Below are positions 1 through 64,000 of a stretch of DNA of 64,000 nucleotides, piece by piece. Numbering within the stretch: the stretch's first letter is position 1; every line of letters begins with the position of its first letter. The translations under genes were made by a program, and so were the position numbers. The notes under the pieces were generated by a model. That model was not told the DNA's origin, searched no databases, and saw only the letters and a program-made list of their open reading frames with translations. The stretch lies in assembly GCA_049860595.1 (NCBI GenBank), contig CP187551.1; one strand, given 5' to 3'. Source of the stretch: Methanocaldococcus sp. 16A (GTDB lineage Archaea; AGJL01; Methanococci; Methanococcales; Methanocaldococcaceae).

Positions 1-2850
<2,850 letters not shown>

Positions 2851-2947
2851 ATCCAGATTTCACCGGGATGTGGAAGCCTATGCATGGCCCTCATGTTTTT
2901 CAGGCCCTTCACCTGCAACTCTTTAGAGTTGCAGGCTGCATATATAG

Positions 2948-3020
2948 TGGACCCGGTGGGATTTGAACCCACGGCCTCCGGCTTGCAAGGCCGGCGCTCT
3001 CCCAGCTGAGCTACGGGCCC
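2948..3020 (-). tRNA. tRNA-Ala(UGC) in the 16S-23S spacer, CCA not encoded
   Basis: GGGCCCGTAGCTCAGCTGGGAGAGCGCCGGCC-TTGCAA-GCCGG...GGTTCAAATCCCACCGGGTCCA cloverleaf. Confidence 0.97.
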
Positions 3021-3030
3021 ACTTTCCCTA

Positions 3031-3073
3031 TGAGGCAAGCCCACGACTGGTTTGGTGCCCCGCAGCAACCAGC
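3031..3073 (-). other. 3' arm of the pre-16S processing stem (bulge-helix-bulge-like)
   Basis: Near-perfect inverted complement of 4609-4652 with an internal GGTG/CACC helix flanked by bulges. Confidence 0.85.
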
Positions 3074-3084
3074 ACTTTTTTCTC

Positions 3085-4565
<1,481 letters not shown>

Positions 4566-4608
4566 TAAGTAGGAGTACGGTCGCAAGAAAGGATAAACCT
4601 TTCTTGCG

Positions 4609-4652
4609 GCTGGTTGCTGCGGGGTTTCACCACCAGTCGTGGGCTTGCCTCA
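4609..4652 (-). other. 5' arm of the pre-16S processing stem
   Basis: Pairs with 3031-3073. Confidence 0.85.
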
Positions 4653-4710
4653 GCCCCAACCCCTTCGGATTGGGGACGCATCCTTCAAGTGCATCCTATA
4701 GTGAGGAGTT

Positions 4711-4731
4711 GTTATATGTAATGTTTTTAGG
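4711..4731 (-). promoter_or_regulatory. rRNA operon promoter (BRE/TATA-like)
   Basis: Minus strand CTAAAAACATTACATATAAC at the GC-to-AT transition upstream of the rRNA leader. Confidence 0.55.
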
Positions 4732-4812
4732 ATTAGAACAATAAGGATTAATAAATTATTAATACATGCTATTAAGAGAAATTATATTGTAAAATATTTA
4801 GAGCGTGAGATA

Positions 4813-5094
4813 ATGGACGAAATTAACATTAAAGTTGGAGATTATGTAATGTATATAAATACTGGAACAAAAGGAAAAGTAATTGACATAAGAAAGGATG
4901 AAAATGGGGATATTTGGGTTTTATTAGATAACAATTTAATGTATAGACCTCACTTATTAAGAGTTATCGACAAATCAAAAATAACAGAAAGAAAAGAAGA
5001 TATTGACGAAGTTGTTAAAAAATTAGAAAAAGAAGAATTAGACGAAGGAAAATTAACAGATATGGACTTTGGAGATGCTTGTGGAGCTGGATAA
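4813..5094 (+). CDS. DUF2098-like small methanogen protein
   Basis: 93 aa, IKVGDYVMYINTGTKGKVIDI, C-terminal ACGAG. Confidence 0.75.
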   Translation: MDEINIKVGDYVMYINTGTKGKVIDIRKDENGDIWVLLDNNLMYRPHLLRVIDKSKITERKEDIDEVVKKLEKEELDEGKLTDMDFGDACGAG

Positions 5095-5154
5095 TTCATT
5101 ATTATATCTTTAGTATAAAATTTTTCGTATCATAAACTTGATATTGGTGGTGTA

Positions 5155-6276
5155 ATGCTTTCTGACCACGAAGAGTTTTTGAGATTAGAAAAAGCAAGAA
5201 AAATTATTTTAGAAATATTGAACAAAAATGGTAGAAATGCATTATACGACCTAAGTGGACTATCTGGAGGATTTTTGATAGAAGACAAAGATAAAGATTT
5301 ATTAAATACATATATTGGAGCATCTTATTTTACAGAAAAAGTTAATGAATATGGTTTAAAACATTTAGGTGGAAACGAAGATGACAAATGTGTTGCTTTT
5401 AATAGAACCTCATCTGCAATTTTAGCTACCATATTGGCATTAAAACCAAAAAAAGTTATACATTATTTACCAGAACTACCAGGACATCCGTCAATAGAAA
5501 GAAGTTGTAAAATCATCAATGCTGAGTATTTCGAGTCAGATAATATAAACGAAATCTTAAATAAAATAGATAAAGATACTTTAGTTATTATCACTGGCTC
5601 AACAATGGATTTAAAAGTCATTGAACTTGAAAACTTTAAAAAAGTTATTAATACAGCTAAAAATAAAGGAGCTATTGTCTTTGTTGATGACGCTTCTGGG
5701 GCAAGAGTTAGATTGCTATTCAATCAACCCCCAGCATTAAAGTTAGGAGCTGATTTAGTAGTTACAAGCACAGATAAACTTATGGATGGTCCGAGAGGAG
5801 GTCTATTAGCAGGAAAGAAAGAACTTGTTAATAAAATATATATTGAGGGGACTAAGTTTGGTTTAGAAGCTCAACCTCCATTATTAGCTGGCATATATAG
5901 AGCTTTAAAAAACTTTGACTTAGATAAAATTAAAAGAGCATTTGAAAGGGCTAAAAATTTTGATTTGTCTAAGATTGAACAATTAAATAAAGAACTTAAA
6001 GAAGTCGATAAAAATATAGAAATAAAATATGAAAAAACCCCAACAGGATTTGTAATAAAAAAAGTTCATAGAAATGCAGAAATAAATATCAAAAAACTTG
6101 TTGAGATTGGATTTAATTTGTTAGAAAAGTATAAAATTATAACCATAACTGTAGCTGGTATGCCAGGAGCCAGTAAAAGTTTAAGGATTGATTTAACATC
6201 AAAAGATGCTGAAAGGATTGATGATGATTATATTATAAATGCCATTGTAGATTCAATAAAATTATCTTTTAAATAA
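5155..6276 (+). CDS. PLP-dependent SelA-like protein (MJ0158 / TIGR03576 family)
   Basis: VDDASGAR and [14 protein letters not shown] (PLP lysine); synteny. Confidence 0.85.
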
Positions 6277-6319
6277 TGTATAAATTAATTATCTGAATTT
6301 AGAAATAGGTTATAATGTT

Positions 6320-6357
6320 TTAAAAATCTTTATAATGCTTTAAATCCGAAAATTTAA
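6320..6357. repeat. Direct duplication of the nrpR 3' end (34/38 identical to 6458-6495)
   Basis: ttaaaaatctttataatgctttaaatccgaaaatttaa vs ttaaaaatccctataaccctttaaatccgaaaatttaa. Confidence 0.9.
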
Positions 6358-6362
6358 GCAAC

Positions 6363-6432
6363 CATAGGGCTTTGCCCTATTGGTATCCCTCTCAATGAGA
6401 AGTATAGCAATTGGAGATGAAACCCCCTATAG
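6363..6432. mobile_element. Palindromic repeat family C element (MJRE-like)
   Basis: Left end CATAGGGCTTTGCCCTATTGGTAT; degenerate right end GTATAGCAAT...CCCCTATAG. Confidence 0.7.
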
Positions 6433-6457
6433 TTACAAATACCCATCAATCTACCGC

Positions 6458-8077
6458 TTAAAAATCCCTATAACCCTTTAAATCCGAAAATTTAACGACT
6501 TCATGCATAGCTCTTAATTCAATTGGAATTTCATTCTCTTTTAATAACACTAATGGATTTATTCCTCCTATTGTTACAACTCCACACATGTCTTTATTTA
6601 CATTAATACCATAAAGCTCATTGTTTGGCTCTCCTATAGTTTTAATACCATTCCAATTTAATCTCTTTAAAACTTCCTCTAATTTCTCTCTTGCAACTCT
6701 ATGCACTTCTCTAAAGCCAGCTAAGAATGTCTTTTCACAATCAACAAAGTTGAAGAAAACTTCATGTGGGTCTAATGATGAACCATCATAACCAATTATA
6801 TCTATAAATCTCTCTTTATCTTCAGTTATTTCCAAAACTCCACCATATCTTGGAATTGTTGGAACTGAGTTTCTTAAAAATATTCCATCCAAGGTTACTG
6901 CACAGACTGTTTGAATTTTTATTTTATTGTTCTCTTCTACTATTCCAAATCTATCAGATATTCCTAATCCCTTTTTGTAAGCTTCTTTTAATAAGTCCAA
7001 TGCCTCATCAAGGTATTTTTTATCAATATATGCAATATTTACAACAACATCTCCATCTCCTTCATCTATATCGTAGGTTACTTTTGCCATTGCATTGAAC
7101 ATTTTTGATAGAGCAGTTTTTATTCTTATATTCGCTTTTTTTGTTATAATATCTCTTGGATTTTTCTTAACTTTGTGTAAAGACTCTAATCTAACAATTG
7201 AAGACATTGGAGATATCTCTACACAATAGTTGTTTTCAACAAATGGAGCTATTGGTGTTAAACCTCCAATTAAAGCTACACCAACTTTATCATCCCCAAC
7301 ATCTAAACCTAAAACATTCTCTGTTCCATAACTGATGATACATTTTAGTTCATCCTTCTCTAATATACTTTTGAACCTTTCCAAAAATTCAACACCAAAA
7401 CATCTAAAGTTTGCTGGTAAATAACCTTCTCCATTCTCTATAATTCCAATAACATCCGTTTCTTTCTTTTCAATGAATGCTCTTAATGGGTCTATTGATG
7501 TGGATTTATATTTTATGATTTCTTTAAATTCTACAGGCTTTCCATCTTCATATTTTACAATTCCCGCACACACATGAAGCGGGAAAATTCCATTCTGCAA
7601 GAGTATATTATCAAAGTTTAGTGAGCAGAGTGTATTTATTTCTACAAATTTTTCTCTATCCATAACTCCAACTCTATCTCCAACGGCCAAACCTGACTCA
7701 TAGACGCTCTTTATTATTTTTAGTGCATCGTTAAAATCCGCATAAACCTGACATCTATTTATAACAACGTATCCAAACCTGTAATTGGCAGATATCGTCT
7801 TCTCAAGTATATTTGAATAGATACTTCCTAATCTATAGGATATATTTGCCTTTTCTAACTCTTCCAAACCTCTCTCAGTTATAACCCTTCCAGCATAACC
7901 AACTTTTTTTGTTAATTTCATACCATCCAATAACTTTAAATGGTATCTAACTGCCCTCTCTCCAATTTTATATCCTCTCTTATTAAGTTCTTTAGCTATA
8001 ATCTTAGCCCCTACTGGTTCTTTTGATTTGGATAAAATATCTAAAATCTCAATTAATTTTCTATCAAGGTCTGCCAT
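6458..8077 (-). CDS. nrpR: Global nitrogen regulator NrpR (wHTH plus two NRD domains)
   Basis: N-terminal wHTH IGERAVRYHL; duplicated NRD motifs (GGLTPIA / GGINPLV); RBS AGGTGA before ATG 8077. Confidence 0.93.
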   Translation of the reverse strand: MADLDRKLIEILDILSKSKEPVGAKIIAKELNKRGYKIGERAVRYHLKLLDGMKLTKKVGYAGRVITERGLEELEKANISYRLGSIYSNILEKTISANYRFGYVVINRCQVYADFNDALKIIKSVYESGLAVGDRVGVMDREKFVEINTLCSLNFDNILLQNGIFPLHVCAGIVKYEDGKPVEFKEIIKYKSTSIDPLRAFIEKKETDVIGIIENGEGYLPANFRCFGVEFLERFKSILEKDELKCIISYGTENVLGLDVGDDKVGVALIGGLTPIAPFVENNYCVEISPMSSIVRLESLHKVKKNPRDIITKKANIRIKTALSKMFNAMAKVTYDIDEGDGDVVVNIAYIDKKYLDEALDLLKEAYKKGLGISDRFGIVEENNKIKIQTVCAVTLDGIFLRNSVPTIPRYGGVLEITEDKERFIDIIGYDGSSLDPHEVFFNFVDCEKTFLAGFREVHRVAREKLEEVLKRLNWNGIKTIGEPNNELYGINVNKDMCGVVTIGGINPLVLLKENEIPIELRAMHEVVKFSDLKGYRDF

Positions 8078-8096
8078 TTTTCTCACCTAAAAAATA

Positions 8097-8212
8097 TAAG
8101 ACTTTCGCAGTTTATATAATTTTAATGAATATTTTAATGAATATATCGAGAATAATATTTTTTATTAGACAGATAATTAATGATGCTATATTTATTCCTG
8201 CAAAACTCCCTA
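8097..8212. mobile_element. MITE-like palindromic repeat family A (degenerate)
   Basis: AGACTTTCGCAGTTTATATA ... TTTATTCCTGCAAAACTCCCTA. Confidence 0.65.
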
Positions 8213-8250
8213 ATATAAAAAATTAAAAAATTTAAAAAAATAACAAACAA

Positions 8251-9657
8251 TTATTTATCTAATCTCTCTTTTAATAACTCAATAACTCTCTTAGGCTCTG
8301 CTCTTCCTCTTGTTAATCTCATTACCTGCCCCATTAAGAAATTTAAAGCCTCTTTTTTACCGCTTAAATAATCTTCAACAGCCTTTGGATTGTTTTTAAT
8401 AGCTTCCTCAACCGCTTTAACTAAAGCGTCTTCATCTTTAATAACAGTCAATCCTAGTTCTTCAACTATCTGTTTTGGCATCTTGCTTCCTCTATTTATA
8501 ACCAACAAATCTACAATCTCTTTAGCTATTTTTTGAGATATAACACCCTCCTTAATTAGTTTTATTAATTCAACTATATGCTCTGCCTTAACTCCACTTT
8601 CATACAAATCTACTTTATGATACTGCAAACTTCTTTTTAACTCATTTCTAATCCAAGTTACGGCTAAATCAACATTCTCTCTATTAACTCCTAAAGATTT
8701 AACAACTTCCTCAAACATCTCAGCCATATCTAAGTCAGAAACTAATACCTTAGCATCTTCCTCATCTATACCATATTCCTCAATAAATCTCTTCTTCTTA
8801 GCTAATGGAGTTTCTGGCATCATTTCCTCAATCTCTTTAACCCACTCCTCAGAAATAACTATTGGCTGAATGTCAGGGTCTGGAATGTATCTATAATCTT
8901 CAGCTGTTTCTTTACTTCTCATTGCTTTGGTTATCATCTGACTCTCTAAGAAAGCCCTTGTCTCTCTTTTAATTTCTCCCCCTCTTTTAATAATGTTTTT
9001 CTGTCTAATTACTTCATACTTTAGAACTTTATAAACCCCTTTAATTGAGTTGACGTTTTTAACCTCAACTCTATTTCCTTGAACGCCCATGTATTCAATA
9101 GAAATGTTTACATCAGCCCTCATTGTTCCTTCTCCTCTTAAACATCCGAGGTATCTAAATAAAGTCATTAATTGCTTTAAAAATTCTCTTGCCTCTTCTG
9201 GGCTTTTTATATCCGGTTTTGTAACAATCTCAATTAGTGGTGTACCACTTCTGTTATAATCAACAATTCCAAAACTTGGGTTGTATTGCCCAGGGTCTTC
9301 TTCTAAGTGAACTTCAGCAATTCCAATACCCATAAACTCTCCATCTACACCGATAGGTGTTGAAGTTCTCTGATAACCGCTTGGTAAATCAGGATAATCA
9401 TAATGTTTTCTTTGGAAGTATATATCTTTATCAACAACTATTTTACATCCAAGCATTTTTGCTACCATTATAGCTACTTCTACTGCCTTTTTGTTTGGTG
9501 GTAGTGGCTTTGCTCCTGGTAATCCCAAACAAACTGGACAAACATTCGTGTTGGGTTCAGCATCTAAATAGTTTGTTGAACAATTACAGAACAATTTTGA
9601 TTTTGTATCAATTTGAACGTGTATCTCCAAACCACACTTCATTTTAACATCGTCCAT
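8251..9657 (-). CDS. gatB: Asp-tRNA(Asn)/Glu-tRNA(Gln) amidotransferase subunit B
   Basis: GLEIHVQI, CPVCLGLPG, YPDLP, HLEEDPG, DYNRSGTPLIEIVT. Confidence 0.97.
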   Translation of the reverse strand: MDDVKMKCGLEIHVQIDTKSKLFCNCSTNYLDAEPNTNVCPVCLGLPGAKPLPPNKKAVEVAIMVAKMLGCKIVVDKDIYFQRKHYDYPDLPSGYQRTSTPIGVDGEFMGIGIAEVHLEEDPGQYNPSFGIVDYNRSGTPLIEIVTKPDIKSPEEAREFLKQLMTLFRYLGCLRGEGTMRADVNISIEYMGVQGNRVEVKNVNSIKGVYKVLKYEVIRQKNIIKRGGEIKRETRAFLESQMITKAMRSKETAEDYRYIPDPDIQPIVISEEWVKEIEEMMPETPLAKKKRFIEEYGIDEEDAKVLVSDLDMAEMFEEVVKSLGVNRENVDLAVTWIRNELKRSLQYHKVDLYESGVKAEHIVELIKLIKEGVISQKIAKEIVDLLVINRGSKMPKQIVEELGLTVIKDEDALVKAVEEAIKNNPKAVEDYLSGKKEALNFLMGQVMRLTRGRAEPKRVIELLKERLDK

Positions 9658-9821
9658 TCCCTTCACCCAAAAAAATTGGTTTTTTTAATTTTAATTAATG
9701 TCTTATTCATCATTAATATAATAATTAATGAACTTTGAACATCCTAGCATCATAAATACCCTTATAACATAAAAATTGTGAATGTGAAAGTCCTATCTAA
9801 TTATCTTATAATTTCAAAAGA

Positions 9822-10340
9822 TTAACTCTTTGGCTTTAAGACCTTTGGACCTCTTGCTAATGCAGTAATCCCAGTTCTTGCCATCTCCTTAATCCCCAAT
9901 GGTTTTACTAATTCAATAAATGCGTTTATCTTATCTTCACTACCTGTTATCTCAACAATTAAAGATTCAGGACTTAAATCTACAACATTTCCTCTAAATA
10001 TACTTGTATATTGAATAACTTGAGATTTAGCACTCTCTGTTGGTGCATATATTTTTATTAGGCAGAGCTCTCTCTGGACAGATTTCTTTTCCTCTAACTC
10101 ACTAACTTTTATAACATCAATTAATTTATTGAGTTGTTTGACAACCTGCTCTAATATCTTATCATCACCATTAACAACTATCGTAACCCTTGAAATTTGT
10201 GGATTCTCAGTTATTCCAACTGTAATACTTGAAATATTAAACCCTCTCCTAGTAAATAATCCTGAAATTCTCTGTAAGACTCCTGGTTTGTTTAAAACTA
10301 ATGCGGAGATAACATGCCTATGTTCCATTATCTTCACCAA
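9822..10340 (-). CDS. ilvN: Acetolactate synthase small (regulatory) subunit
   Basis: ACT domain [26 protein letters not shown]. Confidence 0.96.
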
Positions 10341-10479
10341 TATCTTTTATAGTAAGATTTATAAAATAATAAAATAGATGCTTTATAAGTCTATAGTAGC
10401 TTTACCCTATTTAGTTATATTATGAACTTTCCATTACCTTGTCCTAATGGTCCTTTTTAGTTTTAATATTTAATTTAAA

Positions 10480-10571
10480 TAGGACTTCCGCAGAGATGAG
10501 TATTGAGAGGCATTTCTGATGCCTTTGGCAACATTTTTCCTTATTAAATATTATAAACTACGAAAGTCCTA
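10480..10571. mobile_element. MITE-like repeat family A
   Basis: TAGGACTTCCGCAG...GATGCCTTTGGCA...TATAAACTACGAAAGTCCTA. Confidence 0.8.
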
Positions 10572-10647
10572 TTAACTTTCTGTTTCTTATTTCTTTTGCC
10601 TTAGGGTAAATAGGATTTATTAAAAAAATATATATATAATTTTTGGG

Positions 10648-11922
10648 ATGGTAAACATGGTTTTATTAAAATTTCATGGAGGTTGTCAGCAAATTGGGAT
10701 GAGTTGTGTTGAAGTAGAAACACAGAAAGGAAGAGTATTGTTAGATTGTGGTATGTCCCCAGATAGTGGAGAAATTCCTAAGTTAGATGATAAAGCAATA
10801 GATGCTGTTATCATCTCTCATGCCCATCTTGACCACTGTGGGGCAATTCCATTCTATAAATTTAAAAAGATTTATTGCACACATCCAACAGCTGATTTAA
10901 TGTTTATAACTTGGAGAGATACTTTAAATTTAACAAAAGCTTATAGTGAGGAAGATATTCAGCAGGCAATGGAAAGTCTTGAATGTTTAAATTATTATGA
11001 AGAGAAGATAATTAATGATAATATAAAATTCAAATTCTACAATGCAGGGCATATATTGGGTAGTGCTTCCATATACTTAGAGGTAGAAGGGAAAAAAATT
11101 CTATATACAGGAGATATAAACGAAGGAGTTTCAAGAACTCTACTTCCAGCAGATACAGATATTGATGAGATTGATGTTTTAATTATAGAATCTACCTACG
11201 GCTCTCCATTAGATATAAAGCCAGCAAGGAAAACATTAGAAAAGCAGTTAATTGATGAAATATCTGAAACAATAGAAAACGGAGGAAAAGTAATAATCCC
11301 TGTTTTTGCTATTGGTAGGGCTCAGGAAATTTTGCTAATATTAAACAACTATATGAGAAGTGGGAGGTTAAAAGAAGTGCCTATTTACACAGATGGCTCT
11401 TTAATTCATGCAACTGCCGTTTATCTAAGTTATGTAAATTGGCTAAATCCAAAAATAAAAAATATGGTTGAGAATAGAATTAACCCATTTGGAGATGTAA
11501 AAAAGGCTGATGAGAGCTTAGTGTTTAACAAAGAACCCTGCATTATTGTCTCAACTTCGGGAATGGTCCAAGGAGGTCCTGTATTAAAATATCTAAAATT
11601 ATTAAAAGACCCGAAAAATAAGCTTATATTAACTGGTTATCAGGCAGAGGGAACATTAGGAAGGGAATTAGAGGAAGGAGTTAAAGAAATACAACCATTT
11701 AAAAATAAAATCCCTGTTAGGGGAAAGGTTGTTAAAATAGAGTTTTCAGCTCATGGGGATTACAACTCCTTAGTAAGATATATAAAAAAGATTCCTAAAC
11801 CAGAAAAAGCTATAGTTATGCATGGGGAGAGGTATCAATCACTATCATTTGCAATGACTATCTGGAAAACTTTAAAAATTCCCACATATGTTCCAGTTAA
11901 GGGAACCATACTACCAATATAA
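10648..11922 (+). CDS. MBL-fold beta-CASP ribonuclease (CPSF-like, no KH domains)
   Basis: SHAHLDHCG, AGHILGS, YTGD, ESTYG, FSAH, MHGE. Confidence 0.92.
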   Translation: MVNMVLLKFHGGCQQIGMSCVEVETQKGRVLLDCGMSPDSGEIPKLDDKAIDAVIISHAHLDHCGAIPFYKFKKIYCTHPTADLMFITWRDTLNLTKAYSEEDIQQAMESLECLNYYEEKIINDNIKFKFYNAGHILGSASIYLEVEGKKILYTGDINEGVSRTLLPADTDIDEIDVLIIESTYGSPLDIKPARKTLEKQLIDEISETIENGGKVIIPVFAIGRAQEILLILNNYMRSGRLKEVPIYTDGSLIHATAVYLSYVNWLNPKIKNMVENRINPFGDVKKADESLVFNKEPCIIVSTSGMVQGGPVLKYLKLLKDPKNKLILTGYQAEGTLGRELEEGVKEIQPFKNKIPVRGKVVKIEFSAHGDYNSLVRYIKKIPKPEKAIVMHGERYQSLSFAMTIWKTLKIPTYVPVKGTILPI

Positions 11923-11929
11923 AATTTAA

Positions 11930-11948
11930 TAGGACTTTCGCAGTTTAT
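11930..11948. repeat. Solo end of family A repeat
   Basis: TAGGACTTTCGCAGTTTAT with no partner end. Confidence 0.7.
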
Positions 11949-12004
11949 TGAGTAATGATTAAAAAAATAAATTAAAAAATAAATAAATTATACTTATACT
12001 AAAG

Positions 12005-12571
12005 TTAACTGCTCAATAATAGTCTCCCTTCAGGAATATCATTTTCTATTGTTTCAATATTCGCGAAATATTTCTCAAGAACATTATATATTTTCCTAAT
12101 GATTTCTTTCTCTTCTAAAACATCAAGCATTATCTTTGACTCTATAATAAGATATAAATTTTCGCCATGAAGATTTAACGGATAGATGTGAATATATGCA
12201 TCATCTTTTTGTATTATAATCTTTTTAACATTGTCATGAAACTTTTTAATATATTCAAATATCCCAAGTCCAATAGCCCCAATATTTTCTGCATTCTTTA
12301 ATGTAGATGCTATAATTAGTCCTTCGTCGCTAACAACAATAATATCTTCTATATCATAAGAAAGAGCCACTTCAACTAAATCAAATTCTTTTGTATATTC
12401 TTTACTCTCATCTGGAGCCACATAGGGTTTTAATTCTTTGAGGTTTTCAACAATTTCCATCTCAATAAGCTTATACGTTTTCTTTTTTTCTTTCTCCTTA
12501 TAGTAATAAACCCCCACTCCAATAACCACCCCCAATATAAATAAAATTAAAAATAAAATTGTTGCATCCAT
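12005..12571 (-). CDS. Membrane-anchored roadblock/LC7 (MglB-like) protein
   Basis: N-terminal TM helix; IEDIIVVSDEGLIIAS roadblock signature. Confidence 0.7.
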   Translation of the reverse strand: MDATILFLILFILGVVIGVGVYYYKEKEKKKTYKLIEMEIVENLKELKPYVAPDESKEYTKEFDLVEVALSYDIEDIIVVSDEGLIIASTLKNAENIGAIGLGIFEYIKKFHDNVKKIIIQKDDAYIHIYPLNLHGENLYLIIESKIMLDVLEEKEIIRKIYNVLEKYFANIETIENDIPEGRLLLSS

Positions 12572-12620
12572 AGTACGACCTCTTCTTATTTTATTATCTT
12601 ATTTTATTTATTAAAATTTA

Positions 12621-13811
12621 TTACTCAATATTAATTGATATCCTTGATGTATATTTGGAAAGATACTTTTTTATAACATTATCGATTTCAAATTTAACAA
12701 TTGATGGGTCTACATCTTTTTTAATAATCCCCAAAATTTTTTTCCTTTTTACATTAACATCTCCAAATATAAAGTATCTTCCATTTTCCCATTTAACATT
12801 TATATCTGGCTTAACATCATCAACACCATCAATATTTTTTAGTTTTTCAATTATTTCTTTTTCTATTTTTTTCTTTAAGTCTTGTAGTTCCTCATCACTG
12901 GGTTTAACAAAATCTTCTAATATTGCTTCTATCCAATTCTCATCAGGATCTTTTAATCCTAATTTTTTTAGTAGTTCTTCTCTTGATAATTCAGCTTCTT
13001 CCTCTTCAACTTTGCCTAAACTACTATCAGTTTCAGATATAGAAACACTATCCTGTTCCATCTTTCTATCTATTTCTTTTTTGATTTCTTTCTTTTCATC
13101 TTCAATCTTCATCTCAGGATACATATCTAATAAAACATTTAACTTCTTTTCATCATATTCATAAACATCAATAACCGTATTTTCATCAATTAACATCTGC
13201 TTTATCTTTTTATATGCATCTTTCCCAAGTAAAACCCCATGATTGCACTCATAAGCCGCTGCTATAGGAGTTTTTCCATTATATATAATATAACCGTTTT
13301 CGAACATTCCTGATATTTTTCTATATGCATTTATAATAATATATTTGTTATCATTTAGATATGCCTCAAAATCCTTCACATTCATTTCAACAGGAACACC
13401 CAATGGAACATTCAATTTTATGTTTAGATATTTTTCCTCAGCAATATCTTCTACTTTCTTTTCTTCTTTATCTTCTCTTTTTTTAGTTTTCTTTATTATA
13501 AATATTTCTGGATATAACCATTTCATTAGATTTAACTTATCTTTATCATATCTATAAAGTTCTATAACCTTATTTTCATGATTTAATAATTCAAGAACTT
13601 TTTCAGCATTTCCACAAATATCCTCTGAGTTATTATCAGTATAGAAGTATCCAACAATTTCCCCATTTTCAACAAATATATAACCTTCATGTAGTTTATT
13701 ATCGTGTTTAACTAAAATGAGAATATAGCCCGTTCCTAACTCTTTTATAATATCGTCAAGTTTTCCATCAGTTAATGTCTTTATTAATTCTCCCTCAATA
13801 ACTTTTATCAT
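12621..13811 (-). CDS. DUF2226 family protein with tandem PATAN/DUF4388-like repeats
   Basis: Two internal repeats ([12 protein letters not shown]...[19 protein letters not shown] / [13 protein letters not shown]...[19 protein letters not shown]); [14 protein letters not shown] motif. Confidence 0.75.
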
Positions 13812-13896
13812 AATTTCCCTCATTCGTCTTTATGCTATTATTCACATGATACAAAGTTATTATATATTTGATTAGAAAAAATTATAATATTTATAT

Positions 13897-14667
13897 TTAT
13901 CTATATATCTTTTTAGCTATTAATCCTGCAAAAACCCCTGCTCCAAATCCGTTATCAATATTTACAACTGCTATGCCTGGAGAGCATGTATGTAACATTG
14001 TCAGCAGAGGAGTTATTTTTATCCCATAAGATGTTGATGTCGGCACTCCAATAACTGGAATATCAACCATAGACGCTACTACTGAAGGTAGGGCTCCTTC
14101 CATTCCAGCAACAACAATAACACAACAAACGTCTTCTTCAATCATTCTTTTTAGGGCTGGAAACAACCTATGAATACCTGCAATTCCTACATCATAGAAT
14201 GTTATAGCTTCAACTCCCATAACTTCCAAAGTATCTTTCGCCTCCTCCGCTATTGGAATATCTGAAGTTCCTGCCGTTAATATACCCACTTTGCCTATTT
14301 TTTTAATTTCATAATTTTTATTTTTTATTATTAATGTTTTAGCTTTTTTATTAATTTTTATATGATAGTTTTTTAAATCATACTTTCTAATTTCGTCACT
14401 AAGTTTTTCTATATCCTCTATTTTAGTCGCTAAAGCAATGCCATTTTTTTCTGCAAGTTTTAATGTAGCTCTAATTATTTCTTCTATATCTTTTCCTTTA
14501 CCATAAACAACTTCTGGAACTCCAGTTCTGAACTGCCTATTAACATCCAATTTCAATTTATCCTCAATCTCCTCAAAATAATTAAGTTTTATGATTTTTT
14601 CCATTTCTTCTAAGCTAATTTCTCCATTTTTAAATGCCAAAAGTAAATCTTTTAGACTCTTTCCCAT
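13897..14667 (-). CDS. larB: LarB / AIR-carboxylase-like NPN cofactor biosynthesis protein
   Basis: RTGVPEVVYGKGK, AGTSDIP, DVGIAGIHRL, VAGMEGALPS, NIDNGFGA; start moved to ATG 14667 because the upstream extension lies in a repeat. Confidence 0.9.
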   Translation of the reverse strand: MGKSLKDLLLAFKNGEISLEEMEKIIKLNYFEEIEDKLKLDVNRQFRTGVPEVVYGKGKDIEEIIRATLKLAEKNGIALATKIEDIEKLSDEIRKYDLKNYHIKINKKAKTLIIKNKNYEIKKIGKVGILTAGTSDIPIAEEAKDTLEVMGVEAITFYDVGIAGIHRLFPALKRMIEEDVCCVIVVAGMEGALPSVVASMVDIPVIGVPTSTSYGIKITPLLTMLHTCSPGIAVVNIDNGFGAGVFAGLIAKKIYR

Positions 14668-14705
14668 CCAATTCCCCTCCAATCTTTTAGAAAAAAGCAT
14701 TATTT

Positions 14706-14801
14706 TAGGACTTTTGCAAGAATAAATATATTTTATTATGAATATAGACACCTAAAGGTGTCAAAGTTCCAAAACTAATATTATAAACTGCGAAAATCCT
14801 A
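14706..14801. mobile_element. MITE-like repeat family A
   Basis: TAGGACTTTTGCA...GACACCTAAAGGTGTC...TATAAACTGCGAAAATCCTA. Confidence 0.85.
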
Positions 14802-14803
14802 TA

Positions 14804-15571
14804 TTAAACTCTTTCCCATTCAATTCCATTATTTTCAAAAAATTCAATATATTTTCTTCTATCCTCTCCCCTACACCCTTTCCAATCAATAAGAACCTTA
14901 TCTACTTCCATCTTATTGATTAGTTGATTTAAAACTTCTTCAGAAACTGAAGCATATTTTGGAACTAAGTAGCCAAAATAATATCTATCTTCTAAAGCAA
15001 GTTTTGTAAATTTTGGAGCATAATGTCCTCCACCAAAGCCAATAGCTCTAAATTTTTTATCATAATTTTTAGATTTTATTGCATCAATAGCTTCTAACAC
15101 AGATTTAGCTATAATTTCTCCAGCTTCTTTTAAAACCCATTCCTTTTCACTACTACCAATTTCAACAAACACCGTTGGAGCATTTAAATCAGTTGGTGAA
15201 TGATGAACTACCTCAAAAGAGACATCAAATTCTTTAATCTTGCCATTTTCATAATAGGTTTTGTAATTTTTGTAAATATTTTTCAATAAAAGAGTGTTTA
15301 ATATTGCATCACATGGACAGATTTCTTTAGGATTACCTCCAAAATCATTATTTTCTGTTAAATTTCCTGGTGTATGAACTGTTAGAGATGGTTTATTAGC
15401 TTTACTTCTATGTTTTGATAAAAATATATAATAATCTGCTTTCTCTAAATCTTCCTGAGTTATTGATAAAAGTTCTTTATCAACTTCAAAAATATCAAAA
15501 TATTCTCTTAAATTATTTGCAATGTTTTTACTTGCCAAATCTTTATTTGATGATATTAACAAAAATTTCAT
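14804..15571 (-). CDS. dtdA: D-aminoacyl-tRNA deacylase (archaeal DTD2)
   Basis: SKHRS, LTVHTPGN, EVVHHSPT, FVEIGS, GFGGGHYAP. Confidence 0.92.
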   Translation of the reverse strand: MKFLLISSNKDLASKNIANNLREYFDIFEVDKELLSITQEDLEKADYYIFLSKHRSKANKPSLTVHTPGNLTENNDFGGNPKEICPCDAILNTLLLKNIYKNYKTYYENGKIKEFDVSFEVVHHSPTDLNAPTVFVEIGSSEKEWVLKEAGEIIAKSVLEAIDAIKSKNYDKKFRAIGFGGGHYAPKFTKLALEDRYYFGYLVPKYASVSEEVLNQLINKMEVDKVLIDWKGCRGEDRRKYIEFFENNGIEWERV

Positions 15572-15572
15572 C

Positions 15573-16064
15573 TTATCCCTCTCTTAAATGTCCCAATATA
15601 TGTCCCGTCTCTTCTTTAATTATTTTTAATGCTGTTTTACATGCATTTACTGAACCAGGAAGTGCATATATAATTTTTCCTTTATAGATTCCAGCCATAG
15701 CTCTTGATAACATAGCTGAAAATCCTACTTCCTCATAACTTAACTTTTGAAAAATAATTTTAAATCCATCCAATTCTTTTTCAATAATTTCCTTTAAAGC
15801 TTCAACGGTAACATCCCTCTCAGCTATTCCTGTCCCTCCTGTAAAAACAATACAATCTACATCAAAAGATTCAACTATATGCTCAACTATTCCCTTAATC
15901 ATATTTTTGTTGTCAGGAATTATTGTATATACTTCAGCATTTAATTCGTCTTTTAATAAATTACCAGATTTATCATCAACATCTTTTCCTTTAATTAAAT
16001 CATTATATCTGCTATCGCTCACTGTAACTACAGCATATCTTATATCTTTTATTCTTTTGTGCAT
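15573..16064 (-). CDS. moaB: Molybdenum cofactor biosynthesis protein MoaB/MogA
   Basis: VTVSDSR, TGGTGIAERDVT, SRAMAG, LPGS. Confidence 0.93.
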   Translation of the reverse strand: MHKRIKDIRYAVVTVSDSRYNDLIKGKDVDDKSGNLLKDELNAEVYTIIPDNKNMIKGIVEHIVESFDVDCIVFTGGTGIAERDVTVEALKEIIEKELDGFKIIFQKLSYEEVGFSAMLSRAMAGIYKGKIIYALPGSVNACKTALKIIKEETGHILGHLREG

Positions 16065-16178
16065 ATCTTCACCTATTACTCAATATAATGTATATATGCA
16101 AATAAATAAATATAAATTAAAACAGCAAAAAACTCCCTATCAAAATAAAAAATTTTATATAATTAGAAAATTAAAAAT

Positions 16179-16382
16179 TTATTTCTTTAAAGCTAACTTT
16201 ATGTCTTCAACTTTTACAGTTTTTCTTTTAGCATGTTTAGCTAACTCAACAGCTTCCTTAGCAATTTCTAATGCGATTTCTTCAACAGCTTCTGCTAAGT
16301 ATTCTGCAGCTGCTCTACTAACTCTCTCTGCTCCTGCTTTTTTCAAGATTCTTTCAAATGGTGCAACTGGAAGCTCAGCCAT
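16179..16382 (-). CDS. Archaeal histone (HMf family)
   Basis: [22 protein letters not shown]...[15 protein letters not shown]. Confidence 0.97.
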
Positions 16383-16430
16383 AATACCACCTCATAATGG
16401 ATTTTCAATAGATATTGTTATAAAACCCTT

Positions 16431-16446
16431 TATTTAAACTTTTCGG
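16431..16446 (-). promoter_or_regulatory. BRE-TATA promoter of the histone gene
   Basis: Minus strand CCGAAAAGTTTAAATA about 50 nt upstream of the ATG. Confidence 0.75.
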
Positions 16447-16595
16447 TTATTTCCATTTTTTATGAAGGTCTTCGAAAAATTTTCACATATATAGACAATG
16501 AACATTAAGAAGTAGAACATTAAATTATAAAAAACACTACCCACAATGAATATTACAAAATTTAAAATTTACTTTATACGTGTTTCTAAACAGTG

Positions 16596-16687
16596 TAGGA
16601 CTTACGTACTTTATATATTTAGTTAGGGAACTTAGATGCCTTTAGGCATCAATATGTCTTTTAATATTTATTCCTGCGAAAGTCCTA
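16596..16687. mobile_element. MITE-like repeat family A
   Basis: TAGGACTTACG...GATGCCTTTAGGCATC...TTTATTCCTGCGAAAGTCCTA. Confidence 0.85.
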
Positions 16688-16691
16688 TAGT

Positions 16692-16804
16692 TATAGTTTT
16701 ATGTAAAAATAAACTAAGCTCTATAAGGAAAATTTGAATGTCTTCCAAAAGAAAGACATTCATTAATGCCTTATTCAATTCAAATCCTTTTACACGAAAC
16801 TATA
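16692..16804. mobile_element. MITE-like repeat family B
   Basis: TATAGTTTTATGTAAAA...GAATGTCTTCCAAAAGAAAGACATTC...TTTTACACGAAACTATA. Confidence 0.8.
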
Positions 16805-16832
16805 AAATCAACAAGAATTAAATGTGATATCT

Positions 16833-17612
16833 ATGATTATTACTATCGCTTCTGGTAAAGGTGGGGTAGGAAAAACCACTACTTCAGCATCTTTGGCTGT
16901 AGCTCTCTCTAAATTAGGAAAAAAAGTTTTAGCTGTTGATGGAGACATTTCAATGGCTAATTTAGGAATTCTATTTAATATGGAAAAGAAAAAACCCTCC
17001 TTACATGAGGTTTTAAGTGGAGAAGCTGAGATTAAAGATGCAATTTATAAACACAAAACAGGGGTTTATGTATTGCCAACAAGTTTATCCTTAGAGGGTT
17101 ATAAAAAATCTGATATTGATTTGCTCCCAGATGTTATTAATGAGGTAGCCGACGATTTTGATTATGTAATTATAGATGCACCAGCAGGGTTAAATAGAGA
17201 AATGGCTACACATCTTGCTGTTGCTGATAAGCTTTTACTTGTTGTTACCCCAGAGATGTTCTCAATTATTGATGCTGTTAGATTAAAAGAAAGTGCTGAA
17301 ATGGCTGGAACACCTTTAATGGGAGTCGTATTAAATAGAGTTGGTAGAGATTTTGGGGAAATGAGAAAGGATGAAATAGAGATGCTAATAAAAGGTAAAG
17401 TTTTAGTTGAAGTTCCAGAAGATGAAAGTGTTAGAGCAGGAGCATTAAAAAAGATGAGCGTTATTGAATATAAGCCAAACTCTCCAGCTTCTCATGCGTA
17501 TATGAAATTGGCTTCGATAATAGCAGGAGTTCCTATTTATGTTGAAGAAGGAATTAAAACAATAAGGAGAGAAAGCTTTATAGATAAAATTAAAAGATTG
17601 TTAAGGTTATAA
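16833..17612 (+). CDS. minD: MinD/ParA family ATPase
   Basis: SGKGGVGKTT deviant Walker A, IIDAPAG, C-terminal amphipathic FIDKIKRLLRL. Confidence 0.92.
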   Translation: MIITIASGKGGVGKTTTSASLAVALSKLGKKVLAVDGDISMANLGILFNMEKKKPSLHEVLSGEAEIKDAIYKHKTGVYVLPTSLSLEGYKKSDIDLLPDVINEVADDFDYVIIDAPAGLNREMATHLAVADKLLLVVTPEMFSIIDAVRLKESAEMAGTPLMGVVLNRVGRDFGEMRKDEIEMLIKGKVLVEVPEDESVRAGALKKMSVIEYKPNSPASHAYMKLASIIAGVPIYVEEGIKTIRRESFIDKIKRLLRL

Positions 17613-17614
17613 TA

Positions 17615-18664
17615 TTAATTATTATCATTTTCCAAATAAACCGTATATGTAGGAAATGCCATTTCAATCCCTTCTTTTTCAAATTCTTCTTTTATTTTTA
17701 AGTTTATTTCATCAACTGCATTTAAATAATAATCAAAACCCATGTTTCTAACAAAGTATTCAACTCTTAAATTTAAACTCCAATCTCCATATTCATTAAA
17801 ATGAACCCTATATGGAGGAAGAGTAGCAGGATGATTCTCAACAATTTCTTTTATTATCTCCTTGGCTTTTTTAATTTTCTCAACTGGTGTATCATAGGTT
17901 AATCCTATAGTTGTTAAAACTCTCCTCCTATCTCTAACTGTTAAATTTTCAATAGCTGAATTTAGCAGTTCTGAATTTGGAATTGTTATTAAAGTATGGT
18001 CAAATGTTCTAATCCTTACACTTCTTATCCCAATTTCTTCAACAATTCCCTCAACGTCTCCAACCTTAACCCAATGTCCTAATCTGAATGGTCTATCGAT
18101 TAATATTAAAATCCCAGCAATGAAGTTTTTTATTGTATCTTGCATAGCTAATGCTACAGCCAAACCTCCAACTCCTAAACCAGCCAATAAAGCAGTGATA
18201 TCATAACCAACAGAACTTAGAGCTGTTAATACCCCAAGAACTATGGTTATTATTTTTACAACTTTATTTAATGGCTTTATTATATGTTCATCAAGCTCTG
18301 TTTCTGTTTTTTCAGTTAATGGGATTAAATAATGCTCAAATATTCCATCTATAAACTTAACTGCAAAATATGTGGCTGAAAGAATAACAACCACTTTTAT
18401 ACTTTCATCTATTAATTTAAATATGTAATCTGGTAGAATTAGAAACTTCAGACCAAAATAAAAGAACGCTGTTACTACTATTACAATAACTGGCAAATCT
18501 ATGGCCTCTAATAGAATATCGTCAAGTTTTGTTTTTGTTTTATTTATAATTTTTTTAAGATAATTTTTTACTATTTTATCAACAATTCTTCCAATAAAAA
18601 CACCTAACAAGACAATTCCAATAAATATAATTATATCGTAAATAGTGTTTCCAAAAATCTCCAT
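17615..18664 (-). CDS. mscS: Small-conductance mechanosensitive channel (MscS / MscMJ family)
   Basis: LLAGLGVGGLAVALAMQDTIKNFIAG, GIVEEIGIRS, IEMAFPT. Confidence 0.93.
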   Translation of the reverse strand: MEIFGNTIYDIIIFIGIVLLGVFIGRIVDKIVKNYLKKIINKTKTKLDDILLEAIDLPVIVIVVTAFFYFGLKFLILPDYIFKLIDESIKVVVILSATYFAVKFIDGIFEHYLIPLTEKTETELDEHIIKPLNKVVKIITIVLGVLTALSSVGYDITALLAGLGVGGLAVALAMQDTIKNFIAGILILIDRPFRLGHWVKVGDVEGIVEEIGIRSVRIRTFDHTLITIPNSELLNSAIENLTVRDRRRVLTTIGLTYDTPVEKIKKAKEIIKEIVENHPATLPPYRVHFNEYGDWSLNLRVEYFVRNMGFDYYLNAVDEINLKIKEEFEKEGIEMAFPTYTVYLENDNN

Positions 18665-18690
18665 TTTTGTTTCACCTCTATCTAAATAAT

Positions 18691-18797
18691 TAGGACCTTC
18701 GCAGGTATAAATATTAATATACAATTAATATACAATAGATTTAATGCCTGTTGGTATCATATTTTCCTTAATAAATATACAAAGTGCGAAAGTCCTA
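18691..18797. mobile_element. MITE-like repeat family A
   Basis: TAGGACCTTCGCAGGTATAAAT...TGCGAAAGTCCTA. Confidence 0.8.
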
Positions 18798-18804
18798 ATA
18801 ATAT

Positions 18805-20526
18805 TTATTTCCTACCTCTTTGAATTTCATATATTCTTTCTACATCTTCTATGGTGTTTATATCCTCTTTTCCTTTATCAAATCTAAACCTCACAACCCT
18901 TGGGAATCTCAAAGCATAGCCGCAAGGATATTTATCAGATTTTTGTATCTCTTCATAAGCAACTTCAATAACTATTTTTGGTTCAACCTCAACCTCATCT
19001 CCTAAATCTCTAATTATTATTTTATCAATCTCCTCCTTCAACATTTCTAAATCACTCTCAGTTAATCCAGTCCCTACATGCCCTACTGGGTAGAGATTGC
19101 CTTCTTCATCCCTAACACAAATCTCAAATGAACCATACCAATCTTTCCTCTTCCCCATACCTCTTTTTGCCTTTGTAATTACAACATCTAAACTCTCAAG
19201 AGTTGGTTTAAATTTATACATAGTTCTAACTCTACTTCCTGGAGTGTAATGGGCTTTTAAGTTTTTAATCATAACTCCCTCATGTCCTATGGAGAGAGAC
19301 CAATTGTAAAACTCTTTTGCTTCTTTTGCATCATTTGTAACCAATTTATAGGATATATCAATTACTTTATCTGATTTAAGCTCTTTCTCTATCCTTTCCT
19401 TTTCAGTCCTCCAATCATTCTCATATCCTACAATATCCTCTAAAACTTTCCTTCTCTTCTCAAATTCTTCGTCTATAAATGATACTCCATCTTTATAAAG
19501 AATATCAAATAAATAAACTCTCAAATTTATTTCTTTCATCATCTTTCCAATATCATACTTCCTCCTAAACCTTCTAAGTATATCTTGGAAAGGTCTTGGT
19601 TTTCCTGTCTCTTTATCAATAGCTACACACTCACCCTCAACAATTAACTTATCCACATCAATTTTTTTAACTGCTTCAACAATCTCAGGCAATGCATTTG
19701 TGACATCCTCCAATCTTCTGCTGTATATTCTAACTTTATTTCCATCTTTGTGGATTTGCACTCTTGCTCCATCATATTTGGTTTCAAATTGGGCTTTACC
19801 CATATCCAATAATGCCTCTTCAATTGAAGGAGTAAGCTGAGCTAACATTGGTTTTATTGGTCTAAATAATTTTAATTTTAACTCATCACTTTCCAAATCT
19901 CCTATCAATAATTTTTCAGCTAAAAGTCCAATGTCGTTGGTTATAGCGTATATCTTCTCCAACTTTTCCTTTGGAACATTGAAGTATAAGGATAAAGCGT
20001 CTAATATCGTTGGGACGTTCATCCCTATTCTCATATCCTCTAAGATTAATCTTGCTAAATATCTACATTCAATTGGTGAGGCTCTAAGGAATAAACTACT
20101 TATTAACCTCAACTTTTTCTTTTGAGAACCCTCCCCTTCAATCTCTCCTACTCTCTTTAAGGTTTCATAAACTTCATCAACTGTTAATGGTTGAAAAAAT
20201 AAAGATACTTGTTTAATTTTTAATTTTAATTGCTCTATGGCTAACCCTATATCTCCCGTCTCTTTAATTTTTTCTAATAGCTCATCTTTATTAATGCCTA
20301 TAGAAATAACAGCATTTATTAAAAGTTTTTCTCCAATTCCTAATTCTCTCTCATCATATTCTGGATAAACTCTCCCTATAGCCATATAACAAATCTTTTT
20401 TAAATCCTCTGGCTTACCTTTCTCTTTAACCATTTCTATTAATTTTATAAAGTAATCCCTTTTTTCCAATCTCTTCGTAGTTTTCTCAATTTTGTTAAAT
20501 ATTTCACAAACTTCTTTCCAAAACAT
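18805..20526 (-). CDS. lig: ATP-dependent DNA ligase
   Basis: ETKYDGARVQIH (motif I), EGVMIK, ALRFPRVVRFR. Confidence 0.97.
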   Translation of the reverse strand: MFWKEVCEIFNKIEKTTKRLEKRDYFIKLIEMVKEKGKPEDLKKICYMAIGRVYPEYDERELGIGEKLLINAVISIGINKDELLEKIKETGDIGLAIEQLKLKIKQVSLFFQPLTVDEVYETLKRVGEIEGEGSQKKKLRLISSLFLRASPIECRYLARLILEDMRIGMNVPTILDALSLYFNVPKEKLEKIYAITNDIGLLAEKLLIGDLESDELKLKLFRPIKPMLAQLTPSIEEALLDMGKAQFETKYDGARVQIHKDGNKVRIYSRRLEDVTNALPEIVEAVKKIDVDKLIVEGECVAIDKETGKPRPFQDILRRFRRKYDIGKMMKEINLRVYLFDILYKDGVSFIDEEFEKRRKVLEDIVGYENDWRTEKERIEKELKSDKVIDISYKLVTNDAKEAKEFYNWSLSIGHEGVMIKNLKAHYTPGSRVRTMYKFKPTLESLDVVITKAKRGMGKRKDWYGSFEICVRDEEGNLYPVGHVGTGLTESDLEMLKEEIDKIIIRDLGDEVEVEPKIVIEVAYEEIQKSDKYPCGYALRFPRVVRFRFDKGKEDINTIEDVERIYEIQRGRK

Positions 20527-20639
20527 TGTTTCACCATAAATTAGTTAAAAATTATTATTTCTGTTTTTAGATTAAGTACAAAAACTTAACTGGATAGATT
20601 GTTATGAGCATAATATCTATGACCATATAAAGTTGAGAT

Positions 20640-20753
20640 TATAGTTGTGTGCAAAATAAAATAAACTTTAAAAAGGAAAATTTAAATGCCTTCCAAAAGG
20701 AAGGCATTCACTAATGCCTTATTTTAATTAAGATACTTTTGCACACAACTATA
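20640..20753. mobile_element. MITE-like repeat family B
   Basis: Perfect TIR TATAGTTGTGTGCAAAA / TTTTGCACACAACTATA; internal AATGCCTTCCAAAAGGAAGGCATT palindrome. Confidence 0.9.
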
Positions 20754-20879
20754 AAAATGAAGGATTTGACAACTTTTTAAATGCTGTTAATAATATTATA
20801 TAAAAATAGGGATTATAAAGAAGATTTCGTATTCCAACTTATACAATTCAAATTACCCACAAATCAGAAAAAGCCTGAA

Positions 20880-21527
20880 TTAATCATCAAACCCTTCTTT
20901 ACCGATTAATGGAACAAAAGCTACAGGTCCACAATCTTTTATTATTATATCATCTCCTCTCTTTTCAGCTAAAACTAATTTTTGCATGTATCTACCAACA
21001 GGCATTAGTAATTTTCCGCCATCTTTTAGCTGTTTTAATAAAGGCTCTGGAATCTTCGGTCCAGCAGCAGTTGCATATATTCTATCGTAAGGAGCTAATG
21101 GTTCATAACCTAAACTTCCGTCCCCCACTATTACAATAACATTATCATAACCCAATTTTCTTAAAGTTTTCTCTGCTCTCTCAGCCAATTCTGGAATTCT
21201 TTCAATACTAATAACTAAACCATCCTCTCCAACAATTTCAGCAGTTACAGCTGCATGATATCCACAACCAGTTCCAATTTCTAAAACTTTCATTCCTGGC
21301 TTTAAATCTAAAAGCTCACACATCATTCCAACCATATGGATAGCGGAAATTGTTTGTCCATAACCAATATCTAATGGAGTATCTACATAAGCATATTCCT
21401 TCAAATGTTCAGGAACAAACTCTTCCCTTGGGACTTTTAATAAGGCATCAATAACCCTTTTACTTTTTATATACCCCTCCCTAATTAATTTTTCAATCAC
21501 TGATTTCTTTTGTTCTTCTAAGTTCAT
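20880..21527 (-). CDS. pcm: Protein-L-isoaspartate O-methyltransferase
   Basis: [31 protein letters not shown]. Confidence 0.96.
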
Positions 21528-21595
21528 GATTTCACCAAATAGAATTTATATTAAAGAATATATATAAAGTTAATTATAGAAAATTACATAGAAGC

Positions 21596-21705
21596 TATAG
21601 TTTTGTGCAAAATAAATTAAACTTTATATGAAAAATTTGAACGCCTACCAAAGGAAGATGTTCATTAATGCCTTATTCATTCTAATACTTTTATACAAAA
21701 CTATA
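21596..21705. mobile_element. MITE-like repeat family B
   Basis: TATAGTTTTGTGCAAAA...TTTTATACAAAACTATA. Confidence 0.85.
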
Positions 21706-21718
21706 AATGGTGTTGAAT

Positions 21719-22132
21719 ATGGTTGAAGAATCATTCTTAACAGATACCCAAATTAAAGTTTTAAAATTAAGAAAAAAGGGACTAACACAGGAAGAAATAG
21801 CAAAGATATTTGGAACTAGCAGAGCTAATATCAGTATGATTGAAAAGAGGGCAAAAGAAAATATAAAAAAGGCATATAATACAATAAAAATTTATAATAG
21901 AATAATGGCTCCTCTATCTATTGAAATTGAAGAAGGTACAGATGTTTTAGATATTCCAAATATCGTATTTAAAAAAGCTGATGAAGAAGATATAAAAGTA
22001 AAATACAACACTTTAGAGCTTATAGAATTTATAAAAGAAAATGCTTCAGAATTTATAGAAAAAAGAACAGTTAAAAAGAAATTTAAAATATACATTCTTG
22101 AAAATGGGAACTTAGATGTTGGAGGGAGCTAA
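21719..22132 (+). CDS. Tfx family DNA-binding protein
   Basis: SFLTDTQIKVLKLRKKGLTQEEIAKIFGTSRANISMIEKRA HTH. Confidence 0.9.
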   Translation: MVEESFLTDTQIKVLKLRKKGLTQEEIAKIFGTSRANISMIEKRAKENIKKAYNTIKIYNRIMAPLSIEIEEGTDVLDIPNIVFKKADEEDIKVKYNTLELIEFIKENASEFIEKRTVKKKFKIYILENGNLDVGGS

Positions 22133-23176
22133 ATGAAAATCATAGAAGAAATCCCACAAAAAAATATTATTAAGCTTATGCCTGAAAATTTGGATGATTT
22201 ATGGGTTTTGTATAACATTATTGAAGAAGGAGATAAAGTATTTGCAGTTACTGAAAGGAGAGTTCAAGATAAAGGAGATGTTATTAGGGCAGATAGAGGA
22301 GCTAAGAGAAAAATGTTTTTAGGAATAGAGGTAAAAAATGTAGAATTTGATGAAAACACAAAAAGAGTTAGAATTTTAGGGACTATAATTCATGGACCAG
22401 ACGATGTTCCTCTAGGCAGTCATCACACAATTGAAATCAAACCATTTGATGAGCTTTCAATTGAAAAAAAATGGAAAAAATGGCAGATAGAGAGAATAAA
22501 AGAGGCTATTGAATCATCTAAGAGACCAAAGGTTTTAGTTGTAGTTATGGATGATGAAGAGGCTGATATTTTTGAGGTTAGAGATTACAGCATAAAAGAA
22601 ATTTGCTCAATAAAATCTCACACTTCAAAAAAATTAGATTATAAAATTAATGAAGAATTAAAAAAGGAGTATTATCATGAGATAGCTAAAGTTTTATCAG
22701 AGTATGAGGTTGATAATATTTTAGTCGCAGGCCCTGGCTTTGCAAAAAATAGCTTTTACAATTTTATCTCTTCCCAATATCCTGAACTTAAAAATAAGAT
22801 TGTAGTTGAAAGTATATCAACCACCTCAAGAGCTGGATTAAATGAAGTTATTAAAAGAGGAATTATTAATAGAATATATGCTGAGTCAAGAGTCGCAAAA
22901 GAAACACAATTAATCGAAAAACTGTTAGAAGAGATTGCTAAAAAGGGATTGGCTGTTTATGGCATTGATGAAGTTAAAAAAGCCTTAGAATACTCAGCTA
23001 TAGATACATTATTAGTTTCAGATAGCATCGTAAGAAATTATGAGATAGAAAAAATAATAGATACTACAGAAGAGATGGGTGGGAAAGTAGTTATCGTTTC
23101 TTCTGAACATGATGCTGGAAAGCAATTAAAAGCATTAGGAGGAATAGCTGGATTATTGAGATTTCCTATTGAATAG
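22133..23176 (+). CDS. pelA: Pelota / Dom34 ribosome rescue factor
   Basis: PENLDDLWVLYNII, LGSHHT, AGPGF, LKALGGIAGLLRF. Confidence 0.96.
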   Translation: MKIIEEIPQKNIIKLMPENLDDLWVLYNIIEEGDKVFAVTERRVQDKGDVIRADRGAKRKMFLGIEVKNVEFDENTKRVRILGTIIHGPDDVPLGSHHTIEIKPFDELSIEKKWKKWQIERIKEAIESSKRPKVLVVVMDDEEADIFEVRDYSIKEICSIKSHTSKKLDYKINEELKKEYYHEIAKVLSEYEVDNILVAGPGFAKNSFYNFISSQYPELKNKIVVESISTTSRAGLNEVIKRGIINRIYAESRVAKETQLIEKLLEEIAKKGLAVYGIDEVKKALEYSAIDTLLVSDSIVRNYEIEKIIDTTEEMGGKVVIVSSEHDAGKQLKALGGIAGLLRFPIE

Positions 23177-23779
23177 CTACTCCTGAACTCTTTTTAAAAG
23201 CTCTCTAAGTTTAAGATTTTCACTAAATGTAACAATATCTCCATGGGTTTTTTCTAAGATTCCTCTGCAGATATCTTGCTTTCTTCTTAAATTATCCACT
23301 ACATGGTAATAATCAAAGTTCATTAAAAATTCATATAAATCTTCCATGAATTTGAAATATCTCTCAACCTCTGCTAAATTATCGTTTTTCATTGCCTCTA
23401 ATACCTCTCTCCTCAACTCTCCAATAACATCAGCCAATCCTAAAATGTAGTTCTCCTCTCTAATAAAATCAAGCTCTTTGAAACTAGGTATTTTATTATC
23501 AAATTTTATCATATATAAGGTGAGTGCTTCAACAAATTCTTGTTGAGGTGTTGATAGATAATTAACAAACTCTGGAAATGTTGCTAAACTATTTAGCTTT
23601 TTAATTTTTTCTGATATTTCATTTAATTTGTCTTTAAATTCATCTTTATCATATGATTTGTGGATTTTTCTAATTAACATTGCACAATCTCTTGTTATTT
23701 CTCTTGATAATTTTAAAATTTCTTCTCTAACACTATCTTTATTTGCAAGGTAGTTTATTAAATAATCTAGCTCGTCCAT
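23177..23779 (-). CDS. Translin/Trax (C3PO-like) family protein
   Basis: REEILKLSREITR, QQEFVEA, YILGLADVIGELRR. Confidence 0.9.
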   Translation of the reverse strand: MDELDYLINYLANKDSVREEILKLSREITRDCAMLIRKIHKSYDKDEFKDKLNEISEKIKKLNSLATFPEFVNYLSTPQQEFVEALTLYMIKFDNKIPSFKELDFIREENYILGLADVIGELRREVLEAMKNDNLAEVERYFKFMEDLYEFLMNFDYYHVVDNLRRKQDICRGILEKTHGDIVTFSENLKLRELLKRVQE

Positions 23780-23879
23780 AATATCACCAAAAATTTTATA
23801 TACCTATTTGTTAGTATTTGTTTATACACTCCTTTTCTTTTATTACACTAATCCATTATTAATTTATACCTCAATGATG

Positions 23880-23970
23880 TAGGACTTTCGCAGGAATAAA
23901 TTTCTTATGGTAAATTGATTCCTTTAGGCATCTAAGTTCCTTAATGAATATATAAACTGCGAAAGTCCTA
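23880..23970. mobile_element. MITE-like repeat family A (near-intact)
   Basis: Perfect TIR TAGGACTTTCGCAG / CTGCGAAAGTCCTA. Confidence 0.92.
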
Positions 23971-23973
23971 CAA

Positions 23974-24015
23974 TGCAAACCTGAAAAGCCCAGATAGGGC
24001 AATGACAGGTTTGCA
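23974..24015 (+). promoter_or_regulatory. Structured hairpin upstream of rpl3 (candidate r-protein leader)
   Basis: TGCAAACCTG-AAAA-GCCC-AGATA-GGGC-AATGA-CAGGTTTGCA. Confidence 0.55.
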
Positions 24016-24100
24016 AAATAAAGCTATTTGGATATTAAATTAAACAAAACACTCAATAAAAAATTTTAAAGATATCAATAAATATGCTGGAGGTTAGATT

Positions 24101-25108
24101 ATGGGGTTAAATATTAACAGACCAAGAAGAGGTTCATTGGCATTTAGTCCAAGAAAAAGAGCAAAAAGACCAGTTCCAAGAATTAGAAGCTGGCCAGAAG
24201 AAGAGACAGTAAGGTTACAGGCATTCCCTGTATATAAAGCAGGAATGAGCCATGCATTTATTAAGGAAGATAATCCAAAAAGTCCAAATGCTGGACAAGA
24301 GATATTTACTCCAATCACAATATTGGAAGCTCCACCAATCAACGTATGTGCTATAAGAGTTTATGGAAAAAATGAGAGAAACTACTTAACAACATTAACA
24401 GAAGTTTGGGCAGACAACTTAGATAAAGAATTAGAAAGAAAAATCAAATTGCCAAAGAAAGAAGATAGAAAGACAATAGAAGATTTAGAAGCATTAAAAG
24501 ATAAAATTGAAGAAGTTAGAGTTTTAGTTCACACAAATCCAAAATTAACATGCCTTCCAAAGAAAAAGCCAGAAATATTAGAAATTAGAATTGGAGGAAA
24601 AGATATTGAAGAAAGATTAAACTACGCTAAAGAGATTTTAGGTAAGCAATTAAACATTACAGATGTCTTCCAAGAAGGAGAGTTAGTTGATACAATTGGA
24701 GTAACAAAAGGTAAAGGATTCCAAGGACAAGTTAAAAGATGGGGAGTTAAGATACAATTTGGTAAGCATGCAAGAAAAGGAGTAGGTAGGCATGTAGGTT
24801 CTATTGGTCCATGGCAACCAAAGATGGTTATGTGGAGTGTTCCAATGCCTGGACAAATGGGATACCACCAAAGAACTGAATACAACAAGAGAATATTAAA
24901 GATTGGAAACAATGGAGAGGAAATTACACCAAAAGGTGGATTCTTACACTATGGTGTTATAAGAAACAACTATGTTGTATTGAAAGGTTCAGTTCAAGGG
25001 CCTGCAAAGAGATTAATTGTATTAAGAAGAGCTATAAGGCCACAGGAACCATTAATCAAAGTATCTGAAATTACATACATAAGTACATCATCAAAGCAAG
25101 GTAAGTAA
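24101..25108 (+). CDS. rpl3: 50S ribosomal protein uL3
   Basis: [39 protein letters not shown]. Confidence 0.98.
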
Positions 25109-25151
25109 ATAAAAAACACTTTAAAATAATTGAGAGAGAAGGTGGATAATA

Positions 25152-25910
25152 ATGAAGGCAGTTGTTTATAATTTAAATGGAGAGGCAGTTAAAGAAATTG
25201 ACTTACCAGCAGTATTTGAAGAAGAATACAGGCCAGATTTAATTAAAAGAGCATTCTTATCTGCATTTACAGCAAAATTGCAGCCAAAAGGTTCAGACCC
25301 AATGGCTGGGAAGAGAACAAGTGCTAAGAACATTGGTAAAGGTCATGGTAGAGCAAGAGTAGATAGAGTTCCACAAGGATGGGCAGCATTTGTTCCTCAA
25401 GCTGTAGGGGGAAGAAGAGCACACCCTCCAAAAGTTGAAAAAATATTATGGGAAAGAATAAATAAAAAAGAAAGAATTAAAGCAATAAAGAGTGCTATTG
25501 CAGCTACAGCAAACCCTGAATTAGTTAAAGAGAGAGGACATGTCTTTGAAGCAGAAAACTTACCAATAGTTGTTGAAAGCTCATTTGAAGAGTTGCAAAA
25601 AACAAAGGATGTATTTGCAGTATTTGAAAAATTAGGAATTAGTAGTGATGTTATAAGAGCTAAGAATGGAATTAAGATTAGAGCAGGAAAAGGTAAGATG
25701 AGAGGAAGAAGATACAAAAAACCAAGAAGTATTTTAGTTGTCGTTGGAGACAAATGCAATGCTATATTAGCTTCAAGAAACTTACCAGGAGTTGATGTAA
25801 TTACAGCTAAAGATTTAGGGATTATACACTTAGCTCCTGGAGGGGTTGCTGGAAGATTAACAGTATGGACTGAAAGTGCATTAGAGAAATTAAAAGAGAG
25901 ATTTGAATAA
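25152..25910 (+). CDS. rpl4: 50S ribosomal protein uL4
   Basis: [34 protein letters not shown]. Confidence 0.98.
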
Positions 25911-25938
25911 ATAAAAAGATAGAAACAAGGGGATAAAA

Positions 25939-26199
25939 ATGGATGCCTTTGATGTAATAAAAATGCCAGTTGTTACAGAAAAAACTGTTAGAATGATTGA
26001 AGAAGAAAACAAATTAGTATTTTATGTTGATAGAAGAGCTACAAAAGAAGATATAAAGAGAGCTATGAAAGAATTATTTGATGTAGAAGTTGAGAAAGTA
26101 AATACATTAATAACTCCAAGAGGGGAAAAGAAAGCTTATGTTAAGTTGAAAGAAGGATATGACGCAAGTAAAATAGCTGCAAGTTTAGGAATCTACTAA
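25939..26199 (+). CDS. rpl23: 50S ribosomal protein uL23
   Basis: [21 protein letters not shown]. Confidence 0.98.
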
Positions 26200-26264
26200 A
26201 TAAATAAATTTTTAAATAAATTGAAACACTATATTGTAAAAATCTATTATAAGTGGTGGTGAAA

Positions 26265-26990
26265 ATGGGAAAAAGATTAATCTCTCAAAGAAGAGGTAGG
26301 GGAACCCCAACCTACACCTGCCCTTCACACAAAAGAAGGGGAGAGGCAAAATACAGAAGATTTGATGAATTAGAGAAAAAAGGAAAAGTTTTAGGTAAAA
26401 TTGTTGATATCTTACACGACCCAGGAAGAAGTGCTCCAGTAGCAAAAGTTGAATACGAAACAGGAGAAGAAGGATTGTTGGTTGTTCCAGAAGGTTTAAA
26501 AGTTGGAGATGTCATTGAGTGTGGTGTTGCTGCTGAAATAAAACCAGGAAATATCTTACCATTGGGAGCTATTCCAGAAGGGATTCCTGTCTTCAACATA
26601 GAAACAGTTCCAGGAGATGGAGGAAAATTAGTTAGAGCTGGAGGTTGCTATGCTCACATATTAACACACGATGGAGACAGAACTTATGTAAAATTACCTT
26701 CTGGACACATTAAAGCTTTACACTCAATGTGTAGAGCTACAATAGGAGTTGTTGCTGGTGGAGGTAGAAAAGAGAAGCCATTCGTTAAGGCTGGTAAGAA
26801 GTATCACGCTATGAAAGCTAAAGCTATTAAGTGGCCAAGAGTTAGAGGAGTTGCAATGAACGCTGTTGACCACCCATTCGGTGGAGGTAGGCATCAACAC
26901 ACTGGTAAACCAACAACTGTTTCAAGAAGAATGCCACCAGGAAGAAAGGTTGGACATATTGCTGCAAGAAGAACTGGAGTCAGAAAATAA
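26265..26990 (+). CDS. rpl2: 50S ribosomal protein uL2
   Basis: MGKRLISQRRG, HDPGRSAP, WPRVRGVAMNAVDHPFGGG. Confidence 0.98.
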   Translation: MGKRLISQRRGRGTPTYTCPSHKRRGEAKYRRFDELEKKGKVLGKIVDILHDPGRSAPVAKVEYETGEEGLLVVPEGLKVGDVIECGVAAEIKPGNILPLGAIPEGIPVFNIETVPGDGGKLVRAGGCYAHILTHDGDRTYVKLPSGHIKALHSMCRATIGVVAGGGRKEKPFVKAGKKYHAMKAKAIKWPRVRGVAMNAVDHPFGGGRHQHTGKPTTVSRRMPPGRKVGHIAARRTGVRK

Positions 26991-27014
26991 TTTCCTCTCT
27001 CAATTTATTAAGTT

Positions 27015-27087
27015 TAGGACTTTCACAGATTATATGACACCTTTAGGTGTCTATATTCAATAAAAATTTATTTCTGCAAAAGTCCTA
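27015..27087. mobile_element. MITE-like repeat family A (internally shortened)
   Basis: TAGGACTTTCACAG...GACACCTTTAGGTGTC...CTGCAAAAGTCCTA. Confidence 0.85.
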
Positions 27088-27149
27088 AAGTTTTAAAATA
27101 AATCATTAAAAACAAAATATATAAACATGATAATTTAAGGTGACTAATT

Positions 27150-27611
27150 ATGGCATCTGCAAAAGCAAGAAGAAGAATTAAAAAGAAAAAACAAGTAATT
27201 TCAAGAAAAGTTGAATTTAGATATAGAGGTTATACGTTAGAAGAGCTCCAGCAAATGCCTTTGAGAGAGTTTGCAAAGTTATTGCCTGCAAGACAAAGAA
27301 GAACTTTATTGAGAGGGTTAACTCCACAACAAAAGAAATTAGCTATGAAAATCAAAAAAGCAAGAAGATTATTAAACAAAGGTAAAGAACCAAGAATTAT
27401 AAGAACACACTGTAGAGATTTCGTTATAACACCAGATATGGTTGGTTTAACATTTGGAGTTTATAACGGAAAAGAGTTTGTTGAAGTTAAAGTAACTCCA
27501 GAAATGATTGGACACTACTTAGGAGAGTTCTCATTAACAAGAAAACCAGTTCAGCACGGTTCACCAGGTATGGGAGCTACAAGAAGCTCAATGTTCGTTC
27601 CAATCAAGTAA
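27150..27611 (+). CDS. rps19: 30S ribosomal protein uS19
   Basis: [30 protein letters not shown]. Confidence 0.98.
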
Positions 27612-27658
27612 ATTTGGCAGAATTTTTTACTATTTTTTATTTTATTGGAAAAATTATT

Positions 27659-29215
27659 TTACAGAAATGTTTCTACCATTTTAAAAAGATTTGTGAATGG
27701 ATAATTACTTTTACTTGAGTAATTTTCTATTAAATCCTTATAATTGTTTTTAATATAATCCCAAAATTTAACTGTAATTCCTGCTTTTGAGTATCTTTCT
27801 GTAAAGTTAGTTTCTTTGTCAATATTTTCATCCCCAATACAAGATAAAAATATAGAAACTCCATTTACAAATCTAATAAACTCATCATAGTTTGTATCAT
27901 TGATTCTTCTTAATATGTCCATTAAATCGTTAAATATAATTACATTTTCCATGAAATATTCTTTAGACATTTTACTAATCTTTAAAATTCCAGAAATATT
28001 AAAATAAGAAGTAATATGTGTCTCTGTTGCAGTACGTGATATATATTTTAAATTCTCAACTCTATATTTATATCGTTTAACTTCTAAATATTTCTCGTAA
28101 TAAAACTCATAAAGAATTATAAAATACAAAACAAAAACTGTATCCAACAAATACCCTTTCCTTTCTCCATTTTCAATTCTTATTATTTCTGGAATTAATC
28201 CATCATCAATTTTAGAATTTTTAAACTCAGTTAAAATAGCATATTTATTTAAAACCTTCTTTAAATGTCTTGGATTTGTAAAATTAATTGCTTTAAAGAA
28301 CCTTTCAAGCTTTTCAGCTATTTTATCATCATTAAAGAACTCATATTGTTTAATAAATTCCTTCAATTCATAGGATTTAGGCATACTAAATGAGATATTA
28401 AAAATCTTTTCTAAATATTCTTCTGCTTTTATAACATCTCCATATTTTGTTTTAATTGCTTTAGAAACTGCATCTTTATCAACAGCTACAAAATATATTA
28501 TATTTTTGTTCTCTTTATCATCATCTCCTAAGCTAAAGAATAATTTAATTGATACTAACAAACTTAAAATATTCTCTGCTTCACATCTATCAAGTTCGTC
28601 AATAAAAACAATTAATTTTTTATTATATTCTCTAAGAATATTTGATAATTCCTTAAAACAATTTTTCAATTCTTTAACTTTTTGATGATATGACATTTCT
28701 TTAATATTATTATCATTATTATCCATAAAATAATCAACAGATTTTCCCACATCACACTCAAAATTTATTTCTGGAGCTCCTAAAAGTTGAACTAAGAATG
28801 GTGTTTTTACATTAAATTTTATCCCTTTTGCTAAACCTCCAAGCACATACAATCCAAGTTTAAGAGCTTTTTTAGCATTTTCTTCTATCTTATTTTTAAT
28901 ATCTTCCTTATCTTTAAATTTTTCTTCTAATTCATCCAAAATAAACTCCAATAAAGAATAAGGTAAATTATCATCCCTTTCATAGAGCCAAGCATCAAAT
29001 TTTAAGCAAATAAACTCATTTTTGTCTAATTTACTTATAATATGGTTTATTACGCTACTCTTTCCACTACCCCAAGGTCCGTAAAGAGCTATCATATTAT
29101 TCTTTTGTAAATAATCCCACCTATTTTTAATAAAATTTGTTATAACTTCTGCTTTCTTCTTTATCCCTAATCTATCATTTTCTAAGTCTTCTAATGCAGT
29201 ATCTGGGCTTAACAT
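27659..29215 (-). CDS. KAP family P-loop NTPase
   Basis: DRLG, Walker A GPWGSGKS, FDAWLY, Walker B IVFIDELDRC, EYLEKIF, NPRHLKKVLN. Confidence 0.88.
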   Translation of the reverse strand: MLSPDTALEDLENDRLGIKKKAEVITNFIKNRWDYLQKNNMIALYGPWGSGKSSVINHIISKLDKNEFICLKFDAWLYERDDNLPYSLLEFILDELEEKFKDKEDIKNKIEENAKKALKLGLYVLGGLAKGIKFNVKTPFLVQLLGAPEINFECDVGKSVDYFMDNNDNNIKEMSYHQKVKELKNCFKELSNILREYNKKLIVFIDELDRCEAENILSLLVSIKLFFSLGDDDKENKNIIYFVAVDKDAVSKAIKTKYGDVIKAEEYLEKIFNISFSMPKSYELKEFIKQYEFFNDDKIAEKLERFFKAINFTNPRHLKKVLNKYAILTEFKNSKIDDGLIPEIIRIENGERKGYLLDTVFVLYFIILYEFYYEKYLEVKRYKYRVENLKYISRTATETHITSYFNISGILKISKMSKEYFMENVIIFNDLMDILRRINDTNYDEFIRFVNGVSIFLSCIGDENIDKETNFTERYSKAGITVKFWDYIKNNYKDLIENYSSKSNYPFTNLFKMVETFL

Positions 29216-29251
29216 AGTAATCCCTTTCTTATAACAAAAATAAAAAATAAT

Positions 29252-30460
29252 TTAAGTAGTATATTCAGCATTTATCCTTACATACTCATAACTTAAATCA
29301 CATCCATAACAAACATTTTCAAACTCTCCCATTTTTAAATCAACAACTATCTTTATCTCATCAGATTTCATAATCTCTTCAGCTTTTTTTAGCTCTTCAG
29401 TACCTTCATCAGCTAATGGAATCCCATCTTTAACTAAATAAACTTCATCTTCATAATTGCTCAATACAACATCAACAATATTTGGGTTAAAATCAGCTCC
29501 ACTGTATCCAACTGCTGCAACAATCCTTCCCCAATTTGGGTCTCCTCCAAACACAGCAGTTTTTACCAATAAAGAATTAACTATTGCCTTTGATGCTTTA
29601 ATAGCATCTTCCTCACTTTTAGCTCCTTTAACAACAACTTCCATAAACTTTGTAGCTCCTTCCCCATCCTTAACAATCATCTTGGCAAGTTCTCTGCAAA
29701 CATACAATAGAGCATTTTCAAACTCTTCTTTGCATTCATTATAATTAACTCCACTCAATCCATTAGCTAAAATAAAGACAGTATCATTTGTTGAAGTGTC
29801 ACCATCAACAGATATATTGTTGAAAGTTTTATCCACAACTCTCTGCAAAACTTCTGTTAAGCTTTTTTTATCAATCTCAATATCTGTTGTTATAAAGCAA
29901 AGCATAGTAGCATGTAGCATATTTGGAGCAATCATTCCTGCTCCTTTTGCTATCCCACCTACTCTAACTATCTTTCCATTAACTTCAAACTCTACAGCTA
30001 TTTCTTTTGGTTTTGTATCTGTTGTCATTATTGCTTTAGCGGCATTTATTGAACTGTTTCCTTCTTTTATCAAATTATAGACCTTATTTATTCTACTCCT
30101 GATAATATCCATATCCATCTTCCTTCCGATAACTCCAGTTGATGCTACTAAAACTTCCTCCTCTTTAATATTAAAAAGCTCTGCCACCAATCTTTGCATC
30201 TCTTTAGCATCTTCCATACCATCTTTTGTAAAGCAGTTTGCATTCCCACTATTTGCTACTATTGCTCTAAATTTATCCCTATTTTTTATTAATTCTCTTG
30301 ATAAAACTACTGGATGAGCCACAACTTTGTTAGTTGTAAAAACTCCAGAACCAACTGCCTCTTTTTCAGAGATAATTATTGCTACTCCATATTTGCCCTC
30401 TTTATACCCATTAGCTTTAAAACCCTTTGGAGCTACAACTCCACCATCAATAATTTTCAT
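29252..30460 (-). CDS. argJ: Ornithine acetyltransferase / N-acetylglutamate synthase
   Basis: NSGNANC, ASTGVIG, KGAGMIAPNMLHATML, DGDTSTND, DGEGATK. Confidence 0.97.
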   Translation of the reverse strand: MKIIDGGVVAPKGFKANGYKEGKYGVAIIISEKEAVGSGVFTTNKVVAHPVVLSRELIKNRDKFRAIVANSGNANCFTKDGMEDAKEMQRLVAELFNIKEEEVLVASTGVIGRKMDMDIIRSRINKVYNLIKEGNSSINAAKAIMTTDTKPKEIAVEFEVNGKIVRVGGIAKGAGMIAPNMLHATMLCFITTDIEIDKKSLTEVLQRVVDKTFNNISVDGDTSTNDTVFILANGLSGVNYNECKEEFENALLYVCRELAKMIVKDGEGATKFMEVVVKGAKSEEDAIKASKAIVNSLLVKTAVFGGDPNWGRIVAAVGYSGADFNPNIVDVVLSNYEDEVYLVKDGIPLADEGTEELKKAEEIMKSDEIKIVVDLKMGEFENVCYGCDLSYEYVRINAEYTT

Positions 30461-30473
30461 TGTTTCTCACCAA

Positions 30474-30911
30474 TTATTCTTTTTTTAGTTCAATTAGAGC
30501 AATCTTCTCTAAAACTCTTTCAACAACATTACCAAAACCTTTGATATCAAAAACTTCTCTAATCAATTTTTCTTTTTCTTCATTAATCTCTAAAATAGAA
30601 TCATCAATCTCCCCACCAATTAATTTATGAACTTTTTTAAATGTTTCTTCATCTTCACAAACTAAACAAATATTTCCATCCTTTGCTCCAATAATCTTTA
30701 TAGCCTCATTAATCTGCCTCTGTCCAGAGGCTCTAACTAAAATTTCCATCCAGAAATTCCTTGCTATTGGTTTTTTTGTCTTTGCTTGATTTATAGCATG
30801 TAAAACATGTTTCTTTGTGGCTATTAAATCAGCATTTAAAATTTGAAACTTTAAACCCAAATTAAAGATATCATTATTTATCTTTGCATCTCTTATTCCT
30901 CTAATTATCAT
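30474..30911 (-). CDS. cgi121: KEOPS complex subunit Cgi121
   Basis: QILNAD, EILVRASGQRQINEAI, VLEKIAL. Confidence 0.92.
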   Translation of the reverse strand: MIIRGIRDAKINNDIFNLGLKFQILNADLIATKKHVLHAINQAKTKKPIARNFWMEILVRASGQRQINEAIKIIGAKDGNICLVCEDEETFKKVHKLIGGEIDDSILEINEEKEKLIREVFDIKGFGNVVERVLEKIALIELKKE

Positions 30912-30913
30912 AA

Positions 30914-31711
30914 TTATCCCAACACTCCATTTTTGTTGTATTTTATTACTTTAACACTATTCTCATCATCGCTATCAACAATCTTAACATCTTTCAATGA
31001 TTTTAAATTCATAATCTCAGCTGTCTTCTCTATCCCAAGCTTTTTATCAGTATCTAAGTAAATAACATAAGCATCTAACTTTGGCACTCCCATCTTATAT
31101 GCAGCAACTGCCCTATGATGCCCATCTACTAATATATAATAATCTCCTCTTTTTGTTTTTATTGCAATTATTGGCTCCGCTAAACCCTTTTTTAGTTCAT
31201 ACATTCTACCAACTAATTCATCAGCGTGAATTTTGTTTTGAGTAGGCTTTAATTTATTAACTTCGACCTCTTCCTTCTCAACTTTCAAATTGTATCCCAA
31301 GTTTTTATAGGTTTTAATAATATTTTCTAACTTTTTAGGAGTTGTTTTTTCTATTTGAGACCTGATAACATCCATATTTGATATAATTCCAATTAGATTA
31401 TTTTCTTCATCAACAACAGGCAATTTTGAAAAACCAGTTCTAAACATAATCCTTCCAACATCCATTATATTGGCATCAGGTGTTGTAACAACCATATCTT
31501 CTCTTTTAGTCATCACATTTTCTACTCTCTCATTATCATCTTTTCCTACAATATCATGAACTGAGACAATTCCAATCAATTTTCCATTTTCTACAACTGG
31601 AAATGAATTATGCCCTGTCTCTTTCAGTAATTTAATAACATCCTTAACAGTATTATCCTTTGAAACTGTAACAACCTTTTTTGTCATATATTCAGAGACT
31701 TTTACTGACAT
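30914..31711 (-). CDS. CBS-pair plus ParB/Srx domain protein
   Basis: Two CBS repeats, then LKPTQ...EPII...LVDGHHR. Confidence 0.9.
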   Translation of the reverse strand: MSVKVSEYMTKKVVTVSKDNTVKDVIKLLKETGHNSFPVVENGKLIGIVSVHDIVGKDDNERVENVMTKREDMVVTTPDANIMDVGRIMFRTGFSKLPVVDEENNLIGIISNMDVIRSQIEKTTPKKLENIIKTYKNLGYNLKVEKEEVEVNKLKPTQNKIHADELVGRMYELKKGLAEPIIAIKTKRGDYYILVDGHHRAVAAYKMGVPKLDAYVIYLDTDKKLGIEKTAEIMNLKSLKDVKIVDSDDENSVKVIKYNKNGVLG

Positions 31712-31960
31712 AATGCCATCCTCATAAAATTTTTAAATTAGGACTTTTAGATGAATGCAAGTAATTATGAACCTTCTTTAGCATTATAAATATTTTAGTA
31801 ATATATAAATATATAAATTTCAAAGTAATTAGAGGTTATAATTAGCTTTTCTAAAATTATATGACTCATCGGATAATCTTTATTGCCTAAATTTTATATG
31901 CCACATAATTCTACTTAATCAATATATTTATAAATTTGTAGTTGATATCAAACATGTTAA

Positions 31961-31980
31961 AACCGAAAATAATATATAAC
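31961..31980 (+). promoter_or_regulatory. BRE-TATA promoter of the tRNA-Ser/rps13 operon
   Basis: AACCGAAAATAATATATAAC. Confidence 0.7.
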
Positions 31981-32036
31981 TATACCTACAATTAATCATA
32001 ACGTTGAGTATATGGAAAGATGAAACACGTTTTAGA

Positions 32037-32125
32037 GCGGAGGTAGCCAAGCCCGGCTACGGCGTGGGACTGGAGATCCCATGGGGCTTTGCCCCGCGGG
32101 GGTTCAAATCCCCCCCTCCGCGCCA
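32037..32125 (+). tRNA. tRNA-Ser(GGA), long variable arm, CCA encoded
   Basis: GCGGAGG...TGGGA-CTGGAGA-TCCCA...GGTTCAAATCC...CCTCCGCGCCA. Confidence 0.96.
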
Positions 32126-32184
32126 CTTATTTTTTTATTTTTTTAATATAATTATTATAAAACACGAATTATGGAGGTGCAACC

Positions 32185-32649
32185 TTGACCGAGAATATGC
32201 AAAATTCTGAATTTAAATACTTAATTAGAGTTTCAAGGACAGATTTAGACGGAAATAAGAAGTTAATAATGGCTCTCCAAGATATCTATGGTGTTGGAGA
32301 GGCAATGGCAAGAGCTATTGTAAGAGTTGCCAAATTAGACCCTAACAAATTAGCTGGTTACCTAACAGATGAAGAAGTTAAGAAAATTGAAGAGATATTA
32401 GCAGACCCTGCTAAATTTGGAATTCCATCATGGATGTTTAATAGAAGAAAAGATTATGTTACTGGGGAAGATAAACACGTTATTGAAAGTGACTTAATGA
32501 TTATAAAACAAGAAGACATCAACAGATTGAAGAGAATCAGATGTTATAGAGGAATTAGACACGAACTTGGATTACCATGTAGAGGACAGAGAACAAGAAG
32601 TACATTTAGAAGAGGACAAACAGTTGGAGTTTCAAGAAGAAAGAAATAA
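32185..32649 (+). CDS. rps13: 30S ribosomal protein uS13 (TTG start)
   Basis: [30 protein letters not shown]. Confidence 0.98.
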
Positions 32650-32703
32650 ATTATTAGATAAAACACTTAATACAACAGTTAAAAAATTATTGAAGGTGAT
32701 TAG

Positions 32704-33267
32704 ATGGGAGATCCAAGGAGAAGATTTAAAAAGACATATGAAACACCAAACCATCCATGGATTAAAGAGAGAATTGAAAGAGAAAAAGAATTATGTAGGA
32801 AGTATGGTTTAAGAAGAAAGAGAGAAGTTTGGAAAGCAGAGACAATTTTAAGAAAATACAGAAGACAGGCAAGAAGATTAATCAGCGATAGAACAGAGCA
32901 AGGGGCTAAAGAGGCTGTTCAGTTATTTAACGTATTGAAAAAATATGGTATTTTAAAAATTGAAAACCCTACACTTGATGATGTCTTATCATTAACTGTT
33001 GAGGACATCTTAGAAAGAAGATTACAAACACTTGTATTTAGAAAAGGATTAGCAAGAACACCAAGACAAGCAAGACAGTTAATAGTTCATGGACATATAG
33101 CAGTTAATGGCAGAGTCGTTACTGCTCCAAGCTACATGGTAACTGTTGAAGAAGAAGATAAAATCAGCTATGCTAAAAACTCCCCATTCAACGATGAAAA
33201 CCATCCAGAAAGAGCAAAAATCATTGGATTAGTCTCAGAAGAAACACAGACACAAGAGACAGAATAA
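32704..33267 (+). CDS. rps4: 30S ribosomal protein uS4
   Basis: [21 protein letters not shown]. Confidence 0.98.
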
Positions 33268-33292
33268 AAATATAAATTAAAGGTGAAACACT

Positions 33293-33682
33293 ATGGCAGA
33301 ACAAAAAAAGGAAAAATGGGGAATAGTTCATATATATTCATCATATAACAACACAATAATCCATGCAACAGACATTACAGGAGCAGAGACAATTGCAAGA
33401 GTTTCTGGAGGTATGGTTACAAGAAACCAGAGAGATGAGGGCTCTCCTTACGCAGCAATGCAGGCAGCTTTCAAATTGGCAGAGATTTTAAAAGAGAGAG
33501 GAATTGAAAATATACACATAAAGGTTAGAGCTCCAGGAGGTAGTGGGCAGAAAAACCCTGGACCTGGGGCTCAAGCTGCTATTAGAGCATTAGCAAGAGC
33601 TGGATTAAGAATTGGAAGAATTGAGGATGTTACACCAGTTCCACACGATGGAACAACACCTAAGAAGAGGTTCAAAAAATAA
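33293..33682 (+). CDS. rps11: 30S ribosomal protein uS11
   Basis: [37 protein letters not shown]. Confidence 0.98.
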
Positions 33683-33693
33683 GGTGATAATCT

Positions 33694-34266
33694 TTGATTA
33701 CAATCAAAGAGAAGAAAAAGACAAGAATTGGGGAAGAATTTATTTTTTCTTTGAAAGCCCCAATTTCATTTTCTAATGCCCTTAGAAGAATCATGATTTC
33801 TGAAGTCCCAACCTATGCTATTGAAGATGTCTATATATACGAAAACTCATCATCAATGGATGATGAGATTTTAGCACACAGATTAGGTTTAATTCCCATT
33901 AAAGGAAAACCAATTTTGGAGAATGAAGTTATAACATTCACCTTAGAAAAAGAGGGACCTTGCACAGTTTATTCATCAGATTTAAAATCTGATAATGGGG
34001 AAGTTGCTTTCAAAAACATCCCAATTGTTAGATTAGGAAATGGGCAAAGAATACAGATTGAATGTGAAGCAATTCCTGGCATTGGTAAGATTCATGCAAA
34101 ATGGCAACCATGCAATGCTGTCTATAAACAAATTGCTGAAGATGAAGTTGAGTTTTTTGTTGAAACTTTTGGACAAATGGAAGCAGAAGAAATATTAGAA
34201 GAAGCTGTTAAGATACTAAAAAATAAAGCTGAAAGTTTCTTACAACAGCTTGAATTAATTGAGTAA
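33694..34266 (+). CDS. rpoD: DNA-directed RNA polymerase subunit D (Rpo3), lacking the Fe-S insert
   Basis: [30 protein letters not shown]. Confidence 0.96.
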
Positions 34267-34345
34267 CAAAACATTCTTTCATTTTAATATTATCTATCAA
34301 ACCTTAAATAATTATAAAAGGTTTGGAGGAAAACACGGTGAGACG

Positions 34346-34708
34346 ATGAGAAAAATAACAGCTACAAACCCAAGATTAATTAAGTTAATTGAGATGTTAA
34401 AGCAAGAAAGTTATAAAAATCAGGCAAAGATTTGGAAGGACATAGCAAGAAGGTTAGCAAAACCAAGAAGAAGAAGAGCTGAGGTAAACTTAAGTAAGAT
34501 AAACAGATACACAAAAGAAGGAGATGTCGTTTTAGTTCCTGGTAAAGTCTTAGGAGCTGGGAAGTTAGAGCATAAGGTTGTTGTTGCAGCATTTGCATTT
34601 AGTGAAACAGCTAAAAAATTGATTGAAGAAGCTGGTGGAGAAGCAATAACAATTGAAGAATTAATAAAAAGAAATCCAAAAGGTTCAAATGTAAAAATTA
34701 TGGCATAA
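34346..34708 (+). CDS. rpl18e: 50S ribosomal protein eL18
   Basis: [22 protein letters not shown]; start ATG 34346 after GGTGA. Confidence 0.96.
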
Positions 34709-34723
34709 AACACGGTGATAATA

Positions 34724-35137
34724 ATGACAGTAATAGATGCTGAAGGAGCGATATTGGGAAGATTGGCTTCAGAAGTAGCTAAGAGAGTTTTGAGAGGAGA
34801 AGAAATTGTTATAGTAAATGCTGAGAAGGTAGTTATAACTGGGAATAGAGATTGGATTATAAAAACTTACCAAGAAGAGAGGGAAAAGAAAAACGTTGCT
34901 AACCCAAGAAGATTTGGACCTAAATTCCCAAGAAGGCCAGATGACATATTAAGAAGAACTATCAGAAAAATGCTCCCATACAAAAAACCAAAAGGAAGAG
35001 AAGCATTTAAGAGAGTTAAAGTTTATGTAGGAAACCCTAAAAACTTAACAGTTGATGAAAAAATAAGCCACAAATTAAACACTAACAAATATATAACATT
35101 AGCTGAGTTAAGCAAACACTTAGGAGCGAAGTTCTGA
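34724..35137 (+). CDS. rpl13: 50S ribosomal protein uL13
   Basis: DAEGAILGRLAS, RKMLPYK. Confidence 0.97.
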   Translation: MTVIDAEGAILGRLASEVAKRVLRGEEIVIVNAEKVVITGNRDWIIKTYQEEREKKNVANPRRFGPKFPRRPDDILRRTIRKMLPYKKPKGREAFKRVKVYVGNPKNLTVDEKISHKLNTNKYITLAELSKHLGAKF

Positions 35138-35146
35138 GGTGATTAA

Positions 35147-35557
35147 ATGGGAAAAATCGTCATAACAGTTGGTAAAAGAAAGAGAGCCATTGCGAGAGCA
35201 GTTGCAAGAGAAGGGAAGGGAAGAATAAGAATAAATAAAATACCAATTGAGTTAATTGAGCCTAAGTATAAAAGAATGAAGTTAATGGAACCAATTTTAT
35301 TAGCTGGAGAAGAAGTTATTAGCCAAATGGATATTGATGTTACAGTTAAAGGCGGAGGAGTAATGGGACAAATGGATGCTGCAAGAACAGCTATTGGTAA
35401 GGCAATTGTTGAATTTACAGGTAGCAAAGAGTTGAGAGATAAGTTCTTAGCTTACGATAGAACATTATTAGTTAGCGATGCAAGAAGAACAGAGCCTCAC
35501 AAACCAAGTAGGTCTACAAAAGGGCCGAGAGCAAAGAGACAAAAGTCATACAGATAA
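35147..35557 (+). CDS. rps9: 30S ribosomal protein uS9
   Basis: [26 protein letters not shown]. Confidence 0.98.
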
Positions 35558-35614
35558 ATCCATTTTTATTTTTTGGAAAAAATATTATTTTTTCTTTTTA
35601 TTTGGGTGAGAAAT

Positions 35615-35836
35615 ATGATGTTTCCTATTAGATGTTTTTCCTGTGGTAATGTTATTGCTGAAGTTTTTGAAGAGTATAAAGAAAGAATTTTAAAAGGAGA
35701 GAGTCCAAAAGAAGTTTTAGATGATTTGGGAATTAAAAAATATTGCTGTAGGAGGATGTTTATCTCCTATAGAATAAGCGAGGATGGAAAAGAGATTATT
35801 GACGAGATAATAGCTCACGATGAAAAGCTTTTATAA
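35615..35836 (+). CDS. rpoN: RNA polymerase subunit N (Rpo10)
   Basis: MMFPIRCFSCG...YCCRRM. Confidence 0.96.
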   Translation: MMFPIRCFSCGNVIAEVFEEYKERILKGESPKEVLDDLGIKKYCCRRMFISYRISEDGKEIIDEIIAHDEKLL

Positions 35837-35853
35837 ATTATTAATTTTTAGAT

Positions 35854-35930
35854 GGGGCCGTGGGGTAGCCTGGACATCCTGTGCGCTTGGGGGGCGTGCG
35901 ACCCGGGTTCAAGTCCCGGCGGCCCCACCA
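35854..35930 (+). tRNA. tRNA-Pro(GGG), CCA encoded
   Basis: GGGGCCGTGGGGTAGCCTGG...TGCGC-TTGGGGG-GCGTG...GGTTCAAGTCC...CGGCCCCACCA. Confidence 0.95.
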
Positions 35931-35943
35931 TTTAATTTTTATA

Positions 35944-36014
35944 CGTCTTTCGCATTTTATATATTGATAGAGCATCTATATTCCTTATAAACATTTATTC
36001 CTGCGAAAGTTCCA
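35944..36014. mobile_element. MITE-like repeat family A (degenerate)
   Basis: CTTTCGCATTTTATATA...TTTATTCCTGCGAAAGT. Confidence 0.7.
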
Positions 36015-36042
36015 ATATTATATTATTTTTAGGGGTGAGAGA

Positions 36043-36216
36043 TTGAAATTAACAAAATTTGAGATTGCAAGAATATTGGGGGCGAGAAGTTTGCAGATAT
36101 CAAATGGGGCTTATGCAACAATAGAAACAAAATGTGATACCTCATTAAAAATAGCATATGAAGAAATTAAACAAGGAAAAGTTCCATTAAAGCCGATAAG
36201 ACCTGTGAAGGCATAA
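36043..36216 (+). CDS. rpoK: RNA polymerase subunit K (Rpo6), 57 aa, not in the ORF track
   Basis: TTG start after GGGGTGA; MKLTKFEIARILGARSLQISNGAYATIETKCDTSLKIAYEEIKQGKVPLKPIRPVKA. Confidence 0.95.
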   Translation: MKLTKFEIARILGARSLQISNGAYATIETKCDTSLKIAYEEIKQGKVPLKPIRPVKA

Positions 36217-36265
36217 ACTGTTTTAACTAAAAAGTGGAGTTAAAGTTGTGAAAACATGCTGTGTA

Positions 36266-36293
36266 GTATAGCAATAGAAGCTTTGCTTCTATG
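36266..36293. mobile_element. Family C terminal hairpin
   Basis: GTATAGCAATAGAAGCTTTGCTTCTATG. Confidence 0.7.
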
Positions 36294-36327
36294 CCATTAA
36301 AACCGATAAGACCTGTAAAAGCATAAA
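36294..36327. repeat. Direct duplication of the rpoK 3' end (31/34 identical to 36184-36217)
   Basis: ccattaaaaccgataagacctgtaaaagcataaa vs ccattaaagccgataagacctgtgaaggcataaa. Confidence 0.92.
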
Positions 36328-36360
36328 ATTATAATTATTTTTTAATTGGGGTGGATGTAA

Positions 36361-37305
36361 TTGACAAATGTTATTATTGAAAAAATAAGTGCAAAAGAAG
36401 TTTTTAAAGGAGCTAAAATTAAGGTAATGATTACAACAATGACAAACATATCTATTGGCTATGACATCATTGAAGTGAATAATCCAGAGGAAGCAATAGC
36501 GGATGTTGAAAATGTCATAGCCCCAGAACTTATTGGATATCCAGCAACAGATATTGATTTCATCGATACATTAATTTGTGAGACATCAGTTAATAATCCC
36601 ACTGTAGCAATGGGAATTTCTATTAGCGTAGCAAGAGCAGCTTCAAACAGCTTAGATATTCCTTTGTTTAAATTCTTAGGAGGGGCTTTAACAACTGACT
36701 TGCCTATAGTTGCCTCTGGAATATTGGTTGATAAAAATAACAATGAATTAATTCCAATAGTTATGGCAGAATCTATAGAGGATATTGTTAATTTGTATTT
36801 AAAACTTACAGATATTTTATCAGAAGATTATGACATTATAAATATTAATGGAGCATACACATGCAAAGATATATTTAATGAGATTTCAAAGATTAGAGAT
36901 TTAATAGATGAAATCAAAGAAGATGAGGATTTAGATATTTTATTAGGACTTAGCTCTAAAAAAGAGAATGTTAAAGATAAAGATTTATCCCAAATTGACT
37001 ATTTAGAGGTAGAAGAGCCTGTAGAATTTGATGGATTCCTATGCACAGATAGCATTTATGAAGAAAGTGATTTTGTTAAAATTTACCCTTATGAGATGGG
37101 AACAATAACTGAGACGTATTATTATATAAATTACATTATGGACAAAGGGCTTTATCCAGTAATATTTGGAAACAACTCATCATTTGCACATGTAGCTGTT
37201 AGTTTTAAAGTTCCTTTTTTAAGAGCAGCCCTCTCTTCAAATGTGCTAAATGAAGTTTGGAATATAGAGAGAACTATAGTTAATCCAAATATTAGAAGGT
37301 TTTAA
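36361..37305 (+). CDS. Degenerate enolase-like protein (MJ0198-like)
   Basis: Enolase N-domain features (IAPELIG, ID, ISVARAAS..LDIPLFKFLGG) but only 314 aa, with no DSRGNPT or catalytic motifs. Confidence 0.8.
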   Translation: MTNVIIEKISAKEVFKGAKIKVMITTMTNISIGYDIIEVNNPEEAIADVENVIAPELIGYPATDIDFIDTLICETSVNNPTVAMGISISVARAASNSLDIPLFKFLGGALTTDLPIVASGILVDKNNNELIPIVMAESIEDIVNLYLKLTDILSEDYDIININGAYTCKDIFNEISKIRDLIDEIKEDEDLDILLGLSSKKENVKDKDLSQIDYLEVEEPVEFDGFLCTDSIYEESDFVKIYPYEMGTITETYYYINYIMDKGLYPVIFGNNSSFAHVAVSFKVPFLRAALSSNVLNEVWNIERTIVNPNIRRF

Positions 37306-37399
37306 TTTTTTATTTTTTTAACATTTTTTCCGATAATTATTTATACTGAAAATAGAAACCATAATTTAAATCCATTATTAAGTGTTAGAGGTGGTAATA

Positions 37400-37588
37400 A
37401 TGGCTGTAACAATTGATTACAATTTATGTAAAGGAGCTGAGTGTGCAGAGTGTGTAAATAACTGCCCAATGGAAGTTTTTGAAATTGATGGGGATAAAGT
37501 AGTTGTTGCAAGAGAAGAGGATTGCACTTATTGTGGAGTTTGTGAAGATGTCTGCCCAACAGGAGCTGTAAAAGTTGAACCAGAATAA
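37400..37588 (+). CDS. 2[4Fe-4S] ferredoxin
   Basis: CKGAECAECVNNCP and CTYCGVCEDVCP. Confidence 0.95.
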   Translation: MAVTIDYNLCKGAECAECVNNCPMEVFEIDGDKVVVAREEDCTYCGVCEDVCPTGAVKVEPE

Positions 37589-37628
37589 AAAAAGAGAAAA
37601 AATTTCAATTCTTTTTAAAATCTAATTT

Positions 37629-37877
37629 TTATTGTTCCATTTCTTCTAATGCTTTAAATAGTTCTTCCCATGCTTCTAAACTTAATTTAGCATCTTCTTC
37701 ACTTAAAACTTCTAAAGCATAACCAGTGTGGATTAATATATAATCACCTATTTTAACCTCTTTATCTAAGAGTGTTAATTTTGCCTTTTGTTTGACTCCT
37801 TTATATTCTGCTATTGCATATTTTTCTCCATCTTCCTCTATAATCTCAACAACTTTACATGGAATAGCCAAACACAT
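37629..37877 (-). CDS. hypC: Hydrogenase maturation chaperone HypC
   Basis: [17 protein letters not shown]. Confidence 0.96.
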
Positions 37878-37951
37878 ATTTCATCACCAAAAATAGGTAA
37901 TAGTTTTTAATATAAAATTCTGTTTATGAAATTTTTTGTTTATAGTATTAA

Positions 37952-38434
37952 TCAAAAATGGATGTGGTCTTTTAAAACAAACGGCAGAATAACCATCCCA
38001 TGCCTAATTAACCTACTTAAAAATACTGCAATCATATATTCTCCAAATGGCATTTTAAAGCTACCACAAATCCAACATATAACCTCAAAAGGAATTGGTG
38101 TAAAGCTTACAACTATAACACCAAGAATTCCCCACTTTTTTAAATAGATAGTTCCTTTCTCTATTTTTTCCTTTTCAAATAATTTTAACATTAACTTTTT
38201 TCCATACTTCATTGCAAGGTTATAGGTAACTGCAGCCCCAAAGTTGCATGCAACTGTTGAAATAATCCAAACCAATTTCCAATCTAATCCAGCTAATAAT
38301 CCAGCGGCAATAAATATCTCTGTTGGAAAAGGTTGAAATATTGGCTCAGAAAATCCTACTAAGAAAATGCCAAAATACCCATAATCCTTTATAAGGTTTA
38401 ATAGAAATTCTTTAAATATCTCGAGGTTAGTCAT
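37952..38434 (-). CDS. DedA/YqaA (SNARE-associated) membrane protein
   Basis: FSEPIFQPFPTE, FTPIPF, SRLIR. Confidence 0.88.
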   Translation of the reverse strand: MTNLEIFKEFLLNLIKDYGYFGIFLVGFSEPIFQPFPTEIFIAAGLLAGLDWKLVWIISTVACNFGAAVTYNLAMKYGKKLMLKLFEKEKIEKGTIYLKKWGILGVIVVSFTPIPFEVICWICGSFKMPFGEYMIAVFLSRLIRHGMVILPFVLKDHIHF

Positions 38435-38477
38435 ATCTATCGCCAAAATTTCTTGATGTTTTATGATTTATTTATAA

Positions 38478-38571
38478 TAGGACTTTCTCAATTTAATATT
38501 TAAATTTGGAACTTTGACACCTTTAGGTGTCTATATTCATAAATAATATATTTATTCCTACGAAAGTCCTA
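38478..38571. mobile_element. MITE-like repeat family A
   Basis: TAGGACTTTC...GACACCTTTAGGTGTC...TTTATTCCTACGAAAGTCCTA. Confidence 0.85.
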
Positions 38572-38592
38572 TTAAATTGCGGAGGGATAATT

Positions 38593-39471
38593 ATGAAACT
38601 AAAGCCAGAATGTGCTATATGTATAATAAGGCAGGTTGTTGATGCTGTCAATGAAATAACCGCTGATGAGAAAGAGCAATTTAGATTAATAAAAAGTACT
38701 ATGGAAGTTATTAAAGATGTTTATGGTGAGAGTGCAGTTCCAGCATGGATGGGAACTATAGTTCATAGATATTTAAAGAAAATTAGCAATAACAACGACC
38801 CTTATAAAAATTTAAAAGATAAAGCAAACAAAATAGCTTTGCAGTATTTAGATAAAGTTAGAGAGATGAGTAATATAGAAGATGAAATTGAGAGATTGAG
38901 AAAGAAGGTTTTAGCAACAATAGCAGGGAATGTTATTGACTTTGGGGCTTACAGCACAGGGATAAATATTGAAAAGTTAATTGAAGATACATTAAATGGG
39001 AAGTTAAAGATAGATGATAGCAAAGAGCTTTTAAATGATTTAAAAGATAAAAACATAAAAAAGATTTTATATATATGTGATAACGCTGGAGAGATTATTT
39101 TTGATAGGGTTTTAATAGAAGAGATTAAAAAATATGATAAAAATATCGTTGCAGTAGTTAAAGGAAAACCGATTCTAAATGATGCTACATTGGAGGATGC
39201 AAAAATAGCAAAGATTGATGAGATAGCTAAGGTAATAACAACAGGCTCAGATATTATAGGAATTATTTTAGAAGAGTGTTCAGAAGAATTTTTAAAAGAG
39301 TTTGAAAGTGCTGATTTAATTATAGCAAAAGGAATGGGCAATTATGAAAGTTTAACAGAATATGAGGATAGGATAGATAAGCCAGTTTATTATATATTGA
39401 AGGCAAAATGTAAGCCAGTTGCTGAGAACATTGGTGTTGATGTAGGAGATAATGTTTTGTTAAAAAGGTAA
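38593..39471 (+). CDS. DUF89 / ARMT1-like damage-control phosphatase
   Basis: ECAIC, GNVIDFG, DNAGE, ILNDAT, KGMGNYE, KAKC. Confidence 0.92.
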   Translation: MKLKPECAICIIRQVVDAVNEITADEKEQFRLIKSTMEVIKDVYGESAVPAWMGTIVHRYLKKISNNNDPYKNLKDKANKIALQYLDKVREMSNIEDEIERLRKKVLATIAGNVIDFGAYSTGINIEKLIEDTLNGKLKIDDSKELLNDLKDKNIKKILYICDNAGEIIFDRVLIEEIKKYDKNIVAVVKGKPILNDATLEDAKIAKIDEIAKVITTGSDIIGIILEECSEEFLKEFESADLIIAKGMGNYESLTEYEDRIDKPVYYILKAKCKPVAENIGVDVGDNVLLKR

Positions 39472-39508
39472 AAAATCTCTTAAAACAAAAATAATTTGAG
39501 GAGATATT

Positions 39509-40561
39509 ATGGTTACTTACAAAGATGCAGGAGTAGATATATCACATGAAGATAGAGTAATTAAAGCATTAGTTTCACAGATAACATTTAAAAGGGAAGA
39601 TATAAAGCCTGCTGAGTTAGGATTGCATTATGCAGGAGCTGTTGAGTTTGGAGATTATTATTTAGTTTTATCTACTGATGGTGTTGGAAGTAAGATGATA
39701 GTTGCAGAGATGGCTAATAAGTTTGATACAGTTGGAATAGACATGATAGCTATGAATGTAAATGATGCCATATGCATTGGAGCAGAGCCAATAGCGTTGG
39801 TTGATTACTTAGCAGTTGGGCATATAACTGAAGAGATAGCTGAGCAAATAGGAAAGGGCTTAAATGAAGGAGCTAAGGAGGCAAATATAAACATTGTTGG
39901 TGGAGAAACAGCTACTCTCCCGGATATGATTAAAGGAATTGATCTGGCAGGGACTGTTTTAGCAATAGTTAAAAAAGATGAAATTATAAGTGGAAAAGAT
40001 GTTAAACCAGGAGATGTAATTGTTGGATTAAGAAGCTCTGGAATACACAGCAATGGGTTATCTTTAGCAAGGAAGGTATTTTTTGACATAGCTAAGTTAG
40101 ATATTAATGACAAGCTCTCTTATGGAAAGACCGTTGCCGAAGAGCTTTTAACACCAACAAGGATTTATGTAAAGCCAGTTTTAGAGATGGTTAGAGATAA
40201 GGATATTAATGTTAAAGGTTTAGCCCACATAACTGGAGGTAGCTTTAGAAAACTTAAGAGGTTGAATGATAAAGTAACTTACTATATTGACAACCTTCCA
40301 GAACCATTGCCAATATTTAAAGAAATCCAGAGATTAGGAAATGTTCCAGATGAAGAGATGTTTAGAACATTTAATATGGGTATTGGATTCTGTGTAATTG
40401 TTGATGAAGAAGATGCTAACAAAGTTATAAAAATAGCCAATAAATATAATATCCCAGCTCAGATAATAGGTAGAGTTGTAGATAGCTTAGAAGTTAATGG
40501 AAAAAAAGTTGTAGGTAAATCTGTAGTTAAATATAACGATAAGCTCATTATATTAGAATAA
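39509..40561 (+). CDS. purM: Phosphoribosylformylglycinamidine cyclo-ligase
   Basis: YKDAGVD, DGVGSK, GGETA, SSGIHSNG, AHITGG, FNMGIG. Confidence 0.97.
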   Translation: MVTYKDAGVDISHEDRVIKALVSQITFKREDIKPAELGLHYAGAVEFGDYYLVLSTDGVGSKMIVAEMANKFDTVGIDMIAMNVNDAICIGAEPIALVDYLAVGHITEEIAEQIGKGLNEGAKEANINIVGGETATLPDMIKGIDLAGTVLAIVKKDEIISGKDVKPGDVIVGLRSSGIHSNGLSLARKVFFDIAKLDINDKLSYGKTVAEELLTPTRIYVKPVLEMVRDKDINVKGLAHITGGSFRKLKRLNDKVTYYIDNLPEPLPIFKEIQRLGNVPDEEMFRTFNMGIGFCVIVDEEDANKVIKIANKYNIPAQIIGRVVDSLEVNGKKVVGKSVVKYNDKLIILE

Positions 40562-40621
40562 ATCGAGTATAGATTTTAACTTTTTAGTTTTCTTAATTTT
40601 TTCTTAGTTTCTTTTTATTTA

Positions 40622-40691
40622 TAGGACTTTCACAGTCTATATATTCTCTGTATTTAGATGCCCTAAAACATTTATTCCTGTGAAAGTCCTA
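40622..40691. mobile_element. MITE-like repeat family A (short)
   Basis: Perfect TIR TAGGACTTTCACAG / CTGTGAAAGTCCTA. Confidence 0.88.
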
Positions 40692-40732
40692 TATTTACTA
40701 AATTAAAAAACAAAAATAAAAAGGGTTTTAAT

Positions 40733-42148
40733 ATGTGTGGGATATTTGGTGTCTACTCTTATGAAAAACTAAATGTAGCTAAGAGAATTTATTATGGATT
40801 GTTTGCTTTACAACATAGAGGGCAAGAAGGTGCTGGAATTGCTACAAGTGATGGAAAAAACATACACTACTATAAGAATATTGGATTGGTTACAGATGTC
40901 TTTAAAAATGAGACATTGCAAAATTTATTTGGATATATAGGAATTGGACATGTAAGATATTCAACTACTGGAGGAAAGGCTGTTGAAAACTGTCAGCCGT
41001 TTGTTGTTAAAAGTTCATTTGGCAATATAGCTATAGCCCATAATGGAGATTTAGTAAATTCAAATGAATTAAGAAGAGAATTAGAGATGAAAGGGCATAT
41101 ATTTACCTCCTCAACCGATTCTGAAGTTATAGCTCAACTTTTAGTTAGAGAGTTGTTAAAAACATCTGATAAGATTGAAGCAATAAAAAATACACTAAGA
41201 AAACTTGTTGGAGCTTATTCACTTTTAATAATGTTTAATGATTCTTTAATTGCTGTTAGAGACCCTTGGGGATTTAAACCATTGTGTATTGGAAGAGATG
41301 ATAGCAATATCTACATATCATCTGAGGATTGTGCATTAACTACCTTAGATGCTGAATTTGTTAAAGATATTGAGCCAGGAGAGATTATAGAGATTAAAAA
41401 TGGAGAAATGATATCTCACAAATTGGATTATGATGTTTCTGAATACAATCCTGTGAATAATGATATGCCTTCAATATATAAAGGAGCTACAACGTGTATG
41501 TTTGAGTATGTGTATTTTGCAAGACCTGACTCAACAATTGATGGTATCAGCGTCTATAAGGTTAGAAAGAGGATTGGAAAAATTTTGGCTAAAGAACATC
41601 CAGTAGATGCTGATGTAGTATCTCCAATCCCTGATTCAGGAGTTGCATTTGCTTTAGGGTTTTCTGAGGAATCAGGAATTCCTTATTATGAAGGTTTAAT
41701 AAAAAATAGATATGTCGGAAGAACTTTTATTTTGCCTTCTCAAAATGAGAGAGAATTGGCTGTTAGATTAAAATTAAGCCCAGTAAAAAGTGTTTTAGAA
41801 GGAAAGAGAGTAGTTTTAGTTGATGATAGTATTGTTAGAGGAACTACTTCAAGAAGAATTGTAAATATGGTTAGAAAAGCTGGAGCTAAGGAAGTGCATT
41901 TAAGAATAGGCAGTCCTAAAATTATATCTCCTTGCTATTATGGTATAGATATGGCTACCAAAAAGGAGCTTATTGCTTCAAACAAAACAGAAGAAGAGAT
42001 TGGAAAAGCCATTGGAGTTGATTCTATTGGATATTTGTCATTGGAAGGTTTGATTAAAGCAATAGGTAGAAAAGATTTGTGTTTAGCTTGCGTAACTGGA
42101 GAGTATCCAACAGAAATTAATTTTGAAAAGATATTGGAAAGAGAATAA
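40733..42148 (+). CDS. purF: Amidophosphoribosyltransferase
   Basis: [30 protein letters not shown]. Confidence 0.98.
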
Positions 42149-42156
42149 ACACAAAT

Positions 42157-43221
42157 TTATAAATACTTTTTAACAAAGTATTCAGCATTTAATACACTCG
42201 CTCCAGCAGCCCCTCTAATTGTGTTATGCTCTAATGCTGTATATTTTACATCAAATATTGGGTCTTTTCTGATTCTACCAACAACAATACTCATTCCATT
42301 ACCTTCATTTCTATCTAATCTTGGTTGAGGTCTATCTATCTCTTCCCTAATAACAATTGGTTTAGCATAAGTTGGGAGGTTTAAATCTTTTAATGGGTCA
42401 AATTTATCCATAGCCTCTTTTATTTCCTCTGGCTCAGCTCCTTCAATTGTTTTGACAAATATGCTTTCAGTATGCCCATCAATAACTGGCACTCTGTTAC
42501 ATGAAGCACTTAACTTAAAGTTAGCAAATTCAACTTTTCCATCTTTTAAAGTTCCTAACAACTTTAAACTCTCTGTTTGCATTTTTTCTTCTTCATTTTT
42601 AATAAATGGAATTAAATTATCTAAGATTGCCATTGAAGGAACGCCATTATAACCTGCTCCACTAACTGCCTGTAATGTAGTTATAATTACTGAATCTAAA
42701 CCAAATTTGTCCATTATTGGTTTTAGAGTTATAACAGCACAGATTGTTGAACAGTTAGGGTTTGTTATTATAGCTCCATCCCATCCTCTCTTTTCCCTCT
42801 GAATCTCTATTAAAGCGAGATGGTCTGCATTAACTTCTGGGATAACAAGAGGTACATCATCTTCCATTCTATAAGCTGATGCATTAGAGAAAACTAATTT
42901 TCCTTCTTTAGCAAATTCTGGTTCAAACTTTTTAGCTAAATCTGATGGTAAAGCTGAGAAGACGATATCAACATCTTCAAATGCTTCATGCTTAGGGTCT
43001 GTTGGTATAACTGTCATATCCTTTACATTTTCAGGAATATCTCTATCTTGGAACCAGTAGCATGCATCTTTATACTTTTTCCCAGCACTTCTCTCTGATG
43101 CTGCTAAGGCAGTTAATTCAAACATAGGATGCTCTGCCAATAATTGAACGAATCTCTGCCCCACGCTTCCAGTAGCTCCTAAGACACCAACTTTTATTTT
43201 CATCTTTTCACCTTCAGACAA
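42157..43221 (-). CDS. asd: Aspartate-semialdehyde dehydrogenase
   Basis: [29 protein letters not shown]. Confidence 0.97.
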
Positions 43222-43621
43222 TTATTTTAAAAATTAACTCTTTCCCTTCTTTTAATTTTTTTACTATTTCTCTATTAATATCTTTTGCTGATTTATTTGC
43301 ATTAATCATTAACGTTCTTGGACATATATAATTACTCTTTCTAATAACAATGTCTGTTGGATGGTTTAAAATTAAATCTTTGTGCCCTTCTCCAACTATA
43401 ACCTCTTTTATTCCTTCAACTTCAATCTCTACAATTATTTTTTTAGCATTTCTAAGTTTTTCTCTAAACTCTTCACTAAAATCAGCCATAGATTTATCTG
43501 CCTCTATTCCTATAATGCAATGTCCAGTAGGAGTTAGATAGTTTTCTTTTGTAATCTCTAAGGTTGTTTTATGAGTTGCTGAGACATTTTTATGTCCCTT
43601 AGCTTTTATTGTAAATTCCAT
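43214..43621 (-). CDS. DUF371 family protein
   Basis: [23 protein letters not shown]. Confidence 0.9.
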
Positions 43622-43645
43622 AAAAATCCCTCGTAAAATTAATTT

Positions 43646-44365
43646 TTATTTATTAATTCCAAAAAAGTCTAAAATTTCATAAGGATGCTTTAGTACAATT
43701 ACATCTTCTAATTCTTTTAATTTTTTAGTATTTTTGGCGTCTATTTTTCTAACTCTCATTTTAATTTCTTTTCCTTCAATTATTGCATTATAATGGCAGA
43801 TTTCTTTACAATTTCCACAACCTACACATTTTGGTAAGTAGATTTCAACAAAGTTATCTCTTTTAATTATAGCTCCATTAGGACAAACTTTTATGCATTT
43901 TAAACATAGTTTGCATTTTTCTCTATCTATTGAGTATGGAAGTTTTGTAGTTACAATTCCCTCTTTGTAATCAACTGGAACAATTATTGATTTAACGAAA
44001 CCTTTTCCCGCCTGTGCAATTGCATTAGTTACTAAACTGTCGGCTATACCATTAACTACCTTAGCAACCGTATTTCCAGATGTTGGAGTGGATATTAAAT
44101 AATCATATTTTCCTAAGCTTAATCTTCCAGTAATTGGAGATGAATGAGGATGCTCTCTCTCTAAAATTAACTCTTCATAATAATTTCCATTAGAGATATT
44201 GTATAACTCCCCAAATAAACCATACATCTTTACTACTTCCTCTCCTGCTCTTGATACTAAAGTAGTTACTTTTAAATCTTCAATCTCTTCCTTCAATTTT
44301 TTCATTACTTGAAAGCTCTCTCTTAATAAATGCCCAGCTCCTGTAATACACCAAACAATCCTCAT
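43646..44365 (-). CDS. dmrX: Iron-sulfur flavoprotein, dihydromethanopterin reductase (MJ0208-like)
   Basis: WCITGAG, NTVAKVVNGIADSL, two CxxCxxCxxxC motifs. Confidence 0.85.
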   Translation of the reverse strand: MRIVWCITGAGHLLRESFQVMKKLKEEIEDLKVTTLVSRAGEEVVKMYGLFGELYNISNGNYYEELILEREHPHSSPITGRLSLGKYDYLISTPTSGNTVAKVVNGIADSLVTNAIAQAGKGFVKSIIVPVDYKEGIVTTKLPYSIDREKCKLCLKCIKVCPNGAIIKRDNFVEIYLPKCVGCGNCKEICHYNAIIEGKEIKMRVRKIDAKNTKKLKELEDVIVLKHPYEILDFFGINK

Positions 44366-44701
44366 GTATATCCCAATTAAATTGTAAGTTTAGATTTCAA
44401 ATTAATGTTAATAGGCATATAAAGATTATGAACGAAATATATTGTAAGTTCATAACTTTATTAATACTATTTGAGTTATAAAATTAAACTGTTGATATAT
44501 AGAGGATTATGAAGATAGGTACACTTTATTTCCAGTAAATATAGTCTCATAGTTTTTAAATAATGATTAATGAGAAAATTTTTGCTTTGTAGTCAAATAC
44601 TAAATAGTAAATTATATATATGGGTCTATTTTTGAAATAATTAATGATAGTGAATATAAACACAAAATAGTTTAAAATTGTAAAGTAAATGGTGATAAAA
44701 G

Positions 44702-46366
44702 ATGAAAGTGGGGAAATATGTTTTACTACTTGCATTAACTTTACTATTTGCTGGAGGAGTATGGGGAGAGCAGGTAGAGAATGGGTTGGTAGCATACTAT
44801 AGTTTTGATAATATTAACGGAAATATATTAGTAGATGATAGTGGAAATGGTCACAATGGAGTAATATACGGTAATCCAAAAGTCGTTGAAGGTGTTAAGG
44901 GTAATGCATTAGAATTTGATGGACAAAGTTATGTTCATCTTGGAGATACATTAACAGGAAAAGTTTGGGATGCTGTAACAGTTTCAGCAGTTATAAAACC
45001 AGAAGAGCAAAGTAATAATGACTTTTCTGAGATCTTTTATGATGGAAGTGATGGAGAATTTGCACTTAGTCTTAGAGAAAATACAGTTTCCTTTAATGTA
45101 AAACTTGAAGATAAAAAATGGTGGAAAGTTTCAGCAAGTCTTCCCGAACTAAATAGATGGTACCATGTTGTAGGGACCTATTCAAAAGATGAAGGAGTTA
45201 TAAAGCTGTACATAAATGGAATTTTAGTTAATAAAACAAAAATACCATACGAACTTTTATTTGATCCTGTAACATATTATGGAGGTAAATATAATCCAAC
45301 TATAGGTGCATACTGTGATGGGGGAGGTTCAACCAATCATAAATATAAAGGAGCTATAGATGAACTTAGAATTTATAACAGAGTCTTAAGTGATGACGAA
45401 ATTAAAAAACTTGCTGAAGACGTAGGATTACTGACTACCTCTATATATTCAATATATAATAAACCTAATAATAATGAAAATGAAAATAATATAACTAATG
45501 AGTTTAATCAAGTAAATACTCAGCAGGAAGAAAATACAACTAACAATGTAGAAATTAATATAAAAGAATCAGAAGTTGAAGGACTGTCTGTAATAAATAT
45601 AGATTCAGAACCGACAGGAGCGGAGATTTACATAAATGGGAAATATTATGGAAAAACACCAGCTAAAATAGAATTAGAACCTGATACATATCAAATTGAG
45701 GTTTATAAAGAAGGATATAAATTATATACATACACTCTAACTACAGAATCAAATAAAGAGTATGTATTACACATAACATTAGAAAAAGAACAAACTAAAC
45801 AGCAAGATCCAACATTTGGAGGTAAGTTCATAGAACCTCCAACTGTTGTATTACACATGGTAAAAGATAAAATAAAACCAGGAGAGCAGGGAATAATTGA
45901 ATTAACTATCCAAAATCCAGATGTTAATAGTATAGCATTAGAGGGAGATTTAATAGTAAAAGTACCTTCAAATCTTGCAGTAGAGGGAGGTAATGTAATA
46001 GGTGGTGGAGGATACTACACTACAAAATTCATAGCAAAACCCGGAGTTTCAAAAACACTAACACTCTACATAACGTGTTTAGATGATAACCCAGGAAAAT
46101 ATTTAGTTTATGGAAAAGTATATTACTACCCTGAAGGAGACAAAGAAAATTACCGAGAGGTAACATTTACCAAACCTATAGAAATAATAGGTGTTGAAAA
46201 AGAAGAACAACCAAAAGAAACTATTACACAACAACAAACTGAAAATAAAGAAAGTTTAGTAAGTATATTCTATAAAAATCCAGAATACTTAATAATAATT
46301 ATAGGAATAATCGTCTTTGGTATCGTAGGAATTGCCTTCGCTATAGCTTTCGCTATAAGAAAATAA
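44702..46366 (+). CDS. Secreted, C-terminally anchored LamG-like + PEGA + Ig-like surface protein
   Basis: Signal peptide; GLVAYYSFD..DDSGNG, WYHVVGTY, IDELRIYNRVLS (LamG); DSEPTGAEIYING..GKTP (PEGA); C-terminal TM helix plus RK. Confidence 0.88.
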   Translation: MKVGKYVLLLALTLLFAGGVWGEQVENGLVAYYSFDNINGNILVDDSGNGHNGVIYGNPKVVEGVKGNALEFDGQSYVHLGDTLTGKVWDAVTVSAVIKPEEQSNNDFSEIFYDGSDGEFALSLRENTVSFNVKLEDKKWWKVSASLPELNRWYHVVGTYSKDEGVIKLYINGILVNKTKIPYELLFDPVTYYGGKYNPTIGAYCDGGGSTNHKYKGAIDELRIYNRVLSDDEIKKLAEDVGLLTTSIYSIYNKPNNNENENNITNEFNQVNTQQEENTTNNVEINIKESEVEGLSVINIDSEPTGAEIYINGKYYGKTPAKIELEPDTYQIEVYKEGYKLYTYTLTTESNKEYVLHITLEKEQTKQQDPTFGGKFIEPPTVVLHMVKDKIKPGEQGIIELTIQNPDVNSIALEGDLIVKVPSNLAVEGGNVIGGGGYYTTKFIAKPGVSKTLTLYITCLDDNPGKYLVYGKVYYYPEGDKENYREVTFTKPIEIIGVEKEEQPKETITQQQTENKESLVSIFYKNPEYLIIIIGIIVFGIVGIAFAIAFAIRK

Positions 46367-46377
46367 ATAATATTTTA

Positions 46378-47160
46378 TTATAACTCCTCTAAACTCAAAT
46401 TTTTCAATCTTTCAGCAATGTAATCAATCATCTCCTTTAAATTCTTCATATTGTCAAAACCATCAATGATTTTTAAAAGTTCTTCCTCATCTTTATTTTT
46501 AAATTCTCTAACATATTTGATTAATAGAGGTAGAGCTCTTGTTAATTCATCAACTATTGTTATAGTGGATTTTCTTGCAGTTCTTGATAATGGATTTAAA
46601 TCAATAGCTATGACCTTTTTTCCCATATTAACTAAAGCTTCTGCTCTATCTCCATCTTCTAATGGAACTAAAACAACATCCGCACTAAATATTCCTTCTT
46701 CTGAAACCTTTCCCCTTAAACTATCCAAGTTTGGAATTCTTTTATTGGCATCATCAATACCCAAAATTTTTATCTTTCCTGTCTCTATATCCTCTCTAAA
46801 TTTCTCTTCAAATTCTTTTTTTATAGCCAACTCTCTCTCTTTAGTTCTATAAAATAAATTAACCTCTATCTTTCCATTCAGCTCTTTTGCAAGCTCAACA
46901 ACTTCATCTATTGCTAAAGCTACTGTGTTTCCATTAACACTTATTACTGGATTTTCAGCTAAAACTAATAAAGCAGAAGCAGCTTTTATTGCCTCCAATG
47001 CTATTGGTGTTGTTTTTTCCCCAATTAAATAGTCAAATGTCTCTCCTCTACCATGAGCTATTAGCCCAGCTTTAGCTAAAATCCCTTTATCTAATGCTTC
47101 AATAACTTTTTCTCTCTTCATTAAAGATTCATACCTTGGATGAGTTTTTGGAATCTCCAT
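46378..47160 (-). CDS. pps: 4-phosphopantoate--beta-alanine ligase
   Basis: [41 protein letters not shown]. Confidence 0.94.
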
Positions 47161-47235
47161 TAGGTATCACCAAGTTTTTATATGGTTGTTTGTAATAAAA
47201 CTTTTTGTATATAAGATAATATTTAAGGTGGTAAA

Positions 47236-48333
47236 ATGAAACTACATGAATATGAGGCAAAGAAAATATTTAAAGAGTATGGAATACCTGTTCCAGAAAG
47301 TTTTTTAATAAATAAAGGAGATGATTTAAACAGCATAAATGTTGATAAAGAAGTTGTTTTAAAAGCTCAGGTTTTAGTTGGTGGAAGAGGAAAAGCAGGA
47401 GGGATTTTATTCGCATCAAACAAAGAAGAATTTATAAAAAAGGCTGAAGAATTGTTTAACAAAGAAATTAAAGGAGAAAAAGTAGAAAAAATTTTAGTTG
47501 AAGAAAAATTACCAATAGAGAAAGAATACTATATATCAATTATTATTGATAGAGATGCTAAAAAACCGTTAGTTATTTTCTCAACTAAAGGAGGAGTAGA
47601 TATTGAAGAAGTTGCAGAAAGAGAGCCAGAAAAGATTATAAAGTATCACATTGATGTTAAAAAACCTTTCCTACCATATATAGCGAGATGGATAGTTAAA
47701 GATGCTAAGTTACCAAGTAATGAGATAGGAAAGGTTGCTGATGTAATTTATAAATTATACAAAATCTTTAAAGATTTAGATGCAACAATGGTTGAAATAA
47801 ATCCTTTAGTTATAACTAAGGATGGAAATGTCTATGCCGCTGATGCTGTCCTTCATTTAGATGATGATGCAGCATTTAGACATAATTATGAGATATTTGA
47901 AGAATATAAAAACAAAGAAAAATTGCCATTTGCGTATGTTGAATTAGATGGAGATGTAGCTGTTATAGGTAATGGGGCTGGTTTAACATTAGCAAGTATG
48001 GATGTAATTAACAACCTCGGCAGAAAACCAGCTTGCTTCTTAGACATTGGTGGAGGAGCTGATACTGAAACAGTAAAATTAGCTTTAAGAAAAGTTTTAG
48101 AGAATAAAAATGTTAAAGGTATATTTATCAATATCTTAGGAGGAATTACAAGATGTGATGAAGTTGCCAAGGGAATAGTTGAGGTTTTAAAAGAACATCC
48201 AAACGTAAAGTTTGCTGTTAGAATGATGGGAACTAATGAGGAAATCGGTAGAAAAATTTTAGAAGAACATGGAATTCCTTATGAAACATCAATGGAAGAG
48301 GCTGGAAAAAAATTAATCGAATCATTAAGTTAA
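47236..48333 (+). CDS. sucC: Succinyl-CoA synthetase beta subunit
   Basis: MKLHEYEAK, KAQVLVGGRGKAGG, GNGAGL, GGITRCD. Confidence 0.96.
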   Translation: MKLHEYEAKKIFKEYGIPVPESFLINKGDDLNSINVDKEVVLKAQVLVGGRGKAGGILFASNKEEFIKKAEELFNKEIKGEKVEKILVEEKLPIEKEYYISIIIDRDAKKPLVIFSTKGGVDIEEVAEREPEKIIKYHIDVKKPFLPYIARWIVKDAKLPSNEIGKVADVIYKLYKIFKDLDATMVEINPLVITKDGNVYAADAVLHLDDDAAFRHNYEIFEEYKNKEKLPFAYVELDGDVAVIGNGAGLTLASMDVINNLGRKPACFLDIGGGADTETVKLALRKVLENKNVKGIFINILGGITRCDEVAKGIVEVLKEHPNVKFAVRMMGTNEEIGRKILEEHGIPYETSMEEAGKKLIESLS

Positions 48334-48338
48334 TTTAA

Positions 48339-48412
48339 TATGACTTTCGCAGTTTATGTATTTAATAAGGTATTTATGATGCCTTATTATATTTATTCCT
48401 ACGAAAGTCCTA
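48339..48412. mobile_element. MITE-like repeat family A (short)
   Basis: TATGACTTTCGCAGTTTAT...TTTATTCCTACGAAAGTCCTA. Confidence 0.82.
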
Positions 48413-48472
48413 TAATAAGCTAATAAACTAAAGAGCAATATTTAATTTTTTTAATTAATTTTTGGTGAAATA

Positions 48473-49408
48473 ATGATATTAGTTACTGGAGGAGCAGGTT
48501 TTATTGGTAGCCATATTGTAGATAAGCTCATTGAAAATAATTATGATGTAACTATTTTAGACAATTTAACTACAGGAAATAAAAATAATATAAATCCAAT
48601 GGCAGAGTTTGTAAATGCAGATATTAGGGATAAAGATTTAGATGAAAAGATTAATTTTAAAGATGTCGAAGTTGTTATTCATCAAGCAGCTCAGATAAAT
48701 GTTAGAAGCTCTGTTGAAAATCCAATATATGATGGAGATATCAACATTTTAGGGACAATAAATATCTTAGAGTTTATGAGAAAGTATGACATAAATAAAA
48801 TTATATTTTCATCATCTGGAGGAGCGGTTTATGGAGAACCAAACTATCTCCCAGTAGATGAAAATCATCCAATAAACCCACTATCCCCTTATGGACTAAG
48901 CAAATATGTTGGAGAGGAATATATAAAGCTATATAATCGCCTCTATGGGATTGAATATGCAATTTTAAGATACTCAAATGTTTTTGGTGAGAGGCAGGAC
49001 CCAAAAGGAGAGGCTGGAGTTATAAGCATATTTATTGACAAGATGTTAAAAAATCAAAACCCAATTATTTTTGGAGATGGTAACCAAACAAGAGATTTTG
49101 TCTATGTTGGAGATGTTGCAAAAGCAAATATTATGGCACTAAATTGGAAAAATGAAATTGTTAATATAGGAACTGGAAATGAGACATCAGTAAATGAATT
49201 ATTTAATATAATAAAAAATGAAATTGGGTTTAAAGGAAATGCAATATATGATAAACCAAGAGAAGGAGAGGTTTATAGAATTTATTTAAATATAGATAAA
49301 GCAAAGTCATTAGGTTGGGAGCCAGAGGTTGATTTGAAAGAAGGGATAAAGAGAGTTGTTAATTGGATGAAAAACTATAAAGGGAAACACTTTTATTCCA
49401 AAATTTAA
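48473..49408 (+). CDS. galE: UDP-glucose 4-epimerase-like extended SDR
   Basis: TGGAGFIG, YGLSK, GDGNQTRDFVYV. Confidence 0.88.
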   Translation: MILVTGGAGFIGSHIVDKLIENNYDVTILDNLTTGNKNNINPMAEFVNADIRDKDLDEKINFKDVEVVIHQAAQINVRSSVENPIYDGDINILGTINILEFMRKYDINKIIFSSSGGAVYGEPNYLPVDENHPINPLSPYGLSKYVGEEYIKLYNRLYGIEYAILRYSNVFGERQDPKGEAGVISIFIDKMLKNQNPIIFGDGNQTRDFVYVGDVAKANIMALNWKNEIVNIGTGNETSVNELFNIIKNEIGFKGNAIYDKPREGEVYRIYLNIDKAKSLGWEPEVDLKEGIKRVVNWMKNYKGKHFYSKI

Positions 49409-49449
49409 TATAGCATATCCAATAATTTTGATGAACCTTTTTCTAAAAG

Positions 49450-49544
49450 CATAGAGGGAAACCCTCTATTGCTATACTCCCTAACACCTCTGCCTTTGGC
49501 AGAGGTGTAAATTTTGGGTATACCAATAGGGCGAAGCCCTATGG
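49450..49544. mobile_element. Complete family C element with 9-bp target duplication (TTCTAAAAG at 49441-49449 and 49545-49553)
   Basis: CATAGAGGGAAACCCTCTATTGCTATAC...ACACCTCTGCCTTTGGCAGAGGTGT...GTATACCAATAGGGCGAAGCCCTATGG. Confidence 0.88.
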
Positions 49545-49631
49545 TTCTAAAAGTTTCGATGAAAAATATAAATAGGTAATGGAGTTAATTTTATATGCAT
49601 TTATACAACAGATATCAGATAGGTTGAGAGT

Positions 49632-49895
49632 ATGGATAATGTAGTGTTAATAGGGAAAAAGCCAGTGATGAACTACGTCGTAGCAGTTCTAACACAGTTA
49701 ACAAGTAACGATGAAGTGATAATAAAAGCAAGAGGAAAGGCTATTAATAAAGCAGTGGATGTTGCAGAGATGATAAGAAACAGATTTATAAAAGACATAA
49801 AAGTTAAGAAAATAGAAATAGGGACAGACAAGGTAAAAAACCCAGATGGGAGAGAAGTTAATGTCTCAACAATTGAAATCATTTTAGCTAAATAA
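49632..49895 (+). CDS. albA: Chromatin protein Alba
   Basis: [31 protein letters not shown]. Confidence 0.97.
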
Positions 49896-50006
49896 ATTTT
49901 TATAGTTCTTTTTTTATAATTGTTAATTGGAAATTCTTAATAAATTCTTATTTTATGGATATGCAATTTTTATTGCACAAAACTATAATTTAGAAAAGGT
50001 GTTATT

Positions 50007-50459
50007 ATGCTAAATTCTATAAAAATTAGTGCAATAGTACATGCTACAGAAGATGAAGATAAAGTTTTAGAGGCTATAGAGTTTATTATTCCACAAGATG
50101 TTGATGAGGAGAAAATAAACTTAGAAGTTGTTGAAACTCAAGGTTATTTTGGAAATCCTATAAAGATTATCAATATTAATGTTGAAGGAAAAGAAGCTAA
50201 GAAGATATTTAAACATGTTATAGATTTGATAAAATCAGATGAAAGAAATTTAAACAAATTGAAAAAAGATTTACACTTAAGAGTTGAGGATAACAAATTT
50301 TATATTAGATTTGACAAGCAAAGAGCTTATTTAGGAGAGTGTAGAGTTATAGATGGAGACGATGTTATAAGAGCTGTTTTTAATTTCAAAATATTTACTC
50401 CAAAAAATAAGGAAGAGAAAGTTAAGGAGATTATTACTAAAGAATTAGGGCTGGGATAA
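50007..50459 (+). CDS. DUF54-type RNA-binding protein
   Basis: VHATEDEDKV, GYFGNPI, RFDKQ. Confidence 0.88.
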   Translation: MLNSIKISAIVHATEDEDKVLEAIEFIIPQDVDEEKINLEVVETQGYFGNPIKIININVEGKEAKKIFKHVIDLIKSDERNLNKLKKDLHLRVEDNKFYIRFDKQRAYLGECRVIDGDDVIRAVFNFKIFTPKNKEEKVKEIITKELGLG

Positions 50460-50461
50460 AT

Positions 50462-50839
50462 ATGCATGAATTGTCCTATGCCACAGCTATGCTTGAGGCA
50501 ATTCTAAATAGTGTAAAAAAAGAAGAAGATAAAGGAAAAAAGATAAAAAAAGTTAGTGAAATTAACTTAGAAGTTGGAGAACTAACATTTATTAATGTTG
50601 AGCAGTTAAAATTTGCATTTGAAGTTATTGCAGAAGGAACTATATGCGAGAATGCTAAAATTAATGTTGAATTTATAAAACCAAAATGTAAATGCTTAGA
50701 TTGTGGATATGAAGGAGAGGCAGAGATAGTAGATGAGTTTGAAATATACTGCCCAAATTGTAAAAGTATAAGGTTGAAGTTATCTGGAGGTAAAGAGTTT
50801 AATATAAAAAATGCGACTGTTGAGTATGAAGAAGAATAA
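50462..50839 (+). CDS. hypA: Hydrogenase nickel chaperone HypA
   Basis: MHELS, CLDC, CPNC, GKEF. Confidence 0.96.
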   Translation: MHELSYATAMLEAILNSVKKEEDKGKKIKKVSEINLEVGELTFINVEQLKFAFEVIAEGTICENAKINVEFIKPKCKCLDCGYEGEAEIVDEFEIYCPNCKSIRLKLSGGKEFNIKNATVEYEEE

Positions 50840-50881
50840 AAATTAATAAAAAATAAAAAAGTAAGAAATTTAGCTATTTAT

Positions 50882-52279
50882 TTATTTTTTTCTATACTTT
50901 GGATGGTATTTCTCAATTAATTCTCTATCAACTCTTTTCAACTCTTCTTCTGGTAATATAGCTAACAACTCCCACAACAAGTCAAGAGTTTCTTCAATAC
51001 TTCTGTCTTCATCTTTTCCTTGTCTAACAAACTTATCTTCAAACTCATCTGCAAATCTTAAGTATGCTCTATCTCTATCTGTCAATGCCTCTTCCCCAAC
51101 GACAGCAACTAAATCTCTTAAACTTCTACCTTCTGCATATGCAGCATAAGCCTGGTTAATAACTTTCTTGTGGTCTTCTCTTGTTTTTCCTGGACCTTGT
51201 CCGTTTCCAGCCAATCTTGATAATGATGGAAGGACATCAACTGGTGGATAAATCCCCTTTCTGTGCAATTCTCTTGAGAGAACAATCTGTCCCTCTGTAA
51301 TATAACCAGTTAAGTCAGGGATTGGGTGGGTAATATCGTCATCTGGCATTGTTAAGATTGGAATTTGAGTAATTGTTCCAACTCTTCCTTTAACCCTACC
51401 AGCTCTTTCGTATAAAGTTGCCAAGTCAGTATACATGTAACCTGGGTAACCCCTTCTTCCTGGAACCTCGTTTCTTGCGGCTGATATCTCCCTTAAAGCC
51501 TCACAGTAGTTTGTCATATCTGTTAGGATAACGAGAACGTGCATATCTTTCTCATAAGCTAAGTATTCAGCAACAGTTAAAGCAATTCTTGGTGTTAAGA
51601 TTCTTTCAATTGCAGGGTCGTTTGCCAAGTTAATGAAGACAACAGCTCTCTCTAAAGCTCCAGTTTTTCTAAACTCTTCCATGAAAAAGTTAGCCTCCTC
51701 TGATGTAATACCCATTGCCGCGAAAACTACTGCGAACTTCTCTCCTTCTCCTCTAACCTTTGCCTGTCTTGCAATCTGAGCTGCCAATTGGTTGTGTGGC
51801 AAACCAGAACCTGAGAATATCGGTAATTTCTGCCCTCTAACTAATGTGTTCATTCCATCGATTGTTGAAATACCTGTTTGGATGAAATCACTTGGAACCT
51901 TTCTTGAAACTGGGTTTAATGGGTAACCGTTAATATCCAACTCTTTCTCAGGAACTATTTCTGGTCCTCCATCAATTGGTTTTCCTCTACCATTAAATAT
52001 TCTTCCAAGCATCTCCATTGAAACTCCAATCTTAGCAGTTTTTCCTGTAAATCTTACTTTTGTTTGGTTTGTACTCAACCCAGTTGTCCCCTCAAATACC
52101 TGAACAACTGCCAATCCTTCTCTTGCCTCTAAAACTTGCCCCATTCTCTTCTCTCCATCTGGAGTAATAACTTCAACAATCTCTCCATAAGCTGCTCCTT
52201 CAACACCTTCAACAATTAACAATGGCCCTGCGATACTCTTAACTGATGAGTACTCAATTGCTGATGTAGTTGCTGCCAC
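50882..52279 (-). CDS. atpB: A1A0 ATP synthase subunit B
   Basis: [28 protein letters not shown]; likely GTG start at 52279. Confidence 0.98.
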
Positions 52280-52367
52280 TTTCATCACCTCAATAAAAAG
52301 TTTGTAAAGTTAAATAGGATGTAGTTTAAAAGGAAATTTAGTTTTTAGCTAATTGATATTAGCTAAT

Positions 52368-54131
52368 TTAGTTTAATGAACCTAATTCATTCTTAACTTT
52401 CTCCATAATCTCTTTTGATTTAACATTTATGAATTCATCGTGTGGGATATATTTCATTCTTGCAATATCTTGCTTAACTGAAACTTTCAATATTTTAGCT
52501 GGGTCAACTCCTCTTTCAACAGCTTTCAATGCCTCTTGGTAGAATGTCATAATTATCTTTAACATTAAGTATTGCTTCATTGGAGGGCAGTATGTATCTA
52601 CTTCATCAAATGCATCTTGCTGTAAGAAATCTTCTCTTAGCATTCTTGCTACTTCTAAGATAACTCTCTCCCTATCTGGCAATGCATCTGGCCCGACTAA
52701 CTGAACAATCTCTTGCAACTCTGCTTCTTTCTGCAACAATCCCATTGCTTCATCTCTTAACTGTCTCCAATCTGGTCCAGTATTTGTGTTCCACCACTCT
52801 GTAACGTCATCAACATATAATGAATAACTCTGCAACCAGTTAATAGCTGGGAAGTGTCTTCTTCTTGCTAAGTTAGCATCTAACGCCCAGAATACCTTAA
52901 CAATTCTTAGTGTGTTTGATGTAACTGGTTCTGAGAAGTCCCCTCCTGGTGGTGAAACTGCCCCAACAATTGAAACGAATCCTTCTCTGTTGTCTTTTCC
53001 TAAACAGATAACTCTTCCAGCTCTTTCATAGAACTGAGCCAATCTTGAAGCTAAGTATGCTGGATATCCTTCTTCCCCTGGCATCTCTTCCAATCTACCA
53101 GAAATCTCTCTCATTGCCTCTGCCCATCTTGATGTTGAATCTGCTGTTAATAAAACCCCGTAACCCATATCTCTAAAGTACTCTGCAATTGTAATTCCTG
53201 TATAGACAGAAGCTTCCCTTGCAGCGACAGGCATGTTTGATGTGTTTGCAATTAATACAGTTCTATCCATCAATTTGTTTCCTGTCTTAATATCCTCTAA
53301 GTGTGGGAATTCTTCAGTAACCTCTGTCATCTCGTTTCCTCTTTCTCCACATCCAATATAAACGACAACGTCAGCATCACTCCACTTAGCTAATTGATGC
53401 TGAGTAACTGTTTTTCCAGAACCGAATGGACCTGGAATTGCTGCTGTTCCTCCCTTAGCTAAGGTGAAGAATGTATCCTCTACTCTTTGTCCTGTAATCA
53501 TTGGGATTTTTGGAGGTAACTTCTCTTTATATGGTCTTCCTTTTCTTACAGGCCATTTTTGCATCATTGTTAATTCTTTTCTTTCTCCATTCTCTAATTC
53601 AACAACTGCAACAGTCTCTTCAACAGTGAATTTTCCTTCTTTTATTTCAACAATTTTTCCTTTAACTCCAACAGGTACTAAGATTTTGTGAACTATTGAA
53701 GGGGTTTCATCAACAGTACCAATGATGTCTCCTTCTTCAACATAATCTCCTTCATTTACAACTGGCTTAAATTCCCATTTTATATCTCTTGATAGTGCAG
53801 GGACATCAACACCTCTTGGGATAAAGATTGAACCAGTTTTCTCTTCAATTGCTGTCAAAGGTCTTTGAATACCATCATACATCGCTCTTAACATTCCTGG
53901 ACCCAATTCAACTGATAATGGAGCACCAGTCCCAACAACTGGCTCTCCTGGCTTAATTCCAGAAGTCTCCTCATAAACCTGAATAACTGCCCTATCATCT
54001 TGCAACTGAATGATTTCTCCAGTTAATTTCTCTTCTCCTACCTTAACGACCTCATACATCTGAGCTCCTTTCATTCCTTCTGCAACTACAACAGGTCCAG
54101 CAATTTTGATAATCTTACCAACAACTGGCAT
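52368..54131 (-). CDS. atpA: A1A0 ATP synthase subunit A (no intein)
   Basis: [27 protein letters not shown]. Confidence 0.98.
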
Positions 54132-54212
54132 ACTCTCTACCTCACAGTCTATGTTTTATCCAACATTAAGATTTAAAGTATTATTTATAAGTTATTAAAT
54201 TTGTTATTTAGA

Positions 54213-54509
54213 TTATTTCATTGAAACTCCTACTGCTTTTCTTATTAACTCTTTAACTGGGTCTATTCTATCAAGTTTACCATGCTTATCTGGAATTTCA
54301 ACAATAACCTTATCTATATTTTTTATTTTATCTTTTATACTTTCAGCAATCCTTTCTGTGATAATTATAAATGCAATATTTTCATTGTTTGCAAGCTCAT
54401 TGACTGCTTTAACTGCTTCTTCATCATTTTTAACTTCATAAACATCAGTTAAACCAGCCAATCTGAAACCAATGGCTGTTTCTCTATCGCCAACAACACC
54501 TATTTTCAT
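54213..54509 (-). CDS. atpF: A1A0 ATP synthase subunit F
   Basis: GDRETAIGFRLAG, IRKAVG. Confidence 0.96.
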   Translation of the reverse strand: MKIGVVGDRETAIGFRLAGLTDVYEVKNDEEAVKAVNELANNENIAFIIITERIAESIKDKIKNIDKVIVEIPDKHGKLDRIDPVKELIRKAVGVSMK

Positions 54510-54518
54510 TTACCTCAC

Positions 54519-55718
54519 CTATAAAGATATAAGCAAGCTTCTTATTTCTTCTGGCTTTAAGTTTTCTATTTTACCTTTTATTATTGCCTTAAGGTTTTTA
54601 ACTTCAAGCTCTTTGCTAACAATTAAACCAATAATTGGACCTACACCAAATGGTTTTCTTGTTGATAACTTCTTACCTTTTTCTAATACAAATTTATCCA
54701 ATGCCTTTTCAAATGCATAAATTGATTTGGTTTTTTCAAATTCTTCCATAGCTTCAGATAAAACTTCAGCATAGCTTGTTCCTTCTAAACCGCTTAAAAC
54801 TCCCTCTATTCCACCAGCACTCATTAAATCTTTTAACTTCCAATCTGCCAACTCATAGCCAGTTAGAGTAACATATTTACTGAGCTCATCTGCTGACAAA
54901 CCATCTGCTTTACCTTTTAATATAACTTTTAAGTTTTCTACATCAATTAATGTCCCTACAAATTCTCTAAATAAGTCCTCTTCCTTACCTTCAGTCATTA
55001 TTGTTTTTCTTAAGCTATCTAAGTAGTATTTATCTAATGCCAACTCAAATCCTATTATGTTAGATGTTTGTTCATAGTTTGACAGTTCCTCTTGCAATAC
55101 CTTAAAGTATTCTGTTCCATCTAAACCTCTAACAACTTCCTCAACTGTTTTAACTTCACTAAGCTCTTTTAATTTTTCGACTGGTATGTTTCCTAATGGA
55201 ATTAATAAGCTGTATGTTTCTTCAGCATTTAAACCTACAAACTTAGCTCTTATTAATGTTTTTATATTTTTAATGTCAAACTTCTTAGCAAAGACCTTTA
55301 AAACTTTCTTTGCACCATCTGGTGATATTCTGAATATTAAAGCATACAAGTCAGCTAAATACATGTCTAATGCCTTTTCAACAGCAACAGGATCTTTTAA
55401 TTCATTCATAACCTCTGCAACATACTGCCCATAATCAGTATCTTCTAACAATCCAACTAACTCCTCTAAGCTCCCAGATTCAATTAATTCATTTAACTTG
55501 GCATCATCAAGTAATCTTGCTTCTCTACTTCTTATTCTCGCATTGACATAAGCGTAAGGAGCTAAATCAATAACCATCTTTGTAATCCATACAATTACAA
55601 TAAGAACAATGATGACAGTTGCTATAACAATGAGCAATGTTAAAGGATTATCGAAATATGTCATTAATGTTGAATATAATGTTTTTAAATTTAATAAAGT
55701 CTCTATGTTTATCGCCAT
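54519..55718 (-). CDS. atpC: A1A0 ATP synthase subunit C (with N-terminal TM extension)
   Basis: YAYVNARIR, DIKNIKTLIRAK, EVKNLKAIIKGK. Confidence 0.95.
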   Translation of the reverse strand: MAINIETLLNLKTLYSTLMTYFDNPLTLLIVIATVIIVLIVIVWITKMVIDLAPYAYVNARIRSREARLLDDAKLNELIESGSLEELVGLLEDTDYGQYVAEVMNELKDPVAVEKALDMYLADLYALIFRISPDGAKKVLKVFAKKFDIKNIKTLIRAKFVGLNAEETYSLLIPLGNIPVEKLKELSEVKTVEEVVRGLDGTEYFKVLQEELSNYEQTSNIIGFELALDKYYLDSLRKTIMTEGKEEDLFREFVGTLIDVENLKVILKGKADGLSADELSKYVTLTGYELADWKLKDLMSAGGIEGVLSGLEGTSYAEVLSEAMEEFEKTKSIYAFEKALDKFVLEKGKKLSTRKPFGVGPIIGLIVSKELEVKNLKAIIKGKIENLKPEEIRSLLISL

Positions 55719-55730
55719 TAGGCATCACCT

Positions 55731-56342
55731 TTAGAATAACTTCTCTGTGATTCTCGCCCTAATTACATTCAAGTTTCTATTAAATATCGCTTCTAAGCTG
55801 TTGTCTAATGATTTTAATCCATCAATAGTTTCTATTATACATCCTCCAGTAATATCTACAGGTTCCCCCTTTTTCAGTACAGTTACTTTTTTTGTCATGT
55901 TTTCAACTTCTTTTTCTAAATACCACAAAGTTGCATCATCAATAATTTCCATATCTCTTTTATTTAGTCTTACAACCAATTCTCCTCCTCCTAATGAGAC
56001 AGCTCCATCTCTTATTAAGTTTATTAACTTATCTTTATACTCTGGTTGTTCAGGCAATTTAACAAGCTCTTCTTTTAATTTTTCTATTGCCTTATCCATA
56101 ATCTCTTCTTTAGCTTCCAATAACTTTTTCTTTGCTTCTAATTTTGCCTCTGAAATAATTCTACTCTTAGTCATTTCTGCTTCTTTTTCTCCTTTCTTTA
56201 ATATCTCTGCTTTTCTTTTCTCTGCTTCTTCCCTTGCTTTCTCTAAGATTTTAGCTTTTTCTTCCTCTGCCTGTGCAATTATTTTATTAGCCTCTGCTTT
56301 AGCATCTTCCAATATCTTTGATTTTATTTTATCAACTCCCAT
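55731..56342 (-). CDS. atpE: A1A0 ATP synthase subunit E
   Basis: Coiled-coil N-terminus, GGCII, DNSLE. Confidence 0.95.
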   Translation of the reverse strand: MGVDKIKSKILEDAKAEANKIIAQAEEEKAKILEKAREEAEKRKAEILKKGEKEAEMTKSRIISEAKLEAKKKLLEAKEEIMDKAIEKLKEELVKLPEQPEYKDKLINLIRDGAVSLGGGELVVRLNKRDMEIIDDATLWYLEKEVENMTKKVTVLKKGEPVDITGGCIIETIDGLKSLDNSLEAIFNRNLNVIRARITEKLF

Positions 56343-56407
56343 CAATTTCACCTGTTAAGATTAAATTTAAAAATTTTTTATAAAGTTCAAAAAAGGATTT
56401 AGCTAAT

Positions 56408-57064
56408 TTAGACCATGAGCATGATTAAGATTGCTATCAACAAACCAAAGATAGCGAATGTCTCTGGCATAACCGCTAAAACCAATCCTTTACCCATTGC
56501 TTCTGGGTCCCTTGCAGTAGCTCCAATAGCTCCTGCAGCAGTAATACCCTGCCCAATACCAGAGAGACCAGCAAACCCAACTGCAAACCCTGCCCCTAAA
56601 GCAGCTATCTCTGTTGAACCTGGACCGCTAAAGACACCAACCAACAACAAGATAGCGATTAACAAACCATAGATAGCCTGGGTCTCTGGAAGGACAGAGA
56701 AAACCATTGCTTTACCGAATATGCTGTTGTCTTCAGCAACAGCTCCTAAACCTGCTGAAGCAGCTATTCCCTGACCAATAGCTGATAAACCTGCTAAACC
56801 AGCTGCCAAACCAGCTGCAAACATTGCCCAAGGTGAAGCAGTCTTAAATACAAACAAGATAAGGATTGCTACTAAGAATCCATACAAACCCTGTGTCTGT
56901 GGAAGTGCTTGGAAAACAATAGCTGTACCGAACTTATTAGGGTCTTCTGCAACAACTCCCGCTCCACTAGCTCCTGTAATTCCTGCCCCAATTCCTGAAC
57001 CTAAACCAGCAATACCTACTGCTAAACCTGCACCAATAGCTCCTAAGATTAAAGGGTCTACCAT
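56408..57064 (-). CDS. atpK: A1A0 ATP synthase proteolipid c/K, triplicated (6 TM)
   Basis: Three hairpins: LPQTQGLYG, LPETQAIYG, MPETFAIFG. Confidence 0.96.
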   Translation of the reverse strand: MVDPLILGAIGAGLAVGIAGLGSGIGAGITGASGAGVVAEDPNKFGTAIVFQALPQTQGLYGFLVAILILFVFKTASPWAMFAAGLAAGLAGLSAIGQGIAASAGLGAVAEDNSIFGKAMVFSVLPETQAIYGLLIAILLLVGVFSGPGSTEIAALGAGFAVGFAGLSGIGQGITAAGAIGATARDPEAMGKGLVLAVMPETFAIFGLLIAILIMLMV

Positions 57065-57127
57065 ACAATATCACCTCAATTTTATTAAGTTTTAAGTTGT
57101 ATTTTTTGTTTTTATATTTTATTGTCA

Positions 57128-57219
57128 TAGGACTTTCGCAGGAATAAATTTTTTTATTGAATATAGACACCTATAGGTGTCAAAGTTCCTCATTAAATAT
57201 ATAAACTGCGAAAGTCCTA
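57128..57219. mobile_element. MITE-like repeat family A (near-intact)
   Basis: Perfect TIR TAGGACTTTCGCAG / CTGCGAAAGTCCTA; internal GACACCTATAGGTGTC. Confidence 0.92.
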
Positions 57220-57263
57220 TGTTATATCAGATATTAGAAAGATTTAAATAATCTTAAAAGGAA

Positions 57264-59294
57264 TTAAGCGGTGGTATATTCCCTATTTGCCTTAAATGGA
57301 CTAAACTTTTTACCTCCACCTTCATAGAACTGACTGAAGAACTCCACATAGTGCAATCTTAGAGAGTGTATAAACGCTCCTAATCCATTCATTACGAAAT
57401 TGAATGCATGCCCTACCAATAGTATGAGCAGAGCAATTATTATTCCAACTACTGGAATGGATTCTCCAACAATCTTAGCCATAATGTTTACTGCCATTGC
57501 TAAACCTCCAGTAGCCAAACAGAGAGCTAACAATCTTGCGTAAGACAACACGTTTCCTAAGAATCCTGTTATATCCATAGCTCCTAAACCAGCTCCCATG
57601 ATTCCATTTTCTTTGAATCCCTTAAATGCACAAAGTATTATAACAACAGCTACAGCTCCCCATATTATTACTGATATTCCATATATTGGACTTATTGGGA
57701 ATATGATTCCAACTATCAATGCCAATATTAAGAATATCCAAATACCTTGATTGAATATTGCCTCCTCCTTATTACCTTTTTTCATATTTTCCATAAATCC
57801 AACTATCAACCCAATTAGTAAATGTAAGATACCAACAACTATAGAAAATCCTAATATTGCTATTGGACCGTTTGGAATGTATTTACTTTCCCCTAATGGA
57901 TTAACCAAAGCTAATCCATAGTCATAGAGATTTATATTTAAGAATTGTAGCAAGAAATCTCCCAAGTAACCTCCTGTTATAATACCCATTATAATTGTTG
58001 AGATTCCAGCTAATGTTAATATATAACCAAGCTTATTAGCTCCTTCACTAACTTTACCCATTTTTTTCCACGTCCATAAACCAACTATAGTTAGCAATAA
58101 ACCATAAACAGCATCTGTTAGCATAATTCCATAGAACAACAAGAAACCAGGAACTAACAACAATGTTGGGTCTACCTCATTGTATTTTGGTAGTGCATAC
58201 ATCTCTGTAAGCATCTCAAATGGTTTAATTGCCTTTGGATTATCTAACAATACTGGAATCTTCTCCTCAGGTTCATCTGGTTCACTTATTTCAACAAATG
58301 CAAAGCCATCTGCTGCATTCTCAATTAAATTCTTTGCTTTTTCAGCATCTCTTGCAGGAACCCATGCCTCTATGTAGTAAGTTCTATTTGTTTTACCAAA
58401 TTGTGAGTATGCATCTCCTCTTGCCTTCTCTATACTCAGGAGTTCATAGACAGCCAATAACTCTTTCTCCCATTTTTCTGCTAAAGCTCTTAATTTCTCT
58501 ACTAAGCTATTTCTTTCTGATTCTATTGATTTTAATTCACTCTCTATCTTTGATAAAGCTTCACTTGGTGTCCCTTCCACATCACTTATATCATATCTCT
58601 CAAATTCGAACTTTCTAATCTCTGATAAGACACTCTCAAGCTTCTCTTTCAATGTAACAAATACAATTGGGACTCTAATCTTTTTATCCTTTTCAAATTC
58701 ATTTCCAGTGAATACTTCAATGTATCCATCTGCTACTTTATCAAGCTCTGCTTTTAATTCAGCAACTTTTTCTTTAGGGACACTTCCAGCTCCAATAAAC
58801 ACATACTCCCCAGAACCAAGGTATTTTAAGTCAAACTCTAAACCTTTTAAGTAAGATATTTGCTCTTTTAATTGCAATAACTTAGATTTTTTGTTATCTA
58901 ACTCTGATAATTTTTCAGCTGATTCATCAACATCTTTGCTAATATCACTTAATACCTTTTCAGCATATTCAATAACTTCTTTGTAAGAGTTGAAAGAAAC
59001 TTTCTTCTTTTCAATAGGTTTTGGATTCAAAATATCTTTTATACTTGTCTCTTTCTGGCTAACACTTGAAAACATATCTAATACTCTACTAGCCTTTATC
59101 ATCAATGATGTAACATTTCTAACATAATCAGCTGATGATGATTGTGACAACAATGTCTTCCATTCCAAATCTTCCAATTTTTCAGATAAATCACAAAGTT
59201 CAACAATTCCTGCTTCATGTAGACTTCTTACAACATTATCAATTTTTTCATCCAATATCACCGCTTTTAACTTCTTCATTCTTACAGGTCTCAC
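57264..59294 (-). CDS. atpI: A1A0 ATP synthase subunit I (a)
   Basis: YNEVDPT, LSYARLLAL, HSLRLHYVEFF. Confidence 0.97.
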   Translation of the reverse strand: MRPVRMKKLKAVILDEKIDNVVRSLHEAGIVELCDLSEKLEDLEWKTLLSQSSSADYVRNVTSLMIKASRVLDMFSSVSQKETSIKDILNPKPIEKKKVSFNSYKEVIEYAEKVLSDISKDVDESAEKLSELDNKKSKLLQLKEQISYLKGLEFDLKYLGSGEYVFIGAGSVPKEKVAELKAELDKVADGYIEVFTGNEFEKDKKIRVPIVFVTLKEKLESVLSEIRKFEFERYDISDVEGTPSEALSKIESELKSIESERNSLVEKLRALAEKWEKELLAVYELLSIEKARGDAYSQFGKTNRTYYIEAWVPARDAEKAKNLIENAADGFAFVEISEPDEPEEKIPVLLDNPKAIKPFEMLTEMYALPKYNEVDPTLLLVPGFLLFYGIMLTDAVYGLLLTIVGLWTWKKMGKVSEGANKLGYILTLAGISTIIMGIITGGYLGDFLLQFLNINLYDYGLALVNPLGESKYIPNGPIAILGFSIVVGILHLLIGLIVGFMENMKKGNKEEAIFNQGIWIFLILALIVGIIFPISPIYGISVIIWGAVAVVIILCAFKGFKENGIMGAGLGAMDITGFLGNVLSYARLLALCLATGGLAMAVNIMAKIVGESIPVVGIIIALLILLVGHAFNFVMNGLGAFIHSLRLHYVEFFSQFYEGGGKKFSPFKANREYTTA

Positions 59295-59312
59295 TAAAAT
59301 CACCTTGTTAAT

Positions 59313-59627
59313 TTAGATTTCAAGAATCTCTGATAACTTCAACGAGAGTATCTTAACCTTAGCAATTGATATAATCTCTTTAATCTCGTTTTCTGTCTCT
59401 TCAATAATCTTCTCAGCTTCTTTTTTAGCCTCTTCCTCAGCTTTTTTAATCATTTCTTCAACAAGTTTTTTTGCTTCTTCTTCAGTTTCAGCAATGAGTT
59501 TTTTTGCTTCTTCAATTGCTTCTGCCTTTATTTGCTCAGCTCTATTTTTTGCTTCTTCTATTTCCTTAACTGCCTGCTCTTCAGCTAACTTTACCTCTTT
59601 TATTGCATCCATAACACTAACACTCAT
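59313..59627 (-). CDS. atpH: A1A0 ATP synthase subunit H/G
   Basis: Charged coiled coil, first gene of the atp operon. Confidence 0.9.
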
Positions 59628-59715
59628 ACTTCCACCTGCAGTTATTGGTAATATTTTAAAAATAGAGCAGGTATATAAAATTTTTTATCCTCAGGTCTAT
59701 CACTATTTTTAGATA

Positions 59716-60225
59716 TCAGAGATATTTAGTGTGAGTGTGTATGATAGCGGGAATACAGCCAATGGCTGTGCAAGTTTCTAAAGACACTCTCTTTTCGGTT
59801 ATATCTAAATGGTATGTACATGATTCCATTATATCCTTCGGCAATCCATGTCTGCCTAAACCAACATATATCCCAACGGGTTTCTTCTTTAATAAATAGG
59901 CAGTGTCTAATGGAGTTATAACCTTTTTCTCATCTGGCTTAGATGTTGAAGCAATTGGAATTCCAAATTGAGGAAGAAATTTATCAACAATAAAAAATCT
60001 ATTTTTTTCAATTAATTTTTCTAAATATTCTCCAGAATTACCAATGGTTGTTTTTATATTTAAAATATCTTCCATCTCACACGGAAAGTCCATTATAGCC
60101 AAGTTGCAATCAAACGCATAACATATTGGAGCAGCTCTTGCAATAGCCCTCTTATGAGCTTCATGCCACCTCGTTTTATCATAAGAGTTGTATAAAATCA
60201 GAGTCATTCTCTTTAACTTTTTCAT
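59716..60225 (-). CDS. DUF531 family (SPOUT-like) protein
   Basis: LYNSYD, HKRAIARAAP, GLGRHGLPK, SLETCTA. Confidence 0.85.
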   Translation of the reverse strand: MKKLKRMTLILYNSYDKTRWHEAHKRAIARAAPICYAFDCNLAIMDFPCEMEDILNIKTTIGNSGEYLEKLIEKNRFFIVDKFLPQFGIPIASTSKPDEKKVITPLDTAYLLKKKPVGIYVGLGRHGLPKDIMESCTYHLDITEKRVSLETCTAIGCIPAIIHTHTKYL

Positions 60226-60315
60226 ACTTTACCTCAGAGGAAATACATTTCCTATTTAAATAGTTTTTTGTAATTATGGAAAAAGTTATTAATATATGTT
60301 TATTTTTTGCATAGA

Positions 60316-60333
60316 ACCGAAAAGTATATATAT
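60316..60333 (+). promoter_or_regulatory. BRE-TATA promoter of tRNA-Leu
   Basis: ACCGAAAAGTATATATA. Confidence 0.75.
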
Positions 60334-60364
60334 GAGTTCATCTATTCTATAATTCGCTTGCGGT

Positions 60365-60452
60365 GCAGGGGTCGCCAAGCCTGGCCAAAGGCGCCGGACT
60401 TAAGATCCGGTCCCGAAGGGGTTCGGGGGTTCAAATCCCCTCCCCTGCACCA
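60365..60452 (+). tRNA. tRNA-Leu(UAA), CCA encoded
   Basis: GCAGGGG...CCGGA-CTTAAGA-TCCGG, long variable arm, GGTTCAAATCC, CCCCTGCACCA. Confidence 0.96.
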
Positions 60453-60543
60453 TTTTTTATTTTAGAAGATAATATTGACTAATTTAGATTAATAGATATA
60501 TTTAGCAAATAATTAAATAGCTCTTTTTTTAGAGTATTTATAT

Positions 60544-60616
60544 CCCCCCAGTGGGTTAGCTCTCTTGACCTGGCAGAGCTAAGGATGAGAGAGGGTGTTA
60601 AACTGGGGGGACATTA
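60544..60616 (+). ncRNA. Single-hairpin box H/ACA guide sRNA, predicted target 23S U1915 (E. coli numbering)
   Basis: 9-bp basal stem CCCCCCAGT/ACTGGGGGG followed by ACA; K-turn UGA / GAU-GA; pocket GGGUUA / GUUA complementary to H69 UAAC-U-A-UAACCC. Confidence 0.85.
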
Positions 60617-60640
60617 CCTTTATAAAATTTTGGTGAGAGC

Positions 60641-61198
60641 ATGAAAATCTATTTTGCTACTGGAAATCCAAATAAAATTAAAGAAGCAAATATTATTTTA
60701 AAAGATTTAAAGAATATAGAGATTAAACAGATAAAGATTGAATATCCTGAAATTCAGGGAACATTAGAAGAAGTTGCAGAATTTGGGGCAAAATATGTTT
60801 ATGAAAAAATAAAAAAGCCAGTTATTGTTGAAGATAGCGGGTTTTTTGTTGAAGCTTTAAATGGTTTTCCTGGAACATATTCAAAGTTTGTTCAGGAAAC
60901 TATAGGTAATGAAGGAATTTTAAAATTGTTGGAAGATAAAGATAATAGAAACGCTTATTTTAAAACTGTTATTGGTTACTGTGATGAAAATGGAGTTAAA
61001 CTATTTAAAGGTATTATAAGAGGAAAAGTTTCAGAAGAAATAAGAAGTAAAGGATATGGATTTGCTTATGATAGTATTTTTATTCCTGAAGGGGAAGAAA
61101 GAACTTTTGCAGAGATGACTACCGAAGAAAAGAGTAAAATATCCCATAGAAAAAGAGCTTTTGAAGAATTTAAAAAATTTTTATTGGATAGGATTTAA
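60641..61198 (+). CDS. rdgB: dITP/XTP pyrophosphatase (Ham1/RdgB)
   Basis: [30 protein letters not shown]. Confidence 0.96.
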
Positions 61199-61756
61199 AT
61201 AATTTTTAATGATTTCTTCAATTTCTCCGTTATCTATTAAGTAAGTATCAAAAAACAATTTTGATTTTGGAACTAAAACAATATATTTAATACTATTCTT
61301 AGAGTTTAATGCTTTTACTTTATATCCTTTAAAAAATTTCCAAGGTAAAACAAGATAGTAATTTAAAAATGGCTTTAAAAAATTAAATATTTCAAAATAT
61401 ACGATAATTCCTTCATTATAAATCTCAACATTCCCAGATGTTGGATTGAGTTCGTCATAAATAATAGCAATAGAGAGAAATATAATAGAAAAAGCTATTA
61501 TTTTGTTATCTGGATGATTTATATTTATTAAAAGATAAAATGAGAAAGATAAAAGAATAAAAACCATTATTAATGTAAAAATCCATCTACCTTTATACAT
61601 TCCTAACTTAGTTGAAGTTATATAACTCCATTTATTTTTTGCTTTTTTGTATTTTATATATAGATATAAATCTAAAATTCCTCCAGGACTAAAAATAACA
61701 ATTACAATGAGAAAACAAGGAAAGAACAATAAAAATAATAGTAATACAGCATCCAT
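61181..61756 (-). CDS. Hypothetical membrane protein (TMs plus PH-like C-terminus)
   Basis: Three hydrophobic segments; [23 protein letters not shown]. Confidence 0.7.
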
Positions 61757-61767
61757 AATTTCCCTCT

Positions 61768-62286
61768 TTAATGTTTAAAATATCTTTTAAGTATTTCTTC
61801 GAGTTTTCTACCCTTATCTTTTAAATAAACATCTGATGAAATATATTTTTTTCCAATTAGTTTTATTTTATCTTCAATTTTCTCATAACCTTCAAATGCT
61901 CTCCATGTAGATAATTTTTCAAAATAAAATCCATCGTTGGATATATAAACTGGAAACTTATAAAATCCAACAAAACACATTAGAGCAATCATAATTATAG
62001 CCATAAATATAACCAATACATAAAGTTTTAAAAAAACATATAAAAAAACTGCCCATAAGATTATAACAAATAAGAAAGATATTATTAGATTTCTAAATGC
62101 TTTTGGCATAAGATTTTTAAGATTATCTCTATATTGAATTATTGCATTGTTTTTTACTTTATCCCTTTCTAACTTAAAGTATTTTATAATCACATATAAA
62201 GGAATTAATCCAAGAATAAATATTAAAAATCTAACATAAAGATAAAGCATTAGCCCAATTCCGTTCATATTCTCACATATTGACAT
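61768..62286 (-). CDS. Hypothetical membrane protein, paralog of 61181-61756
   Basis: Three hydrophobic segments; ISNDGF, WRAFEGY, KLEEILKRYF. Confidence 0.7.
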   Translation of the reverse strand: MSICENMNGIGLMLYLYVRFLIFILGLIPLYVIIKYFKLERDKVKNNAIIQYRDNLKNLMPKAFRNLIISFLFVIILWAVFLYVFLKLYVLVIFMAIIMIALMCFVGFYKFPVYISNDGFYFEKLSTWRAFEGYEKIEDKIKLIGKKYISSDVYLKDKGRKLEEILKRYFKH

Positions 62287-62351
62287 TGTATAATATCTAT
62301 ATTTAACACATTTATAAATATAAAAATTTTTACATAAAATTTGGTGAAAAC

Positions 62352-63233
62352 ATGAATCCTTTTGACATAATGAAAGCTTCTCAAATAGCTTGCTGTTTAG
62401 AAGTTAGCTCTTTCAAACCGGGAAATGTTCATAGAAATAGGGACTATAAAGATATCAAATATCATCACTTTATAAACTCTGGAATTGCATTTGGAAACGT
62501 TGTTTATGAAGCGGCTCAAAAAGATAGAAATGTTGGCTTATACATAAAAAAGGCAGTAATTGAGAGCAAAAAATGGTCTCCAACTAATGCAAATTTAGGA
62601 ATTATAATGCTACACATCCCTATAGCAATGGCTGCTGGAAAATTAAAGAATTTTAATGAAAATAAATTAAAAGATAATTTAAAGAAGATTGCTGAAAATA
62701 CAACCGTTGAAGATGCAATAAACGTCTATGATGCTATAAATATAGCAATGGCTTATGTCAATAAACCAAAGAAAGGGCCCGATGTCACTTCAGAAGATGC
62801 AAAAAAAGAGCTTATTGAAAAGGGCTTAACTCTTTTAGATGTTTATAAAATATCTGCAGAATGGGATAATATAAGTAAAGAATGGGTTGATAACTTTAAA
62901 ATCTCATTTGAGGGCTATAATTTATTAAAAAAGTATTATAAAGAATTTAACAATATCAACTTAGCTGTAACAAAAACATTTTTAAACCTATTGGCTAAAT
63001 ATCCTGATACATTAATTGCAAGAAAGAAAGGTTTTGAAACTGCTTTAAAAGTTTCTAAAATGGCTGAAGAAGTTTTAAATGATTTTAGAGAAGAAAAGGT
63101 CAAAGAATTTGACAAATATTTATCAAAAGAAGGAAACAAACTAAATCCTGGAACTACAGCTGATTTAATTGCTTCATCATTGATGATATTTATATTAGAT
63201 AGAATAGACAGTGGGAAAACAATACTTTGGTGA
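62352..63233 (+). CDS. CitG family triphosphoribosyl-dephospho-CoA synthase-like protein
   Basis: [35 protein letters not shown]. Confidence 0.9.
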
Positions 63234-63237
63234 GAGA

Positions 63238-64000
63238 ATGGAAAAAGATATCTATGAAAAGATTATGGATTTAGCAAAAAGAAGAGGATATTTATGGAGC
63301 TCATTTGAAATCTATGGAGGAATTGCAGGGTTTGTTGATTACGGTCCATTAGGTTGTTTATTAAAAAACAACATTATATCAAAATTTAGAGAGCAATATA
63401 TTATTAAAGAAGGGTTTTATGAGATTGAGAGCCCAACAGTAACACCTTATGAAGTTTTAAAGGCATCTGGGCACGTTGATAACTTTACAGATCCAATTGT
63501 TGAGTGTAAAAACTGTTTAGAGTCTTTTAGAGCTGACCATTTAATTGAAGAGTTTGTAGATGTAGATACTGAAGGGAAGACTTTGAAAGAATTAGAAGAG
63601 CTCATTAGAAAACATGATATAAGATGTCCAAAATGTGGAGGAGAGCTTGGAGAGGTTAAGAAATTCAACTTGATGTTTGTCACATCTATAGGACCAGGAG
63701 GAAAGAGAACTGGTTATATGAGACCTGAAACTGCACAGGGAATATTTATTCAATTTAGAAGATTGGCACAATTTTTCAGAAACAAGTTGCCTTTTGGTGT
63801 TGTTCAAATTGGTAAAAGCTACAGAAATGAAATTTCCCCAAGACAGGGAGTTATTAGGTTGAGAGAATTCACTCAAGCAGAGATTGAATACTTTGTCCAT
63901 CCAGAAAGAAAAGAGCATGAAAAATTTGATTTAATTAAAGATGAAGTAGTTCCATTACTGCCAGCTGAAAGGCAGATGGATGAAAACTTAAGCGATGAAG
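63238..64000 (+). CDS. glyS: Glycine--tRNA ligase (partial, runs off the window)
   Basis: [63 protein letters not shown]. Confidence 0.96.

Follow-up and report, generated by a model that had tools for sequence, protein, structure and literature searches.

At three places in a 64 000-nucleotide stretch of the Methanocaldococcus sp. 16A genome (contig CP187551.1; the whole stretch is referred to here as the window), a hairpin stands beside a direct copy of sequence lying on its other side. This raises the question of whether such copies arise with the insertion of the hairpins and, if so, what kind of process could leave them. A preliminary description of the window had reported the three loci with adjacent copies of 38, 34 and 9 bp; the loci and the two shorter lengths were borne out by our study, and the longest repeat has to be corrected to ~43 bp. 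All three loci were found to be copies of one mosaic family of small GC-rich hairpin modules, each flanked by a direct target duplication. The modules are labelled H1, M2, M3, M4, F and B-core, which are names coined in the present analysis, and the related genomes used for comparison are designated by G numbers.

Gene-end loci in the window

Locus 1 lies at the end of the minus-strand NrpR gene (ORF 6458..8086, with PF01995 and PF08461 matches). The working 3' end of this gene forms the second copy of the duplication (6458..6499, minus strand; stop codon 6458-6460), and a relic, unused copy of its last ~13 codons and stop was delimited at 6320..6361 (minus strand) by repeat alignment and comparison with relatives. 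Between the two lie an H1 hairpin end (6362..6388, minus strand; CCATAGGGC-TTT-GCCCTATTGGTATCC), the outer end of which touches the relic copy, a second, degenerate H1-type hairpin in inverted orientation (6402..6432, plus strand), and a 25-bp insert tail that runs from the degenerate hairpin to the working gene end (6433..6457) and differs in G005, G007 and G013. The repeat spans ~43 bp with one indel, its ungapped 38-bp part scoring 26, and comparison with relatives indicated that it abuts the hairpin directly. The locus is empty, with a single target copy, in G001, G012, G006, G010, G008 and G016, and filled in four genomes; the relatives with the most similar flanks are without the element, G001 being empty and G014 carrying another insert.

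Locus 2 lies at the end of the RpoK gene (ORF 36043..36216, PF01192). The working Rpb6/RpoK 3' end plus one nucleotide forms the first copy (36184..36217, plus strand; stop codon 36214-36216), and is followed by an inner insert (36218..36265, plus strand) that consists of an A/T-rich tail (36218-36233) and module M4 (36234-36265) and is conserved in G014, G005, G012 and G002. Next come an H1 hairpin end (36266..36293, plus strand; GTATAGCAAT-AGAAGC-TTT-GCTTCTATG) and, abutting it with zero gap, the relic copy of the RpoK 3' end (36294..36327, plus strand), identified by repeat alignment and from relatives. The repeat is 34 bp long with 31 identical positions, and comprises the last 10 codons of RpoK, the stop and one nucleotide. 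Working and relic copies differ at three positions, all of them synonymous (3/3), and the codon variants of the relic are the working alleles in G013, G007 and G005. The site is single-copy, and therefore empty, in G001, G013, G010, G011, G006 and G016, and filled in five genomes.

Locus 3 holds nested insertions at the end of an epimerase gene (PF01370), which now reads through to a stop at 49406-49408. The outer, older insertion (49384-49557) lies between the two copies of an ~18-bp repeat made from the epimerase 3' end, the first at 49366..49383 (plus strand) and the second, a relic, at 49558..49576 (plus strand), which matches the single copy of the short alleles in relatives. This older insert begins with a tail and the left half of an F hairpin module (49384..49440) and ends with the remaining F hairpin arm (49554..49557). 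In the loop and arm of the F hairpin sits a 95-bp 'type B' element (49450..49544, plus strand), which has an H1 hairpin at each end and a further hairpin in its centre and shares 94-99% identity with copies in G006, G011 and G014. It is flanked by a 9-bp target duplication, of which copy 1 (TTCTAAAAG, 49441..49449) lies within the F hairpin and copy 2 at 49545..49553. The whole outer segment is missing in G001, G002, G006 and G011, and an uninterrupted F-like hairpin is found at this locus in G012, G005, G013 and G007.

The preliminary description had cautioned that at the two longer repeats the first copy does not abut the far end of the element. This was correct, and the sequence between them proved to be part of the insert, being either an A/T-rich tail or one more module that is conserved in relatives.

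Hairpin modules across the genus

The elements are non-coding and span 48-371 bp, and our analysis supports the view that they are non-autonomous. The stems of their hairpins vary with compensating changes, and terminal inverted repeats are present in the two-ended copies (locus 3; chromosome position 627690; G001_L222) and absent from the common M3+H1, M4+H1 and F+B-core forms. An H1 12-mer was present in 15 of 17 Methanocaldococcus genomes, with a maximum of 33 per genome, against 0-1 for the backwards control; by this count, the extragenic DNA of the genus contains GC-rich palindromes in multiple copies, as is characteristic of MJRE. The hairpin modules therefore probably correspond to MJRE, the palindromic repeats named from Methanocaldococcus.

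MJRE1-3 were reportedly described by Suyama, Lathe and Bork in FEBS Lett in 2005 as palindromic repetitive elements of Methanocaldococcus jannaschii, and are said to be short GC-rich palindromes, extragenic, of several groups and sometimes fused into coding regions. The modules studied here are likewise GC-rich palindromes of several groups in the extragenic DNA of Methanocaldococcus, with occasional coding fusion, as genes run into elements at chromosome position 824473 of this genome, at G014 38081 and at locus 3 of the window. The 2005 paper is not known to mention flanking duplications, and the other literature searched contained no description of those reported here. PMC2229807 cites the MJRE paper of Suyama, Lathe and Bork (2005).

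A search of Rfam gave no family match to the window elements, the only match being a sub-threshold one in a 339-bp insert of G014. A hairpin-pattern search of public genome contigs gave, among the matches listed, mostly chance matches in unrelated bacteria, and a search of sequencing runs gave three metagenome contig sets only, containing 5-8% of the sampled words, with no RNA set listed. The preliminary description had tied the flanking repeats to a single hairpin type, its 'family C'. This holds at the window loci, but not exclusively, as elements made only of other hairpin modules, at positions 13445, 42375, 65360, 688618 and 877788 of the chromosome of this genome (contig C1), have repeats too. 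An unrelated inverted-repeat element in the window (14676-14803) also has a flanking repeat.

Flanking repeats and empty sites

Flanking repeats were enriched over controls, as would be expected from the preliminary description. A repeat score of at least 20 was found at 9 of the 20 family loci in this genome, compared with a 95th percentile of 11 and a 99th of 24 for 3000 random placements, and an adjacent repeat with a score of at least 18 was found at 42 of 120 hairpin ends in seven genomes, compared with 15 of 1319 in a swapped-flank control. An unbiased scan for split duplications with a structured middle identified 29 in this genome and 33 in G014. Nine split duplications were opened, and hairpin modules lay inside all but the intragenic repeats (three, with unstructured middles).

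The empty orthologous sites anticipated in the preliminary description were also found. Exactly one target copy was present in the empty allele at 12 element loci, in a comparison of this genome with the ~95% identical G014, and the same was true of the three window loci when other species were compared. Sites 11532, 13445, 1064444 and 23405 were filled in this genome and empty in G014, and sites 26635, 36056, 38948, 650362, 664775, 716073, 1494736 and 1508141 were filled in G014 and empty here. Because the empty allele carries one copy only, the duplication arises with the insertion, and these sequence comparisons support the interpretation of the flanking repeats as insertion-linked target duplications of very variable length.

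Across 50 clusters, the repeats had a median length of 30.5 bp (interquartile range 26-41, minimum 16, maximum 67), and the commonest class was 30-34 bp (14 clusters). Two further duplications are shorter, one of 9 bp (locus 3) and one of 8 bp (position 1397426 on the chromosome of this genome), giving an overall range of 8-67 bp. The earlier argument that the repeats do not fit the fixed-length duplication of a DDE transposase was upheld by this range, and the sole multi-copy insertion sequence of this genome, of IS6/IS240 type (PF13610), has an 8-bp duplication and other ends. In most cases the repeats begin 0-1 nt beyond the hairpin end; at the opposite end of the element, tails of differing lengths (4-30 nt) precede the same module. 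A truncated insert of ~44 bp still has a full 36-bp repeat, and two-ended hairpin elements have repeats of 9, 18, 21 and 25 bp. Inspected by eye, the hairpin junctions of the cases listed showed no microhomology.

The duplicated stretch mostly corresponds to the terminal codons of a gene (with the stop, or with the ribosome site and start) or to a tRNA 3' end, and the working gene copy adjoins the A/T-rich end of the element; non-genic targets, such as the F hairpin and the repeats of CRISPR arrays, are duplicated too. On its inner side the duplication mostly stops exactly at the stop codon, in part as judged by eye. This is far too frequent for random staggered cuts, and it does not follow even from the best explanation considered below. 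A steeply falling length distribution combined with selection was considered as the source of this boundary and rejected, long repeats being the majority class. Copy-to-copy differences over 50 pairs fell at codon positions 1, 2 and 3 in 31, 29 and 93 cases, and the third-position share (93/153, 61%) exceeds the ~47% that we estimate for a duplication whose relic copy then decays neutrally. This excess implies that recombination must also act.

Candidate enzymes

The HUH enzymes named as possible drivers in the preliminary description are unlikely to be responsible, as Y1_Tnp (PF01797) had no matches in this genome and is present in 3 and absent in 14 of the 17 genus genomes. The reverse transcriptase domain RVT_1 (PF00078) gave no matches in this genome, which was the only one searched for it. 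DDE_Tnp_1 (PF01609), which we take to cover IS4/IS1634-type transposases, had no matches here or in G002, G006, G007 and G010, and these genomes carry 13-33 hairpin 12-mers. A larger, autonomous element flanked by hairpins and a duplication, for which a search had been suggested, was not found in the sampled DNA of seven genomes; hairpin pairs 7.5-7.7 kb apart in G001 and G006 have no flanking repeat in common, and hairpin modules were not found at TnpB gene ends. A three-copy family of 338-aa proteins, with hairpins upstream of two copies, was considered and rejected, being an archaeal ATPase (PF01637) and not a transposase.

The perfect-repeat insertions at G014 26635 and 38081 had no near-identical donor in the same genome, the best matches being 80-97% over single modules. 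Cas1 was found in this genome and in 15 of the 17 genus genomes, and the Cas1-less G009 and G015 have 0 and 1 hairpin 12-mers; in G004, two Cas1 genes go with no hairpin 12-mer at all, and in G003 Cas1 goes with just two. Among the known types of transposon in this genome, none accounts for the duplications.

Discussion

The explanation that we favour, and to which we give roughly even chances of being right, is that these are non-autonomous mosaic hairpin elements inserted with a variable target duplication through polar, two-step joining by a non-classical enzyme supplied in trans. Insertion would consist of two uncoupled strand-joining steps, and the enzyme would not be of the classical DDE, Y1/HUH or reverse-transcriptase type. 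The precise hairpin end (..CTATG/G) would be joined to one target strand and the variable, A/T-rich-tailed end to the opposite strand, 8-67 bp off, after which gap filling would give the target duplication. The route put forward in the preliminary description, in which copying is primed at a nick or at the target and the position on the second strand varies, may be involved. Since terminal codons or a tRNA 3' end are usually duplicated, the gene stays whole on one side, with an unused copy on the other. The copies may later be blurred by exchange of the working copy with the alleles of other lineages and by gene conversion between them. At F hairpin targets (1064444, 1508141 and locus 3), conversion driven by homology could produce an identical pattern with no insertion enzyme involved, and the patchy distribution of filled sites fits loss via the repeats or allele transfer equally as well as insertion.

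The copies could alternatively be two alleles, left as a recombination scar where donor DNA replaced a gene end homologously on one side and was joined illegitimately at a break-prone hairpin on the other, so that the gene end of the recipient was retained behind the hairpin. The third-position bias points in this direction, as do the solely synonymous differences at locus 2, the recurrence of its relic variants as working alleles of relatives, the patchy filling (the similar-flank G001 is empty at loci 1 and 2 and G014 has a different insert at locus 1, whereas more distant genomes are filled at both) and the loss of similarity at the stop codon, where the alleles of different lineages are no longer alignable. 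We nevertheless regard a scar as unlikely, as some repeats (43, 27, 26 and 20 bp) are perfect and break off abruptly at a boundary of this same type, and as the copies at G014 1494736 share two variants relative to the empty allele here, which would call for a near-identical donor and recipient, in which case the spacer should match too. A scar also leaves unaccounted for the first arrival of an element behind the donor stop codon and the duplication of targets outside genes. Template switching during replication or break repair (FoSTeS/MMBIR-like), in which a strand leaves the target, copies a hairpin cluster and returns upstream, would require no dedicated enzyme and seems to us improbable to a similar degree. 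Insert boundaries and tails that vary on one side, modules in mosaics, truncated inserts with full repeats, the negative transposase searches, the want of an identical donor for the two insertions tested and the placing of some insertions at module homology (1064444, 1508141) are all consistent with it. However, the inserts stop precisely at the stem base at dozens of independent loci, the hairpin junctions listed are free of visible microhomology, the lengths peak at ~30 instead of being biased towards short values, and every structured split duplication that was opened contained a family module and not random filler, the three unstructured ones being intragenic.

Off-target integration by Cas1-Cas2, with hairpin DNA taken as an over-long 'spacer' and a repeat length (30-37 bp here) duplicated, is in our judgement rather improbable. 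Off-target integration of this 'neo-CRISPR' kind produces a target duplication of ~30 bp around the insert, which resembles the commonest length class here, and CRISPR repeats are 30 bp in this genome and 32 and 37 bp in relatives. Furthermore, arrays of two repeat families in G006 and G014 end with an H1 hairpin element at the exact position of the oldest spacer, between repeats, and the distribution of Cas1 agrees in part, including the near absence of 12-mers from the Cas1-less genomes. On the other hand, the inserts (48-371 bp) are much longer than spacers (~33-45 bp), duplications of 8-67 bp do not look as if set by a ruler, in arrays the copies occupy the trailer end and not the leader, the arrays of this genome contain no such element, and G004 and G003 combine Cas1 with few or no 12-mers. 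The least credible reading, to which we attach very little probability, is an ordinary MITE of a known insertion sequence, whose target duplication would be short and fixed, with the long repeats being due to chance or to old tandem repeats. Some copies do have terminal inverted hairpins and short repeats, of 9 bp (locus 3) and 8 bp (1397426), but the enrichment over controls, the single-copy empty alleles at the 12 loci of this genome or G014 and at the three window loci, the varied repeats of the two-ended elements and the lack of any insertion sequence with these ends in our searches oppose it, and filled/empty pairs with repeats of 21-49 bp refute it.

To our knowledge, prokaryotic mobile DNA very rarely shows target duplications that are both long and variable in length, and we know of no mechanistic model for those of IS1634/IS1549. 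PMC2266710 describes long direct repeats of variable length in IS1634/IS1549. The elements studied here likewise have long, variable direct repeats; IS1634/IS1549 are autonomous with a large DDE transposase, whereas these inserts are gene-less and PF01609 is absent from this genome and from four other hairpin-rich genomes. REP/BIME and IS200/IS605 elements insert into single-stranded DNA without target duplication. They resemble the present family in the conserved bases beside compensating stems, the mosaics and the hairpin at or near the element end, but differ in that duplications are the rule here and Y1_Tnp is missing from most genomes of the genus. As in tyrosine integrase elements, the 3' end of a gene or tRNA is doubled with the working copy on one side; however, those elements carry both the copy and an integrase and use one target, whereas gene-less inserts of ~50-370 bp occupy dozens of targets here. 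Target-primed reverse transcription of the LINE/SINE-like kind shares the variable duplication and the pairing of one constant with one truncated end, but no reverse transcriptase was found in this genome.

In summary, one genus offers independent events by the dozen, for which close genomes provide both the filled and the empty allele, which makes the question open to experiment. The stop-codon boundary and the third-position bias point to a link between insertion, translation boundaries and allele exchange. It is doubtful, in our estimate, that in hyperthermophilic methanogens hairpin DNA inserts without a transposase of a known class, perhaps through the CRISPR integrase or host replication and repair enzymes, with the copying of about one CRISPR-repeat length (~30 bp) at the edges of translated regions; if such a route were real, its repeat-insert-repeat units could seed new CRISPR arrays. 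For genome annotation, genes with new C-termini or 5' leaders and short reading frames that are mere relics are to be expected. With the duplication, an element can land where gene signals overlap and neither gene is killed, and this may explain how the repeats have spread in a packed genome.

Hairpin modules and duplicated gene ends in the window

Two convergent genes enclose locus 1: a PLP-enzyme-like gene that ends at 6276 and the NrpR gene (6458..8086, minus strand, PF01995 and PF08461, stop codon 6458-6460). The NrpR 3' end is copied at 6320-6361, and this copy is followed by an H1 hairpin (6362-6388; the 'family C' hairpin of the preliminary description), by a degenerate second hairpin (6402-6432) with a 25-bp tail and, directly after that tail, by the working NrpR end (6458-6499), that is, the copy still part of the gene, the other being a relic. 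Locus 2 follows directly after the Rpb6/RpoK gene (36043..36216, PF01192). Here the final 34 bp of RpoK (36184-36217) recur at 36294-36327, as had been described, on the other side of a 76-bp insert whose terminal H1 hairpin (36266-36293) abuts the second copy; all three differences between the copies are synonymous. Locus 3, after an NAD-dependent epimerase gene (48473..49408, PF01370), holds a 95-bp element (49450-49544) with an H1 hairpin at either end and TTCTAAAAG on both flanks, which bears out the 9-bp duplication.

The 95-bp element shares 94-99% identity with copies in three other genomes of the genus (G006, G011 and G014), and the genes flanking it share 78-85% identity in G006 and G011 and 96-97% in G014. 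Its near-identity across genomes would reflect either recent interspecies spread or strong constraint. At the orthologue of window 6277-6457 (L005/L018), G014 lacks the hairpin element and carries instead 613 bp of inserted DNA that include an open frame, and its NrpR 3' end is closer to the G006 and G010 versions than to that of this genome; this comparison indicates a gene end swapped between lineages.

H1 takes the form GTATA(G/C)CAAT, then ATAG-stem-loop-stem-CTATG, and is one among several GC-rich hairpin modules that are combined in many ways. M3+H1 is the common short form (approximately 66-70 bp), and further forms include M4+H1, F+B-core and long clusters. The stems of H1 vary among copies yet still pair (GGGC/GCCC, AGGG/CCCT, AAGC/GCTT). 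This genome has 20 exact copies of the H1 12-mer, the other 16 genomes in the genus have 0-33 each, and the reversed pattern, used as a control, was found 0-1 times. A 339-bp insert in G014 (G014:C1:36056-36492; L139:16056-16500), with a 49-bp target duplication, is an H1 hairpin whose loop carries approximately 250 bp that are GC-rich and fold strongly; an Rfam search with this insert found no family (best E 0.73), and the loop could be a structured RNA carried by the element. An archaeal ATPase of 338 aa (PF01637, with an MJ1010-like C-terminal domain) occurs as three paralogues (G000:C1:165388-166480, 662473-663589 and 1524312-1525331), and hairpin elements also lie 40-80 bp before the start codon of two of them.

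Filled and empty alleles

Twelve element loci differ between this genome and G014, its approximately 95% identical relative, one genome having repeat-insert-repeat and the other a single copy without insert, with flanks 94-98% identical. Four are filled in this genome, at 11532 (repeat of 30 bp ungapped, approximately 36 with an indel), 13445 (45 bp), 23405 (approximately 24 bp) and 1064444 (21 bp), and eight in G014, at 26635 (26 bp, perfect), 36056 (49 bp), 38948 (24 bp), 650362 (39 bp), 664775 (32 bp), 716073 (27 bp), 1494736 (43 bp, perfect) and 1508141 (24 bp). A thirteenth single-copy pair (G014 669925) was rejected as a tRNA gene duplication. G014 38081 has a perfect 27-bp repeat, and its insert is absent from this genome.

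The window loci show the same pattern. Locus 1 is single copy in G001, G012, G006, G010, G008 and G016 and filled in this genome, G005, G007 and G013, with identical boundaries in three of these four; locus 2 is single copy in G001, G013, G010, G011, G006 and G016 and filled in this genome, G014, G002, G005 and G012. Locus 3 is a nested insertion: G001, G002, G006 and G011 are without the entire 49384-49557 and have one epimerase-end copy, an F-like hairpin is uninterrupted in G012, G005, G013 and G007, and in this genome the H1 element sits within that hairpin. The empty orthologous sites suggested as a check thus exist, with a single copy, both at the twelve loci and at the window loci, and, judged from the aligned alleles, the duplication arises together with the insertion.

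Enrichment, length and geometry of the duplications

With matches scored +1 and mismatches -2, a flanking direct repeat reached a score of at least 20 at 9 of 20 family loci in this genome; 3000 random placements gave a 95th percentile of 11 and a 99th of 24. We also collected 120 oriented H1 ends from seven genomes (this one, the whole G014 main contig, and G001, G002, G005, G006 and G007 sampled as ±1.2 kb around H1 12-mer matches), leaving out those that lacked a clear stem or lay too near the edge of a stretch. At 42/120, a repeat with a score of 18 or more began no more than 10 nt from the hairpin end, against 15/1319 when flanks were exchanged among loci, counts that pool related, non-independent genomes and use whole sequence for two only. 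Flanking repeats, proposed earlier for comparison with controls, are therefore enriched.

A hairpin-blind scan for non-periodic direct repeats spaced 30-400 bp apart returned 29 with a strongly folding middle in this genome and 33 in G014; among nine inspected, five had family modules, one had a different inverted-repeat element and three were unstructured intragenic repeats. Some lack any H1 (chromosome 13445, 42375, 65360, 558257 and 688618 in this genome). In the window, a 24-bp direct repeat (14652-14675 and 14804-14827) surrounds a 128-bp middle of a different inverted-repeat family, whose inverted ends are of the TATAGGACTTTCGCAG... type. A TnpB-like gene at G000:C1:452389 also has this end motif downstream, and a putative match lies near window 35990-36010.

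Merging look-alike repeats left 50 clusters, at least three of them tRNA gene duplications and not element insertions. Ungapped repeat lengths, which are lower bounds, ranged from 16 to 67 bp (median 30.5, interquartile range 26-41; 14/50 in the 30-34 class), and inserts from 48 to 371 bp (median 93.5). Together with duplications of 8 bp (chromosome 1397426, this genome) and 9 bp (locus 3), this range upholds the variable length originally claimed. The repeat usually starts 0-1 nt past ..CTATG(G), and the opposite insert end has an A/T-rich tail of varying length (4-30 nt) ahead of the same module. Typically, the duplicated stretch covers either a gene's final codons with the stop, or the first codons together with the start and ribosome site, or the 3' end of a tRNA, gene ends having been inferred from open frames. 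The working copy usually adjoins the tail and the relic the H1 outer end, as seen by eye in seven of eight one-ended inserts; automated classes for 44 ends placed the working copy on the inner side in 14, the H1 side in 5, both in 7 and neither in 18. This orientation may come from selection, as ribosomes could be impeded by a highly stable hairpin placed directly at a start or stop codon.

Automated calls for 3'-end cases had the repeat ending at the stop codon, with an offset of -2 to +1 nt, in 6/13, the remaining offsets being -7, +5, -14, +3, -27, -21 (by eye, an artefact of ungapped alignment) and -11. Offsets set by eye were 0 at locus 1, +1 at locus 2, 0 at chromosome 688618 of this genome and, in G014, 0 at 1494736, +1 at 36056 and 0 at 38948. 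Where the boundary lies ahead of the stop, the reading frame of the gene runs on into the insert (chromosome 824473 of this genome, locus 3 and G014 38081, whose TAG stop is provided by the hairpin end).

Differences between the two copies

Across fifty repeat pairs in which one side bears a long open frame, differences numbered 31, 29 and 93 at codon positions 1, 2 and 3, with 74 synonymous versus 60 non-synonymous codon differences; the automatic frame assignment is certain to be wrong in some pairs, and such errors can only weaken the third-position bias. The position-3 share was 61%, compared to a rough expectation of approximately 47% for duplication followed by neutral relic decay. At locus 1 the copies within a genome resemble each other more than same-type copies of other genomes, and a codon variant is common to the relic copies of different genomes at locus 2, so that gene conversion and allele exchange both seem to act.

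Candidate enzymes and mechanism

A MITE with a fixed duplication was excluded. Nor do the duplications match the fixed target-site duplication of a known IS family, as lengths vary and the six copies of an IS6/IS240-type element in this genome (PF13610) have unrelated ends and 8-bp duplications. The preliminary description had suggested looking for an HUH/Y1 or reverse-transcriptase gene that tracks the repeat; Y1_Tnp and RVT_1 are both missing from this genome, Y1_Tnp occurring in 3 of 17 genus genomes. DDE_Tnp_1 was likewise not found here; it occurs in 7/17, several hairpin-rich genomes falling outside those seven. No hairpin modules were found at the three solitary TnpB-like genes of this genome. 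G014 has 23 DDE_Tnp_1 matches versus none in this genome, at approximately 95% identity in shared regions, a comparison that indicates IS expansion in one of two close relatives.

Integration by Cas1-Cas2 would match the commonest length class and the copies within CRISPR arrays, but neither the insert sizes nor the length spread would fit it. In G006 and G014, some arrays have at their trailer end an H1-ended element placed precisely between two CRISPR repeats; arrays with such an element in the last spacer position belong to two different repeat families, and one CRISPR locus consists of a leader and then nothing but repeat-element-repeat. Array loci with a terminal hairpin element were seen in G006 (L274, L276, L269, L272, L271, L264, L275 and L266) and G014:C1 (minus-strand match), and the six arrays of this genome hold no hairpin element. 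Cas1 is present in 15/17 genomes, including the hairpin-free G004, and missing from two hairpin-poor ones. Template switching accounts for the variable insert side and the mosaics, but exact hairpin ends do not match it, and a recombination scar, which accounts for the codon bias and patchy distribution, does not match perfect repeats arising within a single lineage.

No relevant account of target duplications at Methanocaldococcus repeats came up in the literature within reach of our search, which did not extend to the MJRE paper itself, cited in PMC2229807. PMC2266710 gives a range of 8-514 bp for the repeats that IS1549 and IS1634 produce and offers no model for them. Candidates for the activity come from the two small contigs, C2 and C3, which encode an MCM helicase, two tyrosine integrases and a PolB-exonuclease-like protein and also give a weak PrimPol-like match. 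One of these contigs, of 13 kb (G000:C3, L335), contains a 6.5-kb unit twice, with 1049-aa and 426-aa frames, the latter weakly PrimPol-like, and could represent a 6.5-kb plasmid that was assembled in dimeric form.

The boundary at the stop codon falls outside what our favoured reading explains. Because each alternative is excluded, lacks its enzyme here or fits in part, we favour a polar, two-step insertion, which would be carried out by a putative trans-acting activity and would be followed by recombination.
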